Assembly (NCBI GenBank): GCA_041687695.1 | Contig: JAWLBL010000024.1 | Span: 1 to 64,000 of the forward strand | DNA length: 64,000 bases | Reading direction: 5' to 3' | Origin: Myxococcota bacterium | Lineage (GTDB): Bacteria; Myxococcota_A; UBA9042; PHBI01; JAWLBL01 | Shown: one piece after another, positions 1-64,000 of the stretch | How positions within the stretch are numbered: the first letter of the stretch is position 1 | How the letters are laid out: every line of letters starts with the position of its first letter | Translations under genes and position numbers: made by a program | Notes under the pieces: generated by a model | Told to the model about the DNA's origin: nothing | The model's database searches: none | What the model saw: the letters and a program-made list of their open reading frames with translations, nothing else

Positions 1-116
1 GCCCCGGCCCCGGCGGCTTGCCGCCGGGATCTGGCTGCCAAACCGGCGCAGCAAGCTGCGCCGGATGGGGGCTCCACCAAGGTGGAGCACTCCGGTTGGC
101 CCTTCTGGACACCCTC
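1..116. repeat. Partial copy (window edge) of a ~171-bp hairpin-rich MITE-like element; full copy at 35586-35756
   Basis: Near-identical to 35641-35756, ends in GACACCCTC and is followed by TGGAAGCCGGC. Confidence 0.85.
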
Positions 117-142
117 TGGAAGCCGGCGATCCCGGCGGGGCG

Positions 143-526
143 TCAGGGCGCGGAGGCGAAGGCGAGGACGTGGCCGTCGGGGTCCTGGGAGTAGGCGGCG
201 AGGTGGCCCCAGGGGCGGGGGAGGAGGGGGCTGAGCTCGCGGGCGCCGTGGGCGAGGGCGCGGGCGTGGTGGGCGGCGGGGTCGGGGACGAGGAGGTAGA
301 GCTCGGCGCGGGGGACCGGGCCGGCGGCGGCGGGGTCGATGGTAGGGCCGAGGAGGCGGGTGATGTTGGCCTCGGGCATGAGGCCGAGGACCGTCGCCTC
401 GCAGAGGGGGAGCTCGGTCATGCCGGGGACGTCGAGGGTGGGCTCGGTGGCGAGGACGTGCCGGTAGAAGGCGGTCGCCGCGGCCTGGTCGCGGACGTAG
501 AGGATGAGGTGGGCGCGGGTCGGCAT
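143..526 (-). CDS. VOC/glyoxalase family protein
   Basis: ILYVRD...FY and PWG...AYSQDPDGHVL motifs, 127 aa. Confidence 0.85.
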   Translation of the reverse strand: MPTRAHLILYVRDQAAATAFYRHVLATEPTLDVPGMTELPLCEATVLGLMPEANITRLLGPTIDPAAAGPVPRAELYLLVPDPAAHHARALAHGARELSPLLPRPWGHLAAYSQDPDGHVLAFASAP

Positions 527-654
527 TGGGGGCCTCGAGGAGTGAGGGGAGCGGTGGGGCGATTGTGCGCCGGGAGATGACGGGATGTCGCGCGAAGCGG
601 GATTGTCGGGGCGTGGGGCGCGGCTTAGGGTGCGATGGCGTGGAGGTGGACGTG

Positions 655-1350
655 ATGAAGGTCGAGATCTGGTCGGACGTGGTGTGCCCGTGGTGCGGGA
701 TTGGGCAGCGGCGGTTGGAGCGGGCGCTGCAAGGGTTCGAGGGCGAGGTGGAGGTCGTGCATCGGTCGTTTCAGCTGGACCCGGGGTATTCGGGGGCGCC
801 GCGGCCGGTGAGCGACATGCTGCGGGACAAGTATGGGGCCGGCGAGGCGCAGCAGCGGGCGATGAGCGAGCGCATCGAGGCGCTGGCGGCGGCCGAGGGG
901 CTGGCGCCGTACCGGGCCGGGCAGGGGCTGGTGGGCAACACGCGGCTGGTGCACGAGCTGCTGGCGATGGCCGAGGCGCGGGGGCTGGGGGACGCGGCGT
1001 GGCGGGCGGCGTATCGGGCGTACTTCGGGCAGGGGCGGGCGGTGTTCTCGCTGGAGGACGTGGTGGGGCTGGCGGCGGAGGTGGGGCTGGACGCGGAGGA
1101 GGCGCGGGAGGCGTTGGAGGACGGGCGGTATCGGGAGGCGGTCGAGGGGGACCTTCGCGAGGCGCGGGCGCTGGGGGTGACCGGGGTGCCGTTCGTGGTG
1201 GTGGACCGCAAGTACGGCGTGTCGGGGGCGCAGTCGGTGGAGGTGTTCCGGCAGGTGCTGGAGCGGGCGTGGGGAGAGCGGGCGCCGCAGGCCGTCATCG
1301 GCGGGGAAGGCGATGGGACCTGCGGGCCCGAAGGGTGCGAGGTGCCGTAG
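655..1350 (+). CDS. DsbA family oxidoreductase (FrnE-like)
   Basis: WSDVVCPWC, GVTGVPF, SGAQ and C-terminal CGPEGC; ATG at 655 with upstream GGAGG. Confidence 0.9.
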   Translation: MKVEIWSDVVCPWCGIGQRRLERALQGFEGEVEVVHRSFQLDPGYSGAPRPVSDMLRDKYGAGEAQQRAMSERIEALAAAEGLAPYRAGQGLVGNTRLVHELLAMAEARGLGDAAWRAAYRAYFGQGRAVFSLEDVVGLAAEVGLDAEEAREALEDGRYREAVEGDLREARALGVTGVPFVVVDRKYGVSGAQSVEVFRQVLERAWGERAPQAVIGGEGDGTCGPEGCEVP

Positions 1351-1386
1351 GACGGCTGCGGACGGCTGGGGCGGCGCAGGGGCGGG

Positions 1387-1403
1387 GCCGGCTGGAAGTC
1401 GGC
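1387..1403. repeat. REP-like palindrome GCCGGC-TGGAA-GTCGGC (empty target site of the 171-bp element)
   Basis: Lies between convergent genes and matches the reconstructed pre-insertion site at 35575-35767. Confidence 0.55.
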
Positions 1404-1429
1404 GCCCGGGAGAGGTCGCTCGAGGAGGG

Positions 1430-2515
1430 TCAGGCGCCGGCTGGGTAGTCGATGTAGCCCTGGGGGCCCGGGGTGTAGAAGGTCGACGGGTCGGGGGCGA
1501 CGAGGGGGGCGCCGGTGCGGAGCTTGTCCGGCAGGCGCGGGTTGGAGATGAAGGGGCGGCCGAAGGCGATGAGGTCGGCCTTGCCCTCGGTGAGGTCGGC
1601 GTTGGCGCGGCCGGCGTCGTAGCCGCCGGCGAGGATGAGGGGCCCGGGGAAGCGGTCGCGGAGGGTGGTCTTGATGGCCTGCGGGACCGGCGGGGCGCCG
1701 AGGGCGCTGTGGTCGACCACGTGCAGGTAGGCGAGGCCGAGGTCGGACAGGCCCTGGGCGAGGTGGGCGTAGACGGCGTCGTGGTCGGGGTCGCCCTGGG
1801 CGGACATGCCGCAGGAGGCGCCGTAGGGGGAGACGCGCATGGCGACGCGGTCGGGGCCGATGCGGGCGGCGGCGCGGCGGGCGGCCTCGAGGGCGAAGCG
1901 GGCGCGGTTTTCGACGGAGCCGCCCCAGCGGTCGTCGCGGCGGTTGGAGGCGGCGTTCAGGAACTGGTCGATGAGGTAGCCGTTGGCGCCGTGCAGCTCG
2001 ACGCCGTCGAAGCCGGCTTCGAGGGCGAGGGCGGCGGCGTCCGCGAACTCGGTGAGGGCCTGCTCGATGTCGGCCTCGGTCATGGCCTCGGGGACGGGGT
2101 GCGGCTGCGGGCCCTGCTGGATGGTGAACATCTGGCCGGGGGCGGCGACGGCGGAGGGGGCCAGTACGCGGGCGCCGGCGGGAAGGTTCAGCGGGTGGGC
2201 GACGCGGCCGGTGTGCATCAGCTGGACGAAGATGGCGCCGCCGGCGGCGTGGACGGCGTCGGTGACGCGGCGCCAGGCCTGGACGTGCTCGGGGGCGAAG
2301 AGGCCGGGGATGCTGGAGTAGCCGAGGCCGTTGGGCGAGGGCGAGGTGCCCTCGGTGACGATGAGGCCGGCCGAGGCGCGCTGGGCGTAGTAGGTCGCGA
2401 CGATGTCGGCCGGGACGTTGCCAGGCGCGCGCGAGCGGGTCATGGGCGCCATGACGACGCGATTGTTCAGCTGAAGGCGGCCATGGGTGAACGGCTGGAA
2501 GAGGGGGGCGCTCAT
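1430..2515 (-). CDS. nemA: Alkene reductase (Old Yellow Enzyme, NemA-like)
   Basis: MAPMTRSRA, ELHGANGYLIDQF and FGRPFISNP motifs. Confidence 0.9.
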   Translation of the reverse strand: MSAPLFQPFTHGRLQLNNRVVMAPMTRSRAPGNVPADIVATYYAQRASAGLIVTEGTSPSPNGLGYSSIPGLFAPEHVQAWRRVTDAVHAAGGAIFVQLMHTGRVAHPLNLPAGARVLAPSAVAAPGQMFTIQQGPQPHPVPEAMTEADIEQALTEFADAAALALEAGFDGVELHGANGYLIDQFLNAASNRRDDRWGGSVENRARFALEAARRAAARIGPDRVAMRVSPYGASCGMSAQGDPDHDAVYAHLAQGLSDLGLAYLHVVDHSALGAPPVPQAIKTTLRDRFPGPLILAGGYDAGRANADLTEGKADLIAFGRPFISNPRLPDKLRTGAPLVAPDPSTFYTPGPQGYIDYPAGA

Positions 2516-2737
2516 GGGATCCTCTGGAGTCCTTGCGGGTTGGGTACGGCTGTCCCGAAGCTAGGGGCGGGACGGAGGGCCAACAATCGCCAATCCATGG
2601 ATAGACTGTTCGCCCGTGAGAACGATGGGCGGCTGTCCCCGTGGGATTGGGGTGCGGTTACCTGTGTGCACCTGGTCACTGTTTGTGACCTGGGCTAGGA
2701 TGGTTCCCGGTGACGGCGGCCGCAAGGAGGCACTTTC

Positions 2738-3142
2738 ATGTCACGTGGTTACAGCGATGTGCCCCGGGAGGGCGGACCCGGCGAGGCGTCGTGCGCGGGG
2801 GCCCGCGAGATCCTGAACCGCGTGGGCGACAAGTGGAGCGTGTTCGTGGTGCGGGTCCTGGGGCCCGGCCCGATGCGCTTCAACGAGATCAAGCGGGCGG
2901 TGGACGGCATCTCGCAGCGGATGCTGACGCTGACGCTGCGGGGGCTCGAGCGCGACGGGCTGGTGACGCGGACGGTGTACCCGACGGTGCCGCCGCGGGT
3001 GGACTACGAGCTGACCGAGCTGGGGCGCACGTTGCTGGAGCCGGTCTGCGCGCTGGTGGCGTGGGCCAACGCGCACCGCGCGGAGATCCTGCAGGCGCGC
3101 GAACGCTTCGACGAGGCGGCGGGCGAGCCAGGCCTCGGCTGA
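2738..3142 (+). CDS. HxlR family transcriptional regulator
   Basis: GDKWS, ISQRMLTLTLRGLERDGLV and PPRVDYELT; divergent from the OYE gene. Confidence 0.92.
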   Translation: MSRGYSDVPREGGPGEASCAGAREILNRVGDKWSVFVVRVLGPGPMRFNEIKRAVDGISQRMLTLTLRGLERDGLVTRTVYPTVPPRVDYELTELGRTLLEPVCALVAWANAHRAEILQARERFDEAAGEPGLG

Positions 3143-3459
3143 CGCGGCCACGTCGCGCTGGGCGTCGGCGGAGAGGCGTTCGCGAGGGCCGACGCGTCAC
3201 CCATCGATGCGCGACCGCCGTCCACCTGGGCCGAGGTGTCTCCGGATGGCCCGTCCACCCCGCCTTGCGTGCGACGCAGGGTTGTCGCGTGTCGGCCCCG
3301 GCGGCGCCGCTTGCTGTCGAGCATTGGGTCGTGCTAGGCCTAGGATCCCAGGTCATTCGAGCACCCGCGCGCTGCCCCGATCGGAGGCCGTTTCGCGATT
3401 CCATATGAGCGTTGCAGCCGTGACCGTTGCATCGTCAGCGCCAACGAAGGAGGCCAACC

Positions 3460-3981
3460 ATGAAGGTGTTCGTGGGCGGTCCGATACAGTTCATGAGCGG
3501 GGACCCGGTGCTCCTTTCGACAATGAAGGAAGCCGTGGGATCATTGATCCAGGCGCTTCAGGTCGAGGGGATCCAAGTCCATAATGCTCACCTCGTCGAG
3601 CACTTCGGAGCGACCAGCGACGAGTGGCACCCATGCTCCATCTCCGAGCGCGACCTGGGCTGGATGCGTGATTGTGACGCGTTCGTGGCCCTGTTGCCGC
3701 CCGACGGGCATGGGAACCTGGCGCGCACCGATGGTACCCACGTGGAGTTGGGCTGGGCCTCGGCGCTGGGAAAGCCCATCGTGTTGGTCGTCGACTCGAG
3801 CCTCGTCCCGCAGTGCAGCCAACTCGTACAGGGGCTCTCTGCCATCGCTGCGGTGCAGTGGTTCGACTTTGCCGATGCGGTGAGGGACCCGAGCGCGCTG
3901 GTCCGCCTGGTCCGAGGGTTCACTCTGAATGCCGCCGAGCGCATCCCGAGTGCAGCGCCGAGCCGTGTCCAAGCACGTTGA
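3460..3981 (+). CDS. Nucleoside 2-deoxyribosyltransferase family (hm)CMP N-glycosidase, BlsM/MilB-like
   Basis: VFVGGP, D-x-FVA and GTHVELGWASALGKPIV motifs; AAGGAGG RBS before ATG 3460. Confidence 0.8.
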   Translation: MKVFVGGPIQFMSGDPVLLSTMKEAVGSLIQALQVEGIQVHNAHLVEHFGATSDEWHPCSISERDLGWMRDCDAFVALLPPDGHGNLARTDGTHVELGWASALGKPIVLVVDSSLVPQCSQLVQGLSAIAAVQWFDFADAVRDPSALVRLVRGFTLNAAERIPSAAPSRVQAR

Positions 3982-5057
3982 GTTCGCGCGCGCCCACCGT
4001 GGCATCGGTTGCACTCGTCTGGACGCAGCCAGGTAGCCAACTCCGAGAGCCCATGCCCTTCATGGTCAGTCGTCCACAGCCGTTGGAGCCGGAGAGTCTG
4101 GAGACCCGGTGGCGAAACGCCTACGCCGCCGCCGCGTTCTCGCCATTCGACGGCTACGAGGTGGCCTCGTCCGTGCCATCCGGCGCCGTGTCTGTGGCCG
4201 CCGGTGGCCTGCTGGGCTGCTACACGCGCGAGGGGGAGCTGGCCGTGTCCGTGCACACGGGCTCCGGCGTCCTCCGGGAGTCGGAGCGCTTTTGCGTGCG
4301 CACGCACTTCGAGCGCGTCCAGGCGGAGTCGGGCGCGTCCTCGGTGGTGTTGCCCATGGTGCATGAAGATCACCCCTTGGCCCGCGCCCTGTACGACCTG
4401 CAGGGAGCCCTCATCCTGCCTCGGCGGCCCACGGCTCAAATCGACTGGAGCGACGACGGCGCCTCCCTTTGGCGACGGTGTGAGGCGCGGCTGGGGACCC
4501 GGGCCGGACGCCGCCGCAGGCGGTTCGAGTCCGCGGGGTACGTCCTGACGACGCTGCGCGGCCGGGACGCCATGGACGCCATCGTCGAGGTCGAATCGAA
4601 GAGTTGGAAGGCGGCCGCGGGCCAGGGCATGGTCACCCGCGGACAGGTCGATCTGTACTCGGCGCTCCTCGGGAGCGCCGGCGGGAGCGCGCGTGTCGTC
4701 CTGTTCGAGGGGCAGCCCGTAGCCTATCGGCTGGACCACGTCGTAGGACGGACGCTGTGGTGTCTGAAGTGGAGCTTCGACGAGGGCCACCGTGCGACCT
4801 CGCCCGGATTCTACCTGCTGGCAGCCGACCTACCCCGCAGCGTAGAGGGCCTGGCTTTGGACCTCGTAGACCTGGCAGGCAGCCCGGATCACCTCAAGGT
4901 GAGTCTGCAGACCGGGACGCGCGAGCGCACAGCGTTCGCCTGGCCCGCCTCGGAGGCGGCGCGGCGCTGGTGCCGCGAGCGCCGCGCCCATGACGAGCGG
5001 ACCCGCCAGACCTGGCGCGCGGGCCATGGCATCCGACATGGCTACGAGGCTCCATGA
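3978..5057 (+). CDS. GNAT family (CelD/BcsL-like) protein; start uncertain (TTG 3978 or ATG 4053)
   Basis: VESKSWK and KWSFDEG...SPGFYLL resemble Acetyltransf_6; stop overlaps the next ATG. Confidence 0.6.
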   Translation: MSSRAPTVASVALVWTQPGSQLREPMPFMVSRPQPLEPESLETRWRNAYAAAAFSPFDGYEVASSVPSGAVSVAAGGLLGCYTREGELAVSVHTGSGVLRESERFCVRTHFERVQAESGASSVVLPMVHEDHPLARALYDLQGALILPRRPTAQIDWSDDGASLWRRCEARLGTRAGRRRRRFESAGYVLTTLRGRDAMDAIVEVESKSWKAAAGQGMVTRGQVDLYSALLGSAGGSARVVLFEGQPVAYRLDHVVGRTLWCLKWSFDEGHRATSPGFYLLAADLPRSVEGLALDLVDLAGSPDHLKVSLQTGTRERTAFAWPASEAARRWCRERRAHDERTRQTWRAGHGIRHGYEAP

Positions 5058-6040
5058 ACGGTCCAAGGATCGCCATCATTCGCCTGCTGGAGGCCTGCAA
5101 CGCGGGTTGCTTCATGTGCGACTTCGCCTGGTCCCGCACGCCTGTGAAGCTGACGCTCGCAGAGGCGCTCGCCCTGGTACGGCCCCTGAGCAGCGGGAGC
5201 GTCCGAGCCGTACGCTTCACCGGGGGCGAGCCGTTGCTCGTTCCCTGGCTGCCCGAGCTGGTGGACGCCTGCCGACGAGCGGGGCTCCTCGTCAGCACGC
5301 TCAGCAACGGCTGGCATCTCGCCGAGCGTGGGCCCGAGCTTGCCTCGGCGGGGCTCTCGCAGGTCGTCGTCAGCCTGGACGGCAGCCGGGCGCCCTCGCA
5401 CGACCGCTTTCGCCGCACGCCGGGCCTGTTCGACCGGCTGATTGAGGGCATCCGCTGGTTCCGGGCGCACGCACCCGCCGTCCGGCTGCGGGTCAACACG
5501 GTAGCCGGTCCTCACAACGTCGAGCAGCTCCCGGGGATTTGGGCCCTGCTCGAAGCCGAGGGGGTCGAGCAGTGGTCCATCATCCCTCTCAAGCGGGCCG
5601 ATGGAGCCTGGCGGAGCGCGACCGAGGACCGACTCCTCGCGTCCATGGCCGACCTCGAGGCCCTTGCGTCGTCTGGACGCGGCCCCCACTTGATGGGCTT
5701 CAGCGCACGCTGGGCCGGTCGCGATGAGGCCGAGCTGGGCAACCTCACCCGGGGCGACCGCAGCTTCACGCCGCGCGGTGAGTGCCGACTGGTGGACGCC
5801 GTGCGTTACGTCGTCCCGGACGAGGACCGCTCCTATCCATGCAACTGCGTGCCTCACCGCACGCAGGGGCGAGTCCTGGGGGAAGGGCTGGACGCCGATA
5901 CGTTCACGAGCAACGGCCTGCGGACGGCCAGAGACTGGCTCCGGGTCCACGGCCCCGAAGGCTGCACCGGCTGCGAGCCGGTGAACGCTGCGCTGGGCGA
6001 GGGCCTCATCGACCTCGACGAGGATCCGCTGGGTTTTTGA
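5054..6040 (+). CDS. Radical SAM enzyme, BlsE/MilG-like (acts on cytosylglucuronate)
   Basis: IRLLEACNAGCFMCDFA (CxxxCxxC), RFTGGEPL and C-terminal YPCNC...CTGC cysteines. Confidence 0.82.
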   Translation: MNGPRIAIIRLLEACNAGCFMCDFAWSRTPVKLTLAEALALVRPLSSGSVRAVRFTGGEPLLVPWLPELVDACRRAGLLVSTLSNGWHLAERGPELASAGLSQVVVSLDGSRAPSHDRFRRTPGLFDRLIEGIRWFRAHAPAVRLRVNTVAGPHNVEQLPGIWALLEAEGVEQWSIIPLKRADGAWRSATEDRLLASMADLEALASSGRGPHLMGFSARWAGRDEAELGNLTRGDRSFTPRGECRLVDAVRYVVPDEDRSYPCNCVPHRTQGRVLGEGLDADTFTSNGLRTARDWLRVHGPEGCTGCEPVNAALGEGLIDLDEDPLGF

Positions 6041-6052
6041 GGAGGTATCGCC

Positions 6053-7003
6053 GTGATGCACCCCCCCGGCCCCGAGCTCGACGCGGCGACCACCCGCATC
6101 GCCCGGGAGTATGGCAAGCAGACCGGCTTGCTGACCGCCTCGGGCATGGCAGCGATCGAATGCGCGCTCCGTTGGTCGGGGATCGGGCCGCGCGACTGGG
6201 TCGTGGTGCCGTCGGAGTGCTGCCACCGGGTGGTGGCCGCGGTCCTCGCGGTCGGGGCCCGGCCCCTGCTCGCGGACGCCCACGCCGATCTCTGCCTGTC
6301 ACCCGTCTCCCTGGCGCGCGCCCTCGAGGCGCTCCCGCGGCCGCACGTGCCCCGCGCGCTGGTCGCCGTGCACCACCTTGGCCTTCCCTGCGACGTGGCC
6401 GGACTTCGCGCCGTCGTGGGAGCCGAGGTGCTCATCATAGAGGACGCGGCCCAGGCCTTCGGCCTCGAGGCCCGGGGTGCCCCGGTGGGGAGCCACAGCG
6501 ACCTGGTCGTCACCTCCTTCGGCGCCACCAAGCCACTTTCGCTCAACGGCGGGGGCGGCGTGTTCGGATCCGCCGAGGCGCTGGCCCCGTCGCTCCCAGA
6601 GCGGGACTTGCCGCGCCTTCCTTGCGCCGCGCCGTTGCACCCGGCCGCCGTGGCGGGGCTCGACGCCGCCCTCGTCGCCGCGCGCGCTCGGGTCGCCGCC
6701 CGTAGGGCATGGGTGCAGGCGCGCCGGCCGCTCCTCGAGGCGCTCGGGTTGTCATCCTGGCGTCCCGCGCCCGGAGACGTGCCCTCCTGGCACCGACTGC
6801 CCTTGCGTGGTACGGCCGAGGCCATCCATGGGGCCGGCCTCGAGGGCCACGTCCAGAGCCCCCACCAGCTCCCGCTCTGGGAGCTCCCCATGTTCGCAGA
6901 CGCCGCCCTCCGTCCGGCCACCCGGGCGCGTCATCGGCTGCTCCGGCTCGATGACCTCGACGGGCTCGACGTGGCGCTGGGCTTGGCAGAGAGGGTCGCA
7001 TGA
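6053..7003 (+). CDS. DegT/DnrJ/EryC1/StrS aminotransferase family (short, divergent C-terminus)
   Basis: SGMAAI, IEDAAQAFG and SFGATKPL (PLP lysine). Confidence 0.8.
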   Translation: MMHPPGPELDAATTRIAREYGKQTGLLTASGMAAIECALRWSGIGPRDWVVVPSECCHRVVAAVLAVGARPLLADAHADLCLSPVSLARALEALPRPHVPRALVAVHHLGLPCDVAGLRAVVGAEVLIIEDAAQAFGLEARGAPVGSHSDLVVTSFGATKPLSLNGGGGVFGSAEALAPSLPERDLPRLPCAAPLHPAAVAGLDAALVAARARVAARRAWVQARRPLLEALGLSSWRPAPGDVPSWHRLPLRGTAEAIHGAGLEGHVQSPHQLPLWELPMFADAALRPATRARHRLLRLDDLDGLDVALGLAERVA

Positions 7004-8124
7004 GCCGCCCGATCCTCAACCCGGCCGCGCTCGGCGCCCTGACCATCGGTGAGGACGAGCGGAGGGCCGTGCTCGACGTGCTCAGCCGGAGGGAGCTCTT
7101 TCGGCACTTCGATGGCGCGAGCGAGTGCGACGCCCTCGAGCGCGAGCTCGGCACTCTCATGGACGCCAAGGCGCTGGTGCTCGGTTCGGGGACGTCGGCC
7201 CTTCGCGCGGCCCTCGTCGCGCTGGGCGTCGCCCGCGGGGACGTCGTGCTCGTCAGCGCCTGGACCTTCGTGGCGTCCGCCTCCGCCGTGATCTCCCTCG
7301 GCGCGTGTCCCCGCCCCGTGGACTCGGGGCCCGACCTCGGCGTCGATGTGAATGACTACCAGCGCAAGAGCTACGGAGCGGCTGCGGCGGTGCTCACCTA
7401 CCTGCCCGGGCACGCCAGCAACATCCACCTGCTCCCGCCCGTGGTCCCGGTGATCGAGGACGCCTGTCAGGCGCTGGGCGTCGGGGCTGGGTCCAGGATG
7501 GCCGGCGCCTGCGCGCACATCGGCGTCACCAGCTTCCAGCAAGGCAAGCAACTCAGCGCCGGTGAGGGCGGCGCCCTGTTCGCGCGAGAGCTGGCCCACG
7601 TCGAGGCCGCCCGCCGGTTCTCCGACCACGGCGCCGTCCGTGACGGGACGCCCGATTGGGAAGACCCCCGAGCGGACGTCGGCGAGAACCTGCGGATGAC
7701 CGAGCTGCAGGCGGCGCTGCTGCGGCCCCAACTCCGTCGCCTCCCTGGCATGCTGGCGGCCCAGCGCAACCTCAGGGACGCGCTGCGGGAGATCCTCCGA
7801 CGGCGTGGACTGCCAATCCTCGACAGCCGCCGCCCCGATGAGGACGCGGGGAGCCACCTCCTCATCCTCGCCGACAGCGCCGAGCAGGCTCGACGCTGGA
7901 GCCTCGCCGCCCGGGAGTCGGGGGTGCTGCTGCGTCAGGTCTGGCCCACGTGCTGGATGGATCTCGGCAGCCTTCGCCGCCGAGGCCTGCAGACGGACGC
8001 TGACGATTGCCCTCGGGCGCGGGACTGGGCTCCTCGGACGCTGGCGTTGCCGGTGCCGCCCCTGACGGGCGAAGCCGCGGTTGCCCTGCTCGAAGCCGTC
8101 GAGGAGTCCGCGCCATGGGCCTGA
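7000..8124 (+). CDS. DegT/DnrJ/EryC1/StrS aminotransferase (BlsH/MilD-like role inferred)
   Basis: SGTSAL, IEDACQALG, SFQQGKQLSAGEGG and NLRMTELQAA. Confidence 0.88.
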   Translation: MSRPILNPAALGALTIGEDERRAVLDVLSRRELFRHFDGASECDALERELGTLMDAKALVLGSGTSALRAALVALGVARGDVVLVSAWTFVASASAVISLGACPRPVDSGPDLGVDVNDYQRKSYGAAAAVLTYLPGHASNIHLLPPVVPVIEDACQALGVGAGSRMAGACAHIGVTSFQQGKQLSAGEGGALFARELAHVEAARRFSDHGAVRDGTPDWEDPRADVGENLRMTELQAALLRPQLRRLPGMLAAQRNLRDALREILRRRGLPILDSRRPDEDAGSHLLILADSAEQARRWSLAARESGVLLRQVWPTCWMDLGSLRRRGLQTDADDCPRARDWAPRTLALPVPPLTGEAAVALLEAVEESAPWA

Positions 8125-9062
8125 AGGTCGAGGCCGTCGCCCCAGACAGCTTCGCCCACCCCGCAGGGGACCTGGAGGTGTGGCAGGATCCGGCCACGGC
8201 TCCCCTGTTGGGCCCCTGCCGTCTCTGGGTGGCCTGGCGCCGCGGTGCGGTGGTCGGCAGCTGGCTCACCCCGACGCGGGGAGATGGCCGGGAGGCCGCC
8301 CGTGACGTGCGCGTACTACCCTACGCGTCGCCATGGCTCGCCCCTGGATCCGCGGATCGGCGTCGCCGTGTGTGGCGCGCGCTCCTCGAGGCCGTCGTCG
8401 CCGAGGTCGACCTCCTCGAGCTGCCCATGAGCCCCGGGTTCGATGGGCTCGGCGCGCTCAGCGCCGTGGGCTGCCTCGTAGAGACCCGCCACACCCATCT
8501 GCTCGAAGGTCTGCAGGCCCCGCAGGCCTCGTTCAGCCCCACGGCCCGGGCCCACGCGAGACGCGCCGCGGCGACCGTGCGCGTGACGCCACAGGCCGTG
8601 GACGCCTTCGACTTCGCGCGCGCCATCCACGGCGCCTCCGAGGCCAGCCTTGCTCGGCGCCGACGGTTCGCTACGTGCCTGGCGGAGCAGGGACGAGCCT
8701 GGGCGTTGGCGGCTCACTGCGAGGGGCGACCGCTCGGCGGGATCGTCGGCATCCGCTCGGCCGAGACCATCGTCGCGATGCACTCGTGGCACGATCGAGC
8801 CGGCCCGAGCGGCATACCGAGCCAGCTCGTCCTCGCGCTCGCTCGCCTCGCGCACGCGCACGGCGCCCGACGTGTCGACCTGGAGGGATCCGTCATCGCA
8901 GGCGTGGATCGCTTCATGGACACGGTCTCTTCGAGGGTCCTCCCGGTCCCCCACGTGCACTGGGCTCGCTCGCGGCGGCGACTGCTACTCAGCCTCGAAG
9001 AATCCCTGGCCATCCCGGGTCGCGTGGACCTCTGCGACCGCAGCGACGAGGGGCAACCATGA
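8115..9062 (+). CDS. GNAT/FemAB-like protein
   Basis: C-terminal VDLEGSVIAGVDRFM resembles the DFEGS motif of FemAB-related GNATs; coupled to both neighbours. Confidence 0.6.
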   Translation: MGLKVEAVAPDSFAHPAGDLEVWQDPATAPLLGPCRLWVAWRRGAVVGSWLTPTRGDGREAARDVRVLPYASPWLAPGSADRRRRVWRALLEAVVAEVDLLELPMSPGFDGLGALSAVGCLVETRHTHLLEGLQAPQASFSPTARAHARRAAATVRVTPQAVDAFDFARAIHGASEASLARRRRFATCLAEQGRAWALAAHCEGRPLGGIVGIRSAETIVAMHSWHDRAGPSGIPSQLVLALARLAHAHGARRVDLEGSVIAGVDRFMDTVSSRVLPVPHVHWARSRRRLLLSLEESLAIPGRVDLCDRSDEGQP

Positions 9063-9772
9063 GCGGCGAGTTGCTGGCGCTGCTCTATGACTGGCACAAC
9101 CGTCACCGGCTGAGCCGTCAGGCCGCCGACGTGCCCTTCTATCGGGACCTTCTACCCTCTGGGCGTGTCTGGGTCCTCGGCGCCGGGACCGGTCGCCTGG
9201 CCGTCCCGCTGGCCCGCTCAGGACGGCAGGTCGTGGCCGTCGACCGGGACGTCGCCCGACTGGACCGCATCCCAGACACCCCCGGGCTCTCGCGTTGGCA
9301 CGGCGACATCGCCCATCTGCCAGAGGCCGCCGACGCGGCGGCGGTGGCGCCCTACAGCACCCTCCAGCTCGTCTCCACACACGACCTGGCGGACTGCTTG
9401 CTGGGCGCTAGCCGGGTGCTCGGCCCCGACGGAGCGCTATGGTGCGATCTCAGCGACAGCTTCCAGGCGCGTCAGGGACACGCGCGTCGGCGCGTGATCG
9501 TCGCCGAGTGCCCCGAGCTGGGCGGGCCAGTGGCCGAGGACCAGGAGACCGTCGTGCACGCCGATCGCATCGAGCTGCGCGCTTGGTGGTCATTGCGCAG
9601 GCAGCCACTGGCCCACACCGTCGAGCACTGGCACTTCCATCCCACGCCGACGATCGTAGCAGCCGCCACCTCCGTGGGTCTGAGGCTGCTCGAGGAGCTG
9701 CGTGGATACGGGGCGCCCGAGACGCTGCATCGGCGCATCCTGGTCTTCGGGCGAGCCGGGAGGCGCGCGTGA
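9059..9772 (+). CDS. Class I SAM-dependent methyltransferase
   Basis: LYDW...DVPFY, VLGAGTGR, VAVD; ATGA overlap. Confidence 0.82.
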   Translation: MSGELLALLYDWHNRHRLSRQAADVPFYRDLLPSGRVWVLGAGTGRLAVPLARSGRQVVAVDRDVARLDRIPDTPGLSRWHGDIAHLPEAADAAAVAPYSTLQLVSTHDLADCLLGASRVLGPDGALWCDLSDSFQARQGHARRRVIVAECPELGGPVAEDQETVVHADRIELRAWWSLRRQPLAHTVEHWHFHPTPTIVAAATSVGLRLLEELRGYGAPETLHRRILVFGRAGRRA

Positions 9773-10551
9773 GCGTCGCGACGTTCCGAGAGCTGGCCCG
9801 GGCCGCGCCCGGCCGTCTCGCTGACCTCGAACCCAAGGCTCGCGGTCTGGTCGAGCTCGCGCGTTGGGGGCTGCCCGTTCCGGACGGGCTGCTCGTATGG
9901 CCGGACGGAGACGTCGTGGAGGTCGCCCGCCGCGCGGTGGACGTGTTCCGGAGTCAGCTCCCGGCCCCTTTGGGCACCCTACACGAGGGGCGCCCCGTCG
10001 CTGCGACCGTGCGCTTCGCCTGCAAGCGGCACCGTCCCGACCTGCCTCCGAGCTTCCTCGCGCTCGGCGCGACGGCCCCTCACGACCAGGACCGCGACCT
10101 GCGGCTCGCGCGCTTGGAGGCCGACCTGCCCGGCGCCCTGAAGCTGCGTGAGCTGCCTCCGGAGGCCGGCGTGCGGAGCGCAGTGACCCTCGCGCTCGCA
10201 TGGTGTCGGCGGCGCGGGGAGGCGTCTCCCGTCGTGGTGCAGCGAATGGTGTTTGGACGCGGCGCCGGCTCGGCCGCCGGGATGGCCTACACCCGCCCCC
10301 CCGAGGTCGGCTTGCCCGCCCCCTATGGGCGCTTCCGCCTCGACGCCGAGGGCTGGCGCTATGCTGAGTCCGGGCCCGAGGACAAGCGGGACCTCGGCGA
10401 GCTGGCCGAAGCCCTGCCGGAGGCCGCCGCCGCGTTGCTGGAGCTCCTGGACGCCCTCCATACGGCGGCGGGACAAACCCGCTACGTCGAGTTCGTGGTC
10501 GACCGCGGTCGGGTCTTTCTCGTTCAGAACACCCGAGGACGGCTCCCATGA
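9769..10551 (+). CDS. PPDK/PEP-synthase N-terminal (ATP-grasp) domain protein lacking the His-swivel domain
   Basis: KARGL...GLPVPDG, VVVQRMVFG, GMAYTR and VEFVVD...FLVQ; GTGA overlap. Confidence 0.68.
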   Translation: MSVATFRELARAAPGRLADLEPKARGLVELARWGLPVPDGLLVWPDGDVVEVARRAVDVFRSQLPAPLGTLHEGRPVAATVRFACKRHRPDLPPSFLALGATAPHDQDRDLRLARLEADLPGALKLRELPPEAGVRSAVTLALAWCRRRGEASPVVVQRMVFGRGAGSAAGMAYTRPPEVGLPAPYGRFRLDAEGWRYAESGPEDKRDLGELAEALPEAAAALLELLDALHTAAGQTRYVEFVVDRGRVFLVQNTRGRLP

Positions 10552-11621
10552 GTCTGGTCGAAGCGCTGGAGGCTTCGGCCGTGGCCCCACACCCGCTGCG
10601 CCTGCGGGACTGGCGAGGGGAGGTGCGCCTCGGCGGAGCCCGTCCACTGGTCGCGGCGGTGCGCGAGGCGTGCTGGCCCCATGTGCAGGTCGACCCGCAG
10701 GTGGCTCTGGGGACGGGGCCACTGTGGCCATCCGTGCGCCTCCACCTGGGCCTCGATCCGCTGCCGTGCCCCGAGCTTGGGGAGCCGGTGGTCTTCGCCT
10801 GCTCCACGGTGCGGGTCTTGCGTGGACACCGCGGACATGTGGGGGCGTGGACCGTGGTCCACAACCCGACGAGCGGGGCGCTCCTCGCGCGACGCGGCGA
10901 CCAGCTGATGGTGCGCCCTACGCGCCCGACGCCGCCCGAGTCCCTGACCGCCGACGCCACGAGCCTGCTGCGCCTGCTGACCCGACGACGGGACGAAGCC
11001 GCGGGAGCGCGGCTCTTGCACGGCGCCTGCGTGTGCCCGACGGGGGGCGACGCGGTCCTGCTGTGCGGGAGCAAGGGTGGAGGCAAGTCGACCCTCATGG
11101 CCGCGCTCCTGAAGGCCGGCGCGAGCTACGTCGCGGGCGATCGAACCCTGATCCGGCTGGCGGTCGACGGCGACGGCGACGGCGACGGGGCGCGCCTCGA
11201 GGTGACCGGCTTCGTCGATCCGGTCCGACTCGGGCCGCTCGCCCTCGAGCACCTCGGCCTGCATGCCGATGTGGGCTTGGCGCTGCCCGGCAAGCGAGCC
11301 CTGAGCGCTCGCGCCCTGTGCGCCGCCACGGGTGCCGGTGGTCGCCCGAAGGCCCGCCTCCAGGCCATCATCCACTCGGCCTGGCGCCCCGATGCGCCAG
11401 CTCGCGCCCAGCGTTGTCGCGTCCGGGACCTTCCTGAGCTGGAGGACTTCACGCATCGCGATCCAACCTACTTCGACTGGCTCCAGGCGGACTCTCCTCG
11501 ACCAGCTCCTGGCCCTGTCCATGACGCGCTGGCCTCGCTGCCCGCCCTGGCCCTCAGCGGTGCCTACTCCCTGGACTCAGCCACCCGTGAGATCCTCGCA
11601 TGGTGGGGGACCCTGACATGA
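10548..11621 (+). CDS. HPr kinase-like P-loop kinase
   Basis: LHGACV, LLCGSKGGGKSTL and YVAGDRTLI. Confidence 0.72.
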   Translation: MSLVEALEASAVAPHPLRLRDWRGEVRLGGARPLVAAVREACWPHVQVDPQVALGTGPLWPSVRLHLGLDPLPCPELGEPVVFACSTVRVLRGHRGHVGAWTVVHNPTSGALLARRGDQLMVRPTRPTPPESLTADATSLLRLLTRRRDEAAGARLLHGACVCPTGGDAVLLCGSKGGGKSTLMAALLKAGASYVAGDRTLIRLAVDGDGDGDGARLEVTGFVDPVRLGPLALEHLGLHADVGLALPGKRALSARALCAATGAGGRPKARLQAIIHSAWRPDAPARAQRCRVRDLPELEDFTHRDPTYFDWLQADSPRPAPGPVHDALASLPALALSGAYSLDSATREILAWWGTLT

Positions 11622-11628
11622 GGACGCC

Positions 11629-12747
11629 ATGAGCACGCTAATCGTTCTTCGGGGCCCGCCGGCCTGCGGCAAGACCACCGTGGCCCATCTCCTCCGGGAG
11701 CGCCTCGCCCCGGCCATCCGCCTGAGCGTCGACGCCTTGCGTTACTTGGGGCTGCCGCGCGTTCTCACGCCCGAGGACCTTCGAGCCGCCGAGGCTGGCG
11801 CCGTGGACCTGGCGCTCCGAGAGCTCGGCCGAGGTCGTACGGCCATCGTGGACAGCGTGTTCGACGACCCCCTGACCGTCATGGAGGTGCGGATCCGGGT
11901 GGAGGCCGCCGGCCACCGCGTCTTCGTCGTGACCCTGCGCGCCGACGTCGAGGAGGCGGTGGCGCGCAACGCGGCGCGCGGCCCCCTCGACGCGATGGAC
12001 GCGGAGCGCCTGCGGGAGGTCCACACCGACTTCCCAGACGTCCCCGGCCTGGTCCTTGGCACCAGCGAGCGCCTCCCAGAGGAGGTCGCCGATGCCATCG
12101 TAGGCGCGCTTCCCCGCGGACCGTCGCCGGCGCCCTCGGATGCGGCCGTGCTCTTCGTCCGCCACGCGCAAGCCGCCTCGCCCCGCGATCGCTACCCCGA
12201 CCACGCCCGCCTCGGCCTGAGCGACGTCGGCCGGGCTCAGGCCCGCGCGGCGCGTGCGGCCGTCGCGGCTTTCGGGCCCACCCGCGTCGTCTGCTCCCCG
12301 CTCCTCCGCGCCACCCAGACGGCGGATGTCCTCGTCGGCGCTGGAGCCTACGAGGTCGACCCGCGCGTGAGCGAGCGCGTCTTCCCGGCCCTCGCCGATC
12401 TGAGCTGGGCTTCGATAGCCTCCCGCCACGGCGATGTCTTCGTCGACCGACTCCGCCGGTCTCCGGACGAGATCTCCATGGCCGACTGCCAGCCGGTCGA
12501 GCTCTGGCAGCGCGGCTGTGTGGCGGCCATCGAGGAGGCCATGGACACCCCAGAGCCGGCGCGGCTGCTGGTGGTCTCTCACGGCGGCCCTCACGGTTGG
12601 TGGGTGAGTCACCTCCTGGGCATGCCGCTCAGCGCGCAGCGGCGGATCTACTTGGCCAAAGCCCACGGCACCCTGGTACGCTGGACGGACCCACCGACCC
12701 TCGCGGCCATGAACCTCTCGCTCCACGAACCCTGGGGGCTACCATGA
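11629..12747 (+). CDS. P-loop nucleotide/small-molecule kinase fused to a histidine phosphatase
   Basis: N-terminal GPPACGKTT; C-terminal FVRHA, SPLLRATQTA and VVSHGG. Confidence 0.82.
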   Translation: MSTLIVLRGPPACGKTTVAHLLRERLAPAIRLSVDALRYLGLPRVLTPEDLRAAEAGAVDLALRELGRGRTAIVDSVFDDPLTVMEVRIRVEAAGHRVFVVTLRADVEEAVARNAARGPLDAMDAERLREVHTDFPDVPGLVLGTSERLPEEVADAIVGALPRGPSPAPSDAAVLFVRHAQAASPRDRYPDHARLGLSDVGRAQARAARAAVAAFGPTRVVCSPLLRATQTADVLVGAGAYEVDPRVSERVFPALADLSWASIASRHGDVFVDRLRRSPDEISMADCQPVELWQRGCVAAIEEAMDTPEPARLLVVSHGGPHGWWVSHLLGMPLSAQRRIYLAKAHGTLVRWTDPPTLAAMNLSLHEPWGLP

Positions 12748-13538
12748 ACACCGAGCGCCGTGACGGCACCGCCGTGAGCGCGGACGCGCACCTCGAGGCG
12801 ATCCTCTACGACTGGGAGTGTCGGCAATTCCTGAGACGACAGCTCGGGGACGTGCGCTTCTACAAGCGCCACGCCCAGGGACGGGTCTTGGAGCTCGCCT
12901 GCGGCACGGGGCGTGTCACCGAGGCCCTCCTGGATGCAGGCCACCCCGTGACCGCCCTCGACGTTCACTCGGGCATGCTCGCTCAGGCTCGCAAACGTCT
13001 CGGTGAGCGGGCGTCGCTGGTCGAGGCGGACATGCGCCAATTCGAACTGGCCTCCCAGTTCGACACCGTGGTCATCGCGTACAACAGCTTCCAGCTCCTC
13101 CACTCGCTGTCCGATCAGGAGGCCTGCCTCCGGCGCATCCGGGAGCACCTCGTCCCGGGCGGGCGGCTCCTCTTCGAGGTCACCCCCTTCCTCCTCCGCG
13201 ATCCGCCATCGGACTGGTCGCATCGTGCCACCGCCCATTTGCACGCGGATCCGACGATCGCGGGCGACGGGACCGTCGTGTCCGCCTGGGAACGATGCCG
13301 CACCCGCCCCTCTGCCCAACTCAACCACTTCGACGTCCGCTACGAGCTCTTCGGGACCGACGGGACGCGCCTGGAGCTGCATCACACCCTCACTCTGCGC
13401 ACGATCTTTCGTTTCGAACTCGAGTTGTTGCTGACGGCCTGTGGCTTCGCGGTCGAGCGGATCGACGGCGATTACGACGGCACACCCCTCGAAGCATGCG
13501 AAGACGAAGGGATGGTCGTCTCCGCGCGCACCACCTGA
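12744..13538 (+). CDS. Class I SAM-dependent methyltransferase
   Basis: LYDW...DVRFY, VLELACGTGR, ADMRQF, HLVPGGRL. Confidence 0.88.
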   Translation: MNTERRDGTAVSADAHLEAILYDWECRQFLRRQLGDVRFYKRHAQGRVLELACGTGRVTEALLDAGHPVTALDVHSGMLAQARKRLGERASLVEADMRQFELASQFDTVVIAYNSFQLLHSLSDQEACLRRIREHLVPGGRLLFEVTPFLLRDPPSDWSHRATAHLHADPTIAGDGTVVSAWERCRTRPSAQLNHFDVRYELFGTDGTRLELHHTLTLRTIFRFELELLLTACGFAVERIDGDYDGTPLEACEDEGMVVSARTT

Positions 13539-13548
13539 GGGCCTGCGC

Positions 13549-15198
13549 GTGTGTGGCTTCGCGGGGGTCCTGGGAGAGCCGGCCGAGGACGCTGCCTCGG
13601 TGTGGCGCACCCTGGAGCGCCGCGGTGTGCCCGACGGGAGTTGGACCTGCGGTCGCTTTCGAGGCTGGCAGTCCCGGCTCGCCATCGTGGCGCCCGAGGA
13701 GGGGCGCCTCCCGGTTTCGTGGACCCTGTCGCCCGACCACCACATCGTCCTTTTTGGAGCCGGCCAGATCCACAACCATCTCGCCCTTCGGCGCCTGCTG
13801 TCAGCCGCCGACCGCGCGCGCGCCCCCAGCAGCGATCTGGCCCTGGTGGGGCTCCTGTGGGCCCGGTTCGGCTTGCAGGGGCTCCGGCTGCTCCGGGGGC
13901 CCTATTCGGCGGCCATCTGGGAGCAGCGGGAGGGTCGACGGCGCCTGTGGCTGTGCCGCGACCGTCTGGGACGTCGTCCTCTGTTCGTCGCGCGATCGCC
14001 TGGTCGCCTCGCCTTCGCGACGAGCATCGCGACCCTGAAGTGTCTCCACCCCGTCGGAGCTCCCTGTCCAGACCGTGTCCTGCAGTTTCTGGGCGCTGGC
14101 ACCACCTGCGCCGATGGTGCCGTTCACCGCGACATCGAGAGCGTGCCGCCCGGGGGCGTCTGGGGCTTCGACCTCGACGGAGGCTGCGTCATGCAGGCCC
14201 GGCTCCCCCCTCCCGCGCTCACGGGGCTGCCCCTCGGAGCGGTGCTCGCGGCCGCGATGGAGCGCATTCGCCTCGCCGACACGCCCCCAGTCCTGGCGCT
14301 GTCGGGTGGCGTGGACTCCTCCTGGATGGCCCTCCGTCTGGCGCGACACGGGCCCGTGAACGCCATCACCTTGGTGCGCCCGGGCGTCTCGGATCCAGCA
14401 TCGTCGCGGTCGGCGCAGGTGGCACGGACACTGGGGCTCCGGAGCGCCGTCGTGTCCTGGGAGCCTCCTCCGGCCGCTCGGGCGCTCGCCTGCCTCTCCG
14501 AGCGCGTGGATCGTCCCGCCTCCACCCCGGCCGTTCTACACAATGACGCGCTGCACGCAGCCGTCCCTGGCCGCCTGCTCCTCGGCGGTCACGGCGCGGA
14601 CGAGGTCCTGGGCGGCTACGGCCGCTACGTCGCCTTCGCCACCGGCCAGCCTCCGGCGTGGTCGCGAGCCGAGCTGGCCTTGCGTGTGTGCCCCGAGTTC
14701 GTGCGCGGCCGGAGAGCGCTCGCAGACTGGATCGCCGCCTCCTCGTCTTCCGAGCGCCTCGCGCGCTGGTGGGACCTGACCCTCTTGCAGGCTTGGGACA
14801 ACTTCCACCTGCCCGACGAAAATGGCCTCCACCACGGAGTGGAGGTCCGGTCTCCGTTCCTGGACCTGGACGTGGTGCGAAGCGGACTGTCGGAGCCGAC
14901 CTCACACAAGGAGGTCCTGCGCGCCGAGCTCCGCAGCGTGCTCCCCTCCGAGCTCGTCGACGCTCCCAAGTCGGGGTTCGACACCCCGTTCGACTATGCG
15001 GCGTGGCTCATCAGCGAGTGGCCGGATCTTCGACGCGCCTGGCTCGGTTCAGAAGCCGAGACACTCGTCCCGCGCCATCTGCGCGCCCTGCTGCAGGACG
15101 CCGAGGCGCCGCGCTTGGCGCCTCTCCTTGCATGGCGCGCCGTGGCGCTGAGCGCGCACCTTCAGAGCCATCGACGCCCCCAGATCCTCGGCCAGTGA
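13549..15198 (+). CDS. Asparagine synthase (AsnB)-like glutamine amidotransferase
   Basis: GTG start gives MCGFAG (Ntn Cys2); [28 protein letters not shown] and EVRSPFLD. Confidence 0.85.
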   Translation: MCGFAGVLGEPAEDAASVWRTLERRGVPDGSWTCGRFRGWQSRLAIVAPEEGRLPVSWTLSPDHHIVLFGAGQIHNHLALRRLLSAADRARAPSSDLALVGLLWARFGLQGLRLLRGPYSAAIWEQREGRRRLWLCRDRLGRRPLFVARSPGRLAFATSIATLKCLHPVGAPCPDRVLQFLGAGTTCADGAVHRDIESVPPGGVWGFDLDGGCVMQARLPPPALTGLPLGAVLAAAMERIRLADTPPVLALSGGVDSSWMALRLARHGPVNAITLVRPGVSDPASSRSAQVARTLGLRSAVVSWEPPPAARALACLSERVDRPASTPAVLHNDALHAAVPGRLLLGGHGADEVLGGYGRYVAFATGQPPAWSRAELALRVCPEFVRGRRALADWIAASSSSERLARWWDLTLLQAWDNFHLPDENGLHHGVEVRSPFLDLDVVRSGLSEPTSHKEVLRAELRSVLPSELVDAPKSGFDTPFDYAAWLISEWPDLRRAWLGSEAETLVPRHLRALLQDAEAPRLAPLLAWRAVALSAHLQSHRRPQILGQ

Positions 15199-16238
15199 TC
15201 GCCGAGATCATTGGGTCCCAGATCCGCACCGGGCAGCGGCTCGGCCATGGCCTCTACGTGGGCCGCCAGGGGGGCTGATAGGGGCACCCCGAGCGAGGGC
15301 AGGCGACGCAAGACGTAAGCGGCACCGGCGGACAAGCCGAGCTCGATGACGATCTCCAGGGCGCGGGCGTGTTCGGCAGGGGAGGCGGTCGCGACCAGCG
15401 CGGCTACGTCGGCGCATTGATGCGCGCCTCGCCCGAAGCGCTGCACACCCTCCCAGTAGAGCTTGTAGACGGCCAGCGCGATCGACCAGCTTCGGTCGGC
15501 CAGGCAGAGGCCGTCGAGGCGGACCGCGTCGCGCAGCAGGCGCCGCGTGGACACGGCGGGGTTGATTCCGTGGTGCGCGTCCACCACGAGGAAGAGGACG
15601 GCGCGGCCCGATCGGACCGTCCAGGGGAGGCTGCAAACGGCCGCGACTCGGCTCACGAGATCGACGGACACGCGCTGAGGCGAGAGCTCCACGGGGCGGA
15701 CCAGGTAGCCGAGCTCGTAGTGCTCGGCCTCGACCAGGCGCCGACGCTCGAGATCGGGGCGCACGAACTCGCGCATCCGGGGGTTCCAGTCCGCGGCGCT
15801 GTAGCCGGCTTCCAAGAGCAGGCGCTCGGCCCGTTCGAGCTCTTCGGGCCAAACGGCGAGATCGAGATCCCGACCCACGCGGCGCAGGCCCGTCCAGCGC
15901 CGCACGGCGCTCCCCTTCATCCAGGCGTGTCGGATCCCTTCTTCGTCGAGGCGCGCTCCGAGGCGGCCGAGCTCGTCGTCCTGCAAGCGGGCCGTCAGCT
16001 CGGCAAGGTCCGCCAGATCACGGGCCAGGCGGAGCTGTGGCCGCTCCCCATCACATCGGTCCGAGGAGGGGCCGAGCAGATGGGGCGCGACCTGCCAGAG
16101 CTCGATGGCCAGACGGTCGAGGCCGCTGGGGACGCCATCGCCGCGGCTCTCGGCGCGAGGTCCGAGCCAGGGCGCGAGGTCGACTAGCGCCGCGAGGCTG
16201 CGACGTCCGGCGTCGTCATTCACGGCCTGATGCGTCAC
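15162..16238 (-). CDS. Nucleotidyltransferase family protein (NTP_transf_5-like)
   Basis: WMKGSA...RVGRDLDLAV motif; 3' end overlaps the asnB-like gene convergently. Confidence 0.72.
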   Translation of the reverse strand: MTHQAVNDDAGRRSLAALVDLAPWLGPRAESRGDGVPSGLDRLAIELWQVAPHLLGPSSDRCDGERPQLRLARDLADLAELTARLQDDELGRLGARLDEEGIRHAWMKGSAVRRWTGLRRVGRDLDLAVWPEELERAERLLLEAGYSAADWNPRMREFVRPDLERRRLVEAEHYELGYLVRPVELSPQRVSVDLVSRVAAVCSLPWTVRSGRAVLFLVVDAHHGINPAVSTRRLLRDAVRLDGLCLADRSWSIALAVYKLYWEGVQRFGRGAHQCADVAALVATASPAEHARALEIVIELGLSAGAAYVLRRLPSLGVPLSAPLAAHVEAMAEPLPGADLGPNDLGDHWPRIWGRRWL

Positions 16239-16773
16239 TCGAGGGCGACCGGACCCGACCAGACACGGGGCCCTCGGTCGTCACAGGGCGGAGCGCGTCG
16301 ACCCGAGCGGACACGGGCCCGTCGGTCGCGACCACACCCGACACCGGAATGGGCGAGGCCGACAGCGGGCCGAGGTGTCGGACCAGGGCCGCCGCGACGG
16401 CCTCGACGTCCGCGTCCGTGAGGGTCCGGTTGCCGCGGAGGACGGGAGTGCCGGGCGAGGCGGCGGCCACCGAAGGAATGGGAGAGGCCGAGACGGCCGG
16501 GATCGGGGAAGCCGAGACCATGGGGGTAGGCGAGGCCGACAAGCCGCCGCGGCCAAAGCGCCGAGCGGGCGCGGTGCGCCCCGTGCTCAGCCGGCTGGCG
16601 ACGAGATCGGCCAGGATCTCGAGCTGGCTCCGGCGGGACATGCCGAGCCTGCGTGCGACGGCGCTGGCGACATGATCGGCCAGGAAGTCCATGTCTGGGG
16701 ACTTGGGAGTGGGCGAGGCGCTGCTCTCAGCGAGGGCGAGACGGAGGAGCTCCTGGAGGTCACGACGAGGCAT
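16216..16773 (-). CDS. Small repeat protein with five SASP(I/T)P motifs; candidate precursor or acceptor peptide
   Basis: ATG 16773 with AAGGA RBS; overlaps both neighbouring genes; the amino-acid repeats use different synonymous codons. Confidence 0.7.
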   Translation of the reverse strand: MPRRDLQELLRLALAESSASPTPKSPDMDFLADHVASAVARRLGMSRRSQLEILADLVASRLSTGRTAPARRFGRGGLSASPTPMVSASPIPAVSASPIPSVAAASPGTPVLRGNRTLTDADVEAVAAALVRHLGPLSASPIPVSGVVATDGPVSARVDALRPVTTEGPVSGRVRSPSSDASGRE

Positions 16774-17893
16774 GGCGAGTCCTTGTGTCGGTGAGGGTGG
16801 CGTTTCGGACGATGAGTTCGGCAACCGAGTCCTGGCCCGGCTCCGTCCAGCGATGCCGGACGAAGGCGCCGAGGCCGGGAAGGGGGTCCTCCTGCGTCTT
16901 CAGCAGGCCCCGCAGCCTGTCTCCCAGGACGTCGGAGTAGGGCCCCAGGCAGGCCCGCAGCGCGGCCTCGACGGCCGCGACGCCGATCGCTTCGGGGAGC
17001 CCGGCAGGGATCCGAAGCGAGGGATGGATGGCGCTCAAGGGAACCAGGCAGCCGGGCGGGAGCACGTCGCGGTAGCGCTCGAGGATGAGGGCCTGGCTGT
17101 AGTTCTGCGGCGGTAGGAAGCGCGGAGGGACGCCCATGGACAGGGCCTCCACGGTCGTGGTGATCCCAGGGGCCGTGATGAGCCGCTCGCAGCGGGCGAG
17201 GCGTCTGACGAACTCGTCGTGCGGCAGATGCCCGATCTGCACGTTCGGGTAGTCGTCGCGCAAGGCCGCGCTGAGCGCCGCGTTCGTGCAGACGAGGACG
17301 GAGCCGTAGCGGGTCGTCGCTTCGGGCAACAACGCCTCGAGCACGAGACGCGCATAGCGCAGGTAGAGATCACCATGCACGAAGGGGTTGGCCAACCCCG
17401 ACAGGTTGATGAGCAGCTCCCCGGACCGCGGGCCTCGGGCGACACCCTGGGCGGCATCGATCGGAGGCACCGCCCGCCGATTGCTGCCGAACTCGACCTC
17501 GCGGTCGAGGAGGAAGTCCTGGACGAATACAGCCTGGGCGTTGTCGATGCCGGGGGGCGGCGCGTGCCACATCCAGTCGAGGCTGTCCACGACGTACAAC
17601 GGCGGATCGACGACCGGGTTCCAGTCGGCGGCGACCGACATGTTGAGGACGCTGACCACTGCGGTCGCATCGGCCGCGGTACGGCGTAGTCGCGCCCGGC
17701 CCAGGTCGGTGTCCACCGCCAGCTCGTGAATCTCGTCGAAGACGTGGGCGCGTCGTGCAAAATCGAGGGCGATGCCGTCACCGTAGAACGCCAGGACGGC
17801 TTCGTGACATCGGCGCTGCAGGGCCCGTGCGATGGTCACCGCCTTCGACACGGGACCGAAGCCGAACGATGTGGACAGAAACACGAACCTCAT
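16760..17893 (-). CDS. Cytosylglucuronate (CGA) synthase-related glycosyltransferase, BlsD/MilC-like
   Basis: GT-B-like FGFGPVSK, VDSLDWMW and APGITTTVEA...LPPQNYSQ; same cluster as the BlsM- and BlsE-like genes. Confidence 0.72.
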   Translation of the reverse strand: MRFVFLSTSFGFGPVSKAVTIARALQRRCHEAVLAFYGDGIALDFARRAHVFDEIHELAVDTDLGRARLRRTAADATAVVSVLNMSVAADWNPVVDPPLYVVDSLDWMWHAPPPGIDNAQAVFVQDFLLDREVEFGSNRRAVPPIDAAQGVARGPRSGELLINLSGLANPFVHGDLYLRYARLVLEALLPEATTRYGSVLVCTNAALSAALRDDYPNVQIGHLPHDEFVRRLARCERLITAPGITTTVEALSMGVPPRFLPPQNYSQALILERYRDVLPPGCLVPLSAIHPSLRIPAGLPEAIGVAAVEAALRACLGPYSDVLGDRLRGLLKTQEDPLPGLGAFVRHRWTEPGQDSVAELIVRNATLTDTRTRHASS

Positions 17894-18263
17894 GGTGCGT
17901 GCAGCCTAGCGTAGGTCGTCCTGCAAGGAAACCGGATCGCGGTCGATTGTGTGATGCAGTGAAGGAGTGCCAGCTGCGCTGACCTGACGGTGGGCTCGAT
18001 GGCTTCATTGGCGGCCGTCAGCGTTGGAGACGATCACCCAGCGCTCCCGCGCCTCGACCTGGTCCTCGCCTGGCCCGACACGAGCCGTTCGTGTCCGCGA
18101 CCGCGATGGAGGCGATGGCGTCGGTTGGCGCGCTCTGGCCCGGTTTTCGGGCGTCGAGCGCCCTGGCGCGCGAGTTCTGGGCGCCGCAGGATCAAGCGGT
18201 GACCATCGAGGAGGGACGACGTTGCGCGAGGGCGGCCTGTCGGCGTAGTGGCGCTGAGCGGTC

Positions 18264-18941
18264 TCAGGTGCGGGTGACGAGGGCGACGAGGCCGGCCATG
18301 GCGGCGCGTTCGGCGGCGGGGTCGTAGGCGGCCGCGGCGGAGCGGTGGGTGAAGCCGTGGGTGGCGCCTGGGTGGACGGTGACGCGGGCGGCCGGGTGGT
18401 CGGCGAAGGCGGCGCGGATGGCGTCGACGGCGTGGGGCGGGACCACGGGGTCGACGGCGCCGAAGTGGAGGTCGGCGGGGACGCGGACGCGCGGGGCGAG
18501 GTCGAGGTGGGCCTCGATGCGGGTGGCGTGCCAGGTGGCGAGGGCGTCGGCCAGGCCGTCGGCGGCGGCGTGGAGGGCGAAGGGGCCGCCGAAGCAGACG
18601 CCGAGGACGACCAATGGCGTGCTCGGGGCCTGGTCGCGGGTCCAGGCGATGAGGGCCTGCAGGTCGCCGTAGGTCTGGGCGAAGTCGAGCTGGCGCAGGC
18701 GGCCCATGACGCGCGGCATGTCGGCGTAGTCGGCGGGGCCGGGGTCGGTGCGGGCGAAGGGGTCGAAGGTGGTGACGAGCGTGGCTCGCTCGGACAGTTC
18801 GGCCATCTGCTGGCGGACGTCGGGGGCGACGCCGAAGGCGGACGGGACGATGACGACGGCGGCGCCGGCGCCGGTCGCGCGGGCGACCGTGAGGGGGACG
18901 CGGTGGCCATCGGCGGTCAGGACGGGGTGGTCGAGCGACAT
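18264..18941 (-). CDS. Dienelactone hydrolase family protein
   Basis: GVCFGG, HFGAVDPVV and PGATHGF. Confidence 0.88.
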   Translation of the reverse strand: MSLDHPVLTADGHRVPLTVARATGAGAAVVIVPSAFGVAPDVRQQMAELSERATLVTTFDPFARTDPGPADYADMPRVMGRLRQLDFAQTYGDLQALIAWTRDQAPSTPLVVLGVCFGGPFALHAAADGLADALATWHATRIEAHLDLAPRVRVPADLHFGAVDPVVPPHAVDAIRAAFADHPAARVTVHPGATHGFTHRSAAAAYDPAAERAAMAGLVALVTRT

Positions 18942-19271
18942 CGGTGCCTCGGGTCGGGTGAGGGGTGGGGCGTTGGAGCGGGGCGGGCGGTCGTCGGCTG
19001 CTTCAGCGTTCGGCGGCGTCGGCGCAGGGCGCCGTGGCGAACGGGGCGGCCCACACGCCATGACAGTAGGAGGTGCGCGGGACGCCGTCGAGGGTGACCT
19101 GGTGGTAGCCGCGCCGCTCCATCGTGAAGGCGTCGGCGGTCTCGTCCGGTCCGGCAGCGCGGGGCGGAATGTGCGCGCGATGCCCGTGGAGCGGCGCTCT
19201 GCTACGCGCAGCCAGCTTCGTCGTGCAGGATGACGTCGCGAACCCTTCGCGAACCGACCGAGAGCATCGCC

Positions 19272-20546
19272 ATGCGTCCCATCGAACCCCGGCCGCTGGC
19301 CGGACCGACCGTCGTCCTCTCGTGGGTGGCCGCGCTCTGGCTCGGAGCGCTCGGCGGGACCGCGTGGGCGGCACCGCCCGAAGCCCCCCCGGAGCCCATC
19401 GCGAAGGAGGTGTCCCCGGCCCGGGGCGAGTGGCCGGGCTTTCGCGTCGAGGTCCCCGGGCGCGACTCCGAGGTCCGGGTCCGGGGGCTGGTCCAGGCCG
19501 ATGGCCTGTTCTTCATCGACGATGAGCGGGATCAGAGCGATAGGTTCGAGATCCGCCGCGCCCGTGTCGCGTTGCAGGGCAAGATCGGCAAGGTGTTCGG
19601 CTTTCGCGTCGAGCCGCAGTGGACGCCTGGGAACGTCGTCCTGCTGGACGCCTACGTCGACGTCCGGGTCTTCGACGCGCTCATCGTGCGCGCGGGGAAG
19701 CAGAAGACGCCGCTCGGCCTCGAGATGCTGCAGCCCGTGACGGCGCTGATCCTGCCGGAGCGGGGGCTCTCGACGGCCCTCGTGCCCCTGCGCGACATCG
19801 GCGTCCAGGTGCTCGGCGAGGTCGCCGGCGGCGTGTTCTCGTTCGCGGCCGGCGTAGGCTCCGGGGCCGCCGACCAGGTCCTGCCGGACGGCAACGTCGA
19901 CGACGCCTTCGACGCGTACGGCCGCGTCTTCGTCCAGCCGTTTCGCGCCTCCGAATCTCCCGCGCTGCGCGACCTCGGCGTCGGCGTGGCCGGCAGCTGG
20001 GGCCGTGAGACGGGCGGCGAGGCGGACGGTGGGCTCGGTCGATACCGCACCGGCGCGCGCGACACGTTCGCCCGGTTCGCCGACGACGTCGTCGCGGATG
20101 GGGACCGCTGGCGGCTGAACCCTCAGCTCTGGTGGTACTTCGGCGCCTTCGGGCTGATCGGCGAGTACGTGTACTCGGAGCAGGAGGTCCGGCGGGGCGC
20201 GGACGCCCGCGCTGTCGGTCACCACGCGTGGACGGCGGGCGCCTCGTACGTGATGACGCGGGAGCGCGCCTCCTACCGAGGTGTCACGCCGGCCCACACC
20301 GGGGGCGCGTTCGAGGTCGCCGCGCGCTTTGGCGAGCTGCATCTGGACGACGGCGCGATCGAGGCTGGGCTCTTCCGCGCGGGTGCCCCGGATGTCGTCC
20401 GCGCTTGGGGCGCGAGCTTGAACTACTGGGCGCACGCTGCGGTCCGCGCGCAGCTCGCGTTCGAGCAGACCCGCTTCGAGCGGCCCGGCGCCGCGTCGCG
20501 GTCCCCCGAAAACGCCCTGTACCTGCGCCTGCAGGCCGCTCCGTAG
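19272..20546 (+). CDS. Phosphate-selective porin OprO/OprP family
   Basis: Signal peptide, FEIRRAR, LLDAYVD, RDIGVQ and terminal LRLQ beta-strand. Confidence 0.8.
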   Translation: MRPIEPRPLAGPTVVLSWVAALWLGALGGTAWAAPPEAPPEPIAKEVSPARGEWPGFRVEVPGRDSEVRVRGLVQADGLFFIDDERDQSDRFEIRRARVALQGKIGKVFGFRVEPQWTPGNVVLLDAYVDVRVFDALIVRAGKQKTPLGLEMLQPVTALILPERGLSTALVPLRDIGVQVLGEVAGGVFSFAAGVGSGAADQVLPDGNVDDAFDAYGRVFVQPFRASESPALRDLGVGVAGSWGRETGGEADGGLGRYRTGARDTFARFADDVVADGDRWRLNPQLWWYFGAFGLIGEYVYSEQEVRRGADARAVGHHAWTAGASYVMTRERASYRGVTPAHTGGAFEVAARFGELHLDDGAIEAGLFRAGAPDVVRAWGASLNYWAHAAVRAQLAFEQTRFERPGAASRSPENALYLRLQAAP

Positions 20547-20552
20547 CGCGGG

Positions 20553-20588
20553 GCGCTCGGTCGGACGCCCGCTTTGCGGGCTCGGGTC
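20553..20588. repeat. 36-bp direct repeat of 25123-25158 (probable island boundary scar)
   Basis: GCGCTCGGTCGGACGCCCGCTT(T/C)GCGGGCTCGGGTC, 35/36 identical. Confidence 0.85.
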
Positions 20589-20699
20589 AGACAGAAGGGG
20601 GACGCCCTTCGCGGGCGGCAGCCGTCAATGACGGCACCTTGTAGAGGGACTGAGCTGCGTCGGTGTGGACGACGGCTGGTGCCGCGTGTCCGAGACGCG

Positions 20700-20913
20700 C
20701 GAGCGCCTCGCTGGGTGGGAGCACCCCGCTCTCGTTGTTGGCGTGCATCACCGTGACGAGCGCCGTGTCTAGCGTGAGCGCCTCCTACTTGCCCTCCACC
20801 GGACCGGCGAGATCGAAGACGAGGTCGAGCTCGAGCCGCTCGGTGTTCGCCCCGAGCGGCGTCGCTCGCCAGCCCGCGTATTGGCCGGGATCGAGGGTGG
20901 TGGGCTCGCTCAT
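20700..20913 (-). pseudogene. Truncated methyltransferase N-terminus (20785-20913) followed by a cysteine desulfurase-like fragment
   Basis: MSEPTTLDPGQYAGWRATPLGANTERLE...GPVEGK* then, in the same frame, TALVTVMHANNESGVL. Confidence 0.55.
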
Positions 20914-21530
20914 CCGGCGCCCCGCCGGCAGAGCGCATAGGCGAAGGCCTGCGACGCACCCCAGGGCGTGGTGTGCTCTTCGTCGGCCTGGTCGACGAGT
21001 TCGAAGCCAGGGCCAAGCGCGGCCGCGATGCCGCTGGATGCGTACCGGGTCACCGGCAGCCCGCTGCAGCGCTCGGGGCCGTTTGGGCCGAAGGTGGCGA
21101 TGATTGCGAATCCGCCCGGACGGACGGATCGACGCAGCGCCTCGATGTAGGCGTCCCGGCGCTCCGGTTCGGTGAGGAAGTGGAACACGGCGCGGTCATG
21201 CCAGAGGTCGACGGTGTCCTCGTCGAAGAGAGGCGTCGTGGCGTCTCCGACGACCCACTGGACCGAGCGCGCGGCATCGCCGAGGCGAGCTCGGGTGTGG
21301 GCGAGCGCCTCGGCCGAGATGTCCGCCACGGAGACGCGCTCGAAGCCTCGGGCCAGGAGGTCGTCCACGAGCGTCGACGCTCCGCCGCCGACATCGACCA
21401 CATGGGCGCGAGGGTCGAGCCCGCAGCTGTCGATCCAGGCGAGGGAACGCTCGAGGCGTGGCCGGTACCAGCTGACCGCGTCCGGCGACTTGCCGCGATA
21501 GACCTCATCCCAGTGCTCGCGCGTGCTCAT
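20910..21530 (-). CDS. Class I SAM-dependent methyltransferase
   Basis: HWDEVY...VSWY, DVGGGASTLVD, WHDRAVFHFL and GPERCSGLPV. Confidence 0.9.
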   Translation of the reverse strand: MSTREHWDEVYRGKSPDAVSWYRPRLERSLAWIDSCGLDPRAHVVDVGGGASTLVDDLLARGFERVSVADISAEALAHTRARLGDAARSVQWVVGDATTPLFDEDTVDLWHDRAVFHFLTEPERRDAYIEALRRSVRPGGFAIIATFGPNGPERCSGLPVTRYASSGIAAALGPGFELVDQADEEHTTPWGASQAFAYALCRRGAG

Positions 21531-21685
21531 GCGTGCTCCCAGCTCTGCATCCAGGGCTTCGCCAGGTAGCGATCCCAGCCGTCGCACATCACCGTGCTGA
21601 CCGGACCCGACAAGGGGAGGTCGCAGCCTACGGGCTCGAGACGAGCGAGCGGCGTGTCGCCGATACGGGCGAGGACGCTCTGCAT
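21527..21685 (-). pseudogene. Internally deleted cysteine synthase-like remnant
   Basis: 52-aa ORF joining N-terminal IGDTPLARL to C-terminal VSTVMCDGWDRYL; overlaps both neighbours. Confidence 0.6.
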
Positions 21686-22038
21686 CAGAACACGAGCGTG
21701 CGGTCGGCCCACTGCACCCAGTCGGTCAGCGCTTCGAGCGTGCTCCGCCGGGTGCTCGCGCTCAGCTCGTCGACGGTGATGCCGCGGGCGTCCATGCAGG
21801 TCCCGCACACGCCGATCTCGCCGCCGCCGCGGCCGGCCACCTTCAGCATCCGCTCGATGTTGTAGTAGCCGTTCGGGGTCTGCTGCCCGCGCTTGGTGCA
21901 GGCCGCCGCGTCGCCCATGAGGAACACCCGGATCTCCTCGCCGTCGCGCTTGGCGAGGGCTCCGGCCAGGCGCAGCCCGTCGTAGCTGCGCTCGGTGCCG
22001 TAGGGAGGATCGTTGAGGATGAAGAGGGTCTTGGCCAC
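21685..22038 (-). CDS. DsrE/DsrF-like (YchN) family protein
   Basis: ILNDPPYGTERSYDGLRLA, VFLMGDA and CGTCMDARG; GTG start. Confidence 0.88.
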   Translation of the reverse strand: MAKTLFILNDPPYGTERSYDGLRLAGALAKRDGEEIRVFLMGDAAACTKRGQQTPNGYYNIERMLKVAGRGGGEIGVCGTCMDARGITVDELSASTRRSTLEALTDWVQWADRTLVF

Positions 22039-22040
22039 GG

Positions 22041-23609
22041 TCAGGCTCCTCGTGAGGTGAGCGGACGCTGGGCCAGCCACGCCTGCGTGCCGCCGCACAG
22101 CGAGCGCACGGAGGCGAAGCCGAGCTCGCGCAGGAGCGCGGCGCCCTGCTCGGAGCGGCCGCCGCCTTTGCCGCAGGCGGTGACCAGCAGCGCGTCCGTG
22201 GACAGCTCGGCGGCTCGGTCGGCCAGCACGTCGAGGGGGATGTTCAGCGCGCCGTCCACGTGCGCCTCGGCGTACTCGTCGCGAGACCGCACGTCGATGA
22301 TGACCGCCCCCGGCAACCGCGCGAGCGCCTCGGGCTCGATGCAGCTCGCGCCCGCCTTCGCAGGCTCCGATGGCTCCTTGCGCCGCAGCGTCTCGCGCAT
22401 GCGCACGGCGACCACCACGCCCGACGCGAAGGTCAGCGCGGCGATGGTGAGCGTGGCGGCCGAGAGCCCGAAGGCGTCGGCCACCATGCCCGCCAGGAGC
22501 GCCCCGACGGCGTAGCCCATGTCTCGCCAAAGGCGATAGACGCCGACGGACGAGGCCCGCCAGCTCGGGTGGGCGACGTCGCCGATCGCCGCGAGCAGGG
22601 TCGGGTAGACCATCGCGGTCCCGAGCCCGAGCAGCACCGCGCCGGTCGCGAACACCGCGAAGCTCGAGCCCAGCGCGATGACCACGATGCCCGCCGCCTG
22701 CGTCCACATGCCGGCGACGATCAGCCCCTTGCGGCCGACGCGATCGGACCACGCCCCGGTCACGAGCTGGGCGAGCCCCCAGACGGCCGGGTAGATGGCC
22801 GCGAGCGTGCCGATCTCGGCGAGCGACACATTCGCGGCGGCGAACACGAGCGGGAACAGCCCCCAGGCCATGCCGTCGTTGAGGTTGTTGACCATGCCCG
22901 CCTGGCTCACCGACGACAGGTCGGGGTCGGTGAAGCTGGTGCGGGCGATGACCTCGCGCTGCGAGAGGGTGTCGTGCGCCGCCGTGCCCGCGAGCTTCGA
23001 CTCGTGGTCGACGTGGTGCAGCGTCTCCTTGACCGCGAAGACCGAGAGCAGCGTGCCGAGGGCCACGAAGCCGACGCCGAGGTAGAAGGGCTGGGGCCGC
23101 AGGCCGACCTCGGCCGCGATGAAGCCCGTCGCCAAGGCCGACAGCGCGACCGCGAAGTAGCCGGCGAACTCGTTGAGACCCATGGCCAGGCCGCGGTTCT
23201 TCGGGCCGGCGAGGTCGATCTTCATGATGACCGTCGTCGACCAGGTGAGCCCCTGGCTGACGCCGAGCAGCACGTTGGCCGCGAGGATCCAGGTCCATGA
23301 CGGCGCCCACATCAAGAGGAACGGCACCGGCGCGGCGACGAGCCAGCCGGCGACGAGGACGTGCTTGCGCCCGAAGCGATTGGACCACCGACCGGCGAAG
23401 TAGTTGGTCAGCGCCTTGGTGACGCCGAAGACGACGATGAACGAGAGGATCGCGGTGCGTGCGGCGAGCTGGAACTCGTCCTCGGCGATGGCGGGCAGGA
23501 TGCTGCGCTCCATGCCGACCACGGCGCCGACGAAGGCGTTGACGAGGACGAGCAACGAAAACTGAGCCCAGTTCTCGCGCAGACCGAGTTGGATGGCGGG
23601 CCTGCTCAT
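22041..23609 (-). CDS. MFS transporter with a C-terminal rhodanese domain
   Basis: Multiple hydrophobic TM segments and GLRENWAQF; C-terminal DVRS...HVDGA...CGKGGGRS. Confidence 0.88.
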   Translation of the reverse strand: MSRPAIQLGLRENWAQFSLLVLVNAFVGAVVGMERSILPAIAEDEFQLAARTAILSFIVVFGVTKALTNYFAGRWSNRFGRKHVLVAGWLVAAPVPFLLMWAPSWTWILAANVLLGVSQGLTWSTTVIMKIDLAGPKNRGLAMGLNEFAGYFAVALSALATGFIAAEVGLRPQPFYLGVGFVALGTLLSVFAVKETLHHVDHESKLAGTAAHDTLSQREVIARTSFTDPDLSSVSQAGMVNNLNDGMAWGLFPLVFAAANVSLAEIGTLAAIYPAVWGLAQLVTGAWSDRVGRKGLIVAGMWTQAAGIVVIALGSSFAVFATGAVLLGLGTAMVYPTLLAAIGDVAHPSWRASSVGVYRLWRDMGYAVGALLAGMVADAFGLSAATLTIAALTFASGVVVAVRMRETLRRKEPSEPAKAGASCIEPEALARLPGAVIIDVRSRDEYAEAHVDGALNIPLDVLADRAAELSTDALLVTACGKGGGRSEQGAALLRELGFASVRSLCGGTQAWLAQRPLTSRGA

Positions 23610-24268
23610 GTGAGGCCTCCTGCGGCATCGAGCGTGTGGACGGACACATCGCTGCGGCGCGCGTCGAAGCCGAGCTCGCGCAGCCGCCGGACGGCCTCGG
23701 CCGACAGCGTGCAGAACGGACCCCGGCAGTAGGCGACGATGGTTCGGTCCCGCGGGAGCTCGCCGAGCCGCGACTCCAGCAGCGGCAGCGGCACCGAGAG
23801 CGCGCCGGGCAGGTGCCCTTCGGCGAACTCTCGTTCGGGGCGCACGTCGAGCAGCGTCACGTCGCGGGCGTGCAGGCGCTCGAGCAGCGTGTCCCGGTCG
23901 AGCGGCTCGAGGCCAGCGGGGTCATCGAAGAACTCCCGGGTCAGCTTCTCGAGCCCTGCGATGTGCTGGGCCGCGACGTCCTGGAGGTGCACGAGCAGCT
24001 CGGCGACGTCGCTGCCGGCGAGCGAGTAGACGACGTGGAGGCCGTCGCGCTCGGTGGAGACGAGCTGGGCGCGCTTGAGCGCCTGCAGGTGGTGCGAGGT
24101 GTTCGCCACCGACTGATCGATCTCGCCGGCGAGCACCTCCACCGTCCGCGGCGCCTGGGCGAGCAGCTCCAAAATCTCGAGCCGCGCCGGGCTCGACAGC
24201 GCCTTTCCGACCTCGGCGAGGTGGGCGTAGGCGGCGTTCTTGAAGGTTCGGGACCTGGACTTCGACAC
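23606..24268 (-). CDS. ArsR/SmtB regulator with a rhodanese domain
   Basis: ALSSPARLEILELL, TSHHLQAL; DVRP...GHLPGA...YCRGPFC. Confidence 0.9.
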   Translation of the reverse strand: MSKSRSRTFKNAAYAHLAEVGKALSSPARLEILELLAQAPRTVEVLAGEIDQSVANTSHHLQALKRAQLVSTERDGLHVVYSLAGSDVAELLVHLQDVAAQHIAGLEKLTREFFDDPAGLEPLDRDTLLERLHARDVTLLDVRPEREFAEGHLPGALSVPLPLLESRLGELPRDRTIVAYCRGPFCTLSAEAVRRLRELGFDARRSDVSVHTLDAAGGLT

Positions 24269-24292
24269 GTTGACCTCGGCGACACGAAGTGC

Positions 24293-24308
24293 TCAAGTGA
24301 TTACTTGA
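24293..24308. promoter_or_regulatory. Palindromic operator upstream of the arsR-rhodanese gene
   Basis: TCAAGT-GATT-ACTTGA, about 25 bp upstream of the start codon. Confidence 0.6.
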
Positions 24309-24446
24309 ATACGGCCCATGACGGAGCAAGTCAAGGCGCGGACGCGACTCCGCAACGCCAGCGTGGGAGCGCGAGGGCCGACGAGAGCACCACGGCCGCT
24401 CGTCGCCGACGCTGCGTCGCGCGAAAGCACCGAAAAATCGGGCATG

Positions 24447-24567
24447 AAACGACGAGAGTCCCCGGGGTGACCGCCGAGGCTCTCTGTAGACCGCCCACCG
24501 TCGATGACTCGCGGTGGGGTAAGACGGCTCAAATGGGGCCTGGCTTGCCCGACGCATGAGTGCCCCG
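24447..24567. mobile_element. att-like junction: element right-end copy + GGCTC core + element left-end copy
   Basis: 24467-24530 matches 28897-28960 and 24531-24567 matches 25239-25275. Confidence 0.75.
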
Positions 24568-24693
24568 CGGGACTACAGCTGGCGCCGTGAACCCTTGGAA
24601 CCGCGAACTTCGCCGGCCGTCCGAGGGCCTGCGTCGACCCGTGGGGCGTGTCCGTCGTCATCGAAGCGGGCGGCTGCGACGAAACCGCCGAGG

Positions 24694-24995
24694 TCACCCG
24701 CGCAGCGCCGCGACCCACTCGCGGATCGTCGCGCAGGCTTCGTCGAGCGGGATGCGTGGGCCCCAGAACACCGGCGCGATCTTCGCCTAGGCCCGTGCGA
24801 CGCTAGCGCGCTTGTCCGGGTCGTCGAGCACCAGCGACGGGTCGTCGGCGCTCGGCAGGGCGGCGATGCCCTTGTCTGCGAACATGTCCTCGGCCAGGGC
24901 GAGGGTGGAGGTCTCGGTCGGGGGGAGCCGGTCGAGCGCCTGGATGATCCGGGCGGCGTCCTCGTAGTGACACACGAAGGCGTCCGCCTCGACCA
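24694..24995 (-). pseudogene. 5'-truncated gene remnant with an internal stop, probably an AbiEii-type nucleotidyltransferase C-terminus
   Basis: FVCHYEDAARII...ASVARA*AKIAPVFWGPRIPLDEACATIREW; cut by the repeat at 24997. Confidence 0.5.
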
Positions 24996-24996
24996 C

Positions 24997-25238
24997 GGCT
25001 CGGGTCGCTGGCCCGAGCCCGACATTCGGACCAGAAATGCAGGAAGGCCCACCCCCTGGTGGGGGCGGCCTTCCTGGTCTCTGGCTCCGGCGGTTGGACT
25101 CGAACCGACACCTGCCTCGCGTGCGCTCGGTCGGACGCCCGCTTCGCGGGCTCGGGTCGCTGGCCCGAGCCCGACATCCGGGCCAGAAATGCAAGAAGGC
25201 CACCCCCTGGCGGGGGCGGCCTTCTTGGTTTCTGGCTC
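24997..25238. repeat. Two ~90-bp direct repeats (24997-25088, 25149-25238), each with a terminator-like hairpin and ending in TGGCTC
   Basis: Direct comparison; GAAGGCC...GGCCTTC stem followed by a T-rich tract on the minus strand. Confidence 0.85.
25082..25106 (-). repeat. Duplicated 3' end of tRNA-Asn (att scar)
   Basis: TGGCTCCGGCGGTTGGACTCGAACC vs 28955-28979, 24/25 identical. Confidence 0.85.
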
Positions 25239-25471
25239 AAATAGGGCCTACCTTGCCGGACGCATGAGTGCCCCGTTGGTTTACAGGGCGGCCGCGTAAG
25301 TCGCTGGAATCACGCGACTCCATCTCGCCCGTCCGCGACGCCCGCCGGCGTGTGGCTCGTGCCCATCGCCGTCACTCCGGGAGGCTACGGCGAACCGCAG
25401 GGCCTGAACCCTCATGATGAACCACTTGCAAAAGGTTACGCGTCGCGTTACTTTTTGCGCGAGGTTCAGCG

Positions 25472-26266
25472 ATGGCGAGTCCCGGCACCCTACATGAGTG
25501 GATCGAGGCGCTCCCCGAGGAGGGGAGGTACGTCTTCGCGCGTCCGGACGTCGACGCGGTGACCGATGCCTCCGCCGCGGCCATCAAGATGACGCTCTAC
25601 CGGCTGAAGCAGAGCGGCGCCATCGTCACGCCGAGGCGAGACTTCTTCGTCGTGGTGCCGCGGGAGTACCGCGCGGCCGGCTGCCCGCCGGCGACCTGGT
25701 TCATCGACGACCTCATGCGTCACATGGGCCGGCGCTACTACGTCGGGCTGCTGACCGCGGCTGCGCTCCACGGGGCGGGGCATCAGCAGCCCATGGCCTT
25801 CCAGGTGATGGTGGACTCGGCCGAGCGCGACATCGAGGTGGGGCGCGTCCGCATCGACTTCCACATGAGCAGCGTCTTCGATGGCGCGGCAACGCAGCCC
25901 ATGCAGACCGAGACCGGCACGATGCAGGTCGCGACGCCCGAGACGACCGCCTTCGATCTCGTGCGCTTCCCAGCCGCGGCGGGGTACTGGAGCAACATCG
26001 CGACGGTCCTCGCCGAACTCGCGGAGAAGCTCGACCCCGAGGCGCTCGCCGCCGGCGCCGCGCGCATGGCGAGGACGGACGTGCAGCGCCTCGGCTGGCT
26101 CCTCGACTTCGTGGAGCAGCCGGACCTCGCGGGCGCCCTCGCCGCCACGGTTGAGGGTAAGCGCCTGCTGCCGACCCCGCTCACGGGGGCCCGCGAGTCG
26201 GCCGACGCCCCCCTCGACCCCCGCTGGCACGTGCTGGTCAACGACGACGTGGAGCCCGACCTGTGA
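25472..26266 (+). CDS. abiEi: Type IV TA antitoxin, AbiEi family
   Basis: YYVGLLTAAALHGAGHQ, ATPETTAFDL, QRLGWLL and WHVLVN. Confidence 0.88.
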   Translation: MASPGTLHEWIEALPEEGRYVFARPDVDAVTDASAAAIKMTLYRLKQSGAIVTPRRDFFVVVPREYRAAGCPPATWFIDDLMRHMGRRYYVGLLTAAALHGAGHQQPMAFQVMVDSAERDIEVGRVRIDFHMSSVFDGAATQPMQTETGTMQVATPETTAFDLVRFPAAAGYWSNIATVLAELAEKLDPEALAAGAARMARTDVQRLGWLLDFVEQPDLAGALAATVEGKRLLPTPLTGARESADAPLDPRWHVLVNDDVEPDL

Positions 26267-27087
26267 TCCCGAGAGCGAGCATCACCGCGTGGCGCAAGGC
26301 CGCGCCCTGGCCCGACAACACCCAGGTCGAGCAGGACCTCGTGCTCTCCCGCGCGCTCGTCGAGCTCTTCCGCCGCCCAGCGTTCGCAGAGGGCGCCGTG
26401 TTCCGCGGCGGCACCGCGCTGCACAAGCTCTTCTTCGAACCGCCCGGTCGCTACTCCGAAGACATCGATCTGGTGCAGCGCACGGCGGGGCCGATCGGCC
26501 CGCTCGTCGGCGAGATCCGCGCCGCGCTCGACCCCTGGCTCGGCACGCCCAAATGGAAGGCCGGTCAGGGCCGCTTCACCCTCTACTACCGCTTCGACAC
26601 GACCTTCACGCCCGTCGTGCAGATGCGCGTGAAGATCGAGATCAACACACGCGAGCACTTCGCCGTCCACGGCTACGCCACGGAGCGGGTGGAGGTCGCG
26701 AACCCCTGGTTCTCGGGGCACGCCGACGTGGCGACCTTCAGCCTGCCCGAGCTCCTCGGGACCAAGCTGCGCGCGCTCTACCAGCGCAAGAAGGGGCGCG
26801 ATCTCTTCGACCTCGACCTCGCGCTGGACCACCCCGCGTTCGACGGCGACCGTCTGCTCGCGGCCTTCGAACAGTACATGGCGTTCGGCGGCACGCCGGT
26901 GACCCGCGCGCAGTTCGAGGCGAACATGGCGGCGAAGCTCACCGACCCGGCGTTCCTCACCGACGTGCCCCCGCTCTTGAGGACGGGCCTCGAGCATGAC
27001 GCCGCCGCGGCATGGGCGCGCGTCCACGCGGCGCTCGTCAGCCGTCTCCCCGGCGATCCGTGGAAGGGGGACGGCGATGCGCGCTGA
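26263..27087 (+). CDS. abiEii: Nucleotidyltransferase toxin, AbiEii/AbiGii family
   Basis: QVEQDLVLSRAL, FRGGTALHK, RYSEDIDL and KLRALYQRKKGRDLFD; GTGA overlap. Confidence 0.92.
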   Translation: MIPRASITAWRKAAPWPDNTQVEQDLVLSRALVELFRRPAFAEGAVFRGGTALHKLFFEPPGRYSEDIDLVQRTAGPIGPLVGEIRAALDPWLGTPKWKAGQGRFTLYYRFDTTFTPVVQMRVKIEINTREHFAVHGYATERVEVANPWFSGHADVATFSLPELLGTKLRALYQRKKGRDLFDLDLALDHPAFDGDRLLAAFEQYMAFGGTPVTRAQFEANMAAKLTDPAFLTDVPPLLRTGLEHDAAAAWARVHAALVSRLPGDPWKGDGDAR

Positions 27088-27148
27088 CGTGCGAGCCGGC
27101 CGCCTTCGCCGGCGTCCCTTCATCATCCGCTGACGCGCGAGGTCGACG

Positions 27149-28486
27149 ATGTTCACCTCGCGTGGTCAACCCGTTCTCCGTTGCGCCATCTACACCCGCC
27201 AGTCGGTCGCGCGCGGCGAGCAGGACCTGACCTCGTGCGACGTGCAGCGCGAGCGCTGCGAGGACTACGTGCGGGCCATGCAGTACGAGGGCTGGGTCGC
27301 CCTCGACGAGCGCTTCGACGACCTCGGTGTGAGCGGCGGCAGCCTCGAGCGGCCCGCGCTGCGGCGCCTGCTCTCGTGGTGTGCGCAGGGTCGGGTCGAC
27401 GTCGTGGTGGTCACGAGCCTCGACCGGCTCGCCCGCAAGATGTCCGACTGGGTGCGGCTCAACGACTGGCTGAAGCAGGCCAGCGTCGAGCTGGTGATCT
27501 TGCAGGGCGCCGGCGGGGCACGTGGGCCGCTCGCCGAACTCGTGAACAACGTGGTAGCGAGCCTGGCCGAGTTCGAGCGCGACATCATCCGCGAGCGGCT
27601 GCGCGAGGCGAAAGGGCGGGCTCGCGCTCGCGGGCGTCGTGCCGCCGGACGCGTGCCGCTCGGCTACCGGGCGGACCCGAACACGCGGCAGCTCGTCGTC
27701 GACGAGGACGAGGCTGCGCTGGTGCGGGCGTTCTTCGAGCGCTGCGCCGCCGGCGAGTCGGGCGCGGCGATCGCCGCTTGGGCGAACGCGGCGGGCCACC
27801 GAACCAAGGTCCATGGAGGCAAGGGCGGCGCGAAGTGGACGGGGCGCTCGGTGCTGCAGGTGGTCCGCAACCCGATCTACGTCGGCCGTCGCGCTCACGG
27901 AGAGGGCACGGTCGAGGGCGTGCACGAGGCGATCGTCGACGAGGACCTCGCCCGGCGCGCCTTCGCGGCGCTCGACGCCCGGCGCACGCGCGAGCCGTCG
28001 CCTCGGTCGAAGACGCCGCAGTGGGACCAGGACCCGTGGATGCTGCGCGCGCTGCTGCGCTGCACCGGCTGCGGGCGCGTGATGACGACGACGGCCTCGG
28101 CGGCGGTCACGATGGAGAACGCCGACGAGGTCCCGCGCTACTACCGCTGCCGAGGGGACGCCGCGCGCCCGGCTTGCACACCGCCGGTGCAGGTCGCCGC
28201 GCGCCACGTCGAGGCGCGGGTGCTGACCGTGCTTCGCGAGGCGCACATCTCCTGGTTCCGCGACGACCGCTCGCGCGGCTTCCTCGAGGCCCTCGCGCCC
28301 GCGTGGGACACGTGGCAGCGCGACGACGTGGGCGCCCGCAACGCGATGGTGCGCGGGCTCGTGTGGAGCGCCGAGTGGGATCGCGAGCTCGGGCTGACGA
28401 AGCTCGTGCTCGACGACATCACCGTCGACGCCTTCATTGACGAGGACCCGGTGCTCGTCGAGACGCTCCCGGCCCGCGCCGAGTAG
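27149..28486 (+). CDS. Large serine recombinase (resolvase, recombinase and Zn-ribbon domains)
   Basis: IYTRQS (catalytic Ser), SLDRLAR, AEFERDII, NPIYVG and CTGCG...YYRC. Confidence 0.9.
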   Translation: MFTSRGQPVLRCAIYTRQSVARGEQDLTSCDVQRERCEDYVRAMQYEGWVALDERFDDLGVSGGSLERPALRRLLSWCAQGRVDVVVVTSLDRLARKMSDWVRLNDWLKQASVELVILQGAGGARGPLAELVNNVVASLAEFERDIIRERLREAKGRARARGRRAAGRVPLGYRADPNTRQLVVDEDEAALVRAFFERCAAGESGAAIAAWANAAGHRTKVHGGKGGAKWTGRSVLQVVRNPIYVGRRAHGEGTVEGVHEAIVDEDLARRAFAALDARRTREPSPRSKTPQWDQDPWMLRALLRCTGCGRVMTTTASAAVTMENADEVPRYYRCRGDAARPACTPPVQVAARHVEARVLTVLREAHISWFRDDRSRGFLEALAPAWDTWQRDDVGARNAMVRGLVWSAEWDRELGLTKLVLDDITVDAFIDEDPVLVETLPARAE

Positions 28487-28954
28487 GACGTCAGACGCTC
28501 AATGCACCGACGACGCGTCGGCACGAGAACCACGGTGCGCGTCTCCTGACGTCTCATCGCCGCTGCGTGCTCTCGACGCCGCCGAAAGGGGGAGGTGGAT
28601 GCTATTCGCGCTCCGGGAGCTTGTGGCGAGTCGGCCGACGGAGACGCGCCCGCGCGCGCCGAAAAGCGCTGTCGGGATGTCCCACTCGCCGCTGTAAACC
28701 GGGTGCTCTTTGGTGTTAAGCGCCCGGACGCGTCTCCAGGTGTCTGCGGGCCCGTCGAGAGCCCGTTTCGATCCCTCGGCGGCGTCTCGCGAGGTGGCCG
28801 TGGCTCTGGTGCTCGTCCACGGCTCGCTCCGCCGTCGTCGCGGTACCTCGCGCAAGCCCGCGTCAACAGGCCAAAAACGGCGAGAGCCCCGACGGCGTGA
28901 CCGTCGAGGCTCTCTGTAAACCGCCCACCGTCGATGACTCGCGGTGGGGTAAAA

Positions 28955-29030
28955 TGGCTCCGGCTGTTGGACTCGAACCAACGACCTAGCGGTTAACAGC
29001 CGCTTGCTCTACCGACTGAGCTAAGCCGGA
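28955..29030 (-). tRNA. tRNA-Asn(GTT)
   Basis: TCCGGCTTAGCTCAGTCGGTAGAGCAAGCGGCTGTTAACCGCTAGGTCGTTGGTTCGAGTCCAACAGCCGGAGCCA, 76 nt with encoded CCA. Confidence 0.97.
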
Positions 29031-29081
29031 ATATAGGGGGGAGCGCCCGTCGTGGTGGGGCCGCCCGCTGTCGTGAGGGGC

Positions 29082-29110
29082 TATGTAGGGCCGGTCGGGG
29101 AGGGTGTCAA
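29082..29110 (-). promoter_or_regulatory. Sigma70-type promoter for tRNA-Asn
   Basis: TTGACA-N17-TACATA on the minus strand, upstream of the tRNA. Confidence 0.65.
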
Positions 29111-29201
29111 GCGGGAAGTTGTTGAGGGCTGGGAGGGGGATCGGCGATGGAGCTTGCGAAAGGGCGGGGAGGGTGGTTGGGTGGGGGCGAAGGGAGACGC
29201 C

Positions 29202-30902
29202 GTGAGTGAGACGCCGCTAAAGGTGCTGCCCCTGGGGGGCCTGGGTGAGATCGGCATGAACTGCATGCTGGTCGGACGCCGGGGGCGGTGGGTCATGGTC
29301 GACTGCGGGGTGCAGTTCCCCGACGTGTGGGAGCTGGGGGCCGAGCGGAAGCTGCCCGACCTGGGGCTCATCGAGAGCCTGGCCGACCAGATCGAGGCGG
29401 TGGTGATTACGCACGGCCACGAGGACCACATCGGGGCGCTGCCGTGGGTGCTGCCGCGCCTGAACGAGGGCACGCCGCTGTGGGCCAGCTCGTTCACCGA
29501 GCAGCTGATTCGGCGGCGGCTGACCGAGCACGGGCAGTGGTTCGAGGGGCGGGTGCAGCGCTTCGTCGTGGGCGAGCGGTTCCAGGCGGGGCCGTTCGAA
29601 ATCGAGGGGCTGCGGGTGACGCACTCGCTGCCGGACTGCGCGTCGCTGGTGATGCGCAGCGAGGACGGGACGGTCCTGCACACGGGCGACTGGAAGATCG
29701 ACGAGACCCCGATGGACGGGGAGCACTTCGACCGCGCCGGGTTCGAGCGGGTGGGGCGCGAGGGCGTCACGCTGATGCTCAGCGACTCGACGAACATCCG
29801 GACGCCCGGGCGGACGCGCAGCGAGCGCGAGGTGGGGACGGCGCTGCGGCGCGAGATCGAGGCCTGGGAGGGCCGGGTCATCGTGACGATGTTCGCGTCG
29901 AACCTGCATCGGCTGCGGGCGCTGGTCGAGGCGGCCGAGGCGACGGGGCGGAAGGTCGCGTTCGCCGGGCGGTCGCTGTGGTCGTATCTCGAGGCGGCGT
30001 GGCGGGACGGGCGGGCGCCCATCGAGCCGTCGCGGGTCGTCGACATGGAGTACATCGAGTCGATGGACCCGCGCGAGGCGCTGGTGGTGACGACCGGGTC
30101 GCAGGGCGAGCGGAACGCCTCGCTCGGGCGTGCGGCCGAGGGCGAGCACCCCAAGCTGGTGGTCGGCAAGGGGGATCTGGTCCTGCACTCGGCGCGGGTC
30201 ATCCCGGGCAACGAGGCGCGCGCCTATCAGATGTTCAACCAGCTGGGGACGCGCGGGGCCAAGGTCATCCACGGGTCGCGGACGGACATCCACACCTCGG
30301 GGCACGCGCAGCAGGACGAGCTGCGCGAGCTGCTCAACCTGGTGAAGCCGCAGCACTTCGTGCCGGTGCACGGCGAATACACCTTCTTGCAGGGGCACGC
30401 CGAGCTGGCGCGGCTGGCGGGTCGGCGGGCCACCGTGCTGCAGAACGGCGAGACGCTGGCCGTGACGCGTCCGGCCGGCGGTGAGGGCGCGGCCGGCGAG
30501 TCGGCCGAGGCCGAGCGCGTCGGGATGGACACCCTCGAGGTCATCTACAACGACGGGCCGGCGACGGGCGACCGCGCGGAGATGAAGCTGTCCGAGCGGC
30601 TGCGGGTCGCGTGGAACGGCGTCGTGGTCGTGGACCTCACGCTCGAGCGCGAGCCCGGCGGGCTGACCCGCGGCAAGGTGGCGGTCGAGACGCGCGCGAT
30701 GTGGACCGACGACGGGCGCATCGAGGGCGAGATGGTCATCGCGGCCGAGCGGGCCGTGCACGGGTGTCCGGCGAGGACGCCGTTTGCCGAGATCCAGGAG
30801 GTCGTCCGCGCGGTCATCCGCCGCATCGCGAAGAAGCGGTTGGACAAGCGCCCGGACGTCATCATCGTGGCCCACGAGGGCCGGGTGGAGAAGACCGTTT
30901 GA
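29202..30902 (+). CDS. rnj: Ribonuclease J
   Basis: PLGGLGEIGMN, THGHEDHIG, HTGDWK, HTSGHA and PVHGE. Confidence 0.95.
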   Translation: MSETPLKVLPLGGLGEIGMNCMLVGRRGRWVMVDCGVQFPDVWELGAERKLPDLGLIESLADQIEAVVITHGHEDHIGALPWVLPRLNEGTPLWASSFTEQLIRRRLTEHGQWFEGRVQRFVVGERFQAGPFEIEGLRVTHSLPDCASLVMRSEDGTVLHTGDWKIDETPMDGEHFDRAGFERVGREGVTLMLSDSTNIRTPGRTRSEREVGTALRREIEAWEGRVIVTMFASNLHRLRALVEAAEATGRKVAFAGRSLWSYLEAAWRDGRAPIEPSRVVDMEYIESMDPREALVVTTGSQGERNASLGRAAEGEHPKLVVGKGDLVLHSARVIPGNEARAYQMFNQLGTRGAKVIHGSRTDIHTSGHAQQDELRELLNLVKPQHFVPVHGEYTFLQGHAELARLAGRRATVLQNGETLAVTRPAGGEGAAGESAEAERVGMDTLEVIYNDGPATGDRAEMKLSERLRVAWNGVVVVDLTLEREPGGLTRGKVAVETRAMWTDDGRIEGEMVIAAERAVHGCPARTPFAEIQEVVRAVIRRIAKKRLDKRPDVIIVAHEGRVEKTV

Positions 30903-30910
30903 GCGCGCCG

Positions 30911-31582
30911 ATGCCATTGGGTGTTCCGCTGTCGCCCGTCCCCGAGGGCTTCCCCGGGCGGGTCGACTTCATCAAGTCCGCGCAGCGCCTGCAGGAGGCG
31001 CCGCACGTGCCGCTGCCCGAGATCTGCTTCTGCGGGCGCTCCAACGTCGGCAAGAGCTCGCTCATCAACGGCCTGTGCAACCGCAAGCAGCTGGCGCGCG
31101 TGTCCGGCACGCCGGGGCGGACGCGCCTCATCAACTTCTTCAACGTGCAGGACGAGGTCGTCCTGGCCGATCTGCCGGGCTACGGCTACGCCAAGGTCCC
31201 GGCGGCCATGCAGGCCGACTGGGGCAAGCACATCCAGGCCTACCTGGCGTCGCGCCCGCAGCTGGTCCTGGCCCTGATGCTGGTCGACATCCGGCGCGAC
31301 CCCGAGGAGGAGGAGCAGCAGCTGTATTCCTGGTTCGCCCAGGGTGGCCGCCAGTGCTTGATAGTGGCTACGAAGGCCGATAAGGTGGCGGTCAGTCGCC
31401 GCAAGCAACGTTTGACGGCGATCGCGAGCGCGCTCGAGGTCCCCAGGCGGGACGTCGTCGCCTTCTCGGCGCTGACCAAAGAGGGGAAGGACCTCCTCTG
31501 GGGCGCCATCCTGGCCCAGGCCAAGCGAGCCCAAGTGAGCTCCTCAGCGAGTTCCGAAGCGAGCCCCGAGGCGAGCGAATGA
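30911..31582 (+). CDS. engB: Ribosome biogenesis GTPase YihA/EngB
   Basis: GRSNVGKSSLIN, DLPGYGYA and TKADK. Confidence 0.95.
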   Translation: MPLGVPLSPVPEGFPGRVDFIKSAQRLQEAPHVPLPEICFCGRSNVGKSSLINGLCNRKQLARVSGTPGRTRLINFFNVQDEVVLADLPGYGYAKVPAAMQADWGKHIQAYLASRPQLVLALMLVDIRRDPEEEEQQLYSWFAQGGRQCLIVATKADKVAVSRRKQRLTAIASALEVPRRDVVAFSALTKEGKDLLWGAILAQAKRAQVSSSASSEASPEASE

Positions 31583-31745
31583 GGATCCCGGCGGTCCCAG
31601 GCGCGCCCTCCGGGTCGCGACACCGCTTGTTCGTTGCAGCGCCTGCCAGACCGAACCTCGACACCGCGGGTCGCCCCTCGGCCGAGCCCTCGCGCGCCCA
31701 ATCGCGCGCCGGCTCGCGTCTGCAGGCGGCCCGGCCACCCAGAGC

Positions 31746-32249
31746 ATGCTGAGCCCCGACGAAGTCACCATCGAGCCGATGCGTCCCGAGGACATCGAGG
31801 ACATCCTGAGCATCGAGCAGGCCTCCTTCGACGACCCGTGGACCGAGGACACCTTCCGCTCCGAGCTGCGCCACTGCTGGTCGCAGTGCCGCGTCCTGCG
31901 GCGGCGCGAGGACGGGCGCGTGGTCGGCTACCTGGTGTTCTGGACCGTCGTCGACGAGGTCCACCTGCTGAACCTGGCGGTCAAGCCGGGCGAGCGGCAC
32001 CACCAGAAGGGCCGCATGCTGCTCGACTACCTGGTCGCGTACGCCTGCGAGCACCACGCGCGCTTCATCACGCTCGAGGTGCGGCGCTCCAACGAGGCCG
32101 CCATCTCGCTGTACGAGCGCGGCGGCTTCCGGCAGGTGGGCGTGCGGCCGAGCTACTACCAGAGCAACGGCGAGGACGCGGTCGTGATGCTGTACGACTG
32201 CGGGTCCAACAGCAACGTCGCCGCCCTGCCCGCCGCCTCGGAAGGGTAG
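31746..32249 (+). CDS. rimI: Ribosomal protein S18 alanine N-acetyltransferase
   Basis: EVHLLNLAV, LEVRRSN and RPSYY...EDA. Confidence 0.92.
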   Translation: MLSPDEVTIEPMRPEDIEDILSIEQASFDDPWTEDTFRSELRHCWSQCRVLRRREDGRVVGYLVFWTVVDEVHLLNLAVKPGERHHQKGRMLLDYLVAYACEHHARFITLEVRRSNEAAISLYERGGFRQVGVRPSYYQSNGEDAVVMLYDCGSNSNVAALPAASEG

Positions 32250-32256
32250 CGGGCGC

Positions 32257-32934
32257 GTGAGGGCGACCCTCCCCGGCAGCGGCCTGTACGCCATCCTGGA
32301 CGACCGGCACGTGCCGCTCGGCGCGTTCCCGGGCGCGGCGCGCGTGCTGGCGGCCGCCGGCTGTCCGCTGGTGCAGCTGCGCATGAAGGGCGCCGACGAC
32401 CGGGCGCGCCTGGACGCGCAGCGGGCGGTCGCGGCGGCGCTCATCGGCACGCAGGCCGTGCTGGTGGTCAACGACCGGCCGGACCTGGCGGCGATCCTGC
32501 ACGCCGAGACGGCCGGCGGCGTGCGCGTCGGCCTGCACCTGGGGCAGGACGACCTGCCGCCCGAGGTGGCGCGGCGCGTGGTCGGGCCGCAGGTGCTCAT
32601 CGGGCTGTCGACCCACGACGAGGCGCAGGCCCGGGCGGCGGCGAGCGCGCCGGTGGACTACGTCGGGTTCGGGCCCGTGTTCGCGACGCGCAGCAAGGAG
32701 CGCCCGGACCCGGTGGTCGGCCTGGACGGGCTGGCGCGGGCGGTCGGGGCGTCGGCGCACCCGGTGGTGGCCATCGGTGGGCTGGACGGGCCGCGGGCGG
32801 TCCAGGCGAGGGGAGCGGGTGCGTGGACGGTGGCGATGATCGCGGCGCTGTACGAGGGGCTGGACCTCGGGACGACGGCGGGGCTCGAGGCGCTGCGGGC
32901 GCGGGCGGCCGGGCTGCAGGAGCGGCTCGCGTGA
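32257..32934 (+). CDS. thiE: Thiamine phosphate synthase
   Basis: VQLRMK, VNDRPD, HLGQDD, GLSTH and VVAIGG. Confidence 0.92.
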
Positions 32935-33845
32935 GCGCGGCCGAGCGGGACAAGGTCTGGACGGTGCTCGAGACGCTGACCTGGACGGCCGAGTTCTTCG
33001 GGCGGCAGGGGGCGCTGTCGCCGCGGCTGGACGCCGAGCTGCTGCTGGCCGAGACGCTGGGGCTCAAGCGGATTCAGCTGTACGTGCAGTACGACCGGCC
33101 GCTGACCGAGGACGAGCGGGCGCGCTACCGCGAGCTGGTCAAGCGGCGCGGGCGGGGCGAGCCGGTGCAGTACATCCTGGGGCGGCAGGAGTTCTGGTCG
33201 CAGAGCTTCGAGGTGGGGCCGGGCATCCTGGTGCCGCGGCCCGACACCGAGGTGCTGGTCGAGGAGGCCCTGGCCGAGGCCAAGCGGATCGCCGAGGCGA
33301 CCGGTCGAGCGGCGCTGCGGATCGCGGACGTCGGGACCGGCTCGGGCGCCATCGCGGCGGCGGTGGCCAGCGAGCTGCCCGAGGCGCGGGTCTGGGCCGG
33401 GGACATCGCGCGCGAGCCGCTGGAGGTGGCGCCGCGGAACCTGGCGGCGGCCGGGGTGGGCGACCGGGTGGCGGTCGTGCACGCGGATGGGCTGGGGCCG
33501 CTGTGGGAGGCGGCAGGGCGCGAGCCGTTCGATCTGGTGCTGTCGAACCCGCCGTACATCCGCGCGGGCGAGTACGCCGGGCTGATGCGCGAGGTGCGGG
33601 ACTTCGAGCCGCGCGGGGCGTTGGTGGCGGGGGCGGACGGGCTGGAGGTGATCCGGCCGCTGGTCGCGGAGGCGGCGCGCGAGGGGGGCCTGGCGCCTGG
33701 CGGGGCGCTGGCCGTGGAGATCGGCGACCGGCCGCAGGCCGAGGAGGTCGCGGAGCTGATGCGGGGGGCCGGGTTCGAGGCGGTGCGTGTCCGGGACGAC
33801 TACGCCGGGATGGCGCGCGTGGTGGTGGGGCGGCGGCCCGCCTGA
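32931..33845 (+). CDS. prmC: Release factor glutamine methyltransferase
   Basis: EPVQYILG, VPRPDTE, DVGTGSG and SNPPY. Confidence 0.95.
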   Translation: MSAAERDKVWTVLETLTWTAEFFGRQGALSPRLDAELLLAETLGLKRIQLYVQYDRPLTEDERARYRELVKRRGRGEPVQYILGRQEFWSQSFEVGPGILVPRPDTEVLVEEALAEAKRIAEATGRAALRIADVGTGSGAIAAAVASELPEARVWAGDIAREPLEVAPRNLAAAGVGDRVAVVHADGLGPLWEAAGREPFDLVLSNPPYIRAGEYAGLMREVRDFEPRGALVAGADGLEVIRPLVAEAAREGGLAPGGALAVEIGDRPQAEEVAELMRGAGFEAVRVRDDYAGMARVVVGRRPA

Positions 33846-33952
33846 GCGCGCCGCGGGTTACGAACGGGGCTGCGGACAATTTCGCGGGGCTCTGTTAAGG
33901 TGCGGGCCGTGACGTCGCTGCGGGCGACGCGAGGGGAGCGCACAGGCAGGCC

Positions 33953-35566
33953 ATGGCGAAGCTCATCGTTCAGCTCGAGACGGGGCGGCGGCGCGAACAC
34001 GAGCTCGGCGCCACGAACACCGTGGGGCGCCACCCGATGCAGACCGTGCAGGTGCTCGATCCGCAGGTCAGCAAAGAGCACCTGGTGCTCGAGCGGCTGC
34101 TGGGCGGGCGCTGGATGCTGCGGGACCTGGGCAGCCTGAATGGCACCTTCGTCAACGACGAGCTGGTCAGCGGGTCGGTGCGCATCCGCAACCGCGACCG
34201 CATCGTCATCGGCTCGACGCAGATGGTGTTCCTGGACCCGACGGCGGCGGCGACGGGCGACCACAAGGTCACCATCGGCGACAACCTCGAGTCCAGCATC
34301 TACGAGACGGCGGCCGAGCCGGACGCGAGCGAGTTCCTGCCGGTCGAGCGCATCGACGACGCCGAGGTGCTCAAGCGCGACTACGAGCGGCTGCGGCTGG
34401 CGGCGCGGCTCAACCAGGAGATCGCGCTCGAGGTGCGGCAGGACCGACTGCTGCCGCGCATCCTCCAGAACCTGATGAGCGTGCTCAAGGCCGACCGCGG
34501 CGTCATCCTGCTGGCCGAGCAGCCCGGGGCGCCGCTGGAGCCGCGGGCGGTGCGCGTGCGCGGGGACATCCCGACGGACGAGGCGATCTCGCTGTCGAAG
34601 ACCATCCTGAACAAGGTGCTCAAGGAGCGGACCGCGCTCATCACCAACGACGCGCAGAAGGACGACCGCTTCTCGAGCGCGCACAGCGTCATCCTGGCGG
34701 GGATCCGGTCGACCATGTGCGCGCCGCTGATTACGCGCGACAAGCAGGTCATCGGCGTCATCCACCTGGACAGCCTGTACAAGCCGAACGCGTTCACCGA
34801 GCGGGATCTCAGCGTGCTGCAGGGCGTGGCGCAGGCCGCGGCGATCGCCATCGAGAACAGCCGCCTGGTCGAGCGCATCGAGAAGGAGGCCGTCACGCGC
34901 CAGAAGTTCGAGAAGATGCTGTCGCCCAACCTGGTCGAGCGCGTCATCTCGGGGCAGCTGAAGATCGAGAAGGGCGGCGAGCTGAGGAACGTGACCGTGA
35001 TGTTCACGGACATCCGCGGGTTCACGGAGCTGAGCGAGCATGCGCCGCCGCAGCACGTGGTCAAGCTGCTCAACGAGTACTTCGAGCTGGTGGTCGACAT
35101 CGTGTTCGACTTCGACGGGACGCTCGACAAGTACATCGGCGACAGCGTGATGGCGGTGTGGGGCGCGCCGGTGGGCGACCCGGACGGGCCCGAGAAGGCG
35201 GCGCGGGCGGCGATCGAGATCCAGAAGGCGATGGCGCAGTTCAACGAGCTGCGGCGATTGGACGGGATGGCCGAGCTGCACACGGGCATCGGCATCGACA
35301 CCGGCGAGATCGTGGCGGGCTACATGGGCTCGTCGAAGACGATGAGCTACACGGTGGTCGGCGCCAGCGTGAACCGGGCCAGCCGCCTGTGCTCGGCGGC
35401 GGGCGAGGGCGAGATCCTGCTGAGCGACCACACCTACAAGCTGCTGGGTGGGGCGGTCGAGGCGGACCCGCGGGCGCCGCTGCGGCTCAAGGGGATCAGC
35501 GGCGAGACGCCGAACTGGTCGGTGCGCGACTGCTGGACGCGGCGGGTCCCGGTCAAGATCGCGTAG
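33953..35566 (+). CDS. FHA-GAF-class III adenylate/guanylate cyclase
   Basis: FHA (GRH, SKEH, DLGSLNGT), GAF, FTDIRGFT, DKYIGD and VNRASRL. Confidence 0.92.
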   Translation: MAKLIVQLETGRRREHELGATNTVGRHPMQTVQVLDPQVSKEHLVLERLLGGRWMLRDLGSLNGTFVNDELVSGSVRIRNRDRIVIGSTQMVFLDPTAAATGDHKVTIGDNLESSIYETAAEPDASEFLPVERIDDAEVLKRDYERLRLAARLNQEIALEVRQDRLLPRILQNLMSVLKADRGVILLAEQPGAPLEPRAVRVRGDIPTDEAISLSKTILNKVLKERTALITNDAQKDDRFSSAHSVILAGIRSTMCAPLITRDKQVIGVIHLDSLYKPNAFTERDLSVLQGVAQAAAIAIENSRLVERIEKEAVTRQKFEKMLSPNLVERVISGQLKIEKGGELRNVTVMFTDIRGFTELSEHAPPQHVVKLLNEYFELVVDIVFDFDGTLDKYIGDSVMAVWGAPVGDPDGPEKAARAAIEIQKAMAQFNELRRLDGMAELHTGIGIDTGEIVAGYMGSSKTMSYTVVGASVNRASRLCSAAGEGEILLSDHTYKLLGGAVEADPRAPLRLKGISGETPNWSVRDCWTRRVPVKIA

Positions 35567-35585
35567 GGACCCGGGCCGGCTGGAA

Positions 35586-35756
35586 GAGGGTGTCCTATTG
35601 ATGCCGGCGGAGGCGCCGTGGAGTGCTGTGGCTTGCCGGAGCCTCGGCCCCGGCGGCTTGCCGCCGGGATCTGGCCGCCAACCCGGCGCAGCAAGCTGCG
35701 CCGGATGGGGGCTCCACCAAGGTGGAGCACTCCGGTTGGCCTCTTGCGACACCCTC
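35586..35756. mobile_element. 171-bp MITE-like element with 9-bp terminal IRs, flanked by TGGAA direct repeats
   Basis: GAGGGTGTC...GACACCCTC; TGGAA at 35581-35585 and 35757-35761; second copy at 1-116. Confidence 0.8.
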
Positions 35757-35833
35757 TGGAAGCCGGCAGTCCCAGCAGGGCGGCGCTAGCATGGGCACTG
35801 AACCGGGCTGGGAGCCGGCGATCCCTGGGGGCC

Positions 35834-36799
35834 CTAGAAGTAGTAGAGGGCCTGGACGGCGGCCTGGGGGAACATGATGACGCGGTCGGGGTGGTCCTGG
35901 TTGACCGAGGTCAGAAAGGCCACGCCGGCGAAGACGTCGAAGTGGTTGGAGGCGGCCCAGCTGAGGCCGAGGTCGACGTGGAGGTGCTGACCGAGCTCGT
36001 AGAGGGCGCGGAAGGAGCCGAGCTCGGGGCCGAGGCGCTCGTCGCGGCCGAAGGGCGTCATCATGCCGACGCCGAGGACCGGGGTGATGGCGCGGCGGAA
36101 GCCGAGGAAGCGGACCCGCGTGTCGAGGGTGCGGAAGACCAGGCCGACGCTGACCTCGAAGGAGACGTGCTCGTCGCGGAGCCAGCCGAGGGTGAGGGCG
36201 GTGACCCCGTCGAAGCCGAGGCCGAGGCCGACGCCGAGCTTGCGGCCGGCGCGGGGGCCGGGGTCGGGGGGCGGCACGACGGGGTCGGCGGCGCGGTGGA
36301 GGCTCGGGTCGGTCATGGCGCCGGGCGCCGCCGGGGGCTCGGGCGGCGTGGGCGGGTCGGGCGGGCGGTGCTCGGGGGGCTTGTCGGCGGGCGGCGGCGT
36401 GTCGGGCAGGCGCGGCGGCGGCGGGGTGGGGGAGACGCCCGTCTGCATGCGCTGAACGAAGGCGGCGTCGTCGAGCAGGGTCGGATCGAGCTGGGCGGCC
36501 TTCTGCCAGCACTCGCGGGCCTCGGCGGCCGAGCCGATGGTGGAGAGCTTGTCGCCCAGCCCCAGGTAGGCCTGGGCGCAGACCTTGCGCGTGTCGAGCT
36601 CGAGCGGCCGCTGGGCCTGCTGGGCCTCGTGCTCGGCCAGCTCGCACTGCACGACGGCGCTGCCGTGGCGGCCGGCCTCGAGGGCCTGTTGGGCGAGGGC
36701 GCGTTGCTGGGCCTCGTCGGCGTGGGCGCGCGGGGCGGCGCCGAGGACGAGGGCGGCCATCGCGAGGGCCAGCGCGTGGGGGTGGGGTCGTACGGTCAT
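35834..36799 (-). CDS. Exported protein: TPR-like region, Pro-rich linker and probable outer-membrane beta-barrel
   Basis: Signal peptide ending AHA, alternating beta pattern and terminal YYF. Confidence 0.65.
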   Translation of the reverse strand: MTVRPHPHALALAMAALVLGAAPRAHADEAQQRALAQQALEAGRHGSAVVQCELAEHEAQQAQRPLELDTRKVCAQAYLGLGDKLSTIGSAAEARECWQKAAQLDPTLLDDAAFVQRMQTGVSPTPPPPRLPDTPPPADKPPEHRPPDPPTPPEPPAAPGAMTDPSLHRAADPVVPPPDPGPRAGRKLGVGLGLGFDGVTALTLGWLRDEHVSFEVSVGLVFRTLDTRVRFLGFRRAITPVLGVGMMTPFGRDERLGPELGSFRALYELGQHLHVDLGLSWAASNHFDVFAGVAFLTSVNQDHPDRVIMFPQAAVQALYYF

Positions 36800-37410
36800 C
36801 AGAGCCTCTCGAGCTGATCCAGGCTCGGGTCGAGCGGCATGTCGAGCTGTCGGGCGAGATCGGGCTCGAAACAGCGGCGGCATCGCGGCTCGTAGATCTC
36901 GGCGGCGCCCACCAGGACGCGGTTGCCGCTGGCGACGAGGCGCTGCGAGCGGTTGGCCGGGGCGCCGCAGCGGACGCAGACGGCGAGGGTCTTGGTGACG
37001 TACTCGGCGATGGCCATCAGCTGGGGCATCGGATCGAAGGGCCGGCCGCGGTAGTCCTGATCGAGCCCGGCGACGAGGACGCGCTTGCCGAGGTTGGCGA
37101 GGCGGTCGACCACGTCGACGATGCCCGGATCGAAGAACTGGACCTCGTCGATGCCGACGACCTCGGTGCGGTCGTGGACGGCCTTGACGATCTCCTCGGA
37201 CGAGGCGACCAGGGTGGCCGGGATGCGGAGATCGGAGTGGCTGGTGACGTCCGCGTCACCCGAGCGGGTGTCGACCGCCGGCTTGAAGACCTGCACGCGC
37301 TGGCGGGCGAGGCGCGCGCGGCGCAGGCGGCGGATGAGCTCCTCGGATTTCCCGGAGAACATGCTCCCGCAGATGACCTCGATCTGACCCATCGGGTGGC
37401 GGCTGTACAT
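36799..37410 (-). CDS. tdk: Thymidine kinase
   Basis: GSMFSGKSEEL, IDEVQFF, AGLDQD, CVRCG and YEPRCRRC. Confidence 0.95.
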   Translation of the reverse strand: MYSRHPMGQIEVICGSMFSGKSEELIRRLRRARLARQRVQVFKPAVDTRSGDADVTSHSDLRIPATLVASSEEIVKAVHDRTEVVGIDEVQFFDPGIVDVVDRLANLGKRVLVAGLDQDYRGRPFDPMPQLMAIAEYVTKTLAVCVRCGAPANRSQRLVASGNRVLVGAAEIYEPRCRRCFEPDLARQLDMPLDPSLDQLERL

Positions 37411-37569
37411 GCGCGCGACCTTAGCAGAGCGGATGGCGCGGGTCAGCCCCCGTGGACGGTCGGGCCCGGACGCACATCGGACACGCACACGCGTGCTTGG
37501 TAGGCGCCGCGAAGCGGTGTTAGGGTGCGCGCCGCTCGCGACCCGAAGGGGAAAGAAGAGGCGATCCGG

Positions 37570-39999
<2,430 letters not shown>

Positions 40000-40008
40000 C
40001 CGCTCAGA

Positions 40009-40147
40009 TTGAGCCACCAAGGGAGGAGTCCGCGAAGTCGCTACAACGCGGGTCCAGGGGCGCAGCCCCTGTGGAGGCGATGCCTGCGCATCGCCGAGCA
40101 TCGACAACGACGTTCAGCGACGTCGCGGGCCCGACCGACTGGCTCAA
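40009..40147. repeat. Hairpin-rich intergenic element bounded by 8-bp inverted repeats
   Basis: TTGAGCCA...TGGCTCAA with internal AGGGGCGCAGCCCCT and GGCGATGC..GCATCGCC stems. Confidence 0.4.
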
Positions 40148-40182
40148 GCTGGGCGGCCACCGCTCGTGAGGTAAGGGTTTAG

Positions 40183-40731
40183 ATGCGCTTCGAGAAGGAC
40201 AGCAAGGTCACGCACCCGGCGCGGGTCGTCGTCGAGACGATGATGGACCGGATGGACGAGATCCTCCCGCACCTCGGGGCGGTCGAGAGCATCCAGACCA
40301 TCAGCCGCGAGACGTTGGCGGACGGGCGCGAGCACATCGTGCGCCGCTGGCAGGGCACGGCCGACAGCGCCCCGGCGGCCGTGCGGCCGTTCCTGTCGCG
40401 CGAGGCCCTGGCGTGGACGGACGACGCCGTCTGGTCGCCGGGCGAGTTCAAGGTCGATTGGACGCTGTCGACCAAGTTGAGCAAGCTCTACACCTGCGGC
40501 GGGACGAACTACTTCCTGCCGCACCCCGACGACCCCGACAACGCGACGCTGATTCGCATCACGGGCGATCTCGTGGTGCAGCCGGACAAGCTGCCGGGCG
40601 TGCCGACGCTCATCGGGCGGAAGCTGGCGCCGCAGGTCGAGAAGTTCGTCGTCAACCTCATCTCGCCGAACCTGACCGAGACGGCGCGCGGGATACAGGC
40701 GTACCTGGATGAGCGACGCAAGGCAGGCTGA
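40183..40731 (+). CDS. Hypothetical protein, possibly START/SRPBCC-like (DUF2505-like)
   Basis: Good codon pattern and RBS; the fold assignment is a guess. Confidence 0.6.
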   Translation: MRFEKDSKVTHPARVVVETMMDRMDEILPHLGAVESIQTISRETLADGREHIVRRWQGTADSAPAAVRPFLSREALAWTDDAVWSPGEFKVDWTLSTKLSKLYTCGGTNYFLPHPDDPDNATLIRITGDLVVQPDKLPGVPTLIGRKLAPQVEKFVVNLISPNLTETARGIQAYLDERRKAG

Positions 40732-41200
40732 GCGCGGCCGGTCGGCCGTCGACCGCGCGGGCAGCGTGCGCGTGACGGCGGCGCGGCTGGGGGCGGCGCT
40801 GGGGGCCTGCGGGGCGCCCGCGGTGGCGCACGGGGCCGTCTGGGCCGGCATCGGCGACGCGCGGGCCTGGGTCGGGCTGGTGGCGATGGCGGTCGGGGCG
40901 CTGCTGGGCGCGCTGACCTGGCCCGTCTTCCAGCCGCCGGGCGAGACGGGCGCCGGGACCGAGCGGCCGGGCATCGGGTTCTCGGCGCTGTTCGCCGGGT
41001 GCGTGTCGCTGGTCGCGGGGGCGTTCGCGGCCTTCCCCATGGGCGCCGTCATCGGGACGGCGGGGGGGCTGGTCGGCGGGGCGACCGTGGCGCTGGCGTG
41101 GCGGCTGACGCAGGGGCTGGGGCCGACGGTGCGGCCGCTGGTGGCGTTCGTGGCGGGCGGCGTGGCGGCCTGGGTGGTCGCGCGGATGGTGACGATGTGA
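40709..41200 (+). CDS. Hypothetical membrane protein
   Basis: Hydrophobic; overlaps both neighbours. Confidence 0.6.
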   Translation: MSDARQAERGRSAVDRAGSVRVTAARLGAALGACGAPAVAHGAVWAGIGDARAWVGLVAMAVGALLGALTWPVFQPPGETGAGTERPGIGFSALFAGCVSLVAGAFAAFPMGAVIGTAGGLVGGATVALAWRLTQGLGPTVRPLVAFVAGGVAAWVVARMVTM

Positions 41201-42324
41201 GCGGCAACACCTTCGGCCGGCTGTTTCGGGTGACGACCTTCGGCGAGAGCCACGGGCCGGCGCTGGGGGCGGTGGTCGACGGGTGTCCGCCGCGGCTGGC
41301 GCTGAGCGAGGCCGACCTGCAGGGGGATCTGGACCGGCGGCGGCCGGGGCAGGGGCGGCTGTCGAGCGCGCGCAAGGAGGCGGACCGGGTCCGCATCCTG
41401 TCGGGGGTGAGCGAGGGGCTGACGACGGGGACGCCCATCGCGCTGGTCATCGAGAACACGGATCAGCGGCCGGCGGCGTACTCGGGGATGGCCGAGCTGT
41501 ATCGGCCGAGCCACGCGGACTACACCTACGACGCCAAGTACGGGCACCGGGCGGTGTCGGGCGGCGGGCGGGCGTCGGCGCGCGAGACGGCGGCGCGGGT
41601 GGCGGCGGGCGCGGTGGCGCGCAAGCTGCTGGCCGAGGGGCTGGGGGTCGAGATCGTCGCCTGGGTGGACCAGGTCGGGGACATCGCGGCGAACGTGGAC
41701 GTCGACGCGGTGACGCGCGAGGCGGTCGAGGCGAGCGGCGAGATCCAGTGCCCGGACCCGGCGGCGGCGGGCGCCATGACGGCGCTCATCGAGGCGGTGC
41801 GCAAGGACGGCGACACCATCGGCGGGGTCATCCGCTGCGTGGCGCGGGGCGTGCCGCCGGGGCTCGGCGACCCGGTGTTCGACAAGCTGGACGCGCGGTT
41901 GGCCTCGGCGATGCTGGGGCTGCCGGCCGCCAAGGCCTTCGAGGTGGGCAGCGGGTTCGCCGGGACGGCCATGCGGGGCAGCGCGCACAACGACCCGTTC
42001 GTGCCGGGCGAGGGCGGGCGCGTCGTGACGACCACCAACCTGTCGGGCGGCGTGCAGGGCGGCATCTCGAACGGGATGCCGGTGTGGTTCCGGGTCGGCT
42101 TCAAGCCGGTGGCGACGCACTTCAAGGAGCAGACGACGGTCGACCGGGCGGGCAGGCCGGCGACGTTCACGGCGCGCGGGCGGCACGACCCGTGCGTGGT
42201 CCCGCGGGCCGTGGTCATCGTCGAGGCGATGACGGCGCTGGTGCTGTGCGACGCGTGGCTGCGGCAGCGCGGTCAGGTGGGCCACGTCGGCGCGGTGACG
42301 ATCGTGGCGCCCGACGAGGGCTGA
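41197..42324 (+). CDS. aroC: Chorismate synthase
   Basis: TFGESHG, RPSHAD, GGGRASARET and GRHDPCV. Confidence 0.97.
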   Translation: MSGNTFGRLFRVTTFGESHGPALGAVVDGCPPRLALSEADLQGDLDRRRPGQGRLSSARKEADRVRILSGVSEGLTTGTPIALVIENTDQRPAAYSGMAELYRPSHADYTYDAKYGHRAVSGGGRASARETAARVAAGAVARKLLAEGLGVEIVAWVDQVGDIAANVDVDAVTREAVEASGEIQCPDPAAAGAMTALIEAVRKDGDTIGGVIRCVARGVPPGLGDPVFDKLDARLASAMLGLPAAKAFEVGSGFAGTAMRGSAHNDPFVPGEGGRVVTTTNLSGGVQGGISNGMPVWFRVGFKPVATHFKEQTTVDRAGRPATFTARGRHDPCVVPRAVVIVEAMTALVLCDAWLRQRGQVGHVGAVTIVAPDEG

Positions 42325-42427
42325 TACCGCCGGACGGATGTGCCAAGTTGACCCTCCGGGGGGCGGGGGCCTAGAATCGGGAGCACGCGGGGGCCGCTCG
42401 ACGGGCCCGAAGGAGCCTCGCGCCGCC

Positions 42428-44077
42428 ATGGAAGAAAAGTTCTGTCCAAGCTGTGGCCGAGGTTATCCGCCGGACGCGACCGTGTGCGACGACGACGGGC
42501 AGCGCCTGGTCGTCGTCGAGCAGGAGCGGTCCCTGGTCGGGCTGGAGCTCGAGGGCAAGTACCGGCTGACGGACGAGCTGGGCCAGGGCGGCATGGGCGC
42601 GGTCTATCTGGCGGTCCAGTCGTCGATGGACCGCGAGGTGGCCGTCAAGGTCCTGCGGCGCCAGTTCTGTCAGGAGAAGGTCGCGATCAGCCGCTTTCTT
42701 CGCGAGGCGCGAGCGGCGAGCAAGCTGACGCACCCCAACACCATCCGGGTCTACGACTTCGGGCAGACGTCCGATGGCCTGCTGTACATGGTGATGGAGC
42801 GGCTGACCGGGTGCTCGCTGGCCGACATCATGGACGACGAGGGGCGCATCGCGGTCGAGCGCAGCGTCCACCTGCTGGCGCAGGTCTGTGACTCGCTGGC
42901 CGAGGCGCACGCACAGGGCATCACACACCGGGATCTCAAGCCCGAGAACATCTTCGTCGAGCAGAAGTTCGGCAACCCCGAGCACGTGAAGGTGTTGGAT
43001 TTCGGCATCGCCAAGATGGCCAACGACGCCAACACGCAGGCGACCGCCACCGGGATGATCTGCGGGACGCCGTCGTACATGAGCCCCGAGCAGGCCATGG
43101 GCAAGGAGATCGACGGGCGCAGCGACGTCTACGCGCTCGGCATCCTCCTGTACGAGATGCTGGTGGGCGTGCGGCCGTTCGATGGCGACACGGCGATGGA
43201 GGTGATGCTCAAGCACCTCAACGCGCCGATGCCGCCGCTGCCGCCCGAGGTGGCCGCCGAGGTGCCGGCGCCGCTGGTCGGGCTGCTCGAGCGCATGCTG
43301 GCCAAGCAGGCCGACGGGCGTCCTGAGTCCTGTCAGGCGCTCAAGGCCGAGCTGATGGCGTGCATGGGGCAGGCCCCGGCGCCCGCCCTCGCGCCGCGAC
43401 CCGCGCCCAAGGAGCGGGCGACGACGCGCGACGCGGTCACAGCCTTCGACAAGGCGGGCCTGGGCCCGGACGCCGCGGTGAAGCCGAAGAAGGGGCGCGG
43501 CGCGGTCTACGCGGCGCTGGCGGTCGTGGTGGCGCTGGCGGCGGGGGGCGTGTGGTGGTTCGTCCTGCGTGACCCGGGCACGCCGCCGGGTGAGCGCCTG
43601 GCCGGCAAGCCCGCGGCCGAGGCGCCGACCGCGCAGATGGAGCCGCCGCCGCGCGAGGCCGCAGCGCCCGCCGAGGCCCCAGCGCCGGAGCCGATCGCCG
43701 AGGCGCCGGCCGAGGCGCCGGCCGAGGCGCCCTCCGAGCCTGTCGTCGAGGCCCCGGAGCCGGTCGAGGCCGTGCTCGAGCCGCCGCCGGTGGTGATGGT
43801 CAGCCTGACCATCGAGAGCACGCCGCCGGGCGCGCAGATCTTCGAGGGCGAGAGCCTGCTGGGCATGACGCCGCTGACCTTCGAGCGGCCCAAGGACAGC
43901 GGCGTCCAGAGCTTCACGCTCAAGCTGGACGGCTACAAGGACCACGAGGTCGCCGTCGGCACGATGAGCAACCTCGTGCAGCCCGTGACGCTGCAGCGCG
44001 TCGCCCGCAAGAGCGGCGCGCGCCCGAGCCCCAAGAGCGGCAAGGACCAGAAGAAGTTCGGGGTGGGCACCTTCTGA
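42428..44077 (+). CDS. Membrane Ser/Thr protein kinase with N-terminal Cys motif and C-terminal PEGA domain
   Basis: GQGGMG, HRDLKPEN, DFGIAK, a TM segment and STPPGA. Confidence 0.93.
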   Translation: MEEKFCPSCGRGYPPDATVCDDDGQRLVVVEQERSLVGLELEGKYRLTDELGQGGMGAVYLAVQSSMDREVAVKVLRRQFCQEKVAISRFLREARAASKLTHPNTIRVYDFGQTSDGLLYMVMERLTGCSLADIMDDEGRIAVERSVHLLAQVCDSLAEAHAQGITHRDLKPENIFVEQKFGNPEHVKVLDFGIAKMANDANTQATATGMICGTPSYMSPEQAMGKEIDGRSDVYALGILLYEMLVGVRPFDGDTAMEVMLKHLNAPMPPLPPEVAAEVPAPLVGLLERMLAKQADGRPESCQALKAELMACMGQAPAPALAPRPAPKERATTRDAVTAFDKAGLGPDAAVKPKKGRGAVYAALAVVVALAAGGVWWFVLRDPGTPPGERLAGKPAAEAPTAQMEPPPREAAAPAEAPAPEPIAEAPAEAPAEAPSEPVVEAPEPVEAVLEPPPVVMVSLTIESTPPGAQIFEGESLLGMTPLTFERPKDSGVQSFTLKLDGYKDHEVAVGTMSNLVQPVTLQRVARKSGARPSPKSGKDQKKFGVGTF

Positions 44078-45438
44078 TGTGGGAACGGCTGAAGTCCTTT
44101 TGGGGCAGCCGCGCGCCGGGCGATCTCGACGAGGCGGGCGAGGCGGACGAGCGTAGCGCGGGCGAGGCGGGTGGCGCGGGCGAGGCTGCGGTCGCGGAAG
44201 CGCCAGCGAGGGCGCCTGCGCGCGAGGCGGCCCCGAGCCCGGCGACGTCCGAGCTGCGGGCCATCGACGAGGCGCTGGCGGCGGGAGATCTGGGCCTGGC
44301 GCTGGGCCGCGTGCGGGATCTGTTGGTCGCGATGCCGACGGCGCCCGACGTCATGGACCGGGCGGCGCGGGTGCTCGAGACCGCGGGCGAGGGCGAGCTG
44401 GCCCATCAGTTCCGCGTGGCGCGGGGCGGGCGCGACGGCGCTGGCTACCTGACGCTGGCGCGCAGCTTCCTGGTCATGGACGACGCCGAGCTGGCGGCGG
44501 CGCTGGCCCGGGCGGCGCTGGGCCGCAGCGGACCGGACGACGCGGCGGCCCTGGGCGTGGTGGCCGACGCGCTGGCCCGGCAGGGCGAGCACGACGAGGT
44601 GCTGGGCCTGCTCGAGCGGCTCGAGGGGCGCTTTTCGGACGCGGCGCTGCTGGACCGGTACGCCGTCTCGGCGCTGCTGGCCGGGGACCGGGCGCGTTAC
44701 GACCGGGTCGCGGCGGCCGTCGCGGCGGACCCGGACGCGGCCTGGGTGGCGCGGGCGGCGGCGCGGGCCGGGGCGTTCGGCCCGGACGAGGACCGGCCGC
44801 TGCGTCACACGCTGTTCGTCCAGTACGGGGCGGCGCTGCTGGACGCCGACGAGATCGTGCGGGGCGCCCCGCTGGGGCCGGCGCGGCTGATGCGCGTGCT
44901 GGACCGGGCGCGGGTGGCCTGCGAGCTGGTGCCCAGCGTGGGCGATCGCATCGCCTACGTGTCCCCTCGGGGCGAGGTGTTTGCGCGGTGGATGGCGGGC
45001 GCGGTCGACGGGACCGCGGTGCCGATGAGCGCGCGCATCCCGGGGGCGCGGGTGCTGGTGGTGGTGGTCGACGACGACGACATGGCGACGCTGGTGGGGC
45101 ACCGCGCGTTCCACGAGGGGCCGCTGGTCATCCTGCAGGTGGTCAAGGATCCGCGGCGGGCCGAGCTGCCCGCGCCCGATCTCATCGGGCTGCTGGGCGA
45201 GGACGTCGTGCTGCCGCTCGAGGGGGTCGAGGCCGAGCGCGCCGCCGAGCGGGTGCCGCCGTCGCTGTTGGCGGCCGAGCTGGCGCGGGCGGCGAGCGGG
45301 GCCGAGTACGACTCGGGCGCGGCCGAGGTGGGGCCGTGGCTCGAGGAGCGGCTGACCATGCTGTCGCTGGTCGAGGCGATCGGGCCGGACGAGCGCCTGG
45401 CGTGGCTGGCGGACCTGCCCAGCTGGCTTCGAAAGTGA
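44077..45438 (+). CDS. Hypothetical protein (TPR-like N-terminal half)
   Basis: Coupled to the kinase stop codon; helical Ala/Leu-rich. Confidence 0.6.
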   Translation: MWERLKSFWGSRAPGDLDEAGEADERSAGEAGGAGEAAVAEAPARAPAREAAPSPATSELRAIDEALAAGDLGLALGRVRDLLVAMPTAPDVMDRAARVLETAGEGELAHQFRVARGGRDGAGYLTLARSFLVMDDAELAAALARAALGRSGPDDAAALGVVADALARQGEHDEVLGLLERLEGRFSDAALLDRYAVSALLAGDRARYDRVAAAVAADPDAAWVARAAARAGAFGPDEDRPLRHTLFVQYGAALLDADEIVRGAPLGPARLMRVLDRARVACELVPSVGDRIAYVSPRGEVFARWMAGAVDGTAVPMSARIPGARVLVVVVDDDDMATLVGHRAFHEGPLVILQVVKDPRRAELPAPDLIGLLGEDVVLPLEGVEAERAAERVPPSLLAAELARAASGAEYDSGAAEVGPWLEERLTMLSLVEAIGPDERLAWLADLPSWLRK

Positions 45439-45512
45439 CGAAGGCCGCCGCGATCCGGGGATCGCAGCGGCCTCGACGACCTCACCGCGCGCCCTGAAGA
45501 GGGCGGCGGTCG

Positions 45513-45696
45513 CTAGCCTGTATTTCTCACCAGCTCCTACTGCGCCCGGGGCTAGCACCGCACCTCCGCGGCGTTCTCGCTCCGGCCGGCTCGACGTACT
45601 GTCAAGTACGCCTTCACCGCCCTCCGCTCCGAGCACCGCGGATCTGCGGCACTATCCCTCGGGCTCGCTACGGATCTGGTGAGAAATGCAGGCTAG
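45513..45696. mobile_element. 184-bp MITE-like element with 21-bp terminal IRs
   Basis: CTAGCCTGTATTTCTCACCAG / CTGGTGAGAAATGCAGGCTAG, 20/21 match. Confidence 0.8.
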
Positions 45697-46199
45697 AACC
45701 GGTGCTCGTCCGCGCGGTCGGCCTGCTCGATGGGCGGCTGGCCGTGGCGGTGGATGAGGATGCGCTCGGAGTCCTCGAAGATGACGCGGATCTTGTTGCC
45801 CGGCAGCTGCTCGAGGACGACGCCCGTCCCGAAGGTCGGGTGCAGGATGATGTCATCCTTGGCCCAGGTCTCCTTGACGTTGTAGCGGCGCGCCTCGGTC
45901 TCGGCGTGCTCCTCGAGCAGCCCCTCCCAGCGGACCTTGGCCGAGGCGGCCGACTTGGTGCGCGCCTTCTCGGTGCGCGACTTGGCGCCGGCCGTGGCCG
46001 TGCGGCGCGTCGCGCCCGGGGCCGAACTGCGCTTGGGCGCGCTCTTGGGGGCGCGGTAGCGATGGAAGGTGTGGCAGGTGTTGCACTTCACCTGAACCGG
46101 GGTGTCTTCGACCATCGCCACGATGGTGTGGGTGAGGTCCATCTTGCACTTGGTGCAAAAGGCGTCGACGTCGCCGCCGGTGTGGAGTCGATCGGACAT
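45693..46199 (-). CDS. Hypothetical Zn-ribbon protein
   Basis: CTKC...CNTC..H; C-terminal HPTFGTGVV. Confidence 0.7.
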   Translation of the reverse strand: MSDRLHTGGDVDAFCTKCKMDLTHTIVAMVEDTPVQVKCNTCHTFHRYRAPKSAPKRSSAPGATRRTATAGAKSRTEKARTKSAASAKVRWEGLLEEHAETEARRYNVKETWAKDDIILHPTFGTGVVLEQLPGNKIRVIFEDSERILIHRHGQPPIEQADRADEHRF

Positions 46200-46301
46200 G
46201 CGGGAGCTTCTCTCTCTCGAGGTCGCAAAAAGGGGGTGGGGCGGACGCGCGCACGCCGCCGCGCGCGGGTCGTCCGGTATGCTGCAAGCCCCGCGGATTG
46301 G

Positions 46302-46790
46302 CTAGGGCTTGGGCTTGGGATCGCGGAAGGTCCAGTGATTGTTGGCCGCGTAGTTGGCCGTCATCCCGAAGGCGATCCCGCTGAGTTGCGCCAGGTGGAC
46401 GTTCCAGGTCCAAAAGTGCACCAGGAACATGGCGCATCCGTACTGTATGCCGATTGCGGCCGCGCTGGCGATGACATACTTGCCGAGACGCGCCAGGAAG
46501 TCGCGCTTGCGTGGGCCTTTCTGGCGCTCGCCCCAGGTCCAGGCGTCGTTGAGCAGGAAGTTCGACAGGACGCTGACGCCGATGCCCAGGGCGCTGGCGA
46601 GGCTGGCCTGCACCGACAGCTCGAAGTCGGCGAACACGTACAGGCCGAGCTGCAGGAACAGCAGGTTCACGACGACGCCGCTGGACCCGACCAGGCCGAA
46701 CTTGACGAAGCGGCGGCGTTCGGGCGTCAGCTGCGCCTCGAGCCAGCGGACGGCGCGCCACTCGCGCAGCGACAGGACCAGCGAGCGCAT
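46302..46790 (-). CDS. GtrA family protein
   Basis: FVKFGLVGSSGVVVN, NFLLNDAWTW and NYAANNHWTF. Confidence 0.88.
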   Translation of the reverse strand: MRSLVLSLREWRAVRWLEAQLTPERRRFVKFGLVGSSGVVVNLLFLQLGLYVFADFELSVQASLASALGIGVSVLSNFLLNDAWTWGERQKGPRKRDFLARLGKYVIASAAAIGIQYGCAMFLVHFWTWNVHLAQLSGIAFGMTANYAANNHWTFRDPKPKP

Positions 46791-46792
46791 CG

Positions 46793-48109
46793 CTACTGGA
46801 CGTCTTCCACGCGCAGGTAGCGCGTCGGGGACAGGACGAAGGGCAGGGCGTCGATCTCGGACAGGGCCTGGATGACGCTGCCGTGGCGGGCGGTGTGGGT
46901 CATGATGACGACCTGCACGGGGCGGCTGGTGCCGCCTTCCTCCTGGATCATGCGCGAGATGCTGATGCCATGGTGGCCGAGGGCGCCCGCGATGCCCGCG
47001 ATGACGCCCGGCTCGTCCTCGACCGTGAAGCGCAGGTAGTACGGGCAACGCGTCTCGTCGTGGGCGCGGAGGCCCCGCTCGGGCACGAGCTGCTGGTGGA
47101 AGGCCAGGTGCGGCAGGCGGCCGGAGGTGCCGCGCTGCAGGTTGCGGCCGAGCTCGATGATGTCGCTGACGACCGAGGCGGCCGTGGGCATCATGCCAGC
47201 GCCCTGGCCGTAGAACAGCATCGGGCCGAGCGCGTGCGAGTGGACGCGGACGGCGTTGAAGACGCCGTGGACCGAGCCGAGCAGCGACCCTTCGGGGATG
47301 AGCGCCGGGTGGACGCGCGCCTCGATGCCGTCGTCGTGGGCGCGGGCGACGGCGAGCGGCTTGATGGTGTAGCCGAAGGACTGGGCGAAGTGGACGTCGA
47401 CGTCGCTCACCCGGTCGATGCCCTCGGTCAGGATGGCGTCGAAGGGGATGGTCGCGCCGTAGCCGATGGAGACCAGGATGGACAGCTTCTGCGCGGCGTC
47501 GATGCCCGCGACGTCCATGGTCGGGTCGGCCTCGGCGTAGCCGCGCCGCTGCGCCTCGGCGAGGACGTCGCCGTAGGAGCGGCCCTCGCGCGCCATGGCG
47601 GTCAGGATGAAGTTGCTGGTGCCGTTGATGATGGCGTGCAGCGTGTCGACGCGGTCGGAGGCCAGCCCCTCGCGCAGCATGCGGATGATGGGGATGCCGC
47701 CGCCGACCGAGGCCTCGAAGATGACGTCGCGCTTGGCCTCGTCGGCGGCGAGGAAGACCTCGGCGCCGTGGCGGGCGAGCAGGGCTTTGTTGGCCGTGAC
47801 GATGTGCTTGCCGGCGGCGAGGGCGCGCAGCAGCAGGGTGCGCGCTGGCTCGTAGCCGCCCATCACCTCGACGACGACCTGGATGTCCGGGTCGTCGATG
47901 ACCGCGTGGGGGTCGGTGGTCAGGCGCTCGCGCGGGACGACCGGGTCGCGCGCCTTGTCGAGGTTCGACACGGCGATGCGCCGGACCTCGATGTCGGCGC
48001 CGAGGCGCGAGCGGATGTCCGAGGCGTTGTCCTGCAGGATGCGCAGGACGCCCGTGCCGACGGTGCCGCAGCCGAGCAGGCCCACGCGGATGGGTTCGAT
48101 GGCGCTCAT
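46793..48109 (-). CDS. hom: Homoserine dehydrogenase with ACT domain
   Basis: [26 protein letters not shown] and YAEADP. Confidence 0.96.
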
Positions 48110-48116
48110 GGGCGGC

Positions 48117-49685
<1,569 letters not shown>

Positions 49686-49706
49686 GGGGCCCGCCTTCAG
49701 CGAAGG

Positions 49707-52647
<2,941 letters not shown>

Positions 52648-52651
<4 letters not shown>

Positions 52652-53514
52652 GGCGGCGGCGGCCGGCGTTGGGGCCGTTCCTGGATCAGGTGGTGGCGAC
52701 CTACAACCACCCGCGCTACCTGGGGACCGACCCGCTGTCGACGCTGCACCGCTACGCGGACCCGCGCGACCAGGAGCTGGTCGGGTTCCTGGCGGCCGGG
52801 CTGGCGTTTGGAAACGTCAAGGCGGTCATCGCGGCCATCGATCGGGCGCTGGCGCCGCTGGGTGAGCGGCCGGCCGAGAGGCTGGCTCGCATGGACGAGG
52901 CCGAGGCGGCGCGCGCGGCCGCCGGGTTCAACCACCGGTGGATCTTCGAGCAGGACCTGGCGCAGATCTACCGGCTGCTGGGCGCGGTCGCGCGGCGGGG
53001 TGGGGGGCTGGAGCCCCTGTTCGCCCGGGGGATGACGCCCGACGCACCAGACGTGCGGCCGGGGGCGCGCGCGCTGGTCGACGGGCTGACCGAGCTGGCG
53101 CTGGGGCTGGGGCTGGACCTGGGCCGGCTGGGGACGCGCTACTTCCTGAGCGACCCGACCGGCGCCGGGGCGGCCAAGCGCCTGCACATGTTCCTGCGCT
53201 GGATGATCCGGCGCGACGGGCTGGACCTGGGCCTGTGGACCAGCGCGACCCCCGCCCAGCTGGTCGTCCCGCTGGACACGCACGTCGCGCGGCTGTCCGG
53301 GTACCTGGGCCTGACGCGGCTGAAGTCGCCGGGCGGCCGGATGGCGCTGGACATCACGGAGAGCCTGCGGCGCTTGGACCCGGCGGACCCGGTGAAGTAC
53401 GACTTCGCGCTGACGCGGCTGGGGATCCTGCGCGACTGCCCGCCGCGGCGCGACGTGGCCAAGTGCGCGCGGTGCGCGCTGGTCGAGGTGTGCCGCAAGG
53501 GCGCGCGGCGCTGA
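52648..53514 (+). CDS. TIGR02757/DUF2400 family protein
   Basis: KRLHMFLRWM, DLGLW, PLDTHV and DPVKYDFAL. Confidence 0.88.
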
Positions 53515-53543
53515 CGGCCGGCGCCCTGGCGGTCAGGAGACGA

Positions 53544-54197
53544 TCACTTGCCGCCGAACCCGCTGCCGCCCTGCGGGGCGGTCGGGGCGGGGGCCACCGG
53601 GGCGGGCGCGGCGGGGGCCGGGGCCGCAGGGGCCGCGCCGCCGAAGCCGCTGCCGCCCTGGGGCGCCGCGGCCGGGGCGGTGGGGGCCGGGGCGACCGGG
53701 GCCGCCGTCGGGGCCGGGGCGACCGCGCCGCCGAGCTTGCCGCCCGTGGCGGGCTGGGTGGGCGTCGGCTGGGCGGCGGGGACCGGGGCGACCTGGCCGG
53801 CGGGGGCCGGGGCGACCTGACCGGACGGGACCGGCTGGTTGAGCTTGCTGCCCGGCGGCGGGGTCTTGCCGGCGGCGGCGGCCGCCTTCTTCTCGGGGTT
53901 GATCTCGCGCTCGTAGGCCTCCATGCGCGAGCAGACCTGGGCGATGGCGCTGATGGCGTCCTCGCCGCCCTTGGCGCTGGCGGCCTGGAAGTCGCGGTCG
54001 AACTCGGCGAGCTTGGCCTGGATGTCGGCCTTCATCACCGGGTTCTTGGTCGCGAAGGCCGACAGGCTGTCCTTGATGCGGTTGTAGCGGTTGGTCTGGC
54101 CCTCGACGGAGCTCTTGCAGCCGGACAGGGTCAGCGCCACGAGGGCGAAGAGCGCGAGCAGGACGCGCGCGGAGCGCGGGAGCGACGGGCGATTCAT
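53544..54197 (-). CDS. Lipoprotein with a Pro/Ala-rich repetitive tail
   Basis: Lipobox LSGC; repeated PQGGSGFGG and GQVAP. Confidence 0.75.
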   Translation of the reverse strand: MNRPSLPRSARVLLALFALVALTLSGCKSSVEGQTNRYNRIKDSLSAFATKNPVMKADIQAKLAEFDRDFQAASAKGGEDAISAIAQVCSRMEAYEREINPEKKAAAAAGKTPPPGSKLNQPVPSGQVAPAPAGQVAPVPAAQPTPTQPATGGKLGGAVAPAPTAAPVAPAPTAPAAAPQGGSGFGGAAPAAPAPAAPAPVAPAPTAPQGGSGFGGK

Positions 54198-54256
54198 TGT
54201 CGGGTTCTCCTGGTGGGTGGTCGCCCGGGCCAACGTCCGGGCGGCGGTTGGGGGAA

Positions 54257-54658
54257 TCAGAAGCGGTCGGCGTAGGCGCCGTAGGTGCGCTGCTCGAGGT
54301 CGTCGGCGGCCTTGGCGACCCAGAACAGGGCCTTGCCGACCTCCTGGAGCTGCGCCGTGGCGTCGGACAGGCCGTGCACGACCACGACGTCGTTGCCGCG
54401 CAGGGCCACCTTGCCATAGGTGAGCGAGGCGTTGAGCCGCAGCGCGTTCCACGGATCGGCGACGACGTTCATGTCGCCCGCCTGGCTCCAGATGAAGGCC
54501 ACGACGTCGTTGTCTCCGTCGCGGCCCATCGTGACGTTGACGACCTGCGTTCGGCCGACCTGCGTCGGCACCTCGACGCGCACGTCGCCATTGACCATGC
54601 GCTGGGCGGGCCAGGCGCGCAGGCCGGCGGCCTGGATCGCCAGGTTGATGACGTTCAT
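54257..54658 (-). CDS. Hypothetical protein, YbjN/T3S-chaperone-like
   Basis: ALRLNASL and VAKAADDLE pattern; GAGGAG RBS. Confidence 0.6.
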   Translation of the reverse strand: MNVINLAIQAAGLRAWPAQRMVNGDVRVEVPTQVGRTQVVNVTMGRDGDNDVVAFIWSQAGDMNVVADPWNALRLNASLTYGKVALRGNDVVVVHGLSDATAQLQEVGKALFWVAKAADDLEQRTYGAYADRF

Positions 54659-54898
54659 CGGCGGCTCCTCGCTGCGAGCGGGTCCATGCCCCGCGGTCCC
54701 TCCGCGGTGTCATGCCCCGTCATGCCCCGTCATGGAACGGACGCGCGACCCGGGGCGGCCCGCATCTTTGACCGGCCGGGCGTCGCTTGACAAGCCGTCC
54801 CCCCCGACGGTGACGCGGCGGCGCGTCCGGGCGACTTGGGCAGCAGCGGGAGCGTGTGCTAACGTCGCGCAGGGCATGGGCATCCCCATAGGAGAGAC

Positions 54899-56302
54899 GT
54901 GGACACGACCATAGCGACCATCGCCATCGGGCTCCTGATCTTCCTGGCGCACGTCTTCACGGCCGTGTTCGAGCGCACCCGCATCCCGGACGTGCTCCCG
55001 CTCGTGGTCCTCGGCCTGCTGGTCGGGCCCGTCTTCGAGTACGTCAACCCGGCGACCTTCGGCTCCATCGGCAGCGCCTTCACGACCATCGCCCTGGTCA
55101 TCCTGCTCTTCGAGAGCGGCCTGAGCCTGAACATCGCCGAGCTGCGGGCCTCGATGCTCTCGAGCCTCAAGCTCACCGTCATCAGCTTCCTGGCCCACAT
55201 CGTCGTCGTTGCCATCTTCTGCGTGACCCTGCTCGGCCTTGGCGTCCTCGAAGGCGCCCTGCTCGGCGCCATCGTCGGCGGCACCTCCTCGGCCGTCGTC
55301 ATCCCGATGGTCAAAAAGCTCCGCATCCGCCCGGTCACCCGCACGACCCTGCTGCTCGAGTCCACCTTCAGCGACGTCCTCTGCATCGTCGTCGCCCTCG
55401 GCCTCATCGAGTCCCTCAAGCTCGGCAGCCTCGAGCCCGGCAAGATGTTCGGGCAGATCATCGCCTCCTTCCTGATGGCCGGCATCCTCGGCGCCGCCGC
55501 CGGCGGCTTCTGGTCGACCATCCTCCACCGCATCCGCCAGCTCGAGAACAGCACGTTCACGACCCCGGCCTTCGTCTTCATCATCTACGGCGCCGCCGAG
55601 CTGCTGGGTTTCTCCGGCGCCATCGCCGCGCTCGCCTTCGGCACCGTCCTCGGCAACGCCGACACCATCCGGCAGCTGCCCATCAAGGCCTTCGCCTCCT
55701 TCCACCCCATCGTCCTCAGCGGCACCGAGAAGGCCTTCTTCGCCGAGATCGTCTTCCTGCTGAAGACCTTCTTCTTCGTCTACATCGGCCTGTCCATCCG
55801 CTTCGTCGACCTGTGGACCGTCGGCGCGGCCGCCGCCATCACCGTGGCCCTGTTCGCCATGCGCATCCCGGTCGTCCGCGTCTCGCTCGCCCCATCGTCG
55901 GGCCGCTTCGACCTCAAGGTGGCCGCCATCCTGGTCCCCAAGGGGCTCGCCGCCGCCGTCCTCGCCTCGCTGCCCCTGCAGGCCGGCCTGTCCTCGGGCA
56001 TGGTCATCCAGGACACCACCTACATGGTCATCCTCATCAGCATCCTGATGACGGCCGTGCTGTCCTTCCTGGCCGAGAAGGGCAAGCTGTCGGTGCCGTG
56101 GGACTGGATGTTCCGCCCCGACGCCGCCCCCGCGGACGCCGCCGCCGTCGCCGACGCCCCCGGCAGCGCCGACGAGCCGGCTATCGAGGTCGCGAGCCCC
56201 GTCACCGGGGACGTCGCGGTCGCCGCGGCCCCCGCGGCTCCGGCTTCGACGCCGACGGACGCCACGCCCGACGAGGACGAGCGCCGGGTCGCCGTCGACT
56301 GA
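54899..56302 (+). CDS. Cation:proton antiporter (CPA1/NhaP-like)
   Basis: RIPDV, LFESG, LESTFSD and PKGLAAAVLA; many TM segments. Confidence 0.88.
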   Translation: MDTTIATIAIGLLIFLAHVFTAVFERTRIPDVLPLVVLGLLVGPVFEYVNPATFGSIGSAFTTIALVILLFESGLSLNIAELRASMLSSLKLTVISFLAHIVVVAIFCVTLLGLGVLEGALLGAIVGGTSSAVVIPMVKKLRIRPVTRTTLLLESTFSDVLCIVVALGLIESLKLGSLEPGKMFGQIIASFLMAGILGAAAGGFWSTILHRIRQLENSTFTTPAFVFIIYGAAELLGFSGAIAALAFGTVLGNADTIRQLPIKAFASFHPIVLSGTEKAFFAEIVFLLKTFFFVYIGLSIRFVDLWTVGAAAAITVALFAMRIPVVRVSLAPSSGRFDLKVAAILVPKGLAAAVLASLPLQAGLSSGMVIQDTTYMVILISILMTAVLSFLAEKGKLSVPWDWMFRPDAAPADAAAVADAPGSADEPAIEVASPVTGDVAVAAAPAAPASTPTDATPDEDERRVAVD

Positions 56303-56309
56303 CGGCCGC

Positions 56310-57716
56310 TCAGGGGCTCAGGGCCCGCGCGTTGCGCGCCTCCTCGCGGGCCAGCGCCTGGCGGGCGCGCTCCAGCTGTCTGGCGCGCGATTGGCCTTCG
56401 GGCGCGTAGCGTTCCGCCCGCTCGTACGCCGCCACGCTCGCCTCGTAGTCGCCGACGCGCATCGCGTCGCGTCCCACGAAGCGGTAGTAGTCGAAGCGGA
56501 CCGTCGAGCGCTCGAGGCCCTGGGTCAGCGTCACCGCCACCAGAGCCGCGGCCAAGGCTGCGCTGGCGGCGGCCAGCAAGCGGTCGCGGGCGAGCTGCAG
56601 CATCATCACGAGGGCCATCCAGGCGGCGAAGAGATCCAGCGCGTCGGCGGCCCCCGGCAGGTCGGCGGCTCGCCCGGCCCGGTGGAGCAGCAGGCGCGCC
56701 ACCACCGCGGCCCCCAGCACCAGGGCCCAGCGCCACGAGGGGGTCAGGCGCCGCAGCGGGCGCCGCACGCGGGCCATCAGGCGGTCCAACAGGCGAGCGG
56801 GCGGCTGGAGCACGAGCTGGGTCGGCAGGGTCAGGAGCCGCGGCGGCGCGAGCACGACGATCGCGAGGCCGACGGCGTAGCCGCTGAACCAGCCGATACG
56901 CAGGCCCAGGCGCTCGGCGCCCATGTGGAAGGCGACCACTGTGGCCAGCGTGAGGGCACGCAGCACGCGCAGCGACAGGCGGTGGGGCATCGGGCGCCAC
57001 AGCGACGCCAGGTAGCCGAAGGCGATGAGCACCTGGGCCGCCACCACGCCGCGGGCGAGCCAGGTGGCCAGCTGGTCCGGGGCGAGGGCGAGGGCCCGAG
57101 TCAGCTCGGTCAAAGGCTCGGCGAGCGGCCCGGTCTCGATGAGCCGGGTCAGGACCTGGCCGTCGCGCCAGCCCTCCTCGAGCTTGGTGACCGCCGTGAA
57201 GGCGTACAGGACCACCAGCATGGCGGTGAGCAGGGCGAGTCCCCACCCGCTGACGCAGGGCACTTCGGGGCGGCGGAGCGGACCGCGCAGGACGTCCCGG
57301 AGCGTCGGCCGGGGCCCGAGCGCCGCCGCGGCCAGCACCAGCGACAGGAAGTAGTGGTGCTGGTAGCTGTCGAGCAGGCTCATCGCCCACGACCAGGTGT
57401 AGGTGACCAGCAGGAGCAGCAGGCTGGCGCGTCCGCCGACCCCGAGCGCGGCCGCCAGGCCGAGGGCGCCGACCAGGGTCAGCAGCCCGACGTACAGCGC
57501 GGGTGATGGGAGCGGCTGCAGCGCCTCGAGCCAGGCGAAGTGGGCGACGTTGAAGCCGCCGACCCCGTAGCGGCCGCCGTGCGGGATCATGAGCAGCCAG
57601 GCGTCGAGCGCGACGGCCAGCGGGACCAGGCGCTGCAGCCACAGGACGCGAACCGCGGGCACGGGCCCGAACCAGACGCGATCCCAGGGGCCGAGACCGG
57701 CGCGTTCGGGGCTCAT
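56310..57716 (-). CDS. HTTM domain membrane protein
   Basis: YQHHYF, LYAFTAVTKL..W..G, FHMG and IGWFS. Confidence 0.75.
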   Translation of the reverse strand: MSPERAGLGPWDRVWFGPVPAVRVLWLQRLVPLAVALDAWLLMIPHGGRYGVGGFNVAHFAWLEALQPLPSPALYVGLLTLVGALGLAAALGVGGRASLLLLLVTYTWSWAMSLLDSYQHHYFLSLVLAAAALGPRPTLRDVLRGPLRRPEVPCVSGWGLALLTAMLVVLYAFTAVTKLEEGWRDGQVLTRLIETGPLAEPLTELTRALALAPDQLATWLARGVVAAQVLIAFGYLASLWRPMPHRLSLRVLRALTLATVVAFHMGAERLGLRIGWFSGYAVGLAIVVLAPPRLLTLPTQLVLQPPARLLDRLMARVRRPLRRLTPSWRWALVLGAAVVARLLLHRAGRAADLPGAADALDLFAAWMALVMMLQLARDRLLAAASAALAAALVAVTLTQGLERSTVRFDYYRFVGRDAMRVGDYEASVAAYERAERYAPEGQSRARQLERARQALAREEARNARALSP

Positions 57717-58354
57717 CGGGACGCCTCGGCGAGTCGGTCGGCCCATGGGGCGCAGGCGCGGGCATGGACGACCAGGGGCACCTGCTCGCCGTCGGCGCGG
57801 ACGCACTTGCGCTTCAACTCGACCGAGACCACCTCGGGCGCGTCGCAGCGGTCGGTCAGGAAGGCGTCGACCACCGGCGTGCGCCCGAGCCGCAGCGCGC
57901 CCGCCCAGGCCGGGTGGAGCGCCCGGCCGAGGCGGACCTGCCGCGCAGCGCCGGTCTCGAGCCGCTCGACCGCGACGGCCTGGCACTGCCAGGCGCGCCG
58001 CGCCGAGAACATGCGCCACGCGAAGCGCTCGTCCGAGGGGTCGCGCCCGCCGGCGTAGTAGTGGAGCGGGCCGGCGAGCTGCAGGCCGAGCAGGATGACG
58101 ATGGCGGCCGTCGCGGCGAGGCGCGGCCAGCCCGCGCGCGGCGGCGCGCCCTCAGAGGGTGTTTGCGAACCATGGATTTCGTCGGTTTCGAGCCGAGGTC
58201 GGAGCAGATCCGGTTCCCGGAGACCGAGGCGAACTGTTAGTTCGCCGCAGCGTCTCCGGGGGCCGGAGCTGCCCGACACGACGCGGGGCTCGGGGCCGCA
58301 GGTCCCGTGGAATAGCTGGTTGGCAAACACCCTCTCAAAGGTCGGGATGGACAT
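57713..58354 (-). CDS. HTTM-partner-like protein carrying a 61-aa in-frame MITE insertion
   Basis: ATG 58354 with GGAGG RBS; TM segment and FAWRMFS; frame stays open across 58152-58337. Confidence 0.65.
   Translation of the reverse strand: MSIPTFERVFANQLFHGTCGPEPRVVSGSSGPRRRCGELTVRLGLREPDLLRPRLETDEIHGSQTPSEGAPPRAGWPRLAATAAIVILLGLQLAGPLHYYAGGRDPSDERFAWRMFSARRAWQCQAVAVERLETGAARQVRLGRALHPAWAGALRLGRTPVVDAFLTDRCDAPEVVSVELKRKCVRADGEQVPLVVHARACAPWADRLAEASR
58155..58334. mobile_element. 180-bp MITE with IS5/IS1031-like ends and 3-bp TCA target duplication
   Basis: GAGGGTGTTTGCGAACC / GGTTGGCAAACACCCTC (16/17); TCA at 58152-58154 and 58335-58337. Confidence 0.85.
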
Positions 58355-59594
58355 CGGCGCCTCCCAGCACCCGGAGCGCCTCGAGCTCGGCCGCGAGGGC
58401 GGCCTGGCGGAGATCGACGTGCCGCTGCGTGAGCTCGGCGCGGGTGCGGACCGTGTCGAGGAGATCGAGCACGCCGCTCTGGCCGGCGCGCCAGGCCTCG
58501 CGCGACAGGGCGTCGAGCGCCGGGAGATCGGGCAGGACCTCGCGCTCGAAGGCGTCGAGCGCGCGCCGGCGGGCCGCGAGCGTCCGGGCCGCGGCGACGA
58601 CCTGGGCGCGCAGCGCGGTCTCGAGCGCCTCGCGGGTGGCGGTGGCGGCCAGCAGCTCGAGGCGCGCGCGCTCGAGGCCCGCCTGGTTGCGGTCGAAGAG
58701 CGGCACGTCGAGCGTCAGCCCGGCGTAGAGGTTCGCGCTGCCGGGATCGGTGGTCACCATCGGGCCGAGGGCGATGGCCGGGGTGGGCCAGGCTTCGCGG
58801 CGTTCGACGTCGATGGCGCGGCGGGCGGCGGCCTCGCGCAGGCGCGCCACCTCGAGCGCCGGCGAGCCGGCCTGGACGCGCGCCCAGAGCGCGTCGGGGT
58901 CCGTGGGCACCTCGGCGAGGGCCAGGGTGGCCGGCGCGCGTGGCGCCCAGTCGGCGCGGCCGAGGGTGGCGGCGAGAAAAGCGGAGGCGGCGTCGCGCTG
59001 CGCGGTCAGCTCGGCGAGGTCGGCCTCGGCCTGGGCCAGCTCGGAGGTGAGACGCAGGACGTCGTAGCGGCTGGCGCTGCCGGCCGTGGCGCGCTCGGTG
59101 ACGACGCCGAGCAGGTGGCGGACGGCCTCGGTGGTGGTCGACTGCGCGGCCAGGCGGGCCTCGGCGGCCTGCAGCGCGACCAGCGCGTCGCGCGCCCGGG
59201 CCAGGACGTCGCCGAAGGTGAGGGCGACCTCGCGCTCGGCGGCGGCGATGCGGGCGCGGGCCAGGCGCTCGCGGGCGGCGCGCTGGCCGCCGATGAGCAG
59301 TGGCTGCTCGACGATGAGCTGGTGCTGGGTGCCGTCGACGGTGTTCTCGCCGGCGAGCAGGTGGAGGGTGCCGTAGCCCACCGAGGGGTTGGGCAGGCGG
59401 CGCGCTTCGGTCAGCTCGGCGCGCGACACGGCGGCCTGGGCCCCGGCCGCGGCCAGCTCGGGGCTGGCGGCGCGGACGAGGGCGGGCAGGTCGTCCCAGG
59501 TGACGAGCTCGGGCAGCGCTGGCGGCGGCGGGGCCGCGGCTGCGGGCGAGGGCAGGGCGAGGAGGAGCACCGCCAGGGGGACGAGGCGCTTCAT
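58335..59594 (-). CDS. TolC/CzcC family outer-membrane efflux protein
   Basis: Signal peptide, LPNP and VPLFDRNQ; downstream of the CusA-like gene. Confidence 0.88.
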   Translation of the reverse strand: MKRLVPLAVLLLALPSPAAAAPPPPALPELVTWDDLPALVRAASPELAAAGAQAAVSRAELTEARRLPNPSVGYGTLHLLAGENTVDGTQHQLIVEQPLLIGGQRAARERLARARIAAAEREVALTFGDVLARARDALVALQAAEARLAAQSTTTEAVRHLLGVVTERATAGSASRYDVLRLTSELAQAEADLAELTAQRDAASAFLAATLGRADWAPRAPATLALAEVPTDPDALWARVQAGSPALEVARLREAAARRAIDVERREAWPTPAIALGPMVTTDPGSANLYAGLTLDVPLFDRNQAGLERARLELLAATATREALETALRAQVVAAARTLAARRRALDAFEREVLPDLPALDALSREAWRAGQSGVLDLLDTVRTRAELTQRHVDLRQAALAAELEALRVLGGADVHPDL

Positions 59595-62500
59595 GCGGCC
59601 ACCTCCCCGTGCGGCTCGAGGGGCGGGGCGAGGCCCTCCGGCGCGTCGTCCTCGGCGTCCGGCAGGGGCATGCGCCTGGGCGAGATGGCCTGGTAGACGA
59701 CCGGCAGCAGCCACAGGGCGACCAGCAGCGTCGTGACCATGCCGCCGACGATGACCATGGCGAAGGGGCGCTGGGTCTCGCTGCCGACGCCGGTGGAGAC
59801 CGCCATGGGGAGCAGGCCGAGCATGGCCAGGACGGCGGCCAGCAGCACGGCGCGGAAGCGCTCGGCCGCGCCCTCGACGATGGCGTCGCGGCGTTCGGCG
59901 CCCGCGCGGCGGCGGTCGTCGATGGCGCTGACCACGAGCAGGCCGGCGAGCGAGACCTGGCCGAGCAGGGCGATGAAGCCGATGGCGGCGCTGACCGACA
60001 GGGGGATGTCGGCGAGGTGGAGGGCGAAGACGCCGCCGGTCATGGCGAAGGGGGCGGTGAGGAGGATGGCGGCGGCGCTGCGGAACAGGCCGAGGGCGCC
60101 GACGAGCAGGAGCGTCACGATGACCAGGGCGATGGGGACGATGATGGACAGGCGCTCCATGGCGCGCGCCTGGTTCTCGAACTCGCCGCCCCAGACCAGG
60201 TAGGTGCCGTCGGGCGGGCGGACCTTGGCCTCGACGACCTCCTGGGCCTCGGCGACGACCGAGCCCATGTCGCGGCCTTCGATGTTGAACTTGAGGGCGA
60301 GGGTGCGGCTGTTGGCCTCGCGGTTGATGGAGGCGCGGCCGGCGGCGACCGAGGTCTCGGCGACCTGGCCCATGGGGACGCGGGCGCCGTTGGGGGCGGC
60401 GATGGGGATCTGGGCGATGCGGCCGACGTCGGCGCGCTCGTGGGCGGGCAGCCGGACGCGCACCGGGATGGCGCGCTCGCCCGACCAGAGCTCGGTGACG
60501 ACGCGCCCGGCGAGGGCGGTCTCGACCACGGCCTGGGCGCTGGCGACGCTGATGCCTTCGCGGGCGAGGGCCGCGCGGTTCAGGGTCAGCTGCAGCTGCG
60601 GCACCGAGGCGTCGCGGTAGAGATCCAGGTCGACGATGCCGTCGACGGGCAGCAGCGCCGCCTTGATCTCCTCGAGGGTCGAGCGCATCGCCTCGAGGTC
60701 CTGCCCGAAGATCTTGACGACGACCTTGCCGCGGACGCCGCTGATGGCCTCCTCGACGTTGTCCTTGATGGGCTGCGAGAAGTTGAAGGCGATGCCGGGG
60801 ATCTCGGAGAGGCTGGCGCGGATCTCGTCGACCAGCCGCTCGGTGGTCATGCCCGCGCGCCACTGGGCCTCGGGGGCGAGGCGGACGAAGCACTCGGACA
60901 TGTTCACGCCCTCGTTGTCGGTGCCGTCCTCGGGGCGGCCCTGCTCGTTGAGGACGCCCACCACCTCGGGGAAGGCGCCGATGCGGCGGCGCACCTCGGC
61001 CATGAGGTCCTGGCTGGTGTCCAGATCGATGCTGGCCGGCATCTCGACGAAGATGACGAAGTCGCCCTCGTCGAGCTCGGGCAGGAACTCGCTGCCGAGC
61101 TGTCGGGCCGAGTGGGTCGCGCCCACGACCAGGCCCACGGCGACCAGGACCGGGACGAGGCGCCAGCGCAGGGCGCCGTCGACGCTGCGGCGGTAGGCGG
61201 CGCGCAGGGCGCCGATCCAGCGCGGCTCGGTGGGCAGGCGGCGGCCCGGGCGCATGGCCATGGCGCACAGGGCGGGGACGATGGTGAGGGCGAAGACCAG
61301 GGCGCCGACGAGGGCGAAGCTGTAGGTGAGGGCGAGGGGGCGGAAGATGCGGCCCTCGACCTGCTCGAGGGTGAAGACCGGGATGAGGGCGGCGATGATG
61401 ATGGCCATCGCGTACAGGGTCGGGCGCGAGACGTCGAAGGCCGCCTTGGTGACCAGGCGCAGCATCTGGCGGCGGGTGCGCGGCTGCTGGTGCTGCGCCT
61501 GGTGCAGGACGTTCTCGACGAGGACCACGGCGCCGTCGACCAGGATGCCGAAGTCGATGGCGCCCATCGAGATGAGGTTGGCGGGCAGGCCCATGGCGTA
61601 AAGGCCGGTGAAGGCGGCCAGGAGCGACAGCGGGATGACGGTGGCGACGATGAGCGAGCCCGAGAGGCTGCGCAGGAAGAGCCAGACCACCGAGACGATG
61701 AGCAGGAAGCCGTGCAGCAGGTTGTGGTGGACCGTGTCGAGGGTCTGCGAGACCAGCAGGCTCCGGTCGTAGAAGGGGACGACGCGCATCCCTTCGGGCA
61801 GGGCGCGGGTGTTCAGGGTGTCGACGGTGGCGTGGACGCCCGCGAGCACGTCGCTGGGGTTTTCGCCGCGGCGCAGCAGGACGAAACCCTCGACCGTGTC
61901 GCGCTCGGCGCCGAAGCCGACCGCGCCGCGGCGTGGGGTGTGCGAGCGGACGAGGCGGGCGACGTCGCCGACGGTGACTGGGGAGCCGCCCTCGCTCGAC
62001 AGGACGACCTCGCGGAGATCGTCCGGGGTGGCGACGTAGCCGACGCCGCGGATGGCGAGCTCCTGGTCGCCCTGGCGCAGAAAGCCGCCGCCGACGTTCA
62101 GGTTGGAGGCCTCGAGGGCGGAGGTCACGTCGTCGAGGGTGAGGTCGTGGGCGGCGAGGCGGTCGGGGTCGACCTCGACGTGGACCTCCTCGAGGTAGCC
62201 GCCGAAGCTGACGACGTCCGCGACGCCGGGGACCTGCTTGAGCAGGCGCGAGACGGTCGTGTCGAGGGCGGCGCGGCGCTCGAAGAGATCGTGGCGGTCG
62301 CTGACGACGCGGAACTGATAGATCTCGCCCAGCGGGGTCGCGTTGGGGGCCAGGTCGGGGACGACGCCGTCCGGCAGGTCGGCCGTCGCGATGCGCTCGC
62401 TGATGAGGGCGCGCGATTTGAAGGCGTCGGCGTCGTCCTGGAAGGTGAGGGTGACCAGCGACAGGCCGAACAGGCTCTCGCTGCGCAGGCGCGTCATGCC

Positions 62501-62731
62501 CGGCGTGCCGTTGAGGGCGCGCTCGAGGGGGATGGTCAGCTGGCGCTCGATCTCCTCGGGCGCGTAGCCGGGCATCTGGGCGATGACGGTCACCTGGACG
62601 TTGGTGACGTCGGGGAACGCCTCGATGGGCGTGCGCAGGTAGGCGTGGGCGCCGTAGGCGGCGAAGGCGAGGGTGAGGACGATGGCCGCCATGCGGCGGT
62701 GGACGCACCAGTCGATGAGCGCTTTGAGCAT
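59591..62731 (-). CDS. CusA/CzcA heavy-metal RND efflux transporter
   Basis: PIEAFPDVTN, GAIDFGILVDGAVVLVEN, FLPELDEG and GSETQRPFA. Confidence 0.95.
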   Translation of the reverse strand: MLKALIDWCVHRRMAAIVLTLAFAAYGAHAYLRTPIEAFPDVTNVQVTVIAQMPGYAPEEIERQLTIPLERALNGTPGMTRLRSESLFGLSLVTLTFQDDADAFKSRALISERIATADLPDGVVPDLAPNATPLGEIYQFRVVSDRHDLFERRAALDTTVSRLLKQVPGVADVVSFGGYLEEVHVEVDPDRLAAHDLTLDDVTSALEASNLNVGGGFLRQGDQELAIRGVGYVATPDDLREVVLSSEGGSPVTVGDVARLVRSHTPRRGAVGFGAERDTVEGFVLLRRGENPSDVLAGVHATVDTLNTRALPEGMRVVPFYDRSLLVSQTLDTVHHNLLHGFLLIVSVVWLFLRSLSGSLIVATVIPLSLLAAFTGLYAMGLPANLISMGAIDFGILVDGAVVLVENVLHQAQHQQPRTRRQMLRLVTKAAFDVSRPTLYAMAIIIAALIPVFTLEQVEGRIFRPLALTYSFALVGALVFALTIVPALCAMAMRPGRRLPTEPRWIGALRAAYRRSVDGALRWRLVPVLVAVGLVVGATHSARQLGSEFLPELDEGDFVIFVEMPASIDLDTSQDLMAEVRRRIGAFPEVVGVLNEQGRPEDGTDNEGVNMSECFVRLAPEAQWRAGMTTERLVDEIRASLSEIPGIAFNFSQPIKDNVEEAISGVRGKVVVKIFGQDLEAMRSTLEEIKAALLPVDGIVDLDLYRDASVPQLQLTLNRAALAREGISVASAQAVVETALAGRVVTELWSGERAIPVRVRLPAHERADVGRIAQIPIAAPNGARVPMGQVAETSVAAGRASINREANSRTLALKFNIEGRDMGSVVAEAQEVVEAKVRPPDGTYLVWGGEFENQARAMERLSIIVPIALVIVTLLLVGALGLFRSAAAILLTAPFAMTGGVFALHLADIPLSVSAAIGFIALLGQVSLAGLLVVSAIDDRRRAGAERRDAIVEGAAERFRAVLLAAVLAMLGLLPMAVSTGVGSETQRPFAMVIVGGMVTTLLVALWLLPVVYQAISPRRMPLPDAEDDAPEGLAPPLEPHGEVAA

Positions 62732-62741
62732 GGGGCGCGCC

Positions 62742-63893
62742 TCAGAGCAGCTGGCCGGCGAGGCCGTCGATGAGCAGGGCGCCCTCGACCAGGACCGACT
62801 CGCCGGCCGTGAGGCCGCTCAGGACCTGAACGGCGCCGTCGATGACCGGCCCGACCTGGACTTCGCGGGCGACGAAGGCGCCGTCCTCGCGCTCGACGTA
62901 GACGATGGTCTGGCCATCGCCCTTGACCAGCACCGCCGCCGACGGCACCGAGAGCAGGCCCTCCGAGCGCGTGAGCAGCGTCGCCCGGACGTAGGTGCCG
63001 GGGCGCACCGCGGGCACCGGCGGGTCCAGGGCGACGAAGACCTCGGCGCGGCGCTGCCCCGACAGGGTCGAGCCGATGCGCGCCACGCGGCCCGTGACCG
63101 GCGCCGCCAGCGAGGCCACCGCGAGCGTCACCTCGGCGCCCTCGGCGACCAGCGCGAGATCGCGCTCGAAGATGTCCACCACCACGTGGACGTCCGCCGG
63201 GTCACCCAGCTCGACCAGCGGGGCGCTCCCCGGGTCGACCGTGGCCCCCACCGTCGCGCTGCGCGCCAGGACCGTCCCGTCGATGGGCGCCCGGACGGTC
63301 ACCCGCTCGCCTTCGCCCTCGCCCAGCAGGCTCGCCGTCTGCTCGGCCCGCCGGAGATCCGCCTGCGCCTCGGCCAGCCGCAGCTCGGCCGCGACCCGGT
63401 CGGCCTCGATGCCCACCCCGCGGGCCACCATCGTCCGCTGCCGCCGCGCCGCATCCCGCGCCGCCGTCACCGCCACCCGCGCCCGCGTCAGCTCGGCCCG
63501 CAGCGCGAGCGCCTCCGGGCTCGCGAGCACCGCCAGCGCGTCGCCCGTCTGCACCCGGTCGCCGACTCTGGCCCGCAGCTCGACCACGCGCCCGGCGATC
63601 GGCGCCCCGACCTGCGCCAGCGCGCCGTCTCGGAAGGCGACCCGCCCCGGCGCCCGGACCGCCCCCGCGTTCGCCCCCGACCGCACGGCCCGCACCTCGA
63701 CGAAGGCCCGCGTCGCCGCTTGGACGTGGATCGACCCGTCCGCCTCGATCCGAGGCCCGACCGCCTCGGTCACGGCGCCGCCCGCAGCCGCCTCGCCGCC
63801 GGCCTGCGCCGCCGCCTTCTGGACACACCCCGATCCCGCCAGCGCCGCCAGCACCGCCGCGGCCGCCACCCGGTTCCCAATCACCTGAAACAT
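62742..63893 (-). CDS. RND periplasmic adaptor (CzcB/CusB-like)
   Basis: Lipobox GSGC, VGDRVQTGD, VRAPIDG and GLTAGESV. Confidence 0.9.
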   Translation of the reverse strand: MFQVIGNRVAAAAVLAALAGSGCVQKAAAQAGGEAAAGGAVTEAVGPRIEADGSIHVQAATRAFVEVRAVRSGANAGAVRAPGRVAFRDGALAQVGAPIAGRVVELRARVGDRVQTGDALAVLASPEALALRAELTRARVAVTAARDAARRQRTMVARGVGIEADRVAAELRLAEAQADLRRAEQTASLLGEGEGERVTVRAPIDGTVLARSATVGATVDPGSAPLVELGDPADVHVVVDIFERDLALVAEGAEVTLAVASLAAPVTGRVARIGSTLSGQRRAEVFVALDPPVPAVRPGTYVRATLLTRSEGLLSVPSAAVLVKGDGQTIVYVEREDGAFVAREVQVGPVIDGAVQVLSGLTAGESVLVEGALLIDGLAGQLL

Positions 63894-64000
63894 GGCTGTC
63901 CTCCCGGCGCGCCGCGCACCACGCGGCGGTCGCGCCGGGGCCTCCCTCATCAAGACGCGTGCCATCCGCCGGTCAGCGCCCGATGAGCCAGACACCATGC

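Follow-up and report, generated by a model that had tools for sequence, protein, structure and literature searches.

The 64,000-nucleotide stretch of DNA analyzed here, which we call the window, carries 15 tightly packed genes between positions 3460 and 17893, 12 on the plus strand converging on three on the minus strand. The original prediction had described two convergent operons, as found here, though it counted 14 genes, and every family that it named was recovered by profile, structure-sequence and Atlas searches. The genes are:

3460..3981, plus strand: BlsM/MilB-like nucleotide N-glycosidase, 173 aa (Nuc_deoxyrib_tr PF05014, 6.3e-11, 42.9 bits, cut-off 28.8)
4053..5057, plus strand: tandem-GNAT (Acetyltransf_6) enzyme 1, Fem-like, start approximate (PF13480, 7.3e-10)
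5054..6040, plus strand: BlsE/MilG-like radical SAM enzyme, 328 aa (TIGR04466, 1.5e-55, 189 bits, full length)
6053..7003, plus strand: DegT-like PLP enzyme, only the N-terminal large domain recognizable, 316 aa (PF01041, 3.3e-28)
7000..8124, plus strand: full-length DegT/DnrJ/EryC1-type sugar aminotransferase, 374 aa (PF01041, 4.2e-47, profile 5-352 of 360)
8115..9062, plus strand: tandem-GNAT enzyme 2, predicted aminoacyl-tRNA-dependent peptide synthase, 315 aa (PF13480, 2e-5)
9059..9772, plus strand: SAM methyltransferase 1, 237 aa (Methyltransf_25, Methyltransf_11)
9769..10551, plus strand: stand-alone PPDK-N-like ATP-grasp protein, 260 aa (NF004531 6.9e-12, TIGR01828 1e-8, long ORF)
10548..11621, plus strand: HprK-like P-loop kinase, 357 aa (TIGR04355 8.7e-5, TIGR04352 4.8e-4)
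11629..12747, plus strand: fusion of AAA_33/CPT-like kinase and His_Phos_1 phosphatase, 372 aa (His_Phos_1 3.8e-27, AAA_33 1.5e-11)
12744..13538, plus strand: SAM methyltransferase 2, 264 aa (Methyltransf_25, 1.1e-18)
13549..15198, plus strand: AsnB-type glutamine amidotransferase, 549 aa (Asn_synthase 8.8e-25, GATase_7 1.1e-17)
15162..16238, minus strand: NTP_transf_5 nucleotidyltransferase, 358 aa, or 353 aa with the GTG at 16223 as start (PF14907, 1.3e-10)
16216..16773, minus strand: orphan Ser/Ala/Pro-repeat ORF ("rep"), 185 aa (coupling, GC3)
16760..17893, minus strand: CGA-synthase-like GT-B glycosyltransferase (GT), 377 aa (TIGR04467, 1.2e-21, 77.3 bits)

The interval opens on the ATG of the BlsM-like gene (3460), which has AGGAGG upstream, and ends on the start of the minus-strand GT (17893); the frame of each of the 15 genes is open, begins at a plausible start and ends in TGA. 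Seven of the 11 plus-strand junctions overlap, by 4 bases and in one case by 10, the other gaps being 7, 10, 12 and 71 bases. Both minus-strand junctions overlap, and the operons run into each other at their 3' ends for 37 bases (AsnB stop 15198, NTP_transf_5 stop 15162). Based on a GC3 of 0.79-0.88 versus 0.93-0.98 in most flanking genes, a GT with a match in just one of 60 genomes of relatives, and an AbiE pair and serine recombinase some 8-10 kb downstream, the cluster looks horizontally acquired. Profile searches within 3460-17893 found no arginine aminomutase, synthetase-like ligase or exporter, the three functions that had also gone unrecognized in the original prediction, and no recognized resistance gene.

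The product of the first gene is proposed to free the base, cytosine, from CMP. All six of its PDB matches are CMP or hydroxymethyl-CMP N-glycosidases, the best being BlsM (5vto, 2.9e-14), and its G-T-H-V-E-x-G-W-A-S-A catalytic motif aligns identically. The radical SAM enzyme, with a C-x3-C-x2-C motif at residues 15-22, scores 189 bits on the BlsE model TIGR04466, below the cut-off of 400 and with the next family at 77.5 bits, and among PDB structures it matches BlsE (7vob) at 3.5e-50, the next following at 2.4e-8. The shorter DegT-like protein spans profile positions 23-192 of 360 in PF01041 and carries the S-F-x-x-x-K lysine, and this half-length form is also present in the related locus L056. 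The GT reaches 77.3 bits on the CGA synthase model TIGR04467, whose cut-off is 300, its sole other family match being MJ1255/VC2487 at 19.5 bits; family members tested against TIGR04467 all score 35-77 bits. Ten of the 33 GT homologs found are 538-560 aa long, and six of these ten contain PF05014 and are BlsM-GT fusions (at least 6 of 33 overall), a fusion that also occurs in L057 and L067. In Streptomyces filipinensis (L048), a 69.9-bit GT to which that of the window is 29% identical adjoins a radical SAM enzyme above the BlsE cut-off (410.5 versus 400). The cytosine-hexuronate core that had been predicted is therefore upheld, as the first gene groups with BlsM, the radical SAM enzyme with BlsE and, more weakly, the GT with BlsD, and by sequence comparison the nucleoside core of blasticidin/mildiomycin type is real. 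Since the GT and radical SAM enzyme lie below the curated equivalog cut-offs, the identities of base and sugar and the precise radical SAM chemistry remain predictions.

The two tandem-GNAT enzymes are paralogs that align together. Enzyme 1 has homologs in L056, L021 and L077 (2e-52 to 3e-35), and enzyme 2 shows a weak LPG_synthase_C match besides PF13480. A Foldseek search with the AF2 model of enzyme 2 (pLDDT 87.9) placed Sba18/Sbb17 at the top (1.8e-13, TM 0.68, 313 aligned columns), then FemX and MprF, and its predicted fold is of the aminoacyl-tRNA-dependent peptide synthase type. The two Fem-like enzymes probably add amino acids; the fold is evident in the model, and the substrates we infer. 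The synthetase-like ligase may be absent because these two enzymes take its place. Methyltransferase 1 has homologs in L055 and L056, and methyltransferase 2 matches a daptide-type methyltransferase model at 7.9e-30, below its cut-off. The AsnB protein aligns over its full length with asparagine synthase (TIGR01536, 6.4e-35, from profile position 1), keeps the N-terminal Cys directly after its start codon (GTG-TGC), and scores only 46 bits on the lasso cyclase model, for which the cut-off is 525.

Among the phosphate-handling genes, those for the PPDK-N-like and HprK-like proteins are translationally coupled within the nucleoside operon, and NTP_transf_5 is co-transcribed with the GT. The PPDK-N-like protein matches Pfam PPDK_N only at E 0.006, with an Atlas value of 0.91 to PPDK_N clusters. 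For the HprK-like kinase the Atlas value is 0.96 to HPr kinase family clusters, and the sole PDB match is HprK/P (1ko7, E 0.022); it gave no match to the FomB-family small-molecule kinase model at E <= 0.01, a model matched by four HprK-like proteins of related GT loci (3.5e-8 to 3e-5). The AAA_33 domain of the fusion protein resembles chloramphenicol phosphotransferase (7.5e-7). NTP_transf_5 scores 41.8 bits on PF14907 (cut-off 31.2) and has the G-S...D-L-D motif, and a word search returned no close homolog of it. S-A-S-P-[TI]-P motifs occur five times in the repeat ORF, which also has a single A-A-S-P-G-T-P. At its ATG it shares 14 bases with the end of the GT gene, AAGGA standing 8 bases before that ATG, and at its TGA it runs into the start of NTP_transf_5; its GC3 of 0.83 is like that of its neighbors. 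It has no Pfam match and no Y-x-x-P-x-L leader motif, and a search of 1.84 billion representatives yielded just a 99% twin besides one spurious match to the repeats; the AF2 model (pLDDT 46) predicts short helices alternating with S-A-S-P-x-P linkers.

Neighbors within 10 kb were counted at 84 loci of the GT family. BlsM-like genes occur at 43 of these, and BlsE-like and DegT genes at 42 each. In many phyla the family lies next to BlsM-like genes or is joined with them in one protein, so the earlier view of a mainly actinomycete pathway applies to the characterized pathways and not to the gene family. HprK-like relatives stand beside the GT at 10 of the 84 loci and NTP_transf_5 at four, the recurrences of kinase and NTP_transf_5 spanning at least four GT clades, and the two occur jointly in three other lineages (L057/L061, L067 and L051). 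In these lineages the NTP_transf_5 relatives are distant, and the HprK-like assignment is a weak one in L067 (E 5e-4 to 7e-3). NTP_transf_5 is only modestly enriched near the GT (three lineages versus 0.65 expected at own-genome density, Poisson P 0.028). Through this pair the nucleoside arm and part of the second arm of the cluster do occur together elsewhere; the repeat ORF, like the PPDK-N-like gene, is found at none of the 84 related loci. HprK-like genes of related loci usually adjoin an APH or AAA_33 kinase, and kinase-phosphatase homologs, fused or split, are present at 20 of the 84, most strongly in L056, L080, L021 and L077. Related clusters carry ribosome-protection genes: L056 and L053 have ABC-F, and L067 has an EF-P paralog plus two genes of RNA/rRNA-type methyltransferase families (SpoU, UPF0020/RlmKL-like). 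A distant GT branch (L013, L030, L051, L052) has NMT1/THI5-like, APH and HprK-like neighbors and is without BlsM, BlsE and DegT. The nucleoside genes of L057 are followed, on the same strand and at gaps of 10-18 bases, by a lasso-type cassette of a B2-type protease, a small Y-x-x-P-x-L ORF, an HprK-like kinase, NTP_transf_5 (2e-59) and a lasso-type PqqD.

Our findings make it probable that the cluster produces a pyranosyl cytosine peptidyl nucleoside that is as yet undescribed and of the same kind as blasticidin S, mildiomycin and gougerotin, with the phosphate set acting on the nucleoside. The proposed route is drawn from homology, except for the GNAT fold. The BlsM-like glycosidase would release cytosine from CMP, and the CGA-synthase-like GT would couple it with UDP-glucuronate, after which the BlsE-like radical SAM enzyme and the DegT enzymes would convert the sugar to a 4'-amino-deoxy-hexuronate. 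Its amino groups may receive amino acids from aminoacyl-tRNAs via the two Fem-like enzymes, AsnB may amidate the carboxylate, like GouB in gougerotin, and both methyltransferases would methylate the product. The kinase-phosphatase fusion, the PPDK-N-like ATP-grasp protein, the HprK-like kinase and NTP_transf_5 would act on the nucleoside itself, yielding transient phospho-, diphospho- or nucleotidyl intermediates for producer self-protection or activation, and the histidine phosphatase would take phosphate off late. In the literature no characterized cluster with this gene set was found, in keeping with the novelty first proposed for it. Against this explanation we count the GT and radical SAM scores below cut-off, the missing FomB match of the window's HprK-like kinase, the weak HprK-like call in L067, the modest enrichment of NTP_transf_5, the lack of a recognized resistance gene and exporter, the translationally coupled 185-aa ORF that receives no role, the lasso-type cassette that directly abuts the nucleoside genes in L057, and the fact that, in the excerpts of PMC8498205 and PMC13381572, pairs of HprK-like kinase and NTP_transf_5 are characterized only on ribosomal peptides.

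By analogy with phosphoglycosylated lasso peptides, the HprK-like kinase might instead phosphorylate serines of the repeat ORF, or of another peptide, with NTP_transf_5 adding the rare nucleoside-sugar to give a peptide- or protein-nucleoside conjugate, which we regard as unlikely. HprK homologs do phosphorylate a precursor Ser, and the paired nucleotidyltransferase adds hexoses to the phosphate, as described for pseudomycoidin in the excerpt of PMC8498205. The excerpt of PMC13381572 gives LPP precursors as 35-200 aa, a range that includes the 185-aa repeat ORF, and reports LppN to be inactive in a heterologous host, where its authors speculate that a partner making a rare substrate is needed. 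The six Ser-rich S-A-S-P-x-P-type motifs, the coupling of the repeat ORF between GT and NTP_transf_5, and the contiguous L057 cassette also favor a conjugate, although L057, seen as the locus only, could be two adjacent clusters. Attachment to a ribosomal peptide or protein is nevertheless not supported in the form first proposed: the cluster is without RRE/PqqD, copies of which lie only on contigs C11 and C12 of the genome, and it is without a B2 or other leader peptidase, the sole Transglut_core3 match of the genome being on C6. The repeat ORF is an orphan without a leader motif, and HprK-like loci without visible peptide-handling genes (Paenibacillus L012/L014/L016, L013, L030, L051, L052 and L067) show the kinase, with or without NTP_transf_5, apart from such genes within view.

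Because the GT family does not qualify as a CGA synthase equivalog, a different base (such as hydroxymethylcytosine, a purine or some other pyrimidine) or a different sugar donor may be used, placing the product outside the blasticidin/gougerotin series. The low GT scores, the distance from the Streptomyces L048 GT and the distant branch without BlsM, BlsE and DegT point this way; however, the solved relatives of gene 1 act only on CMP or hydroxymethyl-CMP, CGA synthase is the top model of the GT family, this GT type is paired with a cut-off-passing BlsE in L048, and BlsM-GT fusions join the base-releasing and base-using steps, so that we hold a different N-glycoside to be improbable. It seems highly improbable that four of the genes (PPDK-N-like, HprK-like, NTP_transf_5 and repeat) have no part in product chemistry, being passengers or regulators, or that the repeat ORF is no real gene. 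All four are very divergent or orphan, two are unique to this locus, and L056, the best-matching nucleoside module, is without them; yet they are interleaved and translationally coupled with the core, the operon of the essential GT also includes NTP_transf_5 and the repeat ORF, the kinase and NTP_transf_5 recur across GT clades, and the catalytic motifs are intact (P-loop of the HprK-like kinase, G-S...D-x-D of NTP_transf_5).

The cytosine peptidyl nucleoside that we favor shares with blasticidin S and mildiomycin (BlsM/MilB, BlsD/MilC, BlsE/MilG, BlsH/MilD) a four-enzyme logic of nucleotide N-glycosidase, base-to-UDP-GlcA glycosyltransferase, radical SAM sugar remodeling and PLP aminotransferase, the enzyme roles being those given in excerpts of bioRxiv 10.64898/2026.02.25.707955 and PMC3715490. 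In contrast to these Streptomyces systems, the window has a GT and radical SAM enzyme below equivalog cut-offs, is without arginine 2,3-aminomutase, synthetase-like ligase and exporter, probably adds amino acids through two aminoacyl-tRNA-dependent tandem-GNAT enzymes, gains AsnB, four phosphate-handling genes and an orphan repeat ORF, and lies in a high-GC genome not obviously that of an actinomycete. Gougerotin, with which we group the bagougeramines of Bacillus, is another of the closest known systems. Its gene set (gouA-gouN), as described in a passage of PMC12835213, includes GouB for amidation of the sugar carboxylate, the GNAT-type GouJ for condensing an amino acid to the nucleoside, and the N-methyltransferase GouN; the window matches this with AsnB, a pair of GNAT-fold enzymes and a pair of methyltransferases, a likeness in described function. 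The same passage assigns the 4-amino sugar to GouA, GouF and GouH, naming no BlsE-type radical SAM enzyme, and describes no kinases or nucleotidyltransferase, whereas the window has all of these. The modeled tandem-GNAT fold of enzyme 2 resembles FemX and Sba18/Sbb17 (PDB 9wqy, 9wqx, bound to streptothrisamine), the latter acting on an amino-sugar antibiotic scaffold as proposed for the window enzymes, though identity is only 20-21% and sequence-only PDB searches find nothing. With FomA and FomB, the self-resistance kinases of the fosfomycin producer, the window shares the pairing of an HprK-like P-loop kinase and another small-molecule kinase, though its HprK-like kinase lies above E 0.01 on the FomB model and would act on a nucleoside, not a phosphonate. 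Paeninodin, pseudomycoidin and the linear polyphosphorylated peptides (LppK/LppN), as excerpted from PMC8498205 and PMC13381572, likewise combine an HprK-like kinase with an NTP_transf_5-type enzyme; unlike these, the window is without RRE, leader peptidase, recognizable precursor leader, cyclase and MsbA-type exporter, and its pair sits among nucleoside-sugar genes. Enzymes that handle phosphate and have elsewhere been met with modified ribosomal peptides recur beside such nucleoside genes in a few unrelated bacteria.

Our analysis places 15 genes within 3460-17893, 12 on the forward and three on the reverse strand, genes being chosen by third-position GC, homology and start context because the window is about 72% G+C. 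The original prediction had counted 14 genes; its coordinates for the cluster and each of its family calls were recovered. Coding sequences overlap at eight of the 11 forward-strand junctions and at both reverse-strand junctions, the two convergent operons share a 37-base overlap at their 3' ends, and the stop codon is TGA in every gene.

Genes of the cluster (coordinates, strand, product and main support)
3460-3981, +, BlsM-like glycosidase (PF05014, PDB)
~4053-5057, +, tandem GNAT 1 (Acetyltransf_6)
5054-6040, +, BlsE-like radical SAM (TIGR04466, PDB BlsE)
6053-7003, +, half-length DegT (PF01041)
7000-8124, +, full-length DegT (PF01041)
8115-9062, +, tandem GNAT 2 (Acetyltransf_6, AF2/Foldseek)
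9059-9772, +, methyltransferase 1
9769-10551, +, PPDK-N-like
10548-11621, +, HprK-like kinase (weak profile matches, Atlas, PDB)
11629-12747, +, AAA_33 + His_Phos_1 fusion
12744-13538, +, methyltransferase 2
13549-15198, +, AsnB (asparagine synthase model)
16238-15162, -, NTP_transf_5 (Pfam above cut-off)
16773-16216, -, repeat ORF (GC3, start/stop coupling)
17893-16760, -, glycosyltransferase (TIGR04467 best)

In the blasticidin and mildiomycin logic, as set out in a preprint (bioRxiv 10.64898/2026.02.25.707955), a glycosidase frees the base, a glycosyltransferase couples it to UDP-GlcA, a radical SAM enzyme performs 4'-oxidation and 3'-dehydration, and a PLP enzyme aminates the sugar. The product of 3460-3981 is a predicted CMP (or hydroxymethyl-CMP) N-glycosidase of the BlsM/MilB family: it scores 42.9 bits on PF05014 (Nuc_deoxyrib_tr) against a cut-off of 28.8, all six of its PDB matches are CMP or hydroxymethyl-CMP N-glycosidases, with BlsM the best (2.9e-14), and the stretch G-T-H-V-E-x-G-W-A-S-A, which holds the catalytic Glu, is identical in the two proteins. 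The CGA synthase model TIGR04467 is the sole meaningful NCBIfam match of the glycosyltransferase (GT; 77.3 bits, under the 300-bit equivalog cut-off). The radical SAM protein scores 189 bits over the full length of the BlsE/MilG model TIGR04466, under its 400-bit equivalog cut-off (next family, 77.5 bits), and matches the BlsE crystal structure at 3.5e-50 (next structure, 2.4e-8); it is predicted to be a distant member of the BlsE branch rather than an equivalog. BlsE has since been reclassified as a dehydratase. Before that it had been described as a decarboxylase (PMC3715490). A DegT-type PLP aminotransferase (PF01041, 161.5 bits, full length) is accompanied by a second, half-length copy, and no family for the arginine side-chain enzymes (aminomutase, ligase) was found among the 15 ORFs with Pfam and NCBIfam. 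Judged by sequence, two of the three core enzymes, the GT and the radical SAM protein, fall below strict equivalog membership yet are closest to the Bls/Mil enzymes, and the cytosine-nucleoside core originally proposed for this cluster is borne out at that level, its proteins being nearest to Bls/Mil enzymes.

The distribution of the GT family gives this core its wider setting. A set of 5.8 billion proteins holds 33 GT homologues, with identity reaching 51% in the closest. Ten homologues have lengths of 538-560 aa, and PF05014 is present in six of these, which are therefore BlsM-GT fusions. An alignment of 25 homologues was used to fetch 49 loci from species genomes and 34 from metagenomes, which with one locus from a relative make 84 non-self loci (1.30 Mb). 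The 15 window proteins were compared with all of their ORFs by phmmer, yielding counts that are lower bounds because many of the loci cover little sequence or are truncated where a contig ends.

Loci with a phmmer match to proteins of the window, out of 84 (lower bounds)
BlsM-like, 43
BlsE-like, 42
DegT, 42
AAA_33/His_Phos_1, 20
GNAT1, 7
GNAT2, 5
HprK-like, 5 (before iteration)
AsnB, 3
NTP_transf_5, 2, weak (before iteration)
PPDK-N-like, 0
repeat ORF, 0

The hosts include Paenibacillus, Anoxybacillus, approximately 20 Xenorhabdus species, Bordetella ansorpii, Chthoniobacter, Cellulosilyticum and one Streptomyces, together with planctomycete, Binatia and Myxococcota MAGs, and of 60 genomes from the order and class to which the window belongs, only one has a GT match. 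In the Streptomyces locus, a radical SAM protein that passes the BlsE cut-off (410.5 bits) adjoins a GT that scores 69.9 bits on the CGA synthase model, as low as that of the window, and so this type of GT has a bona fide BlsE as its partner. The best synteny with the window is found in a metagenome locus (L056) that holds the GT, GNAT1, a half-length DegT, GNAT2, a methyltransferase, the AAA_33-His_Phos_1 fusion, DegT, a BlsE-like protein and an ABC-F protein. The sequences point to a second, distant family of blasticidin-type core enzymes spread over many phyla, and the cluster is a member of this widespread, uncharacterised, non-actinomycete branch. Our literature searches found no characterised non-actinomycete cluster of this type and, as far as they reached, no product described for any host of a related locus; nucleoside terms were absent from the paper on rhabdobranin.

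Two groups of hosts deserve separate mention. The Xenorhabdus loci (L039 and approximately 20 others) share a conserved cluster of BlsM-like, DegT, AAA_33-like and GT genes with a weak BlsE-like match, and no paper describing its product was found. Paenibacillus ehimensis (L016; likewise L012 and L014) carries a one-strand cluster of 17 genes encoding a PLP beta-replacement-type enzyme, AsnB, HprK-like, HAD, APH, BlsE-like, two DegT, BlsM-like, GT and Acetyltransf_6 proteins, an NRPS C-A-T module, a methyltransferase, a GNAT and two ABC exporters. In this cultured strain the product may be a gougerotin/bagougeramine-like compound, the link to bagougeramine being one that we presume.

The Acetyltransf_6 and AsnB genes suggest a peptidyl portion. 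No sequence-level PDB relative was found for either Acetyltransf_6 protein: the sequence-only search with GNAT1 gave no match, and the profile from the GNAT alignment gave nothing significant, nor did that from the GT alignment. GNAT2 was modelled with AF2 from an alignment of 11 sequences (pLDDT 87.9). Sba18 and Sbb17, both solved with the amino-sugar streptothrisamine, head the Foldseek list of this model (1.8e-13, TM 0.68), followed by FemX; ranks 1-10 are all aminoacyl-tRNA-dependent enzymes (1.8e-13 to 6.2e-11), and MprF and the acetyl-CoA-using tandem GNATs come lower (CoA users from rank 11 onward). The modelled GNAT2 thus has the predicted tandem GNAT fold of the Fem/Sba18/MprF-C members, and we infer from this likeness of fold that charged tRNAs are the probable source of the amino acids, which would account for the absence of a synthetase-like ligase from the cluster. 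AsnB keeps the glutaminase Cys directly after its start codon, matches the asparagine synthase model from its first position onward and reaches only 46 bits on the lasso cyclase model (cut-off 525), features that mark it as a predicted true Ntn amidotransferase.

The phosphate-handling enzymes pose the question of which molecule they modify. In the fusion, an AAA_33 domain similar to chloramphenicol phosphotransferase (7.5e-7) is joined to a histidine phosphatase; this pair, fused or split, stands alongside both GNATs in L056 and three further loci (L021, L077 and L080). The HprK-like assignment draws on weak profile matches, similarity to clusters of the HPr kinase family in the Atlas (score 0.96) and one PDB match (HprK/P, E 0.022), while the NTP_transf_5 protein passes the Pfam cut-off, keeps the G-S...D-L-D motif and had no match in a sequence-only PDB search. 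Word-based homologue searches with the two proteins returned only each query's own record. Across the 84 loci, HprK-like genes, iterated from the first matches, adjoin the GT family in ten: three Paenibacillus species, L013, L030, L051, L052, the identical pair L057/L061, and L067, where the call is weak (E 5e-4 to 7e-3). NTP_transf_5 adjoins it in four loci of three lineages, all confirmed by Pfam (L057/L061, 2e-59; L067, 4.8e-36; L051, 8.1e-37), each of which also has an HprK-like gene. Because the iterated HMMs were built from the very sequences that they score, their scores are circular, and independent support comes from pairwise phmmer E-values and Pfam/NCBIfam matches. Taking as background the four PF14907 matches in the 7.97 Mb of the cluster's own genome, 0.65 would be expected near the GT in 1.30 Mb and three lineages are seen (Poisson P for >=3 = 0.028), a modest association. 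In a midpoint-rooted FastTree phylogeny of 82 GTs, kinase- or transferase-bearing loci fall into at least four separate clades.

The original prediction had the nucleoside attached to a ribosomal peptide or protein. In one such reading, the HprK-like kinase and NTP_transf_5 would use a serine phosphate to link the cluster's rare cytosine hexuronate nucleoside to a ribosomal polypeptide, which would be the repeat protein in the window and a lasso-type precursor in L057. The only characterised pairs of an HprK-like kinase and a nucleotidyltransferase do act on ribosomal peptides, and the window has such a pair, as do the phosphorylated RiPPs (paeninodin/pseudomycoidin and the linear polyphosphorylated peptides, LPPs), its kinase being recognised from weak profiles and the Atlas score. 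The report on pseudomycoidin describes a kinase that places a phosphate on serine and a transferase that extends this phosphate with hexoses (PMC8498205). LPP precursors span 35-200 aa, and the LPP transferase LppN was inactive in a heterologous host, the authors speculating that it depends on a partner to supply a rare substrate (PMC13381572). Further in favor of a peptide, the nucleoside genes of L057 run in the same orientation and with gaps of 10-18 bases into a lasso/LPP-type cassette (16106-21090, identical in L061), ordered as a B2-type protease (Transglut_core3, 1.9e-16), a candidate precursor (16748-16960) with a Y-x-x-P-x-L leader-type motif, the HprK-like kinase, a GNAT, NTP_transf_5 and PqqD (79.3 bits on the lasso PqqD model, cut-off 80), with no cyclase in view in the locus. 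The cluster in the window, however, lacks the peptide-handling genes of L057. There is no PqqD (RRE) among its ORFs, the genome's two PF05402 matches lying on contigs C11 and C12; it has no B2/SpI-like leader peptidase, the sole Transglut_core3 match of the genome lying on contig C6; the repeat ORF does not carry the [Y/W]-x-x-P-x-[LVIFA] leader motif, and the intergenic stretches read hold no small ORF that could be a candidate precursor. A lasso peptide cluster in the window was also considered and rejected, as there is no B1 or B2 and the AsnB is a predicted Ntn amidotransferase.

The repeat ORF, a 185-aa protein of S-A-S-P-x-P repeats lying between the GT and NTP_transf_5 genes, looks translated from its sequence context: its ATG, preceded by AAGGA, overlaps the GT stop, its own stop overlaps the NTP_transf_5 start, and its GC3 (0.83) is like that of its neighbors. 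An antisense ORF (16037-16675) shows the same third-position signal, and composition alone therefore does not decide the strand. An exhaustive HMMER search with the repeat ORF returned nothing beyond a twin at 99% and a spurious match to a repeat protein of 841 aa, AF2 without an alignment gave four short helices in an otherwise uncertain model (pLDDT 46), and a complex prediction with NTP_transf_5 (score 0.00, mark 0.34) counts neither for nor against binding. With an orphan ORF known only from its 99% twin and a low-confidence fold, we regard conjugation to a ribosomal polypeptide as unlikely.

Instead, by analogy with related loci, we favor the nucleoside itself as the substrate of both enzymes, because no peptide-handling gene is in view in the Paenibacillus loci, L067, L051, L052, L030 or L013 and because four of the HprK-like kinases in related GT loci also match the model of the FomB small-molecule kinase family. 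FomA and FomB are familiar as kinases of this kind, and cryptic phosphorylation is known in other nucleoside pathways, those of polyoxin and nikkomycin being an example. The kinase and transferase would then act on the nucleoside in a transient phosphorylation or nucleotidylation, as in those pathways. The gene company is consistent with this: the Paenibacillus loci combine AsnB, the HprK-like kinase, a HAD phosphatase, an APH kinase, a BlsE-like radical SAM-SPASM protein, DegT, BlsM-like, GT and Acetyltransf_6 proteins with an NRPS module and ABC exporters, and L067 holds an NRPS, HprK-like, NTP_transf_5, an EF-P paralogue, a BlsM-GT fusion, DegT, APH and three radical SAM proteins. Between NTP_transf_5 and the fusion in L067 (5665-9406) lie the EF-P paralogue, which is N-terminally extended, a UPF0020/RlmKL-like methyltransferase and a SpoU-type RNA 2'-O-methylase, which look like ribosome-directed self-resistance for a translation inhibitor. 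On a distant GT branch, L013, L030, L051 and L052 combine the GT with NMT1/THI5-like, APH and HprK-like genes, with NTP_transf_5 in L051; BlsM, BlsE and DegT are absent from these four loci, which may represent a different, unstudied glycoside pathway.

The GC3 of the cluster is lower than that of its flanks which, with an AbiEi/AbiEii pair and a serine recombinase downstream, suggests horizontal acquisition without proving it. These mobile-element or defence-type genes (AbiEi antitoxin, 25421-26266; AbiEii nucleotidyltransferase toxin, 26161-27087; large serine recombinase, 27134-28486) occupy 25421-28486, about 8-10 kb from the cluster. A role of the cluster in anti-phage defence was rejected because PADLOC gave only generic radical SAM (pVip, 60 bits versus 189 for BlsE) and methyltransferase similarity. 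Beyond the GT, a spurious ORF of 723 aa, antisense to a porin gene (19230-20546), encodes a dienelactone hydrolase domain in its 3' portion (4.1e-25; 18264-19000, reverse strand). The true gene probably encodes about 220 aa, with its end 370 bases upstream of where the GT starts. A strong G-over-C skew marks 18000-19000 and the first 3 kb of the window.

Nucleosides of the blasticidin, gougerotin and mildiomycin types block the peptidyl-transferase centre of the ribosome and, to our knowledge, all of their characterised pathways are from actinomycetes. The tailoring set of this cluster is unusually rich, with two enzymes predicted to add amino acids from tRNAs, an amidotransferase, two methyltransferases and four phosphate-handling enzymes, and a new chemotype is therefore plausible. 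Its most interesting element is the recurring association of GT, HprK-like kinase and NTP_transf_5. The repeated pairing of the latter two with a nucleoside-forming GT offers a concrete candidate substrate for RiPP-pathway enzymes of unknown substrate, and opens a choice between small-molecule (di)phosphorylation for self-protection and peptide-nucleoside conjugation. Were conjugation true, the cluster would yield a peptide-nucleoside conjugate through enzymes that have no relation to those of microcin C biosynthesis, and the NTP_transf_5 enzymes of lasso/LPP clusters, so far without a substrate, would use unusual nucleoside-sugars from neighboring genes.

Set against known systems, the cluster has the kinase/transferase pair in common with the phosphorylated RiPPs and differs from them in having no RRE, leader peptidase, lasso cyclase or leader motif. 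With the blasticidin and mildiomycin pathways it shares the N-glycosidase and DegT, whereas equivalog-level scores for CGA synthase and BlsE and the arginine side-chain enzymes are absent. In the gougerotin pathway, GouB, GouJ and GouN have carboxamide-forming, GNAT-type condensing and N-methyltransferase roles, respectively (PMC12835213). Matched by function rather than by Gou sequence, all three kinds have counterparts here, in AsnB, the two Acetyltransf_6 proteins and the two methyltransferases.

Follow-up and report, generated by a model that had tools for sequence, protein, structure and literature searches.

Repeat proteins linked to a nucleotidyltransferase subfamily in nucleoside gene clusters, with a divergent member in a Myxococcota bacterium

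Ribosomal peptides that carry a nucleotide as a pro-toxin are known from the microcin C-like peptide-nucleotides, which resemble the covalent carrier proposed below; in microcin C, a ThiF-family enzyme acts on the C-terminal Asn, at one site, and a dedicated exporter is present, but none of this applies here. Fosfazinomycin biosynthesis relies on the nucleotidyltransferase (NTase) FzmU, which ligates to a ribosomal peptide a triphosphate-like donor made by FzmF and FzmK; the pathway comprises two kinases (one of them ATP-grasp), an NTase and an asparagine-synthetase (AsnS)-like enzyme, with no dedicated protease (PMC13622209). In pseudomycoidin and paeninodin-type lasso clusters, a Ser of the peptide is the target of an HprK-like kinase (PsmK) and an NTase of an uncharacterised family (PsmN), and an AsnS-fold enzyme is encoded close by; PsmN leads to hexosylation of the terminal phospho-Ser (PMC6993621). 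In MenAT1/AbiEii (DUF1814) toxin–antitoxin systems (PMC10435456), a small helical partner gene also lies beside the gene for an NTase that represents the closest solved fold to the one described here. The locus reported here encodes a repeat protein, P0001, which, by sequence and by analogy with fosfazinomycin, may be a multi-site covalent carrier whose repeat serines are loaded with a nucleoside analogue by the adjacent NTase; we put the probability of this reading at about 45%.

The window analysed is a 64,000-nucleotide stretch (positions 1 to 64,000 of contig JAWLBL010000024.1). On its minus strand, the interval from 16773 to 16216 is translated without stops into the 185 aa of P0001, whereas the plus-strand reading of 16216..16773, interrupted by a stop as early as codon 5, does not represent the gene. 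An AAGGA ribosome-binding site (16780..16784, minus strand) lies 6 nt before the ATG, and the ORF shares 14 nt with a cytosylglucuronate (CGA) synthase-like ORF and 23 nt with that of the NTase, the latter overlap shrinking to 8 nt should the NTase begin at the GTG of database protein P0004, bearing out an earlier note that had described a 185-aa ORF with a ribosome-binding site and overlaps with both neighbours. GC contents at the three codon positions are 0.73, 0.63 and 0.83, the last resembling that of the neighbouring genes (0.82–0.88 in the cluster), and a 60%-identical homologue, P0003, retains both the tandem run and the helices described below. P0001 is a genuine gene, coupled to both neighbours. 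It had no match in Pfam, NCBIfam or PADLOC and no usable match in the ESM Atlas, blank results that are evidence of neither novelty nor absence.

Two SASPTP copies (residues 18 and 79), three SASPIP copies (residues 87, 95 and 138) and AASPGTP are present in P0001, in agreement with the counts given previously. The first SASPTP (residues 18–23; 16705..16722, minus strand, as for all P0001 features) is absent from P0003. The tandem 8-aa run LSASPTPM-VSASPIPA-VSASPIPS-VAAASPGT (residues 78–109; 16447..16542) is predicted coil and lineage-specific, one SASPIP copy follows the last helix (residues 138–143; 16345..16362), and two [DE]GPVS copies (residues 148–158 and 164–174; 16252..16332) correspond to the second repeat noted earlier near the end of the protein. 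Ser motifs and helical segments, which had been described as alternating, are both present, but their order is SASPTP–helix–helix–tandem run–helix–SASPIP, with no strict alternation. Pairwise codon comparison of the five SASP[IT]P copies gave 33 synonymous differences, 21 identities and 6 amino-acid differences, upholding the suggestion of selection at the protein level. Two or more copies arose in none of 100,000 shuffles; the six-frame translation of this GC-rich genome yielded 76 matches listed, and since lone copies are common in off-frames, the clustering alone is significant.

By its helices, P0001 is a divergent member of an unnamed family, defined in this analysis and termed here the ASAVARRL-repeat family, whose members are about 80–430 aa long and carry 2–11 copies of the helical motif [LIV]ASAVARRL, in which the Ser is conserved. 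Same-strand repeat ORFs of this type were found in all 23 non-redundant NTase loci with at least 700 bp upstream, also in leave-one-cluster-out searches, which favours the carrier reading and sustains the earlier view of the ORF as a multi-repeat partner of the adjacent NTase; besides the repeat ORFs, just one other frame scored in 259 kb. When the PSSM was trained without P0001 and P0003, P0001 ranked first of two short frames with at least two matches among 60,891 six-frame segments of the genome. No repeat ORF scored beside the three other NTP_transf_5 matches of the genome, in three CGA-synthase loci lacking the NTase (L004, L006 and L007) or beside four distant NTases (L057 and L063–65). 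The family is obligately linked to an NTase subfamily with HYELG, KLYWEG and NDxGDxWP motifs, and P0001 adjoins such an NTase on the same strand. The repeat gene is usually located just upstream of the NTase gene, and some loci encode three different repeat proteins.

With Ser left unscored, the residue at the motif position was Ser in 135 of 158 instances; for eight held-out loci the figure was 21 of 32, against a background of 12%. Thr never occurs at this position, which lies opposite the hydrophobic face of the helix, and flanking codons vary synonymously. Most non-Ser residues there are Asp or Asn, which could point to a structural role and so counts against loading. AGY codons encode 123 of the 135 motif serines, a bias that, as codon usage goes, shows common descent and is no sign of function. 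A single C-terminal [ED]LP[LVT]xxE motif occurs in 21 of 27 family loci and, being absent in 6 of 27, is typical rather than obligatory; its absence from P0001 (best score −2.2, attained by 1770 of 2000 shuffles) is nevertheless a point against the carrier reading. SASPIP and GPVS were considered as variants of this motif and failed the shuffle test, the GPVS repeats giving no significant match; derivation of ASPIP from ASAVA is likewise unlikely because their Ser codons belong to different classes (TCN versus AGY).

Three copies of the family helix were recognised in P0001. The first (residues 28–43; 16645..16692) contains the canonical DHVASAVARRL with Ser37 (AGC), scores 23.0 bits with a PSSM from other loci and is the prime candidate acceptor on the basis of its sequence. 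The second (residues 47–63; 16585..16635), with LADLVASRL and Ser60 (AGC), scores 8.4 bits, and its DNA duplicates that of the first over 23 nt at 91% identity. The third (residues 120–133; 16375..16416), DVEAVAAALVRHL, scores 6.6 bits and, contrary to expectation for a carrier, has Ala at the family Ser position, where P0003 has Ser. An AlphaFold2 model from a three-row alignment, of low confidence (mean pLDDT 45.5), places helices at residues 3–18, 28–43, 47–63 and 120–133 and every SASP and GPVS repeat in coil. The feature common to the relatives is the helix and not SASP[IT]P, for SP[ITV]P occurs in only one of 48 family frames. The emphasis of the earlier note, which had taken SASP[IT]P as the core and the helices as the recognition part, is thereby probably inverted; its expectation of SASP[IT]P-repeat ORFs beside homologous NTases stands for the repeat ORF but not for the motif.

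The NTase (15162..16238, minus strand), roughly 360 aa long and bearing additional helices at both termini, matches PF14907 (NTP_transf_5) as its only family. Its model (pLDDT 89.3) shows a Pol-β fold with the catalytic pattern KG[SA]...DxD...D, and K108, D124, D126 and D220 are invariant in 54 alignment rows; in the model, the Pol-β-type active site is intact. The closest solved fold is MenT1 (Z 15.1), followed among other matches by ANT(2'') (Z 11.1) and LnuA (Z 9.7). The resemblance to MenT1 is confined to the fold, the DUF1814/AbiEii sequence family giving no match, and a PDB sequence search with the NTase found none. In a quick tree of 39 rows, which excludes duplicates and any fragment shorter than 250 aa, the window NTase lies on a long branch apart from the two other CGA-type loci, a position unfavourable to the carrier reading; because of its length, no origin is claimed. 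Outside the window's own genome, the NTase profile matched none of 400 genomes sampled from the phylum of the window; a set of 401 genomes from another family gave only three distant matches, and viral contigs and phage records gave none. Metagenome searches with P0001 and P0003 confirmed 0 of 594 candidates, and a genome-contig scan with a single NTase gave one 35-aa match (L001), which was not confirmed in that locus's genome.

The remaining genes suggest a nucleoside pathway. The CGA synthase-like glycosyltransferase (16760..17893, minus strand; TIGR04467, 77 bits, below the 300 cut-off) and a BlsE-like radical SAM enzyme (5054..6040, plus strand; TIGR04466, 189 bits, below the 400 cut-off) are, judging from these scores, related to the blasticidin S/mildiomycin enzymes without being equivalogs. 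The plus strand also carries genes for a nucleoside 2-deoxyribosyltransferase-fold protein (3427..3981; PF05014), which we take to be BlsM/MilB-like, and for cargo tailoring (two GNATs, two DegT aminotransferases and one methyltransferase-like ORF; 3813..9772). Downstream follow genes for a free-standing protein similar to the nucleotide-binding N-terminal region of pyruvate phosphate dikinase (PPDK) (9769..10551), a candidate activating kinase by sequence resemblance; an HprK-related kinase (10548..11621), weakly matched (TIGR04355, E=9e-5; HprK 1ko7, E=0.022); a P-loop kinase (AAA_33/CPT) fused to a histidine phosphatase (11629..12747); and a SAM methyltransferase with an AsnS-like amidotransferase (12597..15198), convergent with the NTase gene. 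By role, the PPDK-N-like protein, the other kinases, the AsnS-like enzyme and the NTase can be likened to the fosfazinomycin set, whose kinase/NTase logic is the precedent, by analogy, for the proposed carrier. The systems differ in that FzmZ, a single 22-mer, has a YxxP leader, an RRE partner and a C-terminal hydrazide acceptor, whereas the partner here is an 80–430-aa multi-repeat protein with no RRE detected, and that the predicted cargo consists of nucleoside analogues; no RRE-fused AsnS, YxxP leader, C-terminal Arg or PEP mutase of the fosfazinomycin type was detected in the cluster.

Cargo genes vary among the family loci, including sets for 7-deazapurine, adenosine deaminase/radical SAM, B12-radical SAM and cytosylglucuronate chemistry, and a Tmk-like kinase is encoded in 12 of 14 large non-redundant loci; both observations favour loading of a locus-specific analogue. 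The absence of Tmk from positions 1–25000 of the window, where three other kinase-like genes lie, and from L019 and L027 argues the other way. A 30.8-kb Bradyrhizobium locus combines a tubercidin-type core with Tmk, the NTase and three repeat ORFs, again as the carrier reading would predict. The known tubercidin cluster (TubA-I; PMC6112128), which these cargo genes resemble as others resemble those for blasticidin S and mildiomycin, ends with a Nudix hydrolase and an MFS exporter, whereas family loci have a kinase, the NTase and a repeat protein; neither a Nudix hydrolase nor an MFS exporter is annotated within the 30.8 kb. A 20.8-kb Streptomyces sister of the window's cluster contains an MFS gene and shares the AsnS-like gene but has no NTase, repeat ORF, PPDK-like or HprK-like gene, which further supports the proposed carrier. 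ATP-grasp and MFS genes occur in L006, a blasticidin-type plasmid locus.

In the proposed mechanism, the product of the cluster would be a modified cytosine nucleoside. Phosphorylation by the cluster's kinases would turn this analogue into a donor resembling a triphosphate, from which the NTase would pass the analogue monophosphate to hydroxyl groups on repeat serines, presumably S37 and S60 first and the SASP[IT]P serines thereafter. The earlier notion of a Ser-acceptor scaffold thus also remains the best reading of the sequence. BlsE-type decarboxylated pyranosyl nucleosides lack a 5'-OH, a point against the model that makes its donor chemistry here uncertain. We infer the identity of the donor, any binding of the repeat protein to the NTase and the purpose of loading. 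As a repeated-core ribosomal precursor beside modifying enzymes, P0001 has the arrangement of a multi-core RiPP. No peptidase occurs among the scanned cluster proteins, as had been observed before, and multi-TM or exporter genes lie near the NTase in just 2 of 14 loci; because exporters are scarce in family loci and no protease dedicated to release was seen, the loaded protein would preferably be an inactive intracellular analogue store or pro-toxin, from which housekeeping proteases or phosphodiesterases would later free the analogue. Proteolytic release by housekeeping enzymes could occur as for FzmZ. Across the family, the gene arrangements suggest, at somewhat less than even odds, a portable kinase, NTase and multi-core repeat module that loads each cluster's own analogue onto many serines.

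It is also conceivable, but rather unlikely, that the repeat protein is an antitoxin or inhibitor whose unmodified helices neutralise several molecules of the NTase, a MenT-like toxin adding the analogue nucleotide to 3' ends of tRNA or other nucleic acids; that such a toxin causes growth arrest or serves in abortive anti-phage defence is similarly doubtful. MenT1 is the top fold match, and its antitoxin MenA1, a short helical binder, neutralises it with one long helix across two protomers (PMC10435456), a precedent that weighs against the carrier reading. The antitoxin-like position of the repeat gene upstream of the NTase, the rarity of exporters and the N-terminal helical extensions on two family NTases (P0012 and P0031) are also consistent with inhibition. 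MenT1, however, covers only about half of the NTase model (177 aligned residues), PADLOC matched neither the NTase nor the repeat proteins, and an inhibitor has no obvious need for 2–11 copies with an exposed conserved Ser or for three different repeat proteins in one locus. Unlike MenAT1/AbiEii, moreover, the pair combines a larger PF14907 NTase bearing extra helices with a multi-repeat partner and belongs to clusters for nucleoside biosynthesis that also encode NMP kinases.

The earlier note's proposal can be cast as follows: in this lineage, the HprK-like kinase places phosphate on the SASP[IT]P serines and the NTase then caps it, with the helices for recognition, as by PsmK and PsmN on pseudomycoidin; this now appears improbable. 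In P0001 and P0003, SASPIP has undergone tandem expansion and is conserved, with selection acting on the protein sequence, the HprK-like gene is absent from the NTase-less sister cluster, and PsmN is required for adding hexose to phosphorylated Ser (PMC6993621). Of 38 proteins compared, P0001, P0003 and that of L042, which has the same CGA-type cargo, are the richest in ASP, and some of their helices bear Asp or Ala, so that SASP[IT]P could be a lineage-specific acceptor. On the other side, tblastn at E≤1e-4 found no relative of the kinase in any related locus, L019 alone showing a weak HprK-family match, and the kinase that commonly accompanies the NTase is Tmk-like. All 11 helices of CGA-type L027 bear Ser, and its ASP motifs are few; neither the rarity of SP[ITV]P in the family nor the absence of the first SASPTP from P0003 fits. 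Unlike in pseudomycoidin clusters, no lasso precursor, B proteins, lasso peptidase, RRE or transporter was detected; among 15 window proteins, the lasso cyclase model NF033535 reached 46 bits against a cut-off of 525, with no PqqD/RRE or B2 match.

We regard as quite improbable a third possibility, that amphipathic helices on disordered linkers, which are reminiscent of encapsulation peptides, form an unmodified scaffold that clusters or condenses pathway enzymes while the NTase tailors or detoxifies a small-molecule nucleoside in the manner of ANT(2'') or LnuA. Although the helix–linker architecture, the low pLDDT, the strongly basic character of many family members and the two fold matches agree with it, the repeat ORF tracks the NTase and not the pathway, the same pathways occurring without it; the exposed position is conserved as Ser, and no microcompartment or encapsulin family was found among 89 neighbour proteins at E≤1e-8. 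That P0001 is a low-complexity shadow ORF in GC-rich DNA, as single SASP[IT]P words in off-frames and the lack of Pfam, NCBIfam and Atlas matches might suggest, is already nearly excluded by the sequence evidence (ribosome-binding site, coupling, GC3, synonymous divergence, the P0003 homologue and the family match).

No paper on ASAVARRL was found in the searched literature, which largely leaves out subscription journals, and neither that literature nor the family libraries describe the repeat family. The main text of a 7-deazapurine mining preprint (10.64898/2026.04.15.718813) does not mention nucleotidyl, thymidylate kinase, Bradyrhizobium, RiPP or precursor peptide; its supplements may list such clusters. 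Under any of the readings, an undescribed NTase subfamily and a repeat family are tightly linked and joined to at least five unrelated nucleoside-modifying gene sets, and the ASAVARRL motif offers a search handle for orphan nucleoside clusters. Because a cultured Bradyrhizobium carries the locus (plasmids NZ_CP145949 and NZ_CP096256), the question is directly testable. If the NTase were instead a toxin held by its antitoxin, it would be one armed by a dedicated analogue pathway. If the carrier reading is correct, the family would represent a new RiPP class with multi-site Ser nucleotidylation by analogue nucleotides, the motif would become a mining tag for unknown nucleoside antibiotics and antivirals, and the enzymes might provide a tool for labelling proteins with unnatural nucleotides; for the organisms, the products would be poly-nucleotidylated pro-toxins or intracellular stores, and thus a new route of antimetabolite self-protection or storage.

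The 185-aa repeat ORF (P0001) lies on the minus strand at 16773–16216, the coordinates given in the earlier note, and is the second gene in a unit of three, preceded by a CGA-synthase-like gene (17893–16760; CGA, cytosylglucuronate) and followed by the gene for an NTP_transf_5 nucleotidyltransferase (NTase; 16238–15162), both also on the minus strand. This unit is convergent with a plus-strand gene run (3427–15198) encoding a nucleoside-deoxyribosyltransferase-fold protein, two GNATs, a BlsE-like radical SAM enzyme, two DegT aminotransferases, two methyltransferase-like proteins, PPDK-N-like, HprK-like and AAA_33/His-phosphatase proteins, and an AsnS-like amidotransferase. The RBS, overlaps with both neighbours, codon-position GC and motif counts of P0001 all match the earlier description. 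Its five SASP[IT]P copies show 33 synonymous and 6 amino-acid differences in pairwise comparison, two copies were reached in 0 of 100,000 shuffles, and the tandem run and helices are kept in a database homologue (P0003, 60% identity). Judged from its sequence, the ORF is a real gene, and the claim that the repeats are under protein-level selection is borne out by the synonymous excess and the homologue. Imperfect direct repeats of 39–68 nt (24526–25286), a putative ORF pair resembling AbiEi/AbiEii toxin–antitoxin (25472–27087), a putative serine-recombinase-like ORF (27149–28486) and a tRNA-Asn (28955–29030) suggest that the boundary of a mobile element lies close to the cluster (24526–29030).

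Because P0001 as a query had almost no searchable relatives, the family was traced via the NTase. A tblastn search with the NTase matched two Bradyrhizobium plasmids inside a 7-deazapurine cluster (QueD, FolE, QueE, IMPDH/GMP reductase, PRTase, UbiD and UbiX), which also encodes a thymidylate kinase (Tmk)-like kinase and three small ORFs made of [VI]ASAVARRL repeats, the same words as the first helical segment named in the earlier note. An exhaustive protein search yielded an NTase group of 113 representatives sharing the motifs HYELG, DxHH, KLYWEG and NDxGDxWP, and searching with a narrower alignment of 18 rows brought in 47 metagenomic loci.

When NTases were merged at ≥85% identity, 39 groups were obtained, 23 of which had at least 700 bp of upstream sequence; in every one of these 23, an ORF on the same strand has at least two motif copies, also when each group in turn was left out of training. 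The only other scoring frame in the 259 kb of this leave-one-group-out scan was the antisense of a repeat gene. The 16 groups with shorter upstream DNA were not counted, and a repeat ORF was nevertheless seen in four of them (L018, L024, L025 and L045). No repeat ORF was found in three CGA-synthase loci without the NTase, alongside four distant NTases, or beside the three other NTP_transf_5 matches in the genome of the window.

P0001 belongs to this family: its DHVASAVARRL scores 23 bits with a matrix whose training set consisted of other loci only, and among 60,891 six-frame segments of its genome, 10 contain at least two motif hits, P0001 topping the two short ones. SASP[IT]P, which had been expected in homologous loci, is not the common motif, SP[ITV]P being present in only 1 of 48 family frames. 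Since P0001 matches the family matrix, the controls are negative and SP[ITV]P is so rare, the helix is, at the sequence level, the conserved element and SASP[IT]P an elaboration of the P0001 lineage.

Family members contain 2–11 helices joined by disordered, often Arg/Ser-rich linkers, and a single C-terminal [ED]LP[LVT]xxE motif, plausibly a single recognition element, occurs in 21 of 27 loci. When the Ser column is left out of the scoring, the motif position is occupied by Ser in 135 of 158 instances, a count biased by training that required Ser; in eight held-out loci this is so in 21 of 32 (background, 12%). Where Ser is replaced, it is mostly by Asp, Asn or Arg and never by Thr. In a helical-wheel projection this Ser lies opposite a Leu/Val/Leu face, flanked by small Ala residues. 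The flanking codons vary freely, so the repeat is not a DNA repeat. In P0001, a 23-nt duplication (91% identical) underlies helices 2 and 3, so that S37 and S60 are equivalent; helix 4 carries Ala at the position of a Ser in P0003, and the C-terminal motif is absent. An AlphaFold2 model predicts, with low confidence, four helices and otherwise coil. In each of four deazapurine-type loci (L005, L041, L048 and L049) there are three distinct repeat ORFs, of which two are basic and lack the C-terminal motif and the third is short, adjoins the NTase and ends in [ED]LPxxxIEI; this suggests that core and recognition roles are split. The N-terminal extensions of two NTases, P0012 (residues 1–200, with GLPAVE) and P0031 (residues 1–90, with EPIPAVS), have amphipathic-looking helices and are possible natural fusions with a repeat-like protein.

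The neighbour survey comprised 155 called ORFs, of which a chosen subset was scanned (89 proteins in total, including a few added by hand). Of the 14 large groups, 12 have a Tmk-like kinase and only 2 a multi-TM gene close to the NTase. The accompanying nucleoside-pathway genes are of several types: deazapurine genes (L005, L041, L048, L049 and L050); adenosine deaminase, radical SAM and SAH hydrolase (L012 and L014; partial in L015, L029 and L032); B12-radical SAM, glycosyltransferase and APH kinase (L019; B12 enzymes in L023, L039 and L047); PhyH, radical SAM, aminotransferase and CGA-synthase-like genes (L027 and L042); and ribonucleotide reductase with two radical SAM enzymes (L028). In the last, ribonucleotide reductase, radical SAM/SPASM and B12-radical SAM genes adjoin the module (3828–8821), a set that we take to be reminiscent of albucidin/oxetanocin-type chemistry. 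The deazapurine-type loci share a conserved transposase-like HTH gene, possibly a domesticated regulator, immediately upstream of their repeat genes (L005:11278–12090, L041:6501–7325, L048:3435–4202, L049:6682–7473 and L050:4077–4865). A distant NTase (23.5%; L057:7485–8882) on Bradyrhizobium japonicum plasmid NZ_CP066352 lies within a phosphonate cluster (PEP mutase, aconitase, isopropylmalate-dehydrogenase-like, PRTase and PRPP synthetase genes) downstream of a 74-aa ORF containing a loose LASAVV word, and may be a phosphonate-loading cousin like FzmU. A further CGA-synthase-like gene (L004:903–7302; G021:C43) lies in a different small cluster with, by eye, glycosyltransferase-like, LOG-like and deacetylase-like ORFs; neither NTase nor repeat ORF was found there.

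The high-confidence NTase model (pLDDT 89.3) best matches MenT1 (Z 15.1, rmsd 2.5, 177 aligned), followed by TglT/MenT3, ANT(2''), MenT4 and LnuA, and K108, D124, D126 and D220 of the active site are invariant in 54 NTase sequences; by sequence and model, the enzyme is an intact Pol-beta-type transferase. The substrates of these relatives include both tRNA and small molecules, so the fold leaves its acceptor undecided. In the reading that we favour, at a probability of roughly 0.45, a nucleoside analogue would be converted to its mono-, di- and triphosphate, the NTase would transfer it to Ser of the repeats, and the loaded protein would serve for storage or later release. The same logic has been demonstrated in fosfazinomycin with a phosphonate and a peptide hydrazide (preprint, PMC13622209), and in pseudomycoidin an NTase is required for decoration of peptide phospho-Ser (PMC6993621). 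Against such loading, no more than two helices of P0001 bear Ser, the ELP motif is missing, and no Tmk was found in positions 1–25000 of the window. The donor chemistry for a pyranosyl cytosine nucleoside, which also counts against it, is unclear. The nearest fold, a tRNA toxin with a helical antitoxin (PMC10435456), likewise speaks against loading and favours the main rival, rather unlikely in our estimate, that the NTase is a MenT-like toxin and the repeat protein its antitoxin. Phosphorylation of the SASP serines, as the earlier note proposed, appears improbable and could coexist with loading. Of 38 proteins, P0001, P0003 and the CGA-type L042 protein rank highest in ASP richness, and some of their helices no longer carry Ser, whereas the CGA-type L027 protein has kept it. 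That the repeat protein is an unmodified scaffold is slightly less probable again.

Repeat proteins from five loci and P0001 had no Pfam, NCBIfam or PADLOC match where tested, the 24 database relatives (two from Pyrinomonadaceae MAGs) are unnamed or 'hypothetical', and no description of the family was found in a full-text literature search, to whose scope subscription journals mostly do not belong. Fosfazinomycin FzmZ/FzmFKU is the system most alike in working, but the window system is not a member of it, nor of lasso clusters or MenAT.

Two comparisons with export-type clusters bear on the favoured loading of the repeat protein. The tubercidin cluster (PMC6112128) has a deazapurine core followed by a Nudix hydrolase and an MFS exporter, whereas the Bradyrhizobium locus has the same core with Tmk, NTase and repeats and, in 30.8 kb, no listed Nudix hydrolase or MFS exporter. 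Similarly, an orphan sister of the window cluster on Streptomyces microflavus plasmid NZ_CP054927 (L007; 254745–275533) has orthologues of eight cargo genes (two GNATs, two DegT, a methyltransferase, a kinase–phosphatase fusion, AsnS and the CGA-synthase-like gene) and carries an MFS gene; the NTase, the repeat ORF and the PPDK-like and HprK-like genes are all missing from its 20.8 kb. Both pairs, each a single case, suggest that phosphorylation and transfer take the place of dephosphorylation and export.
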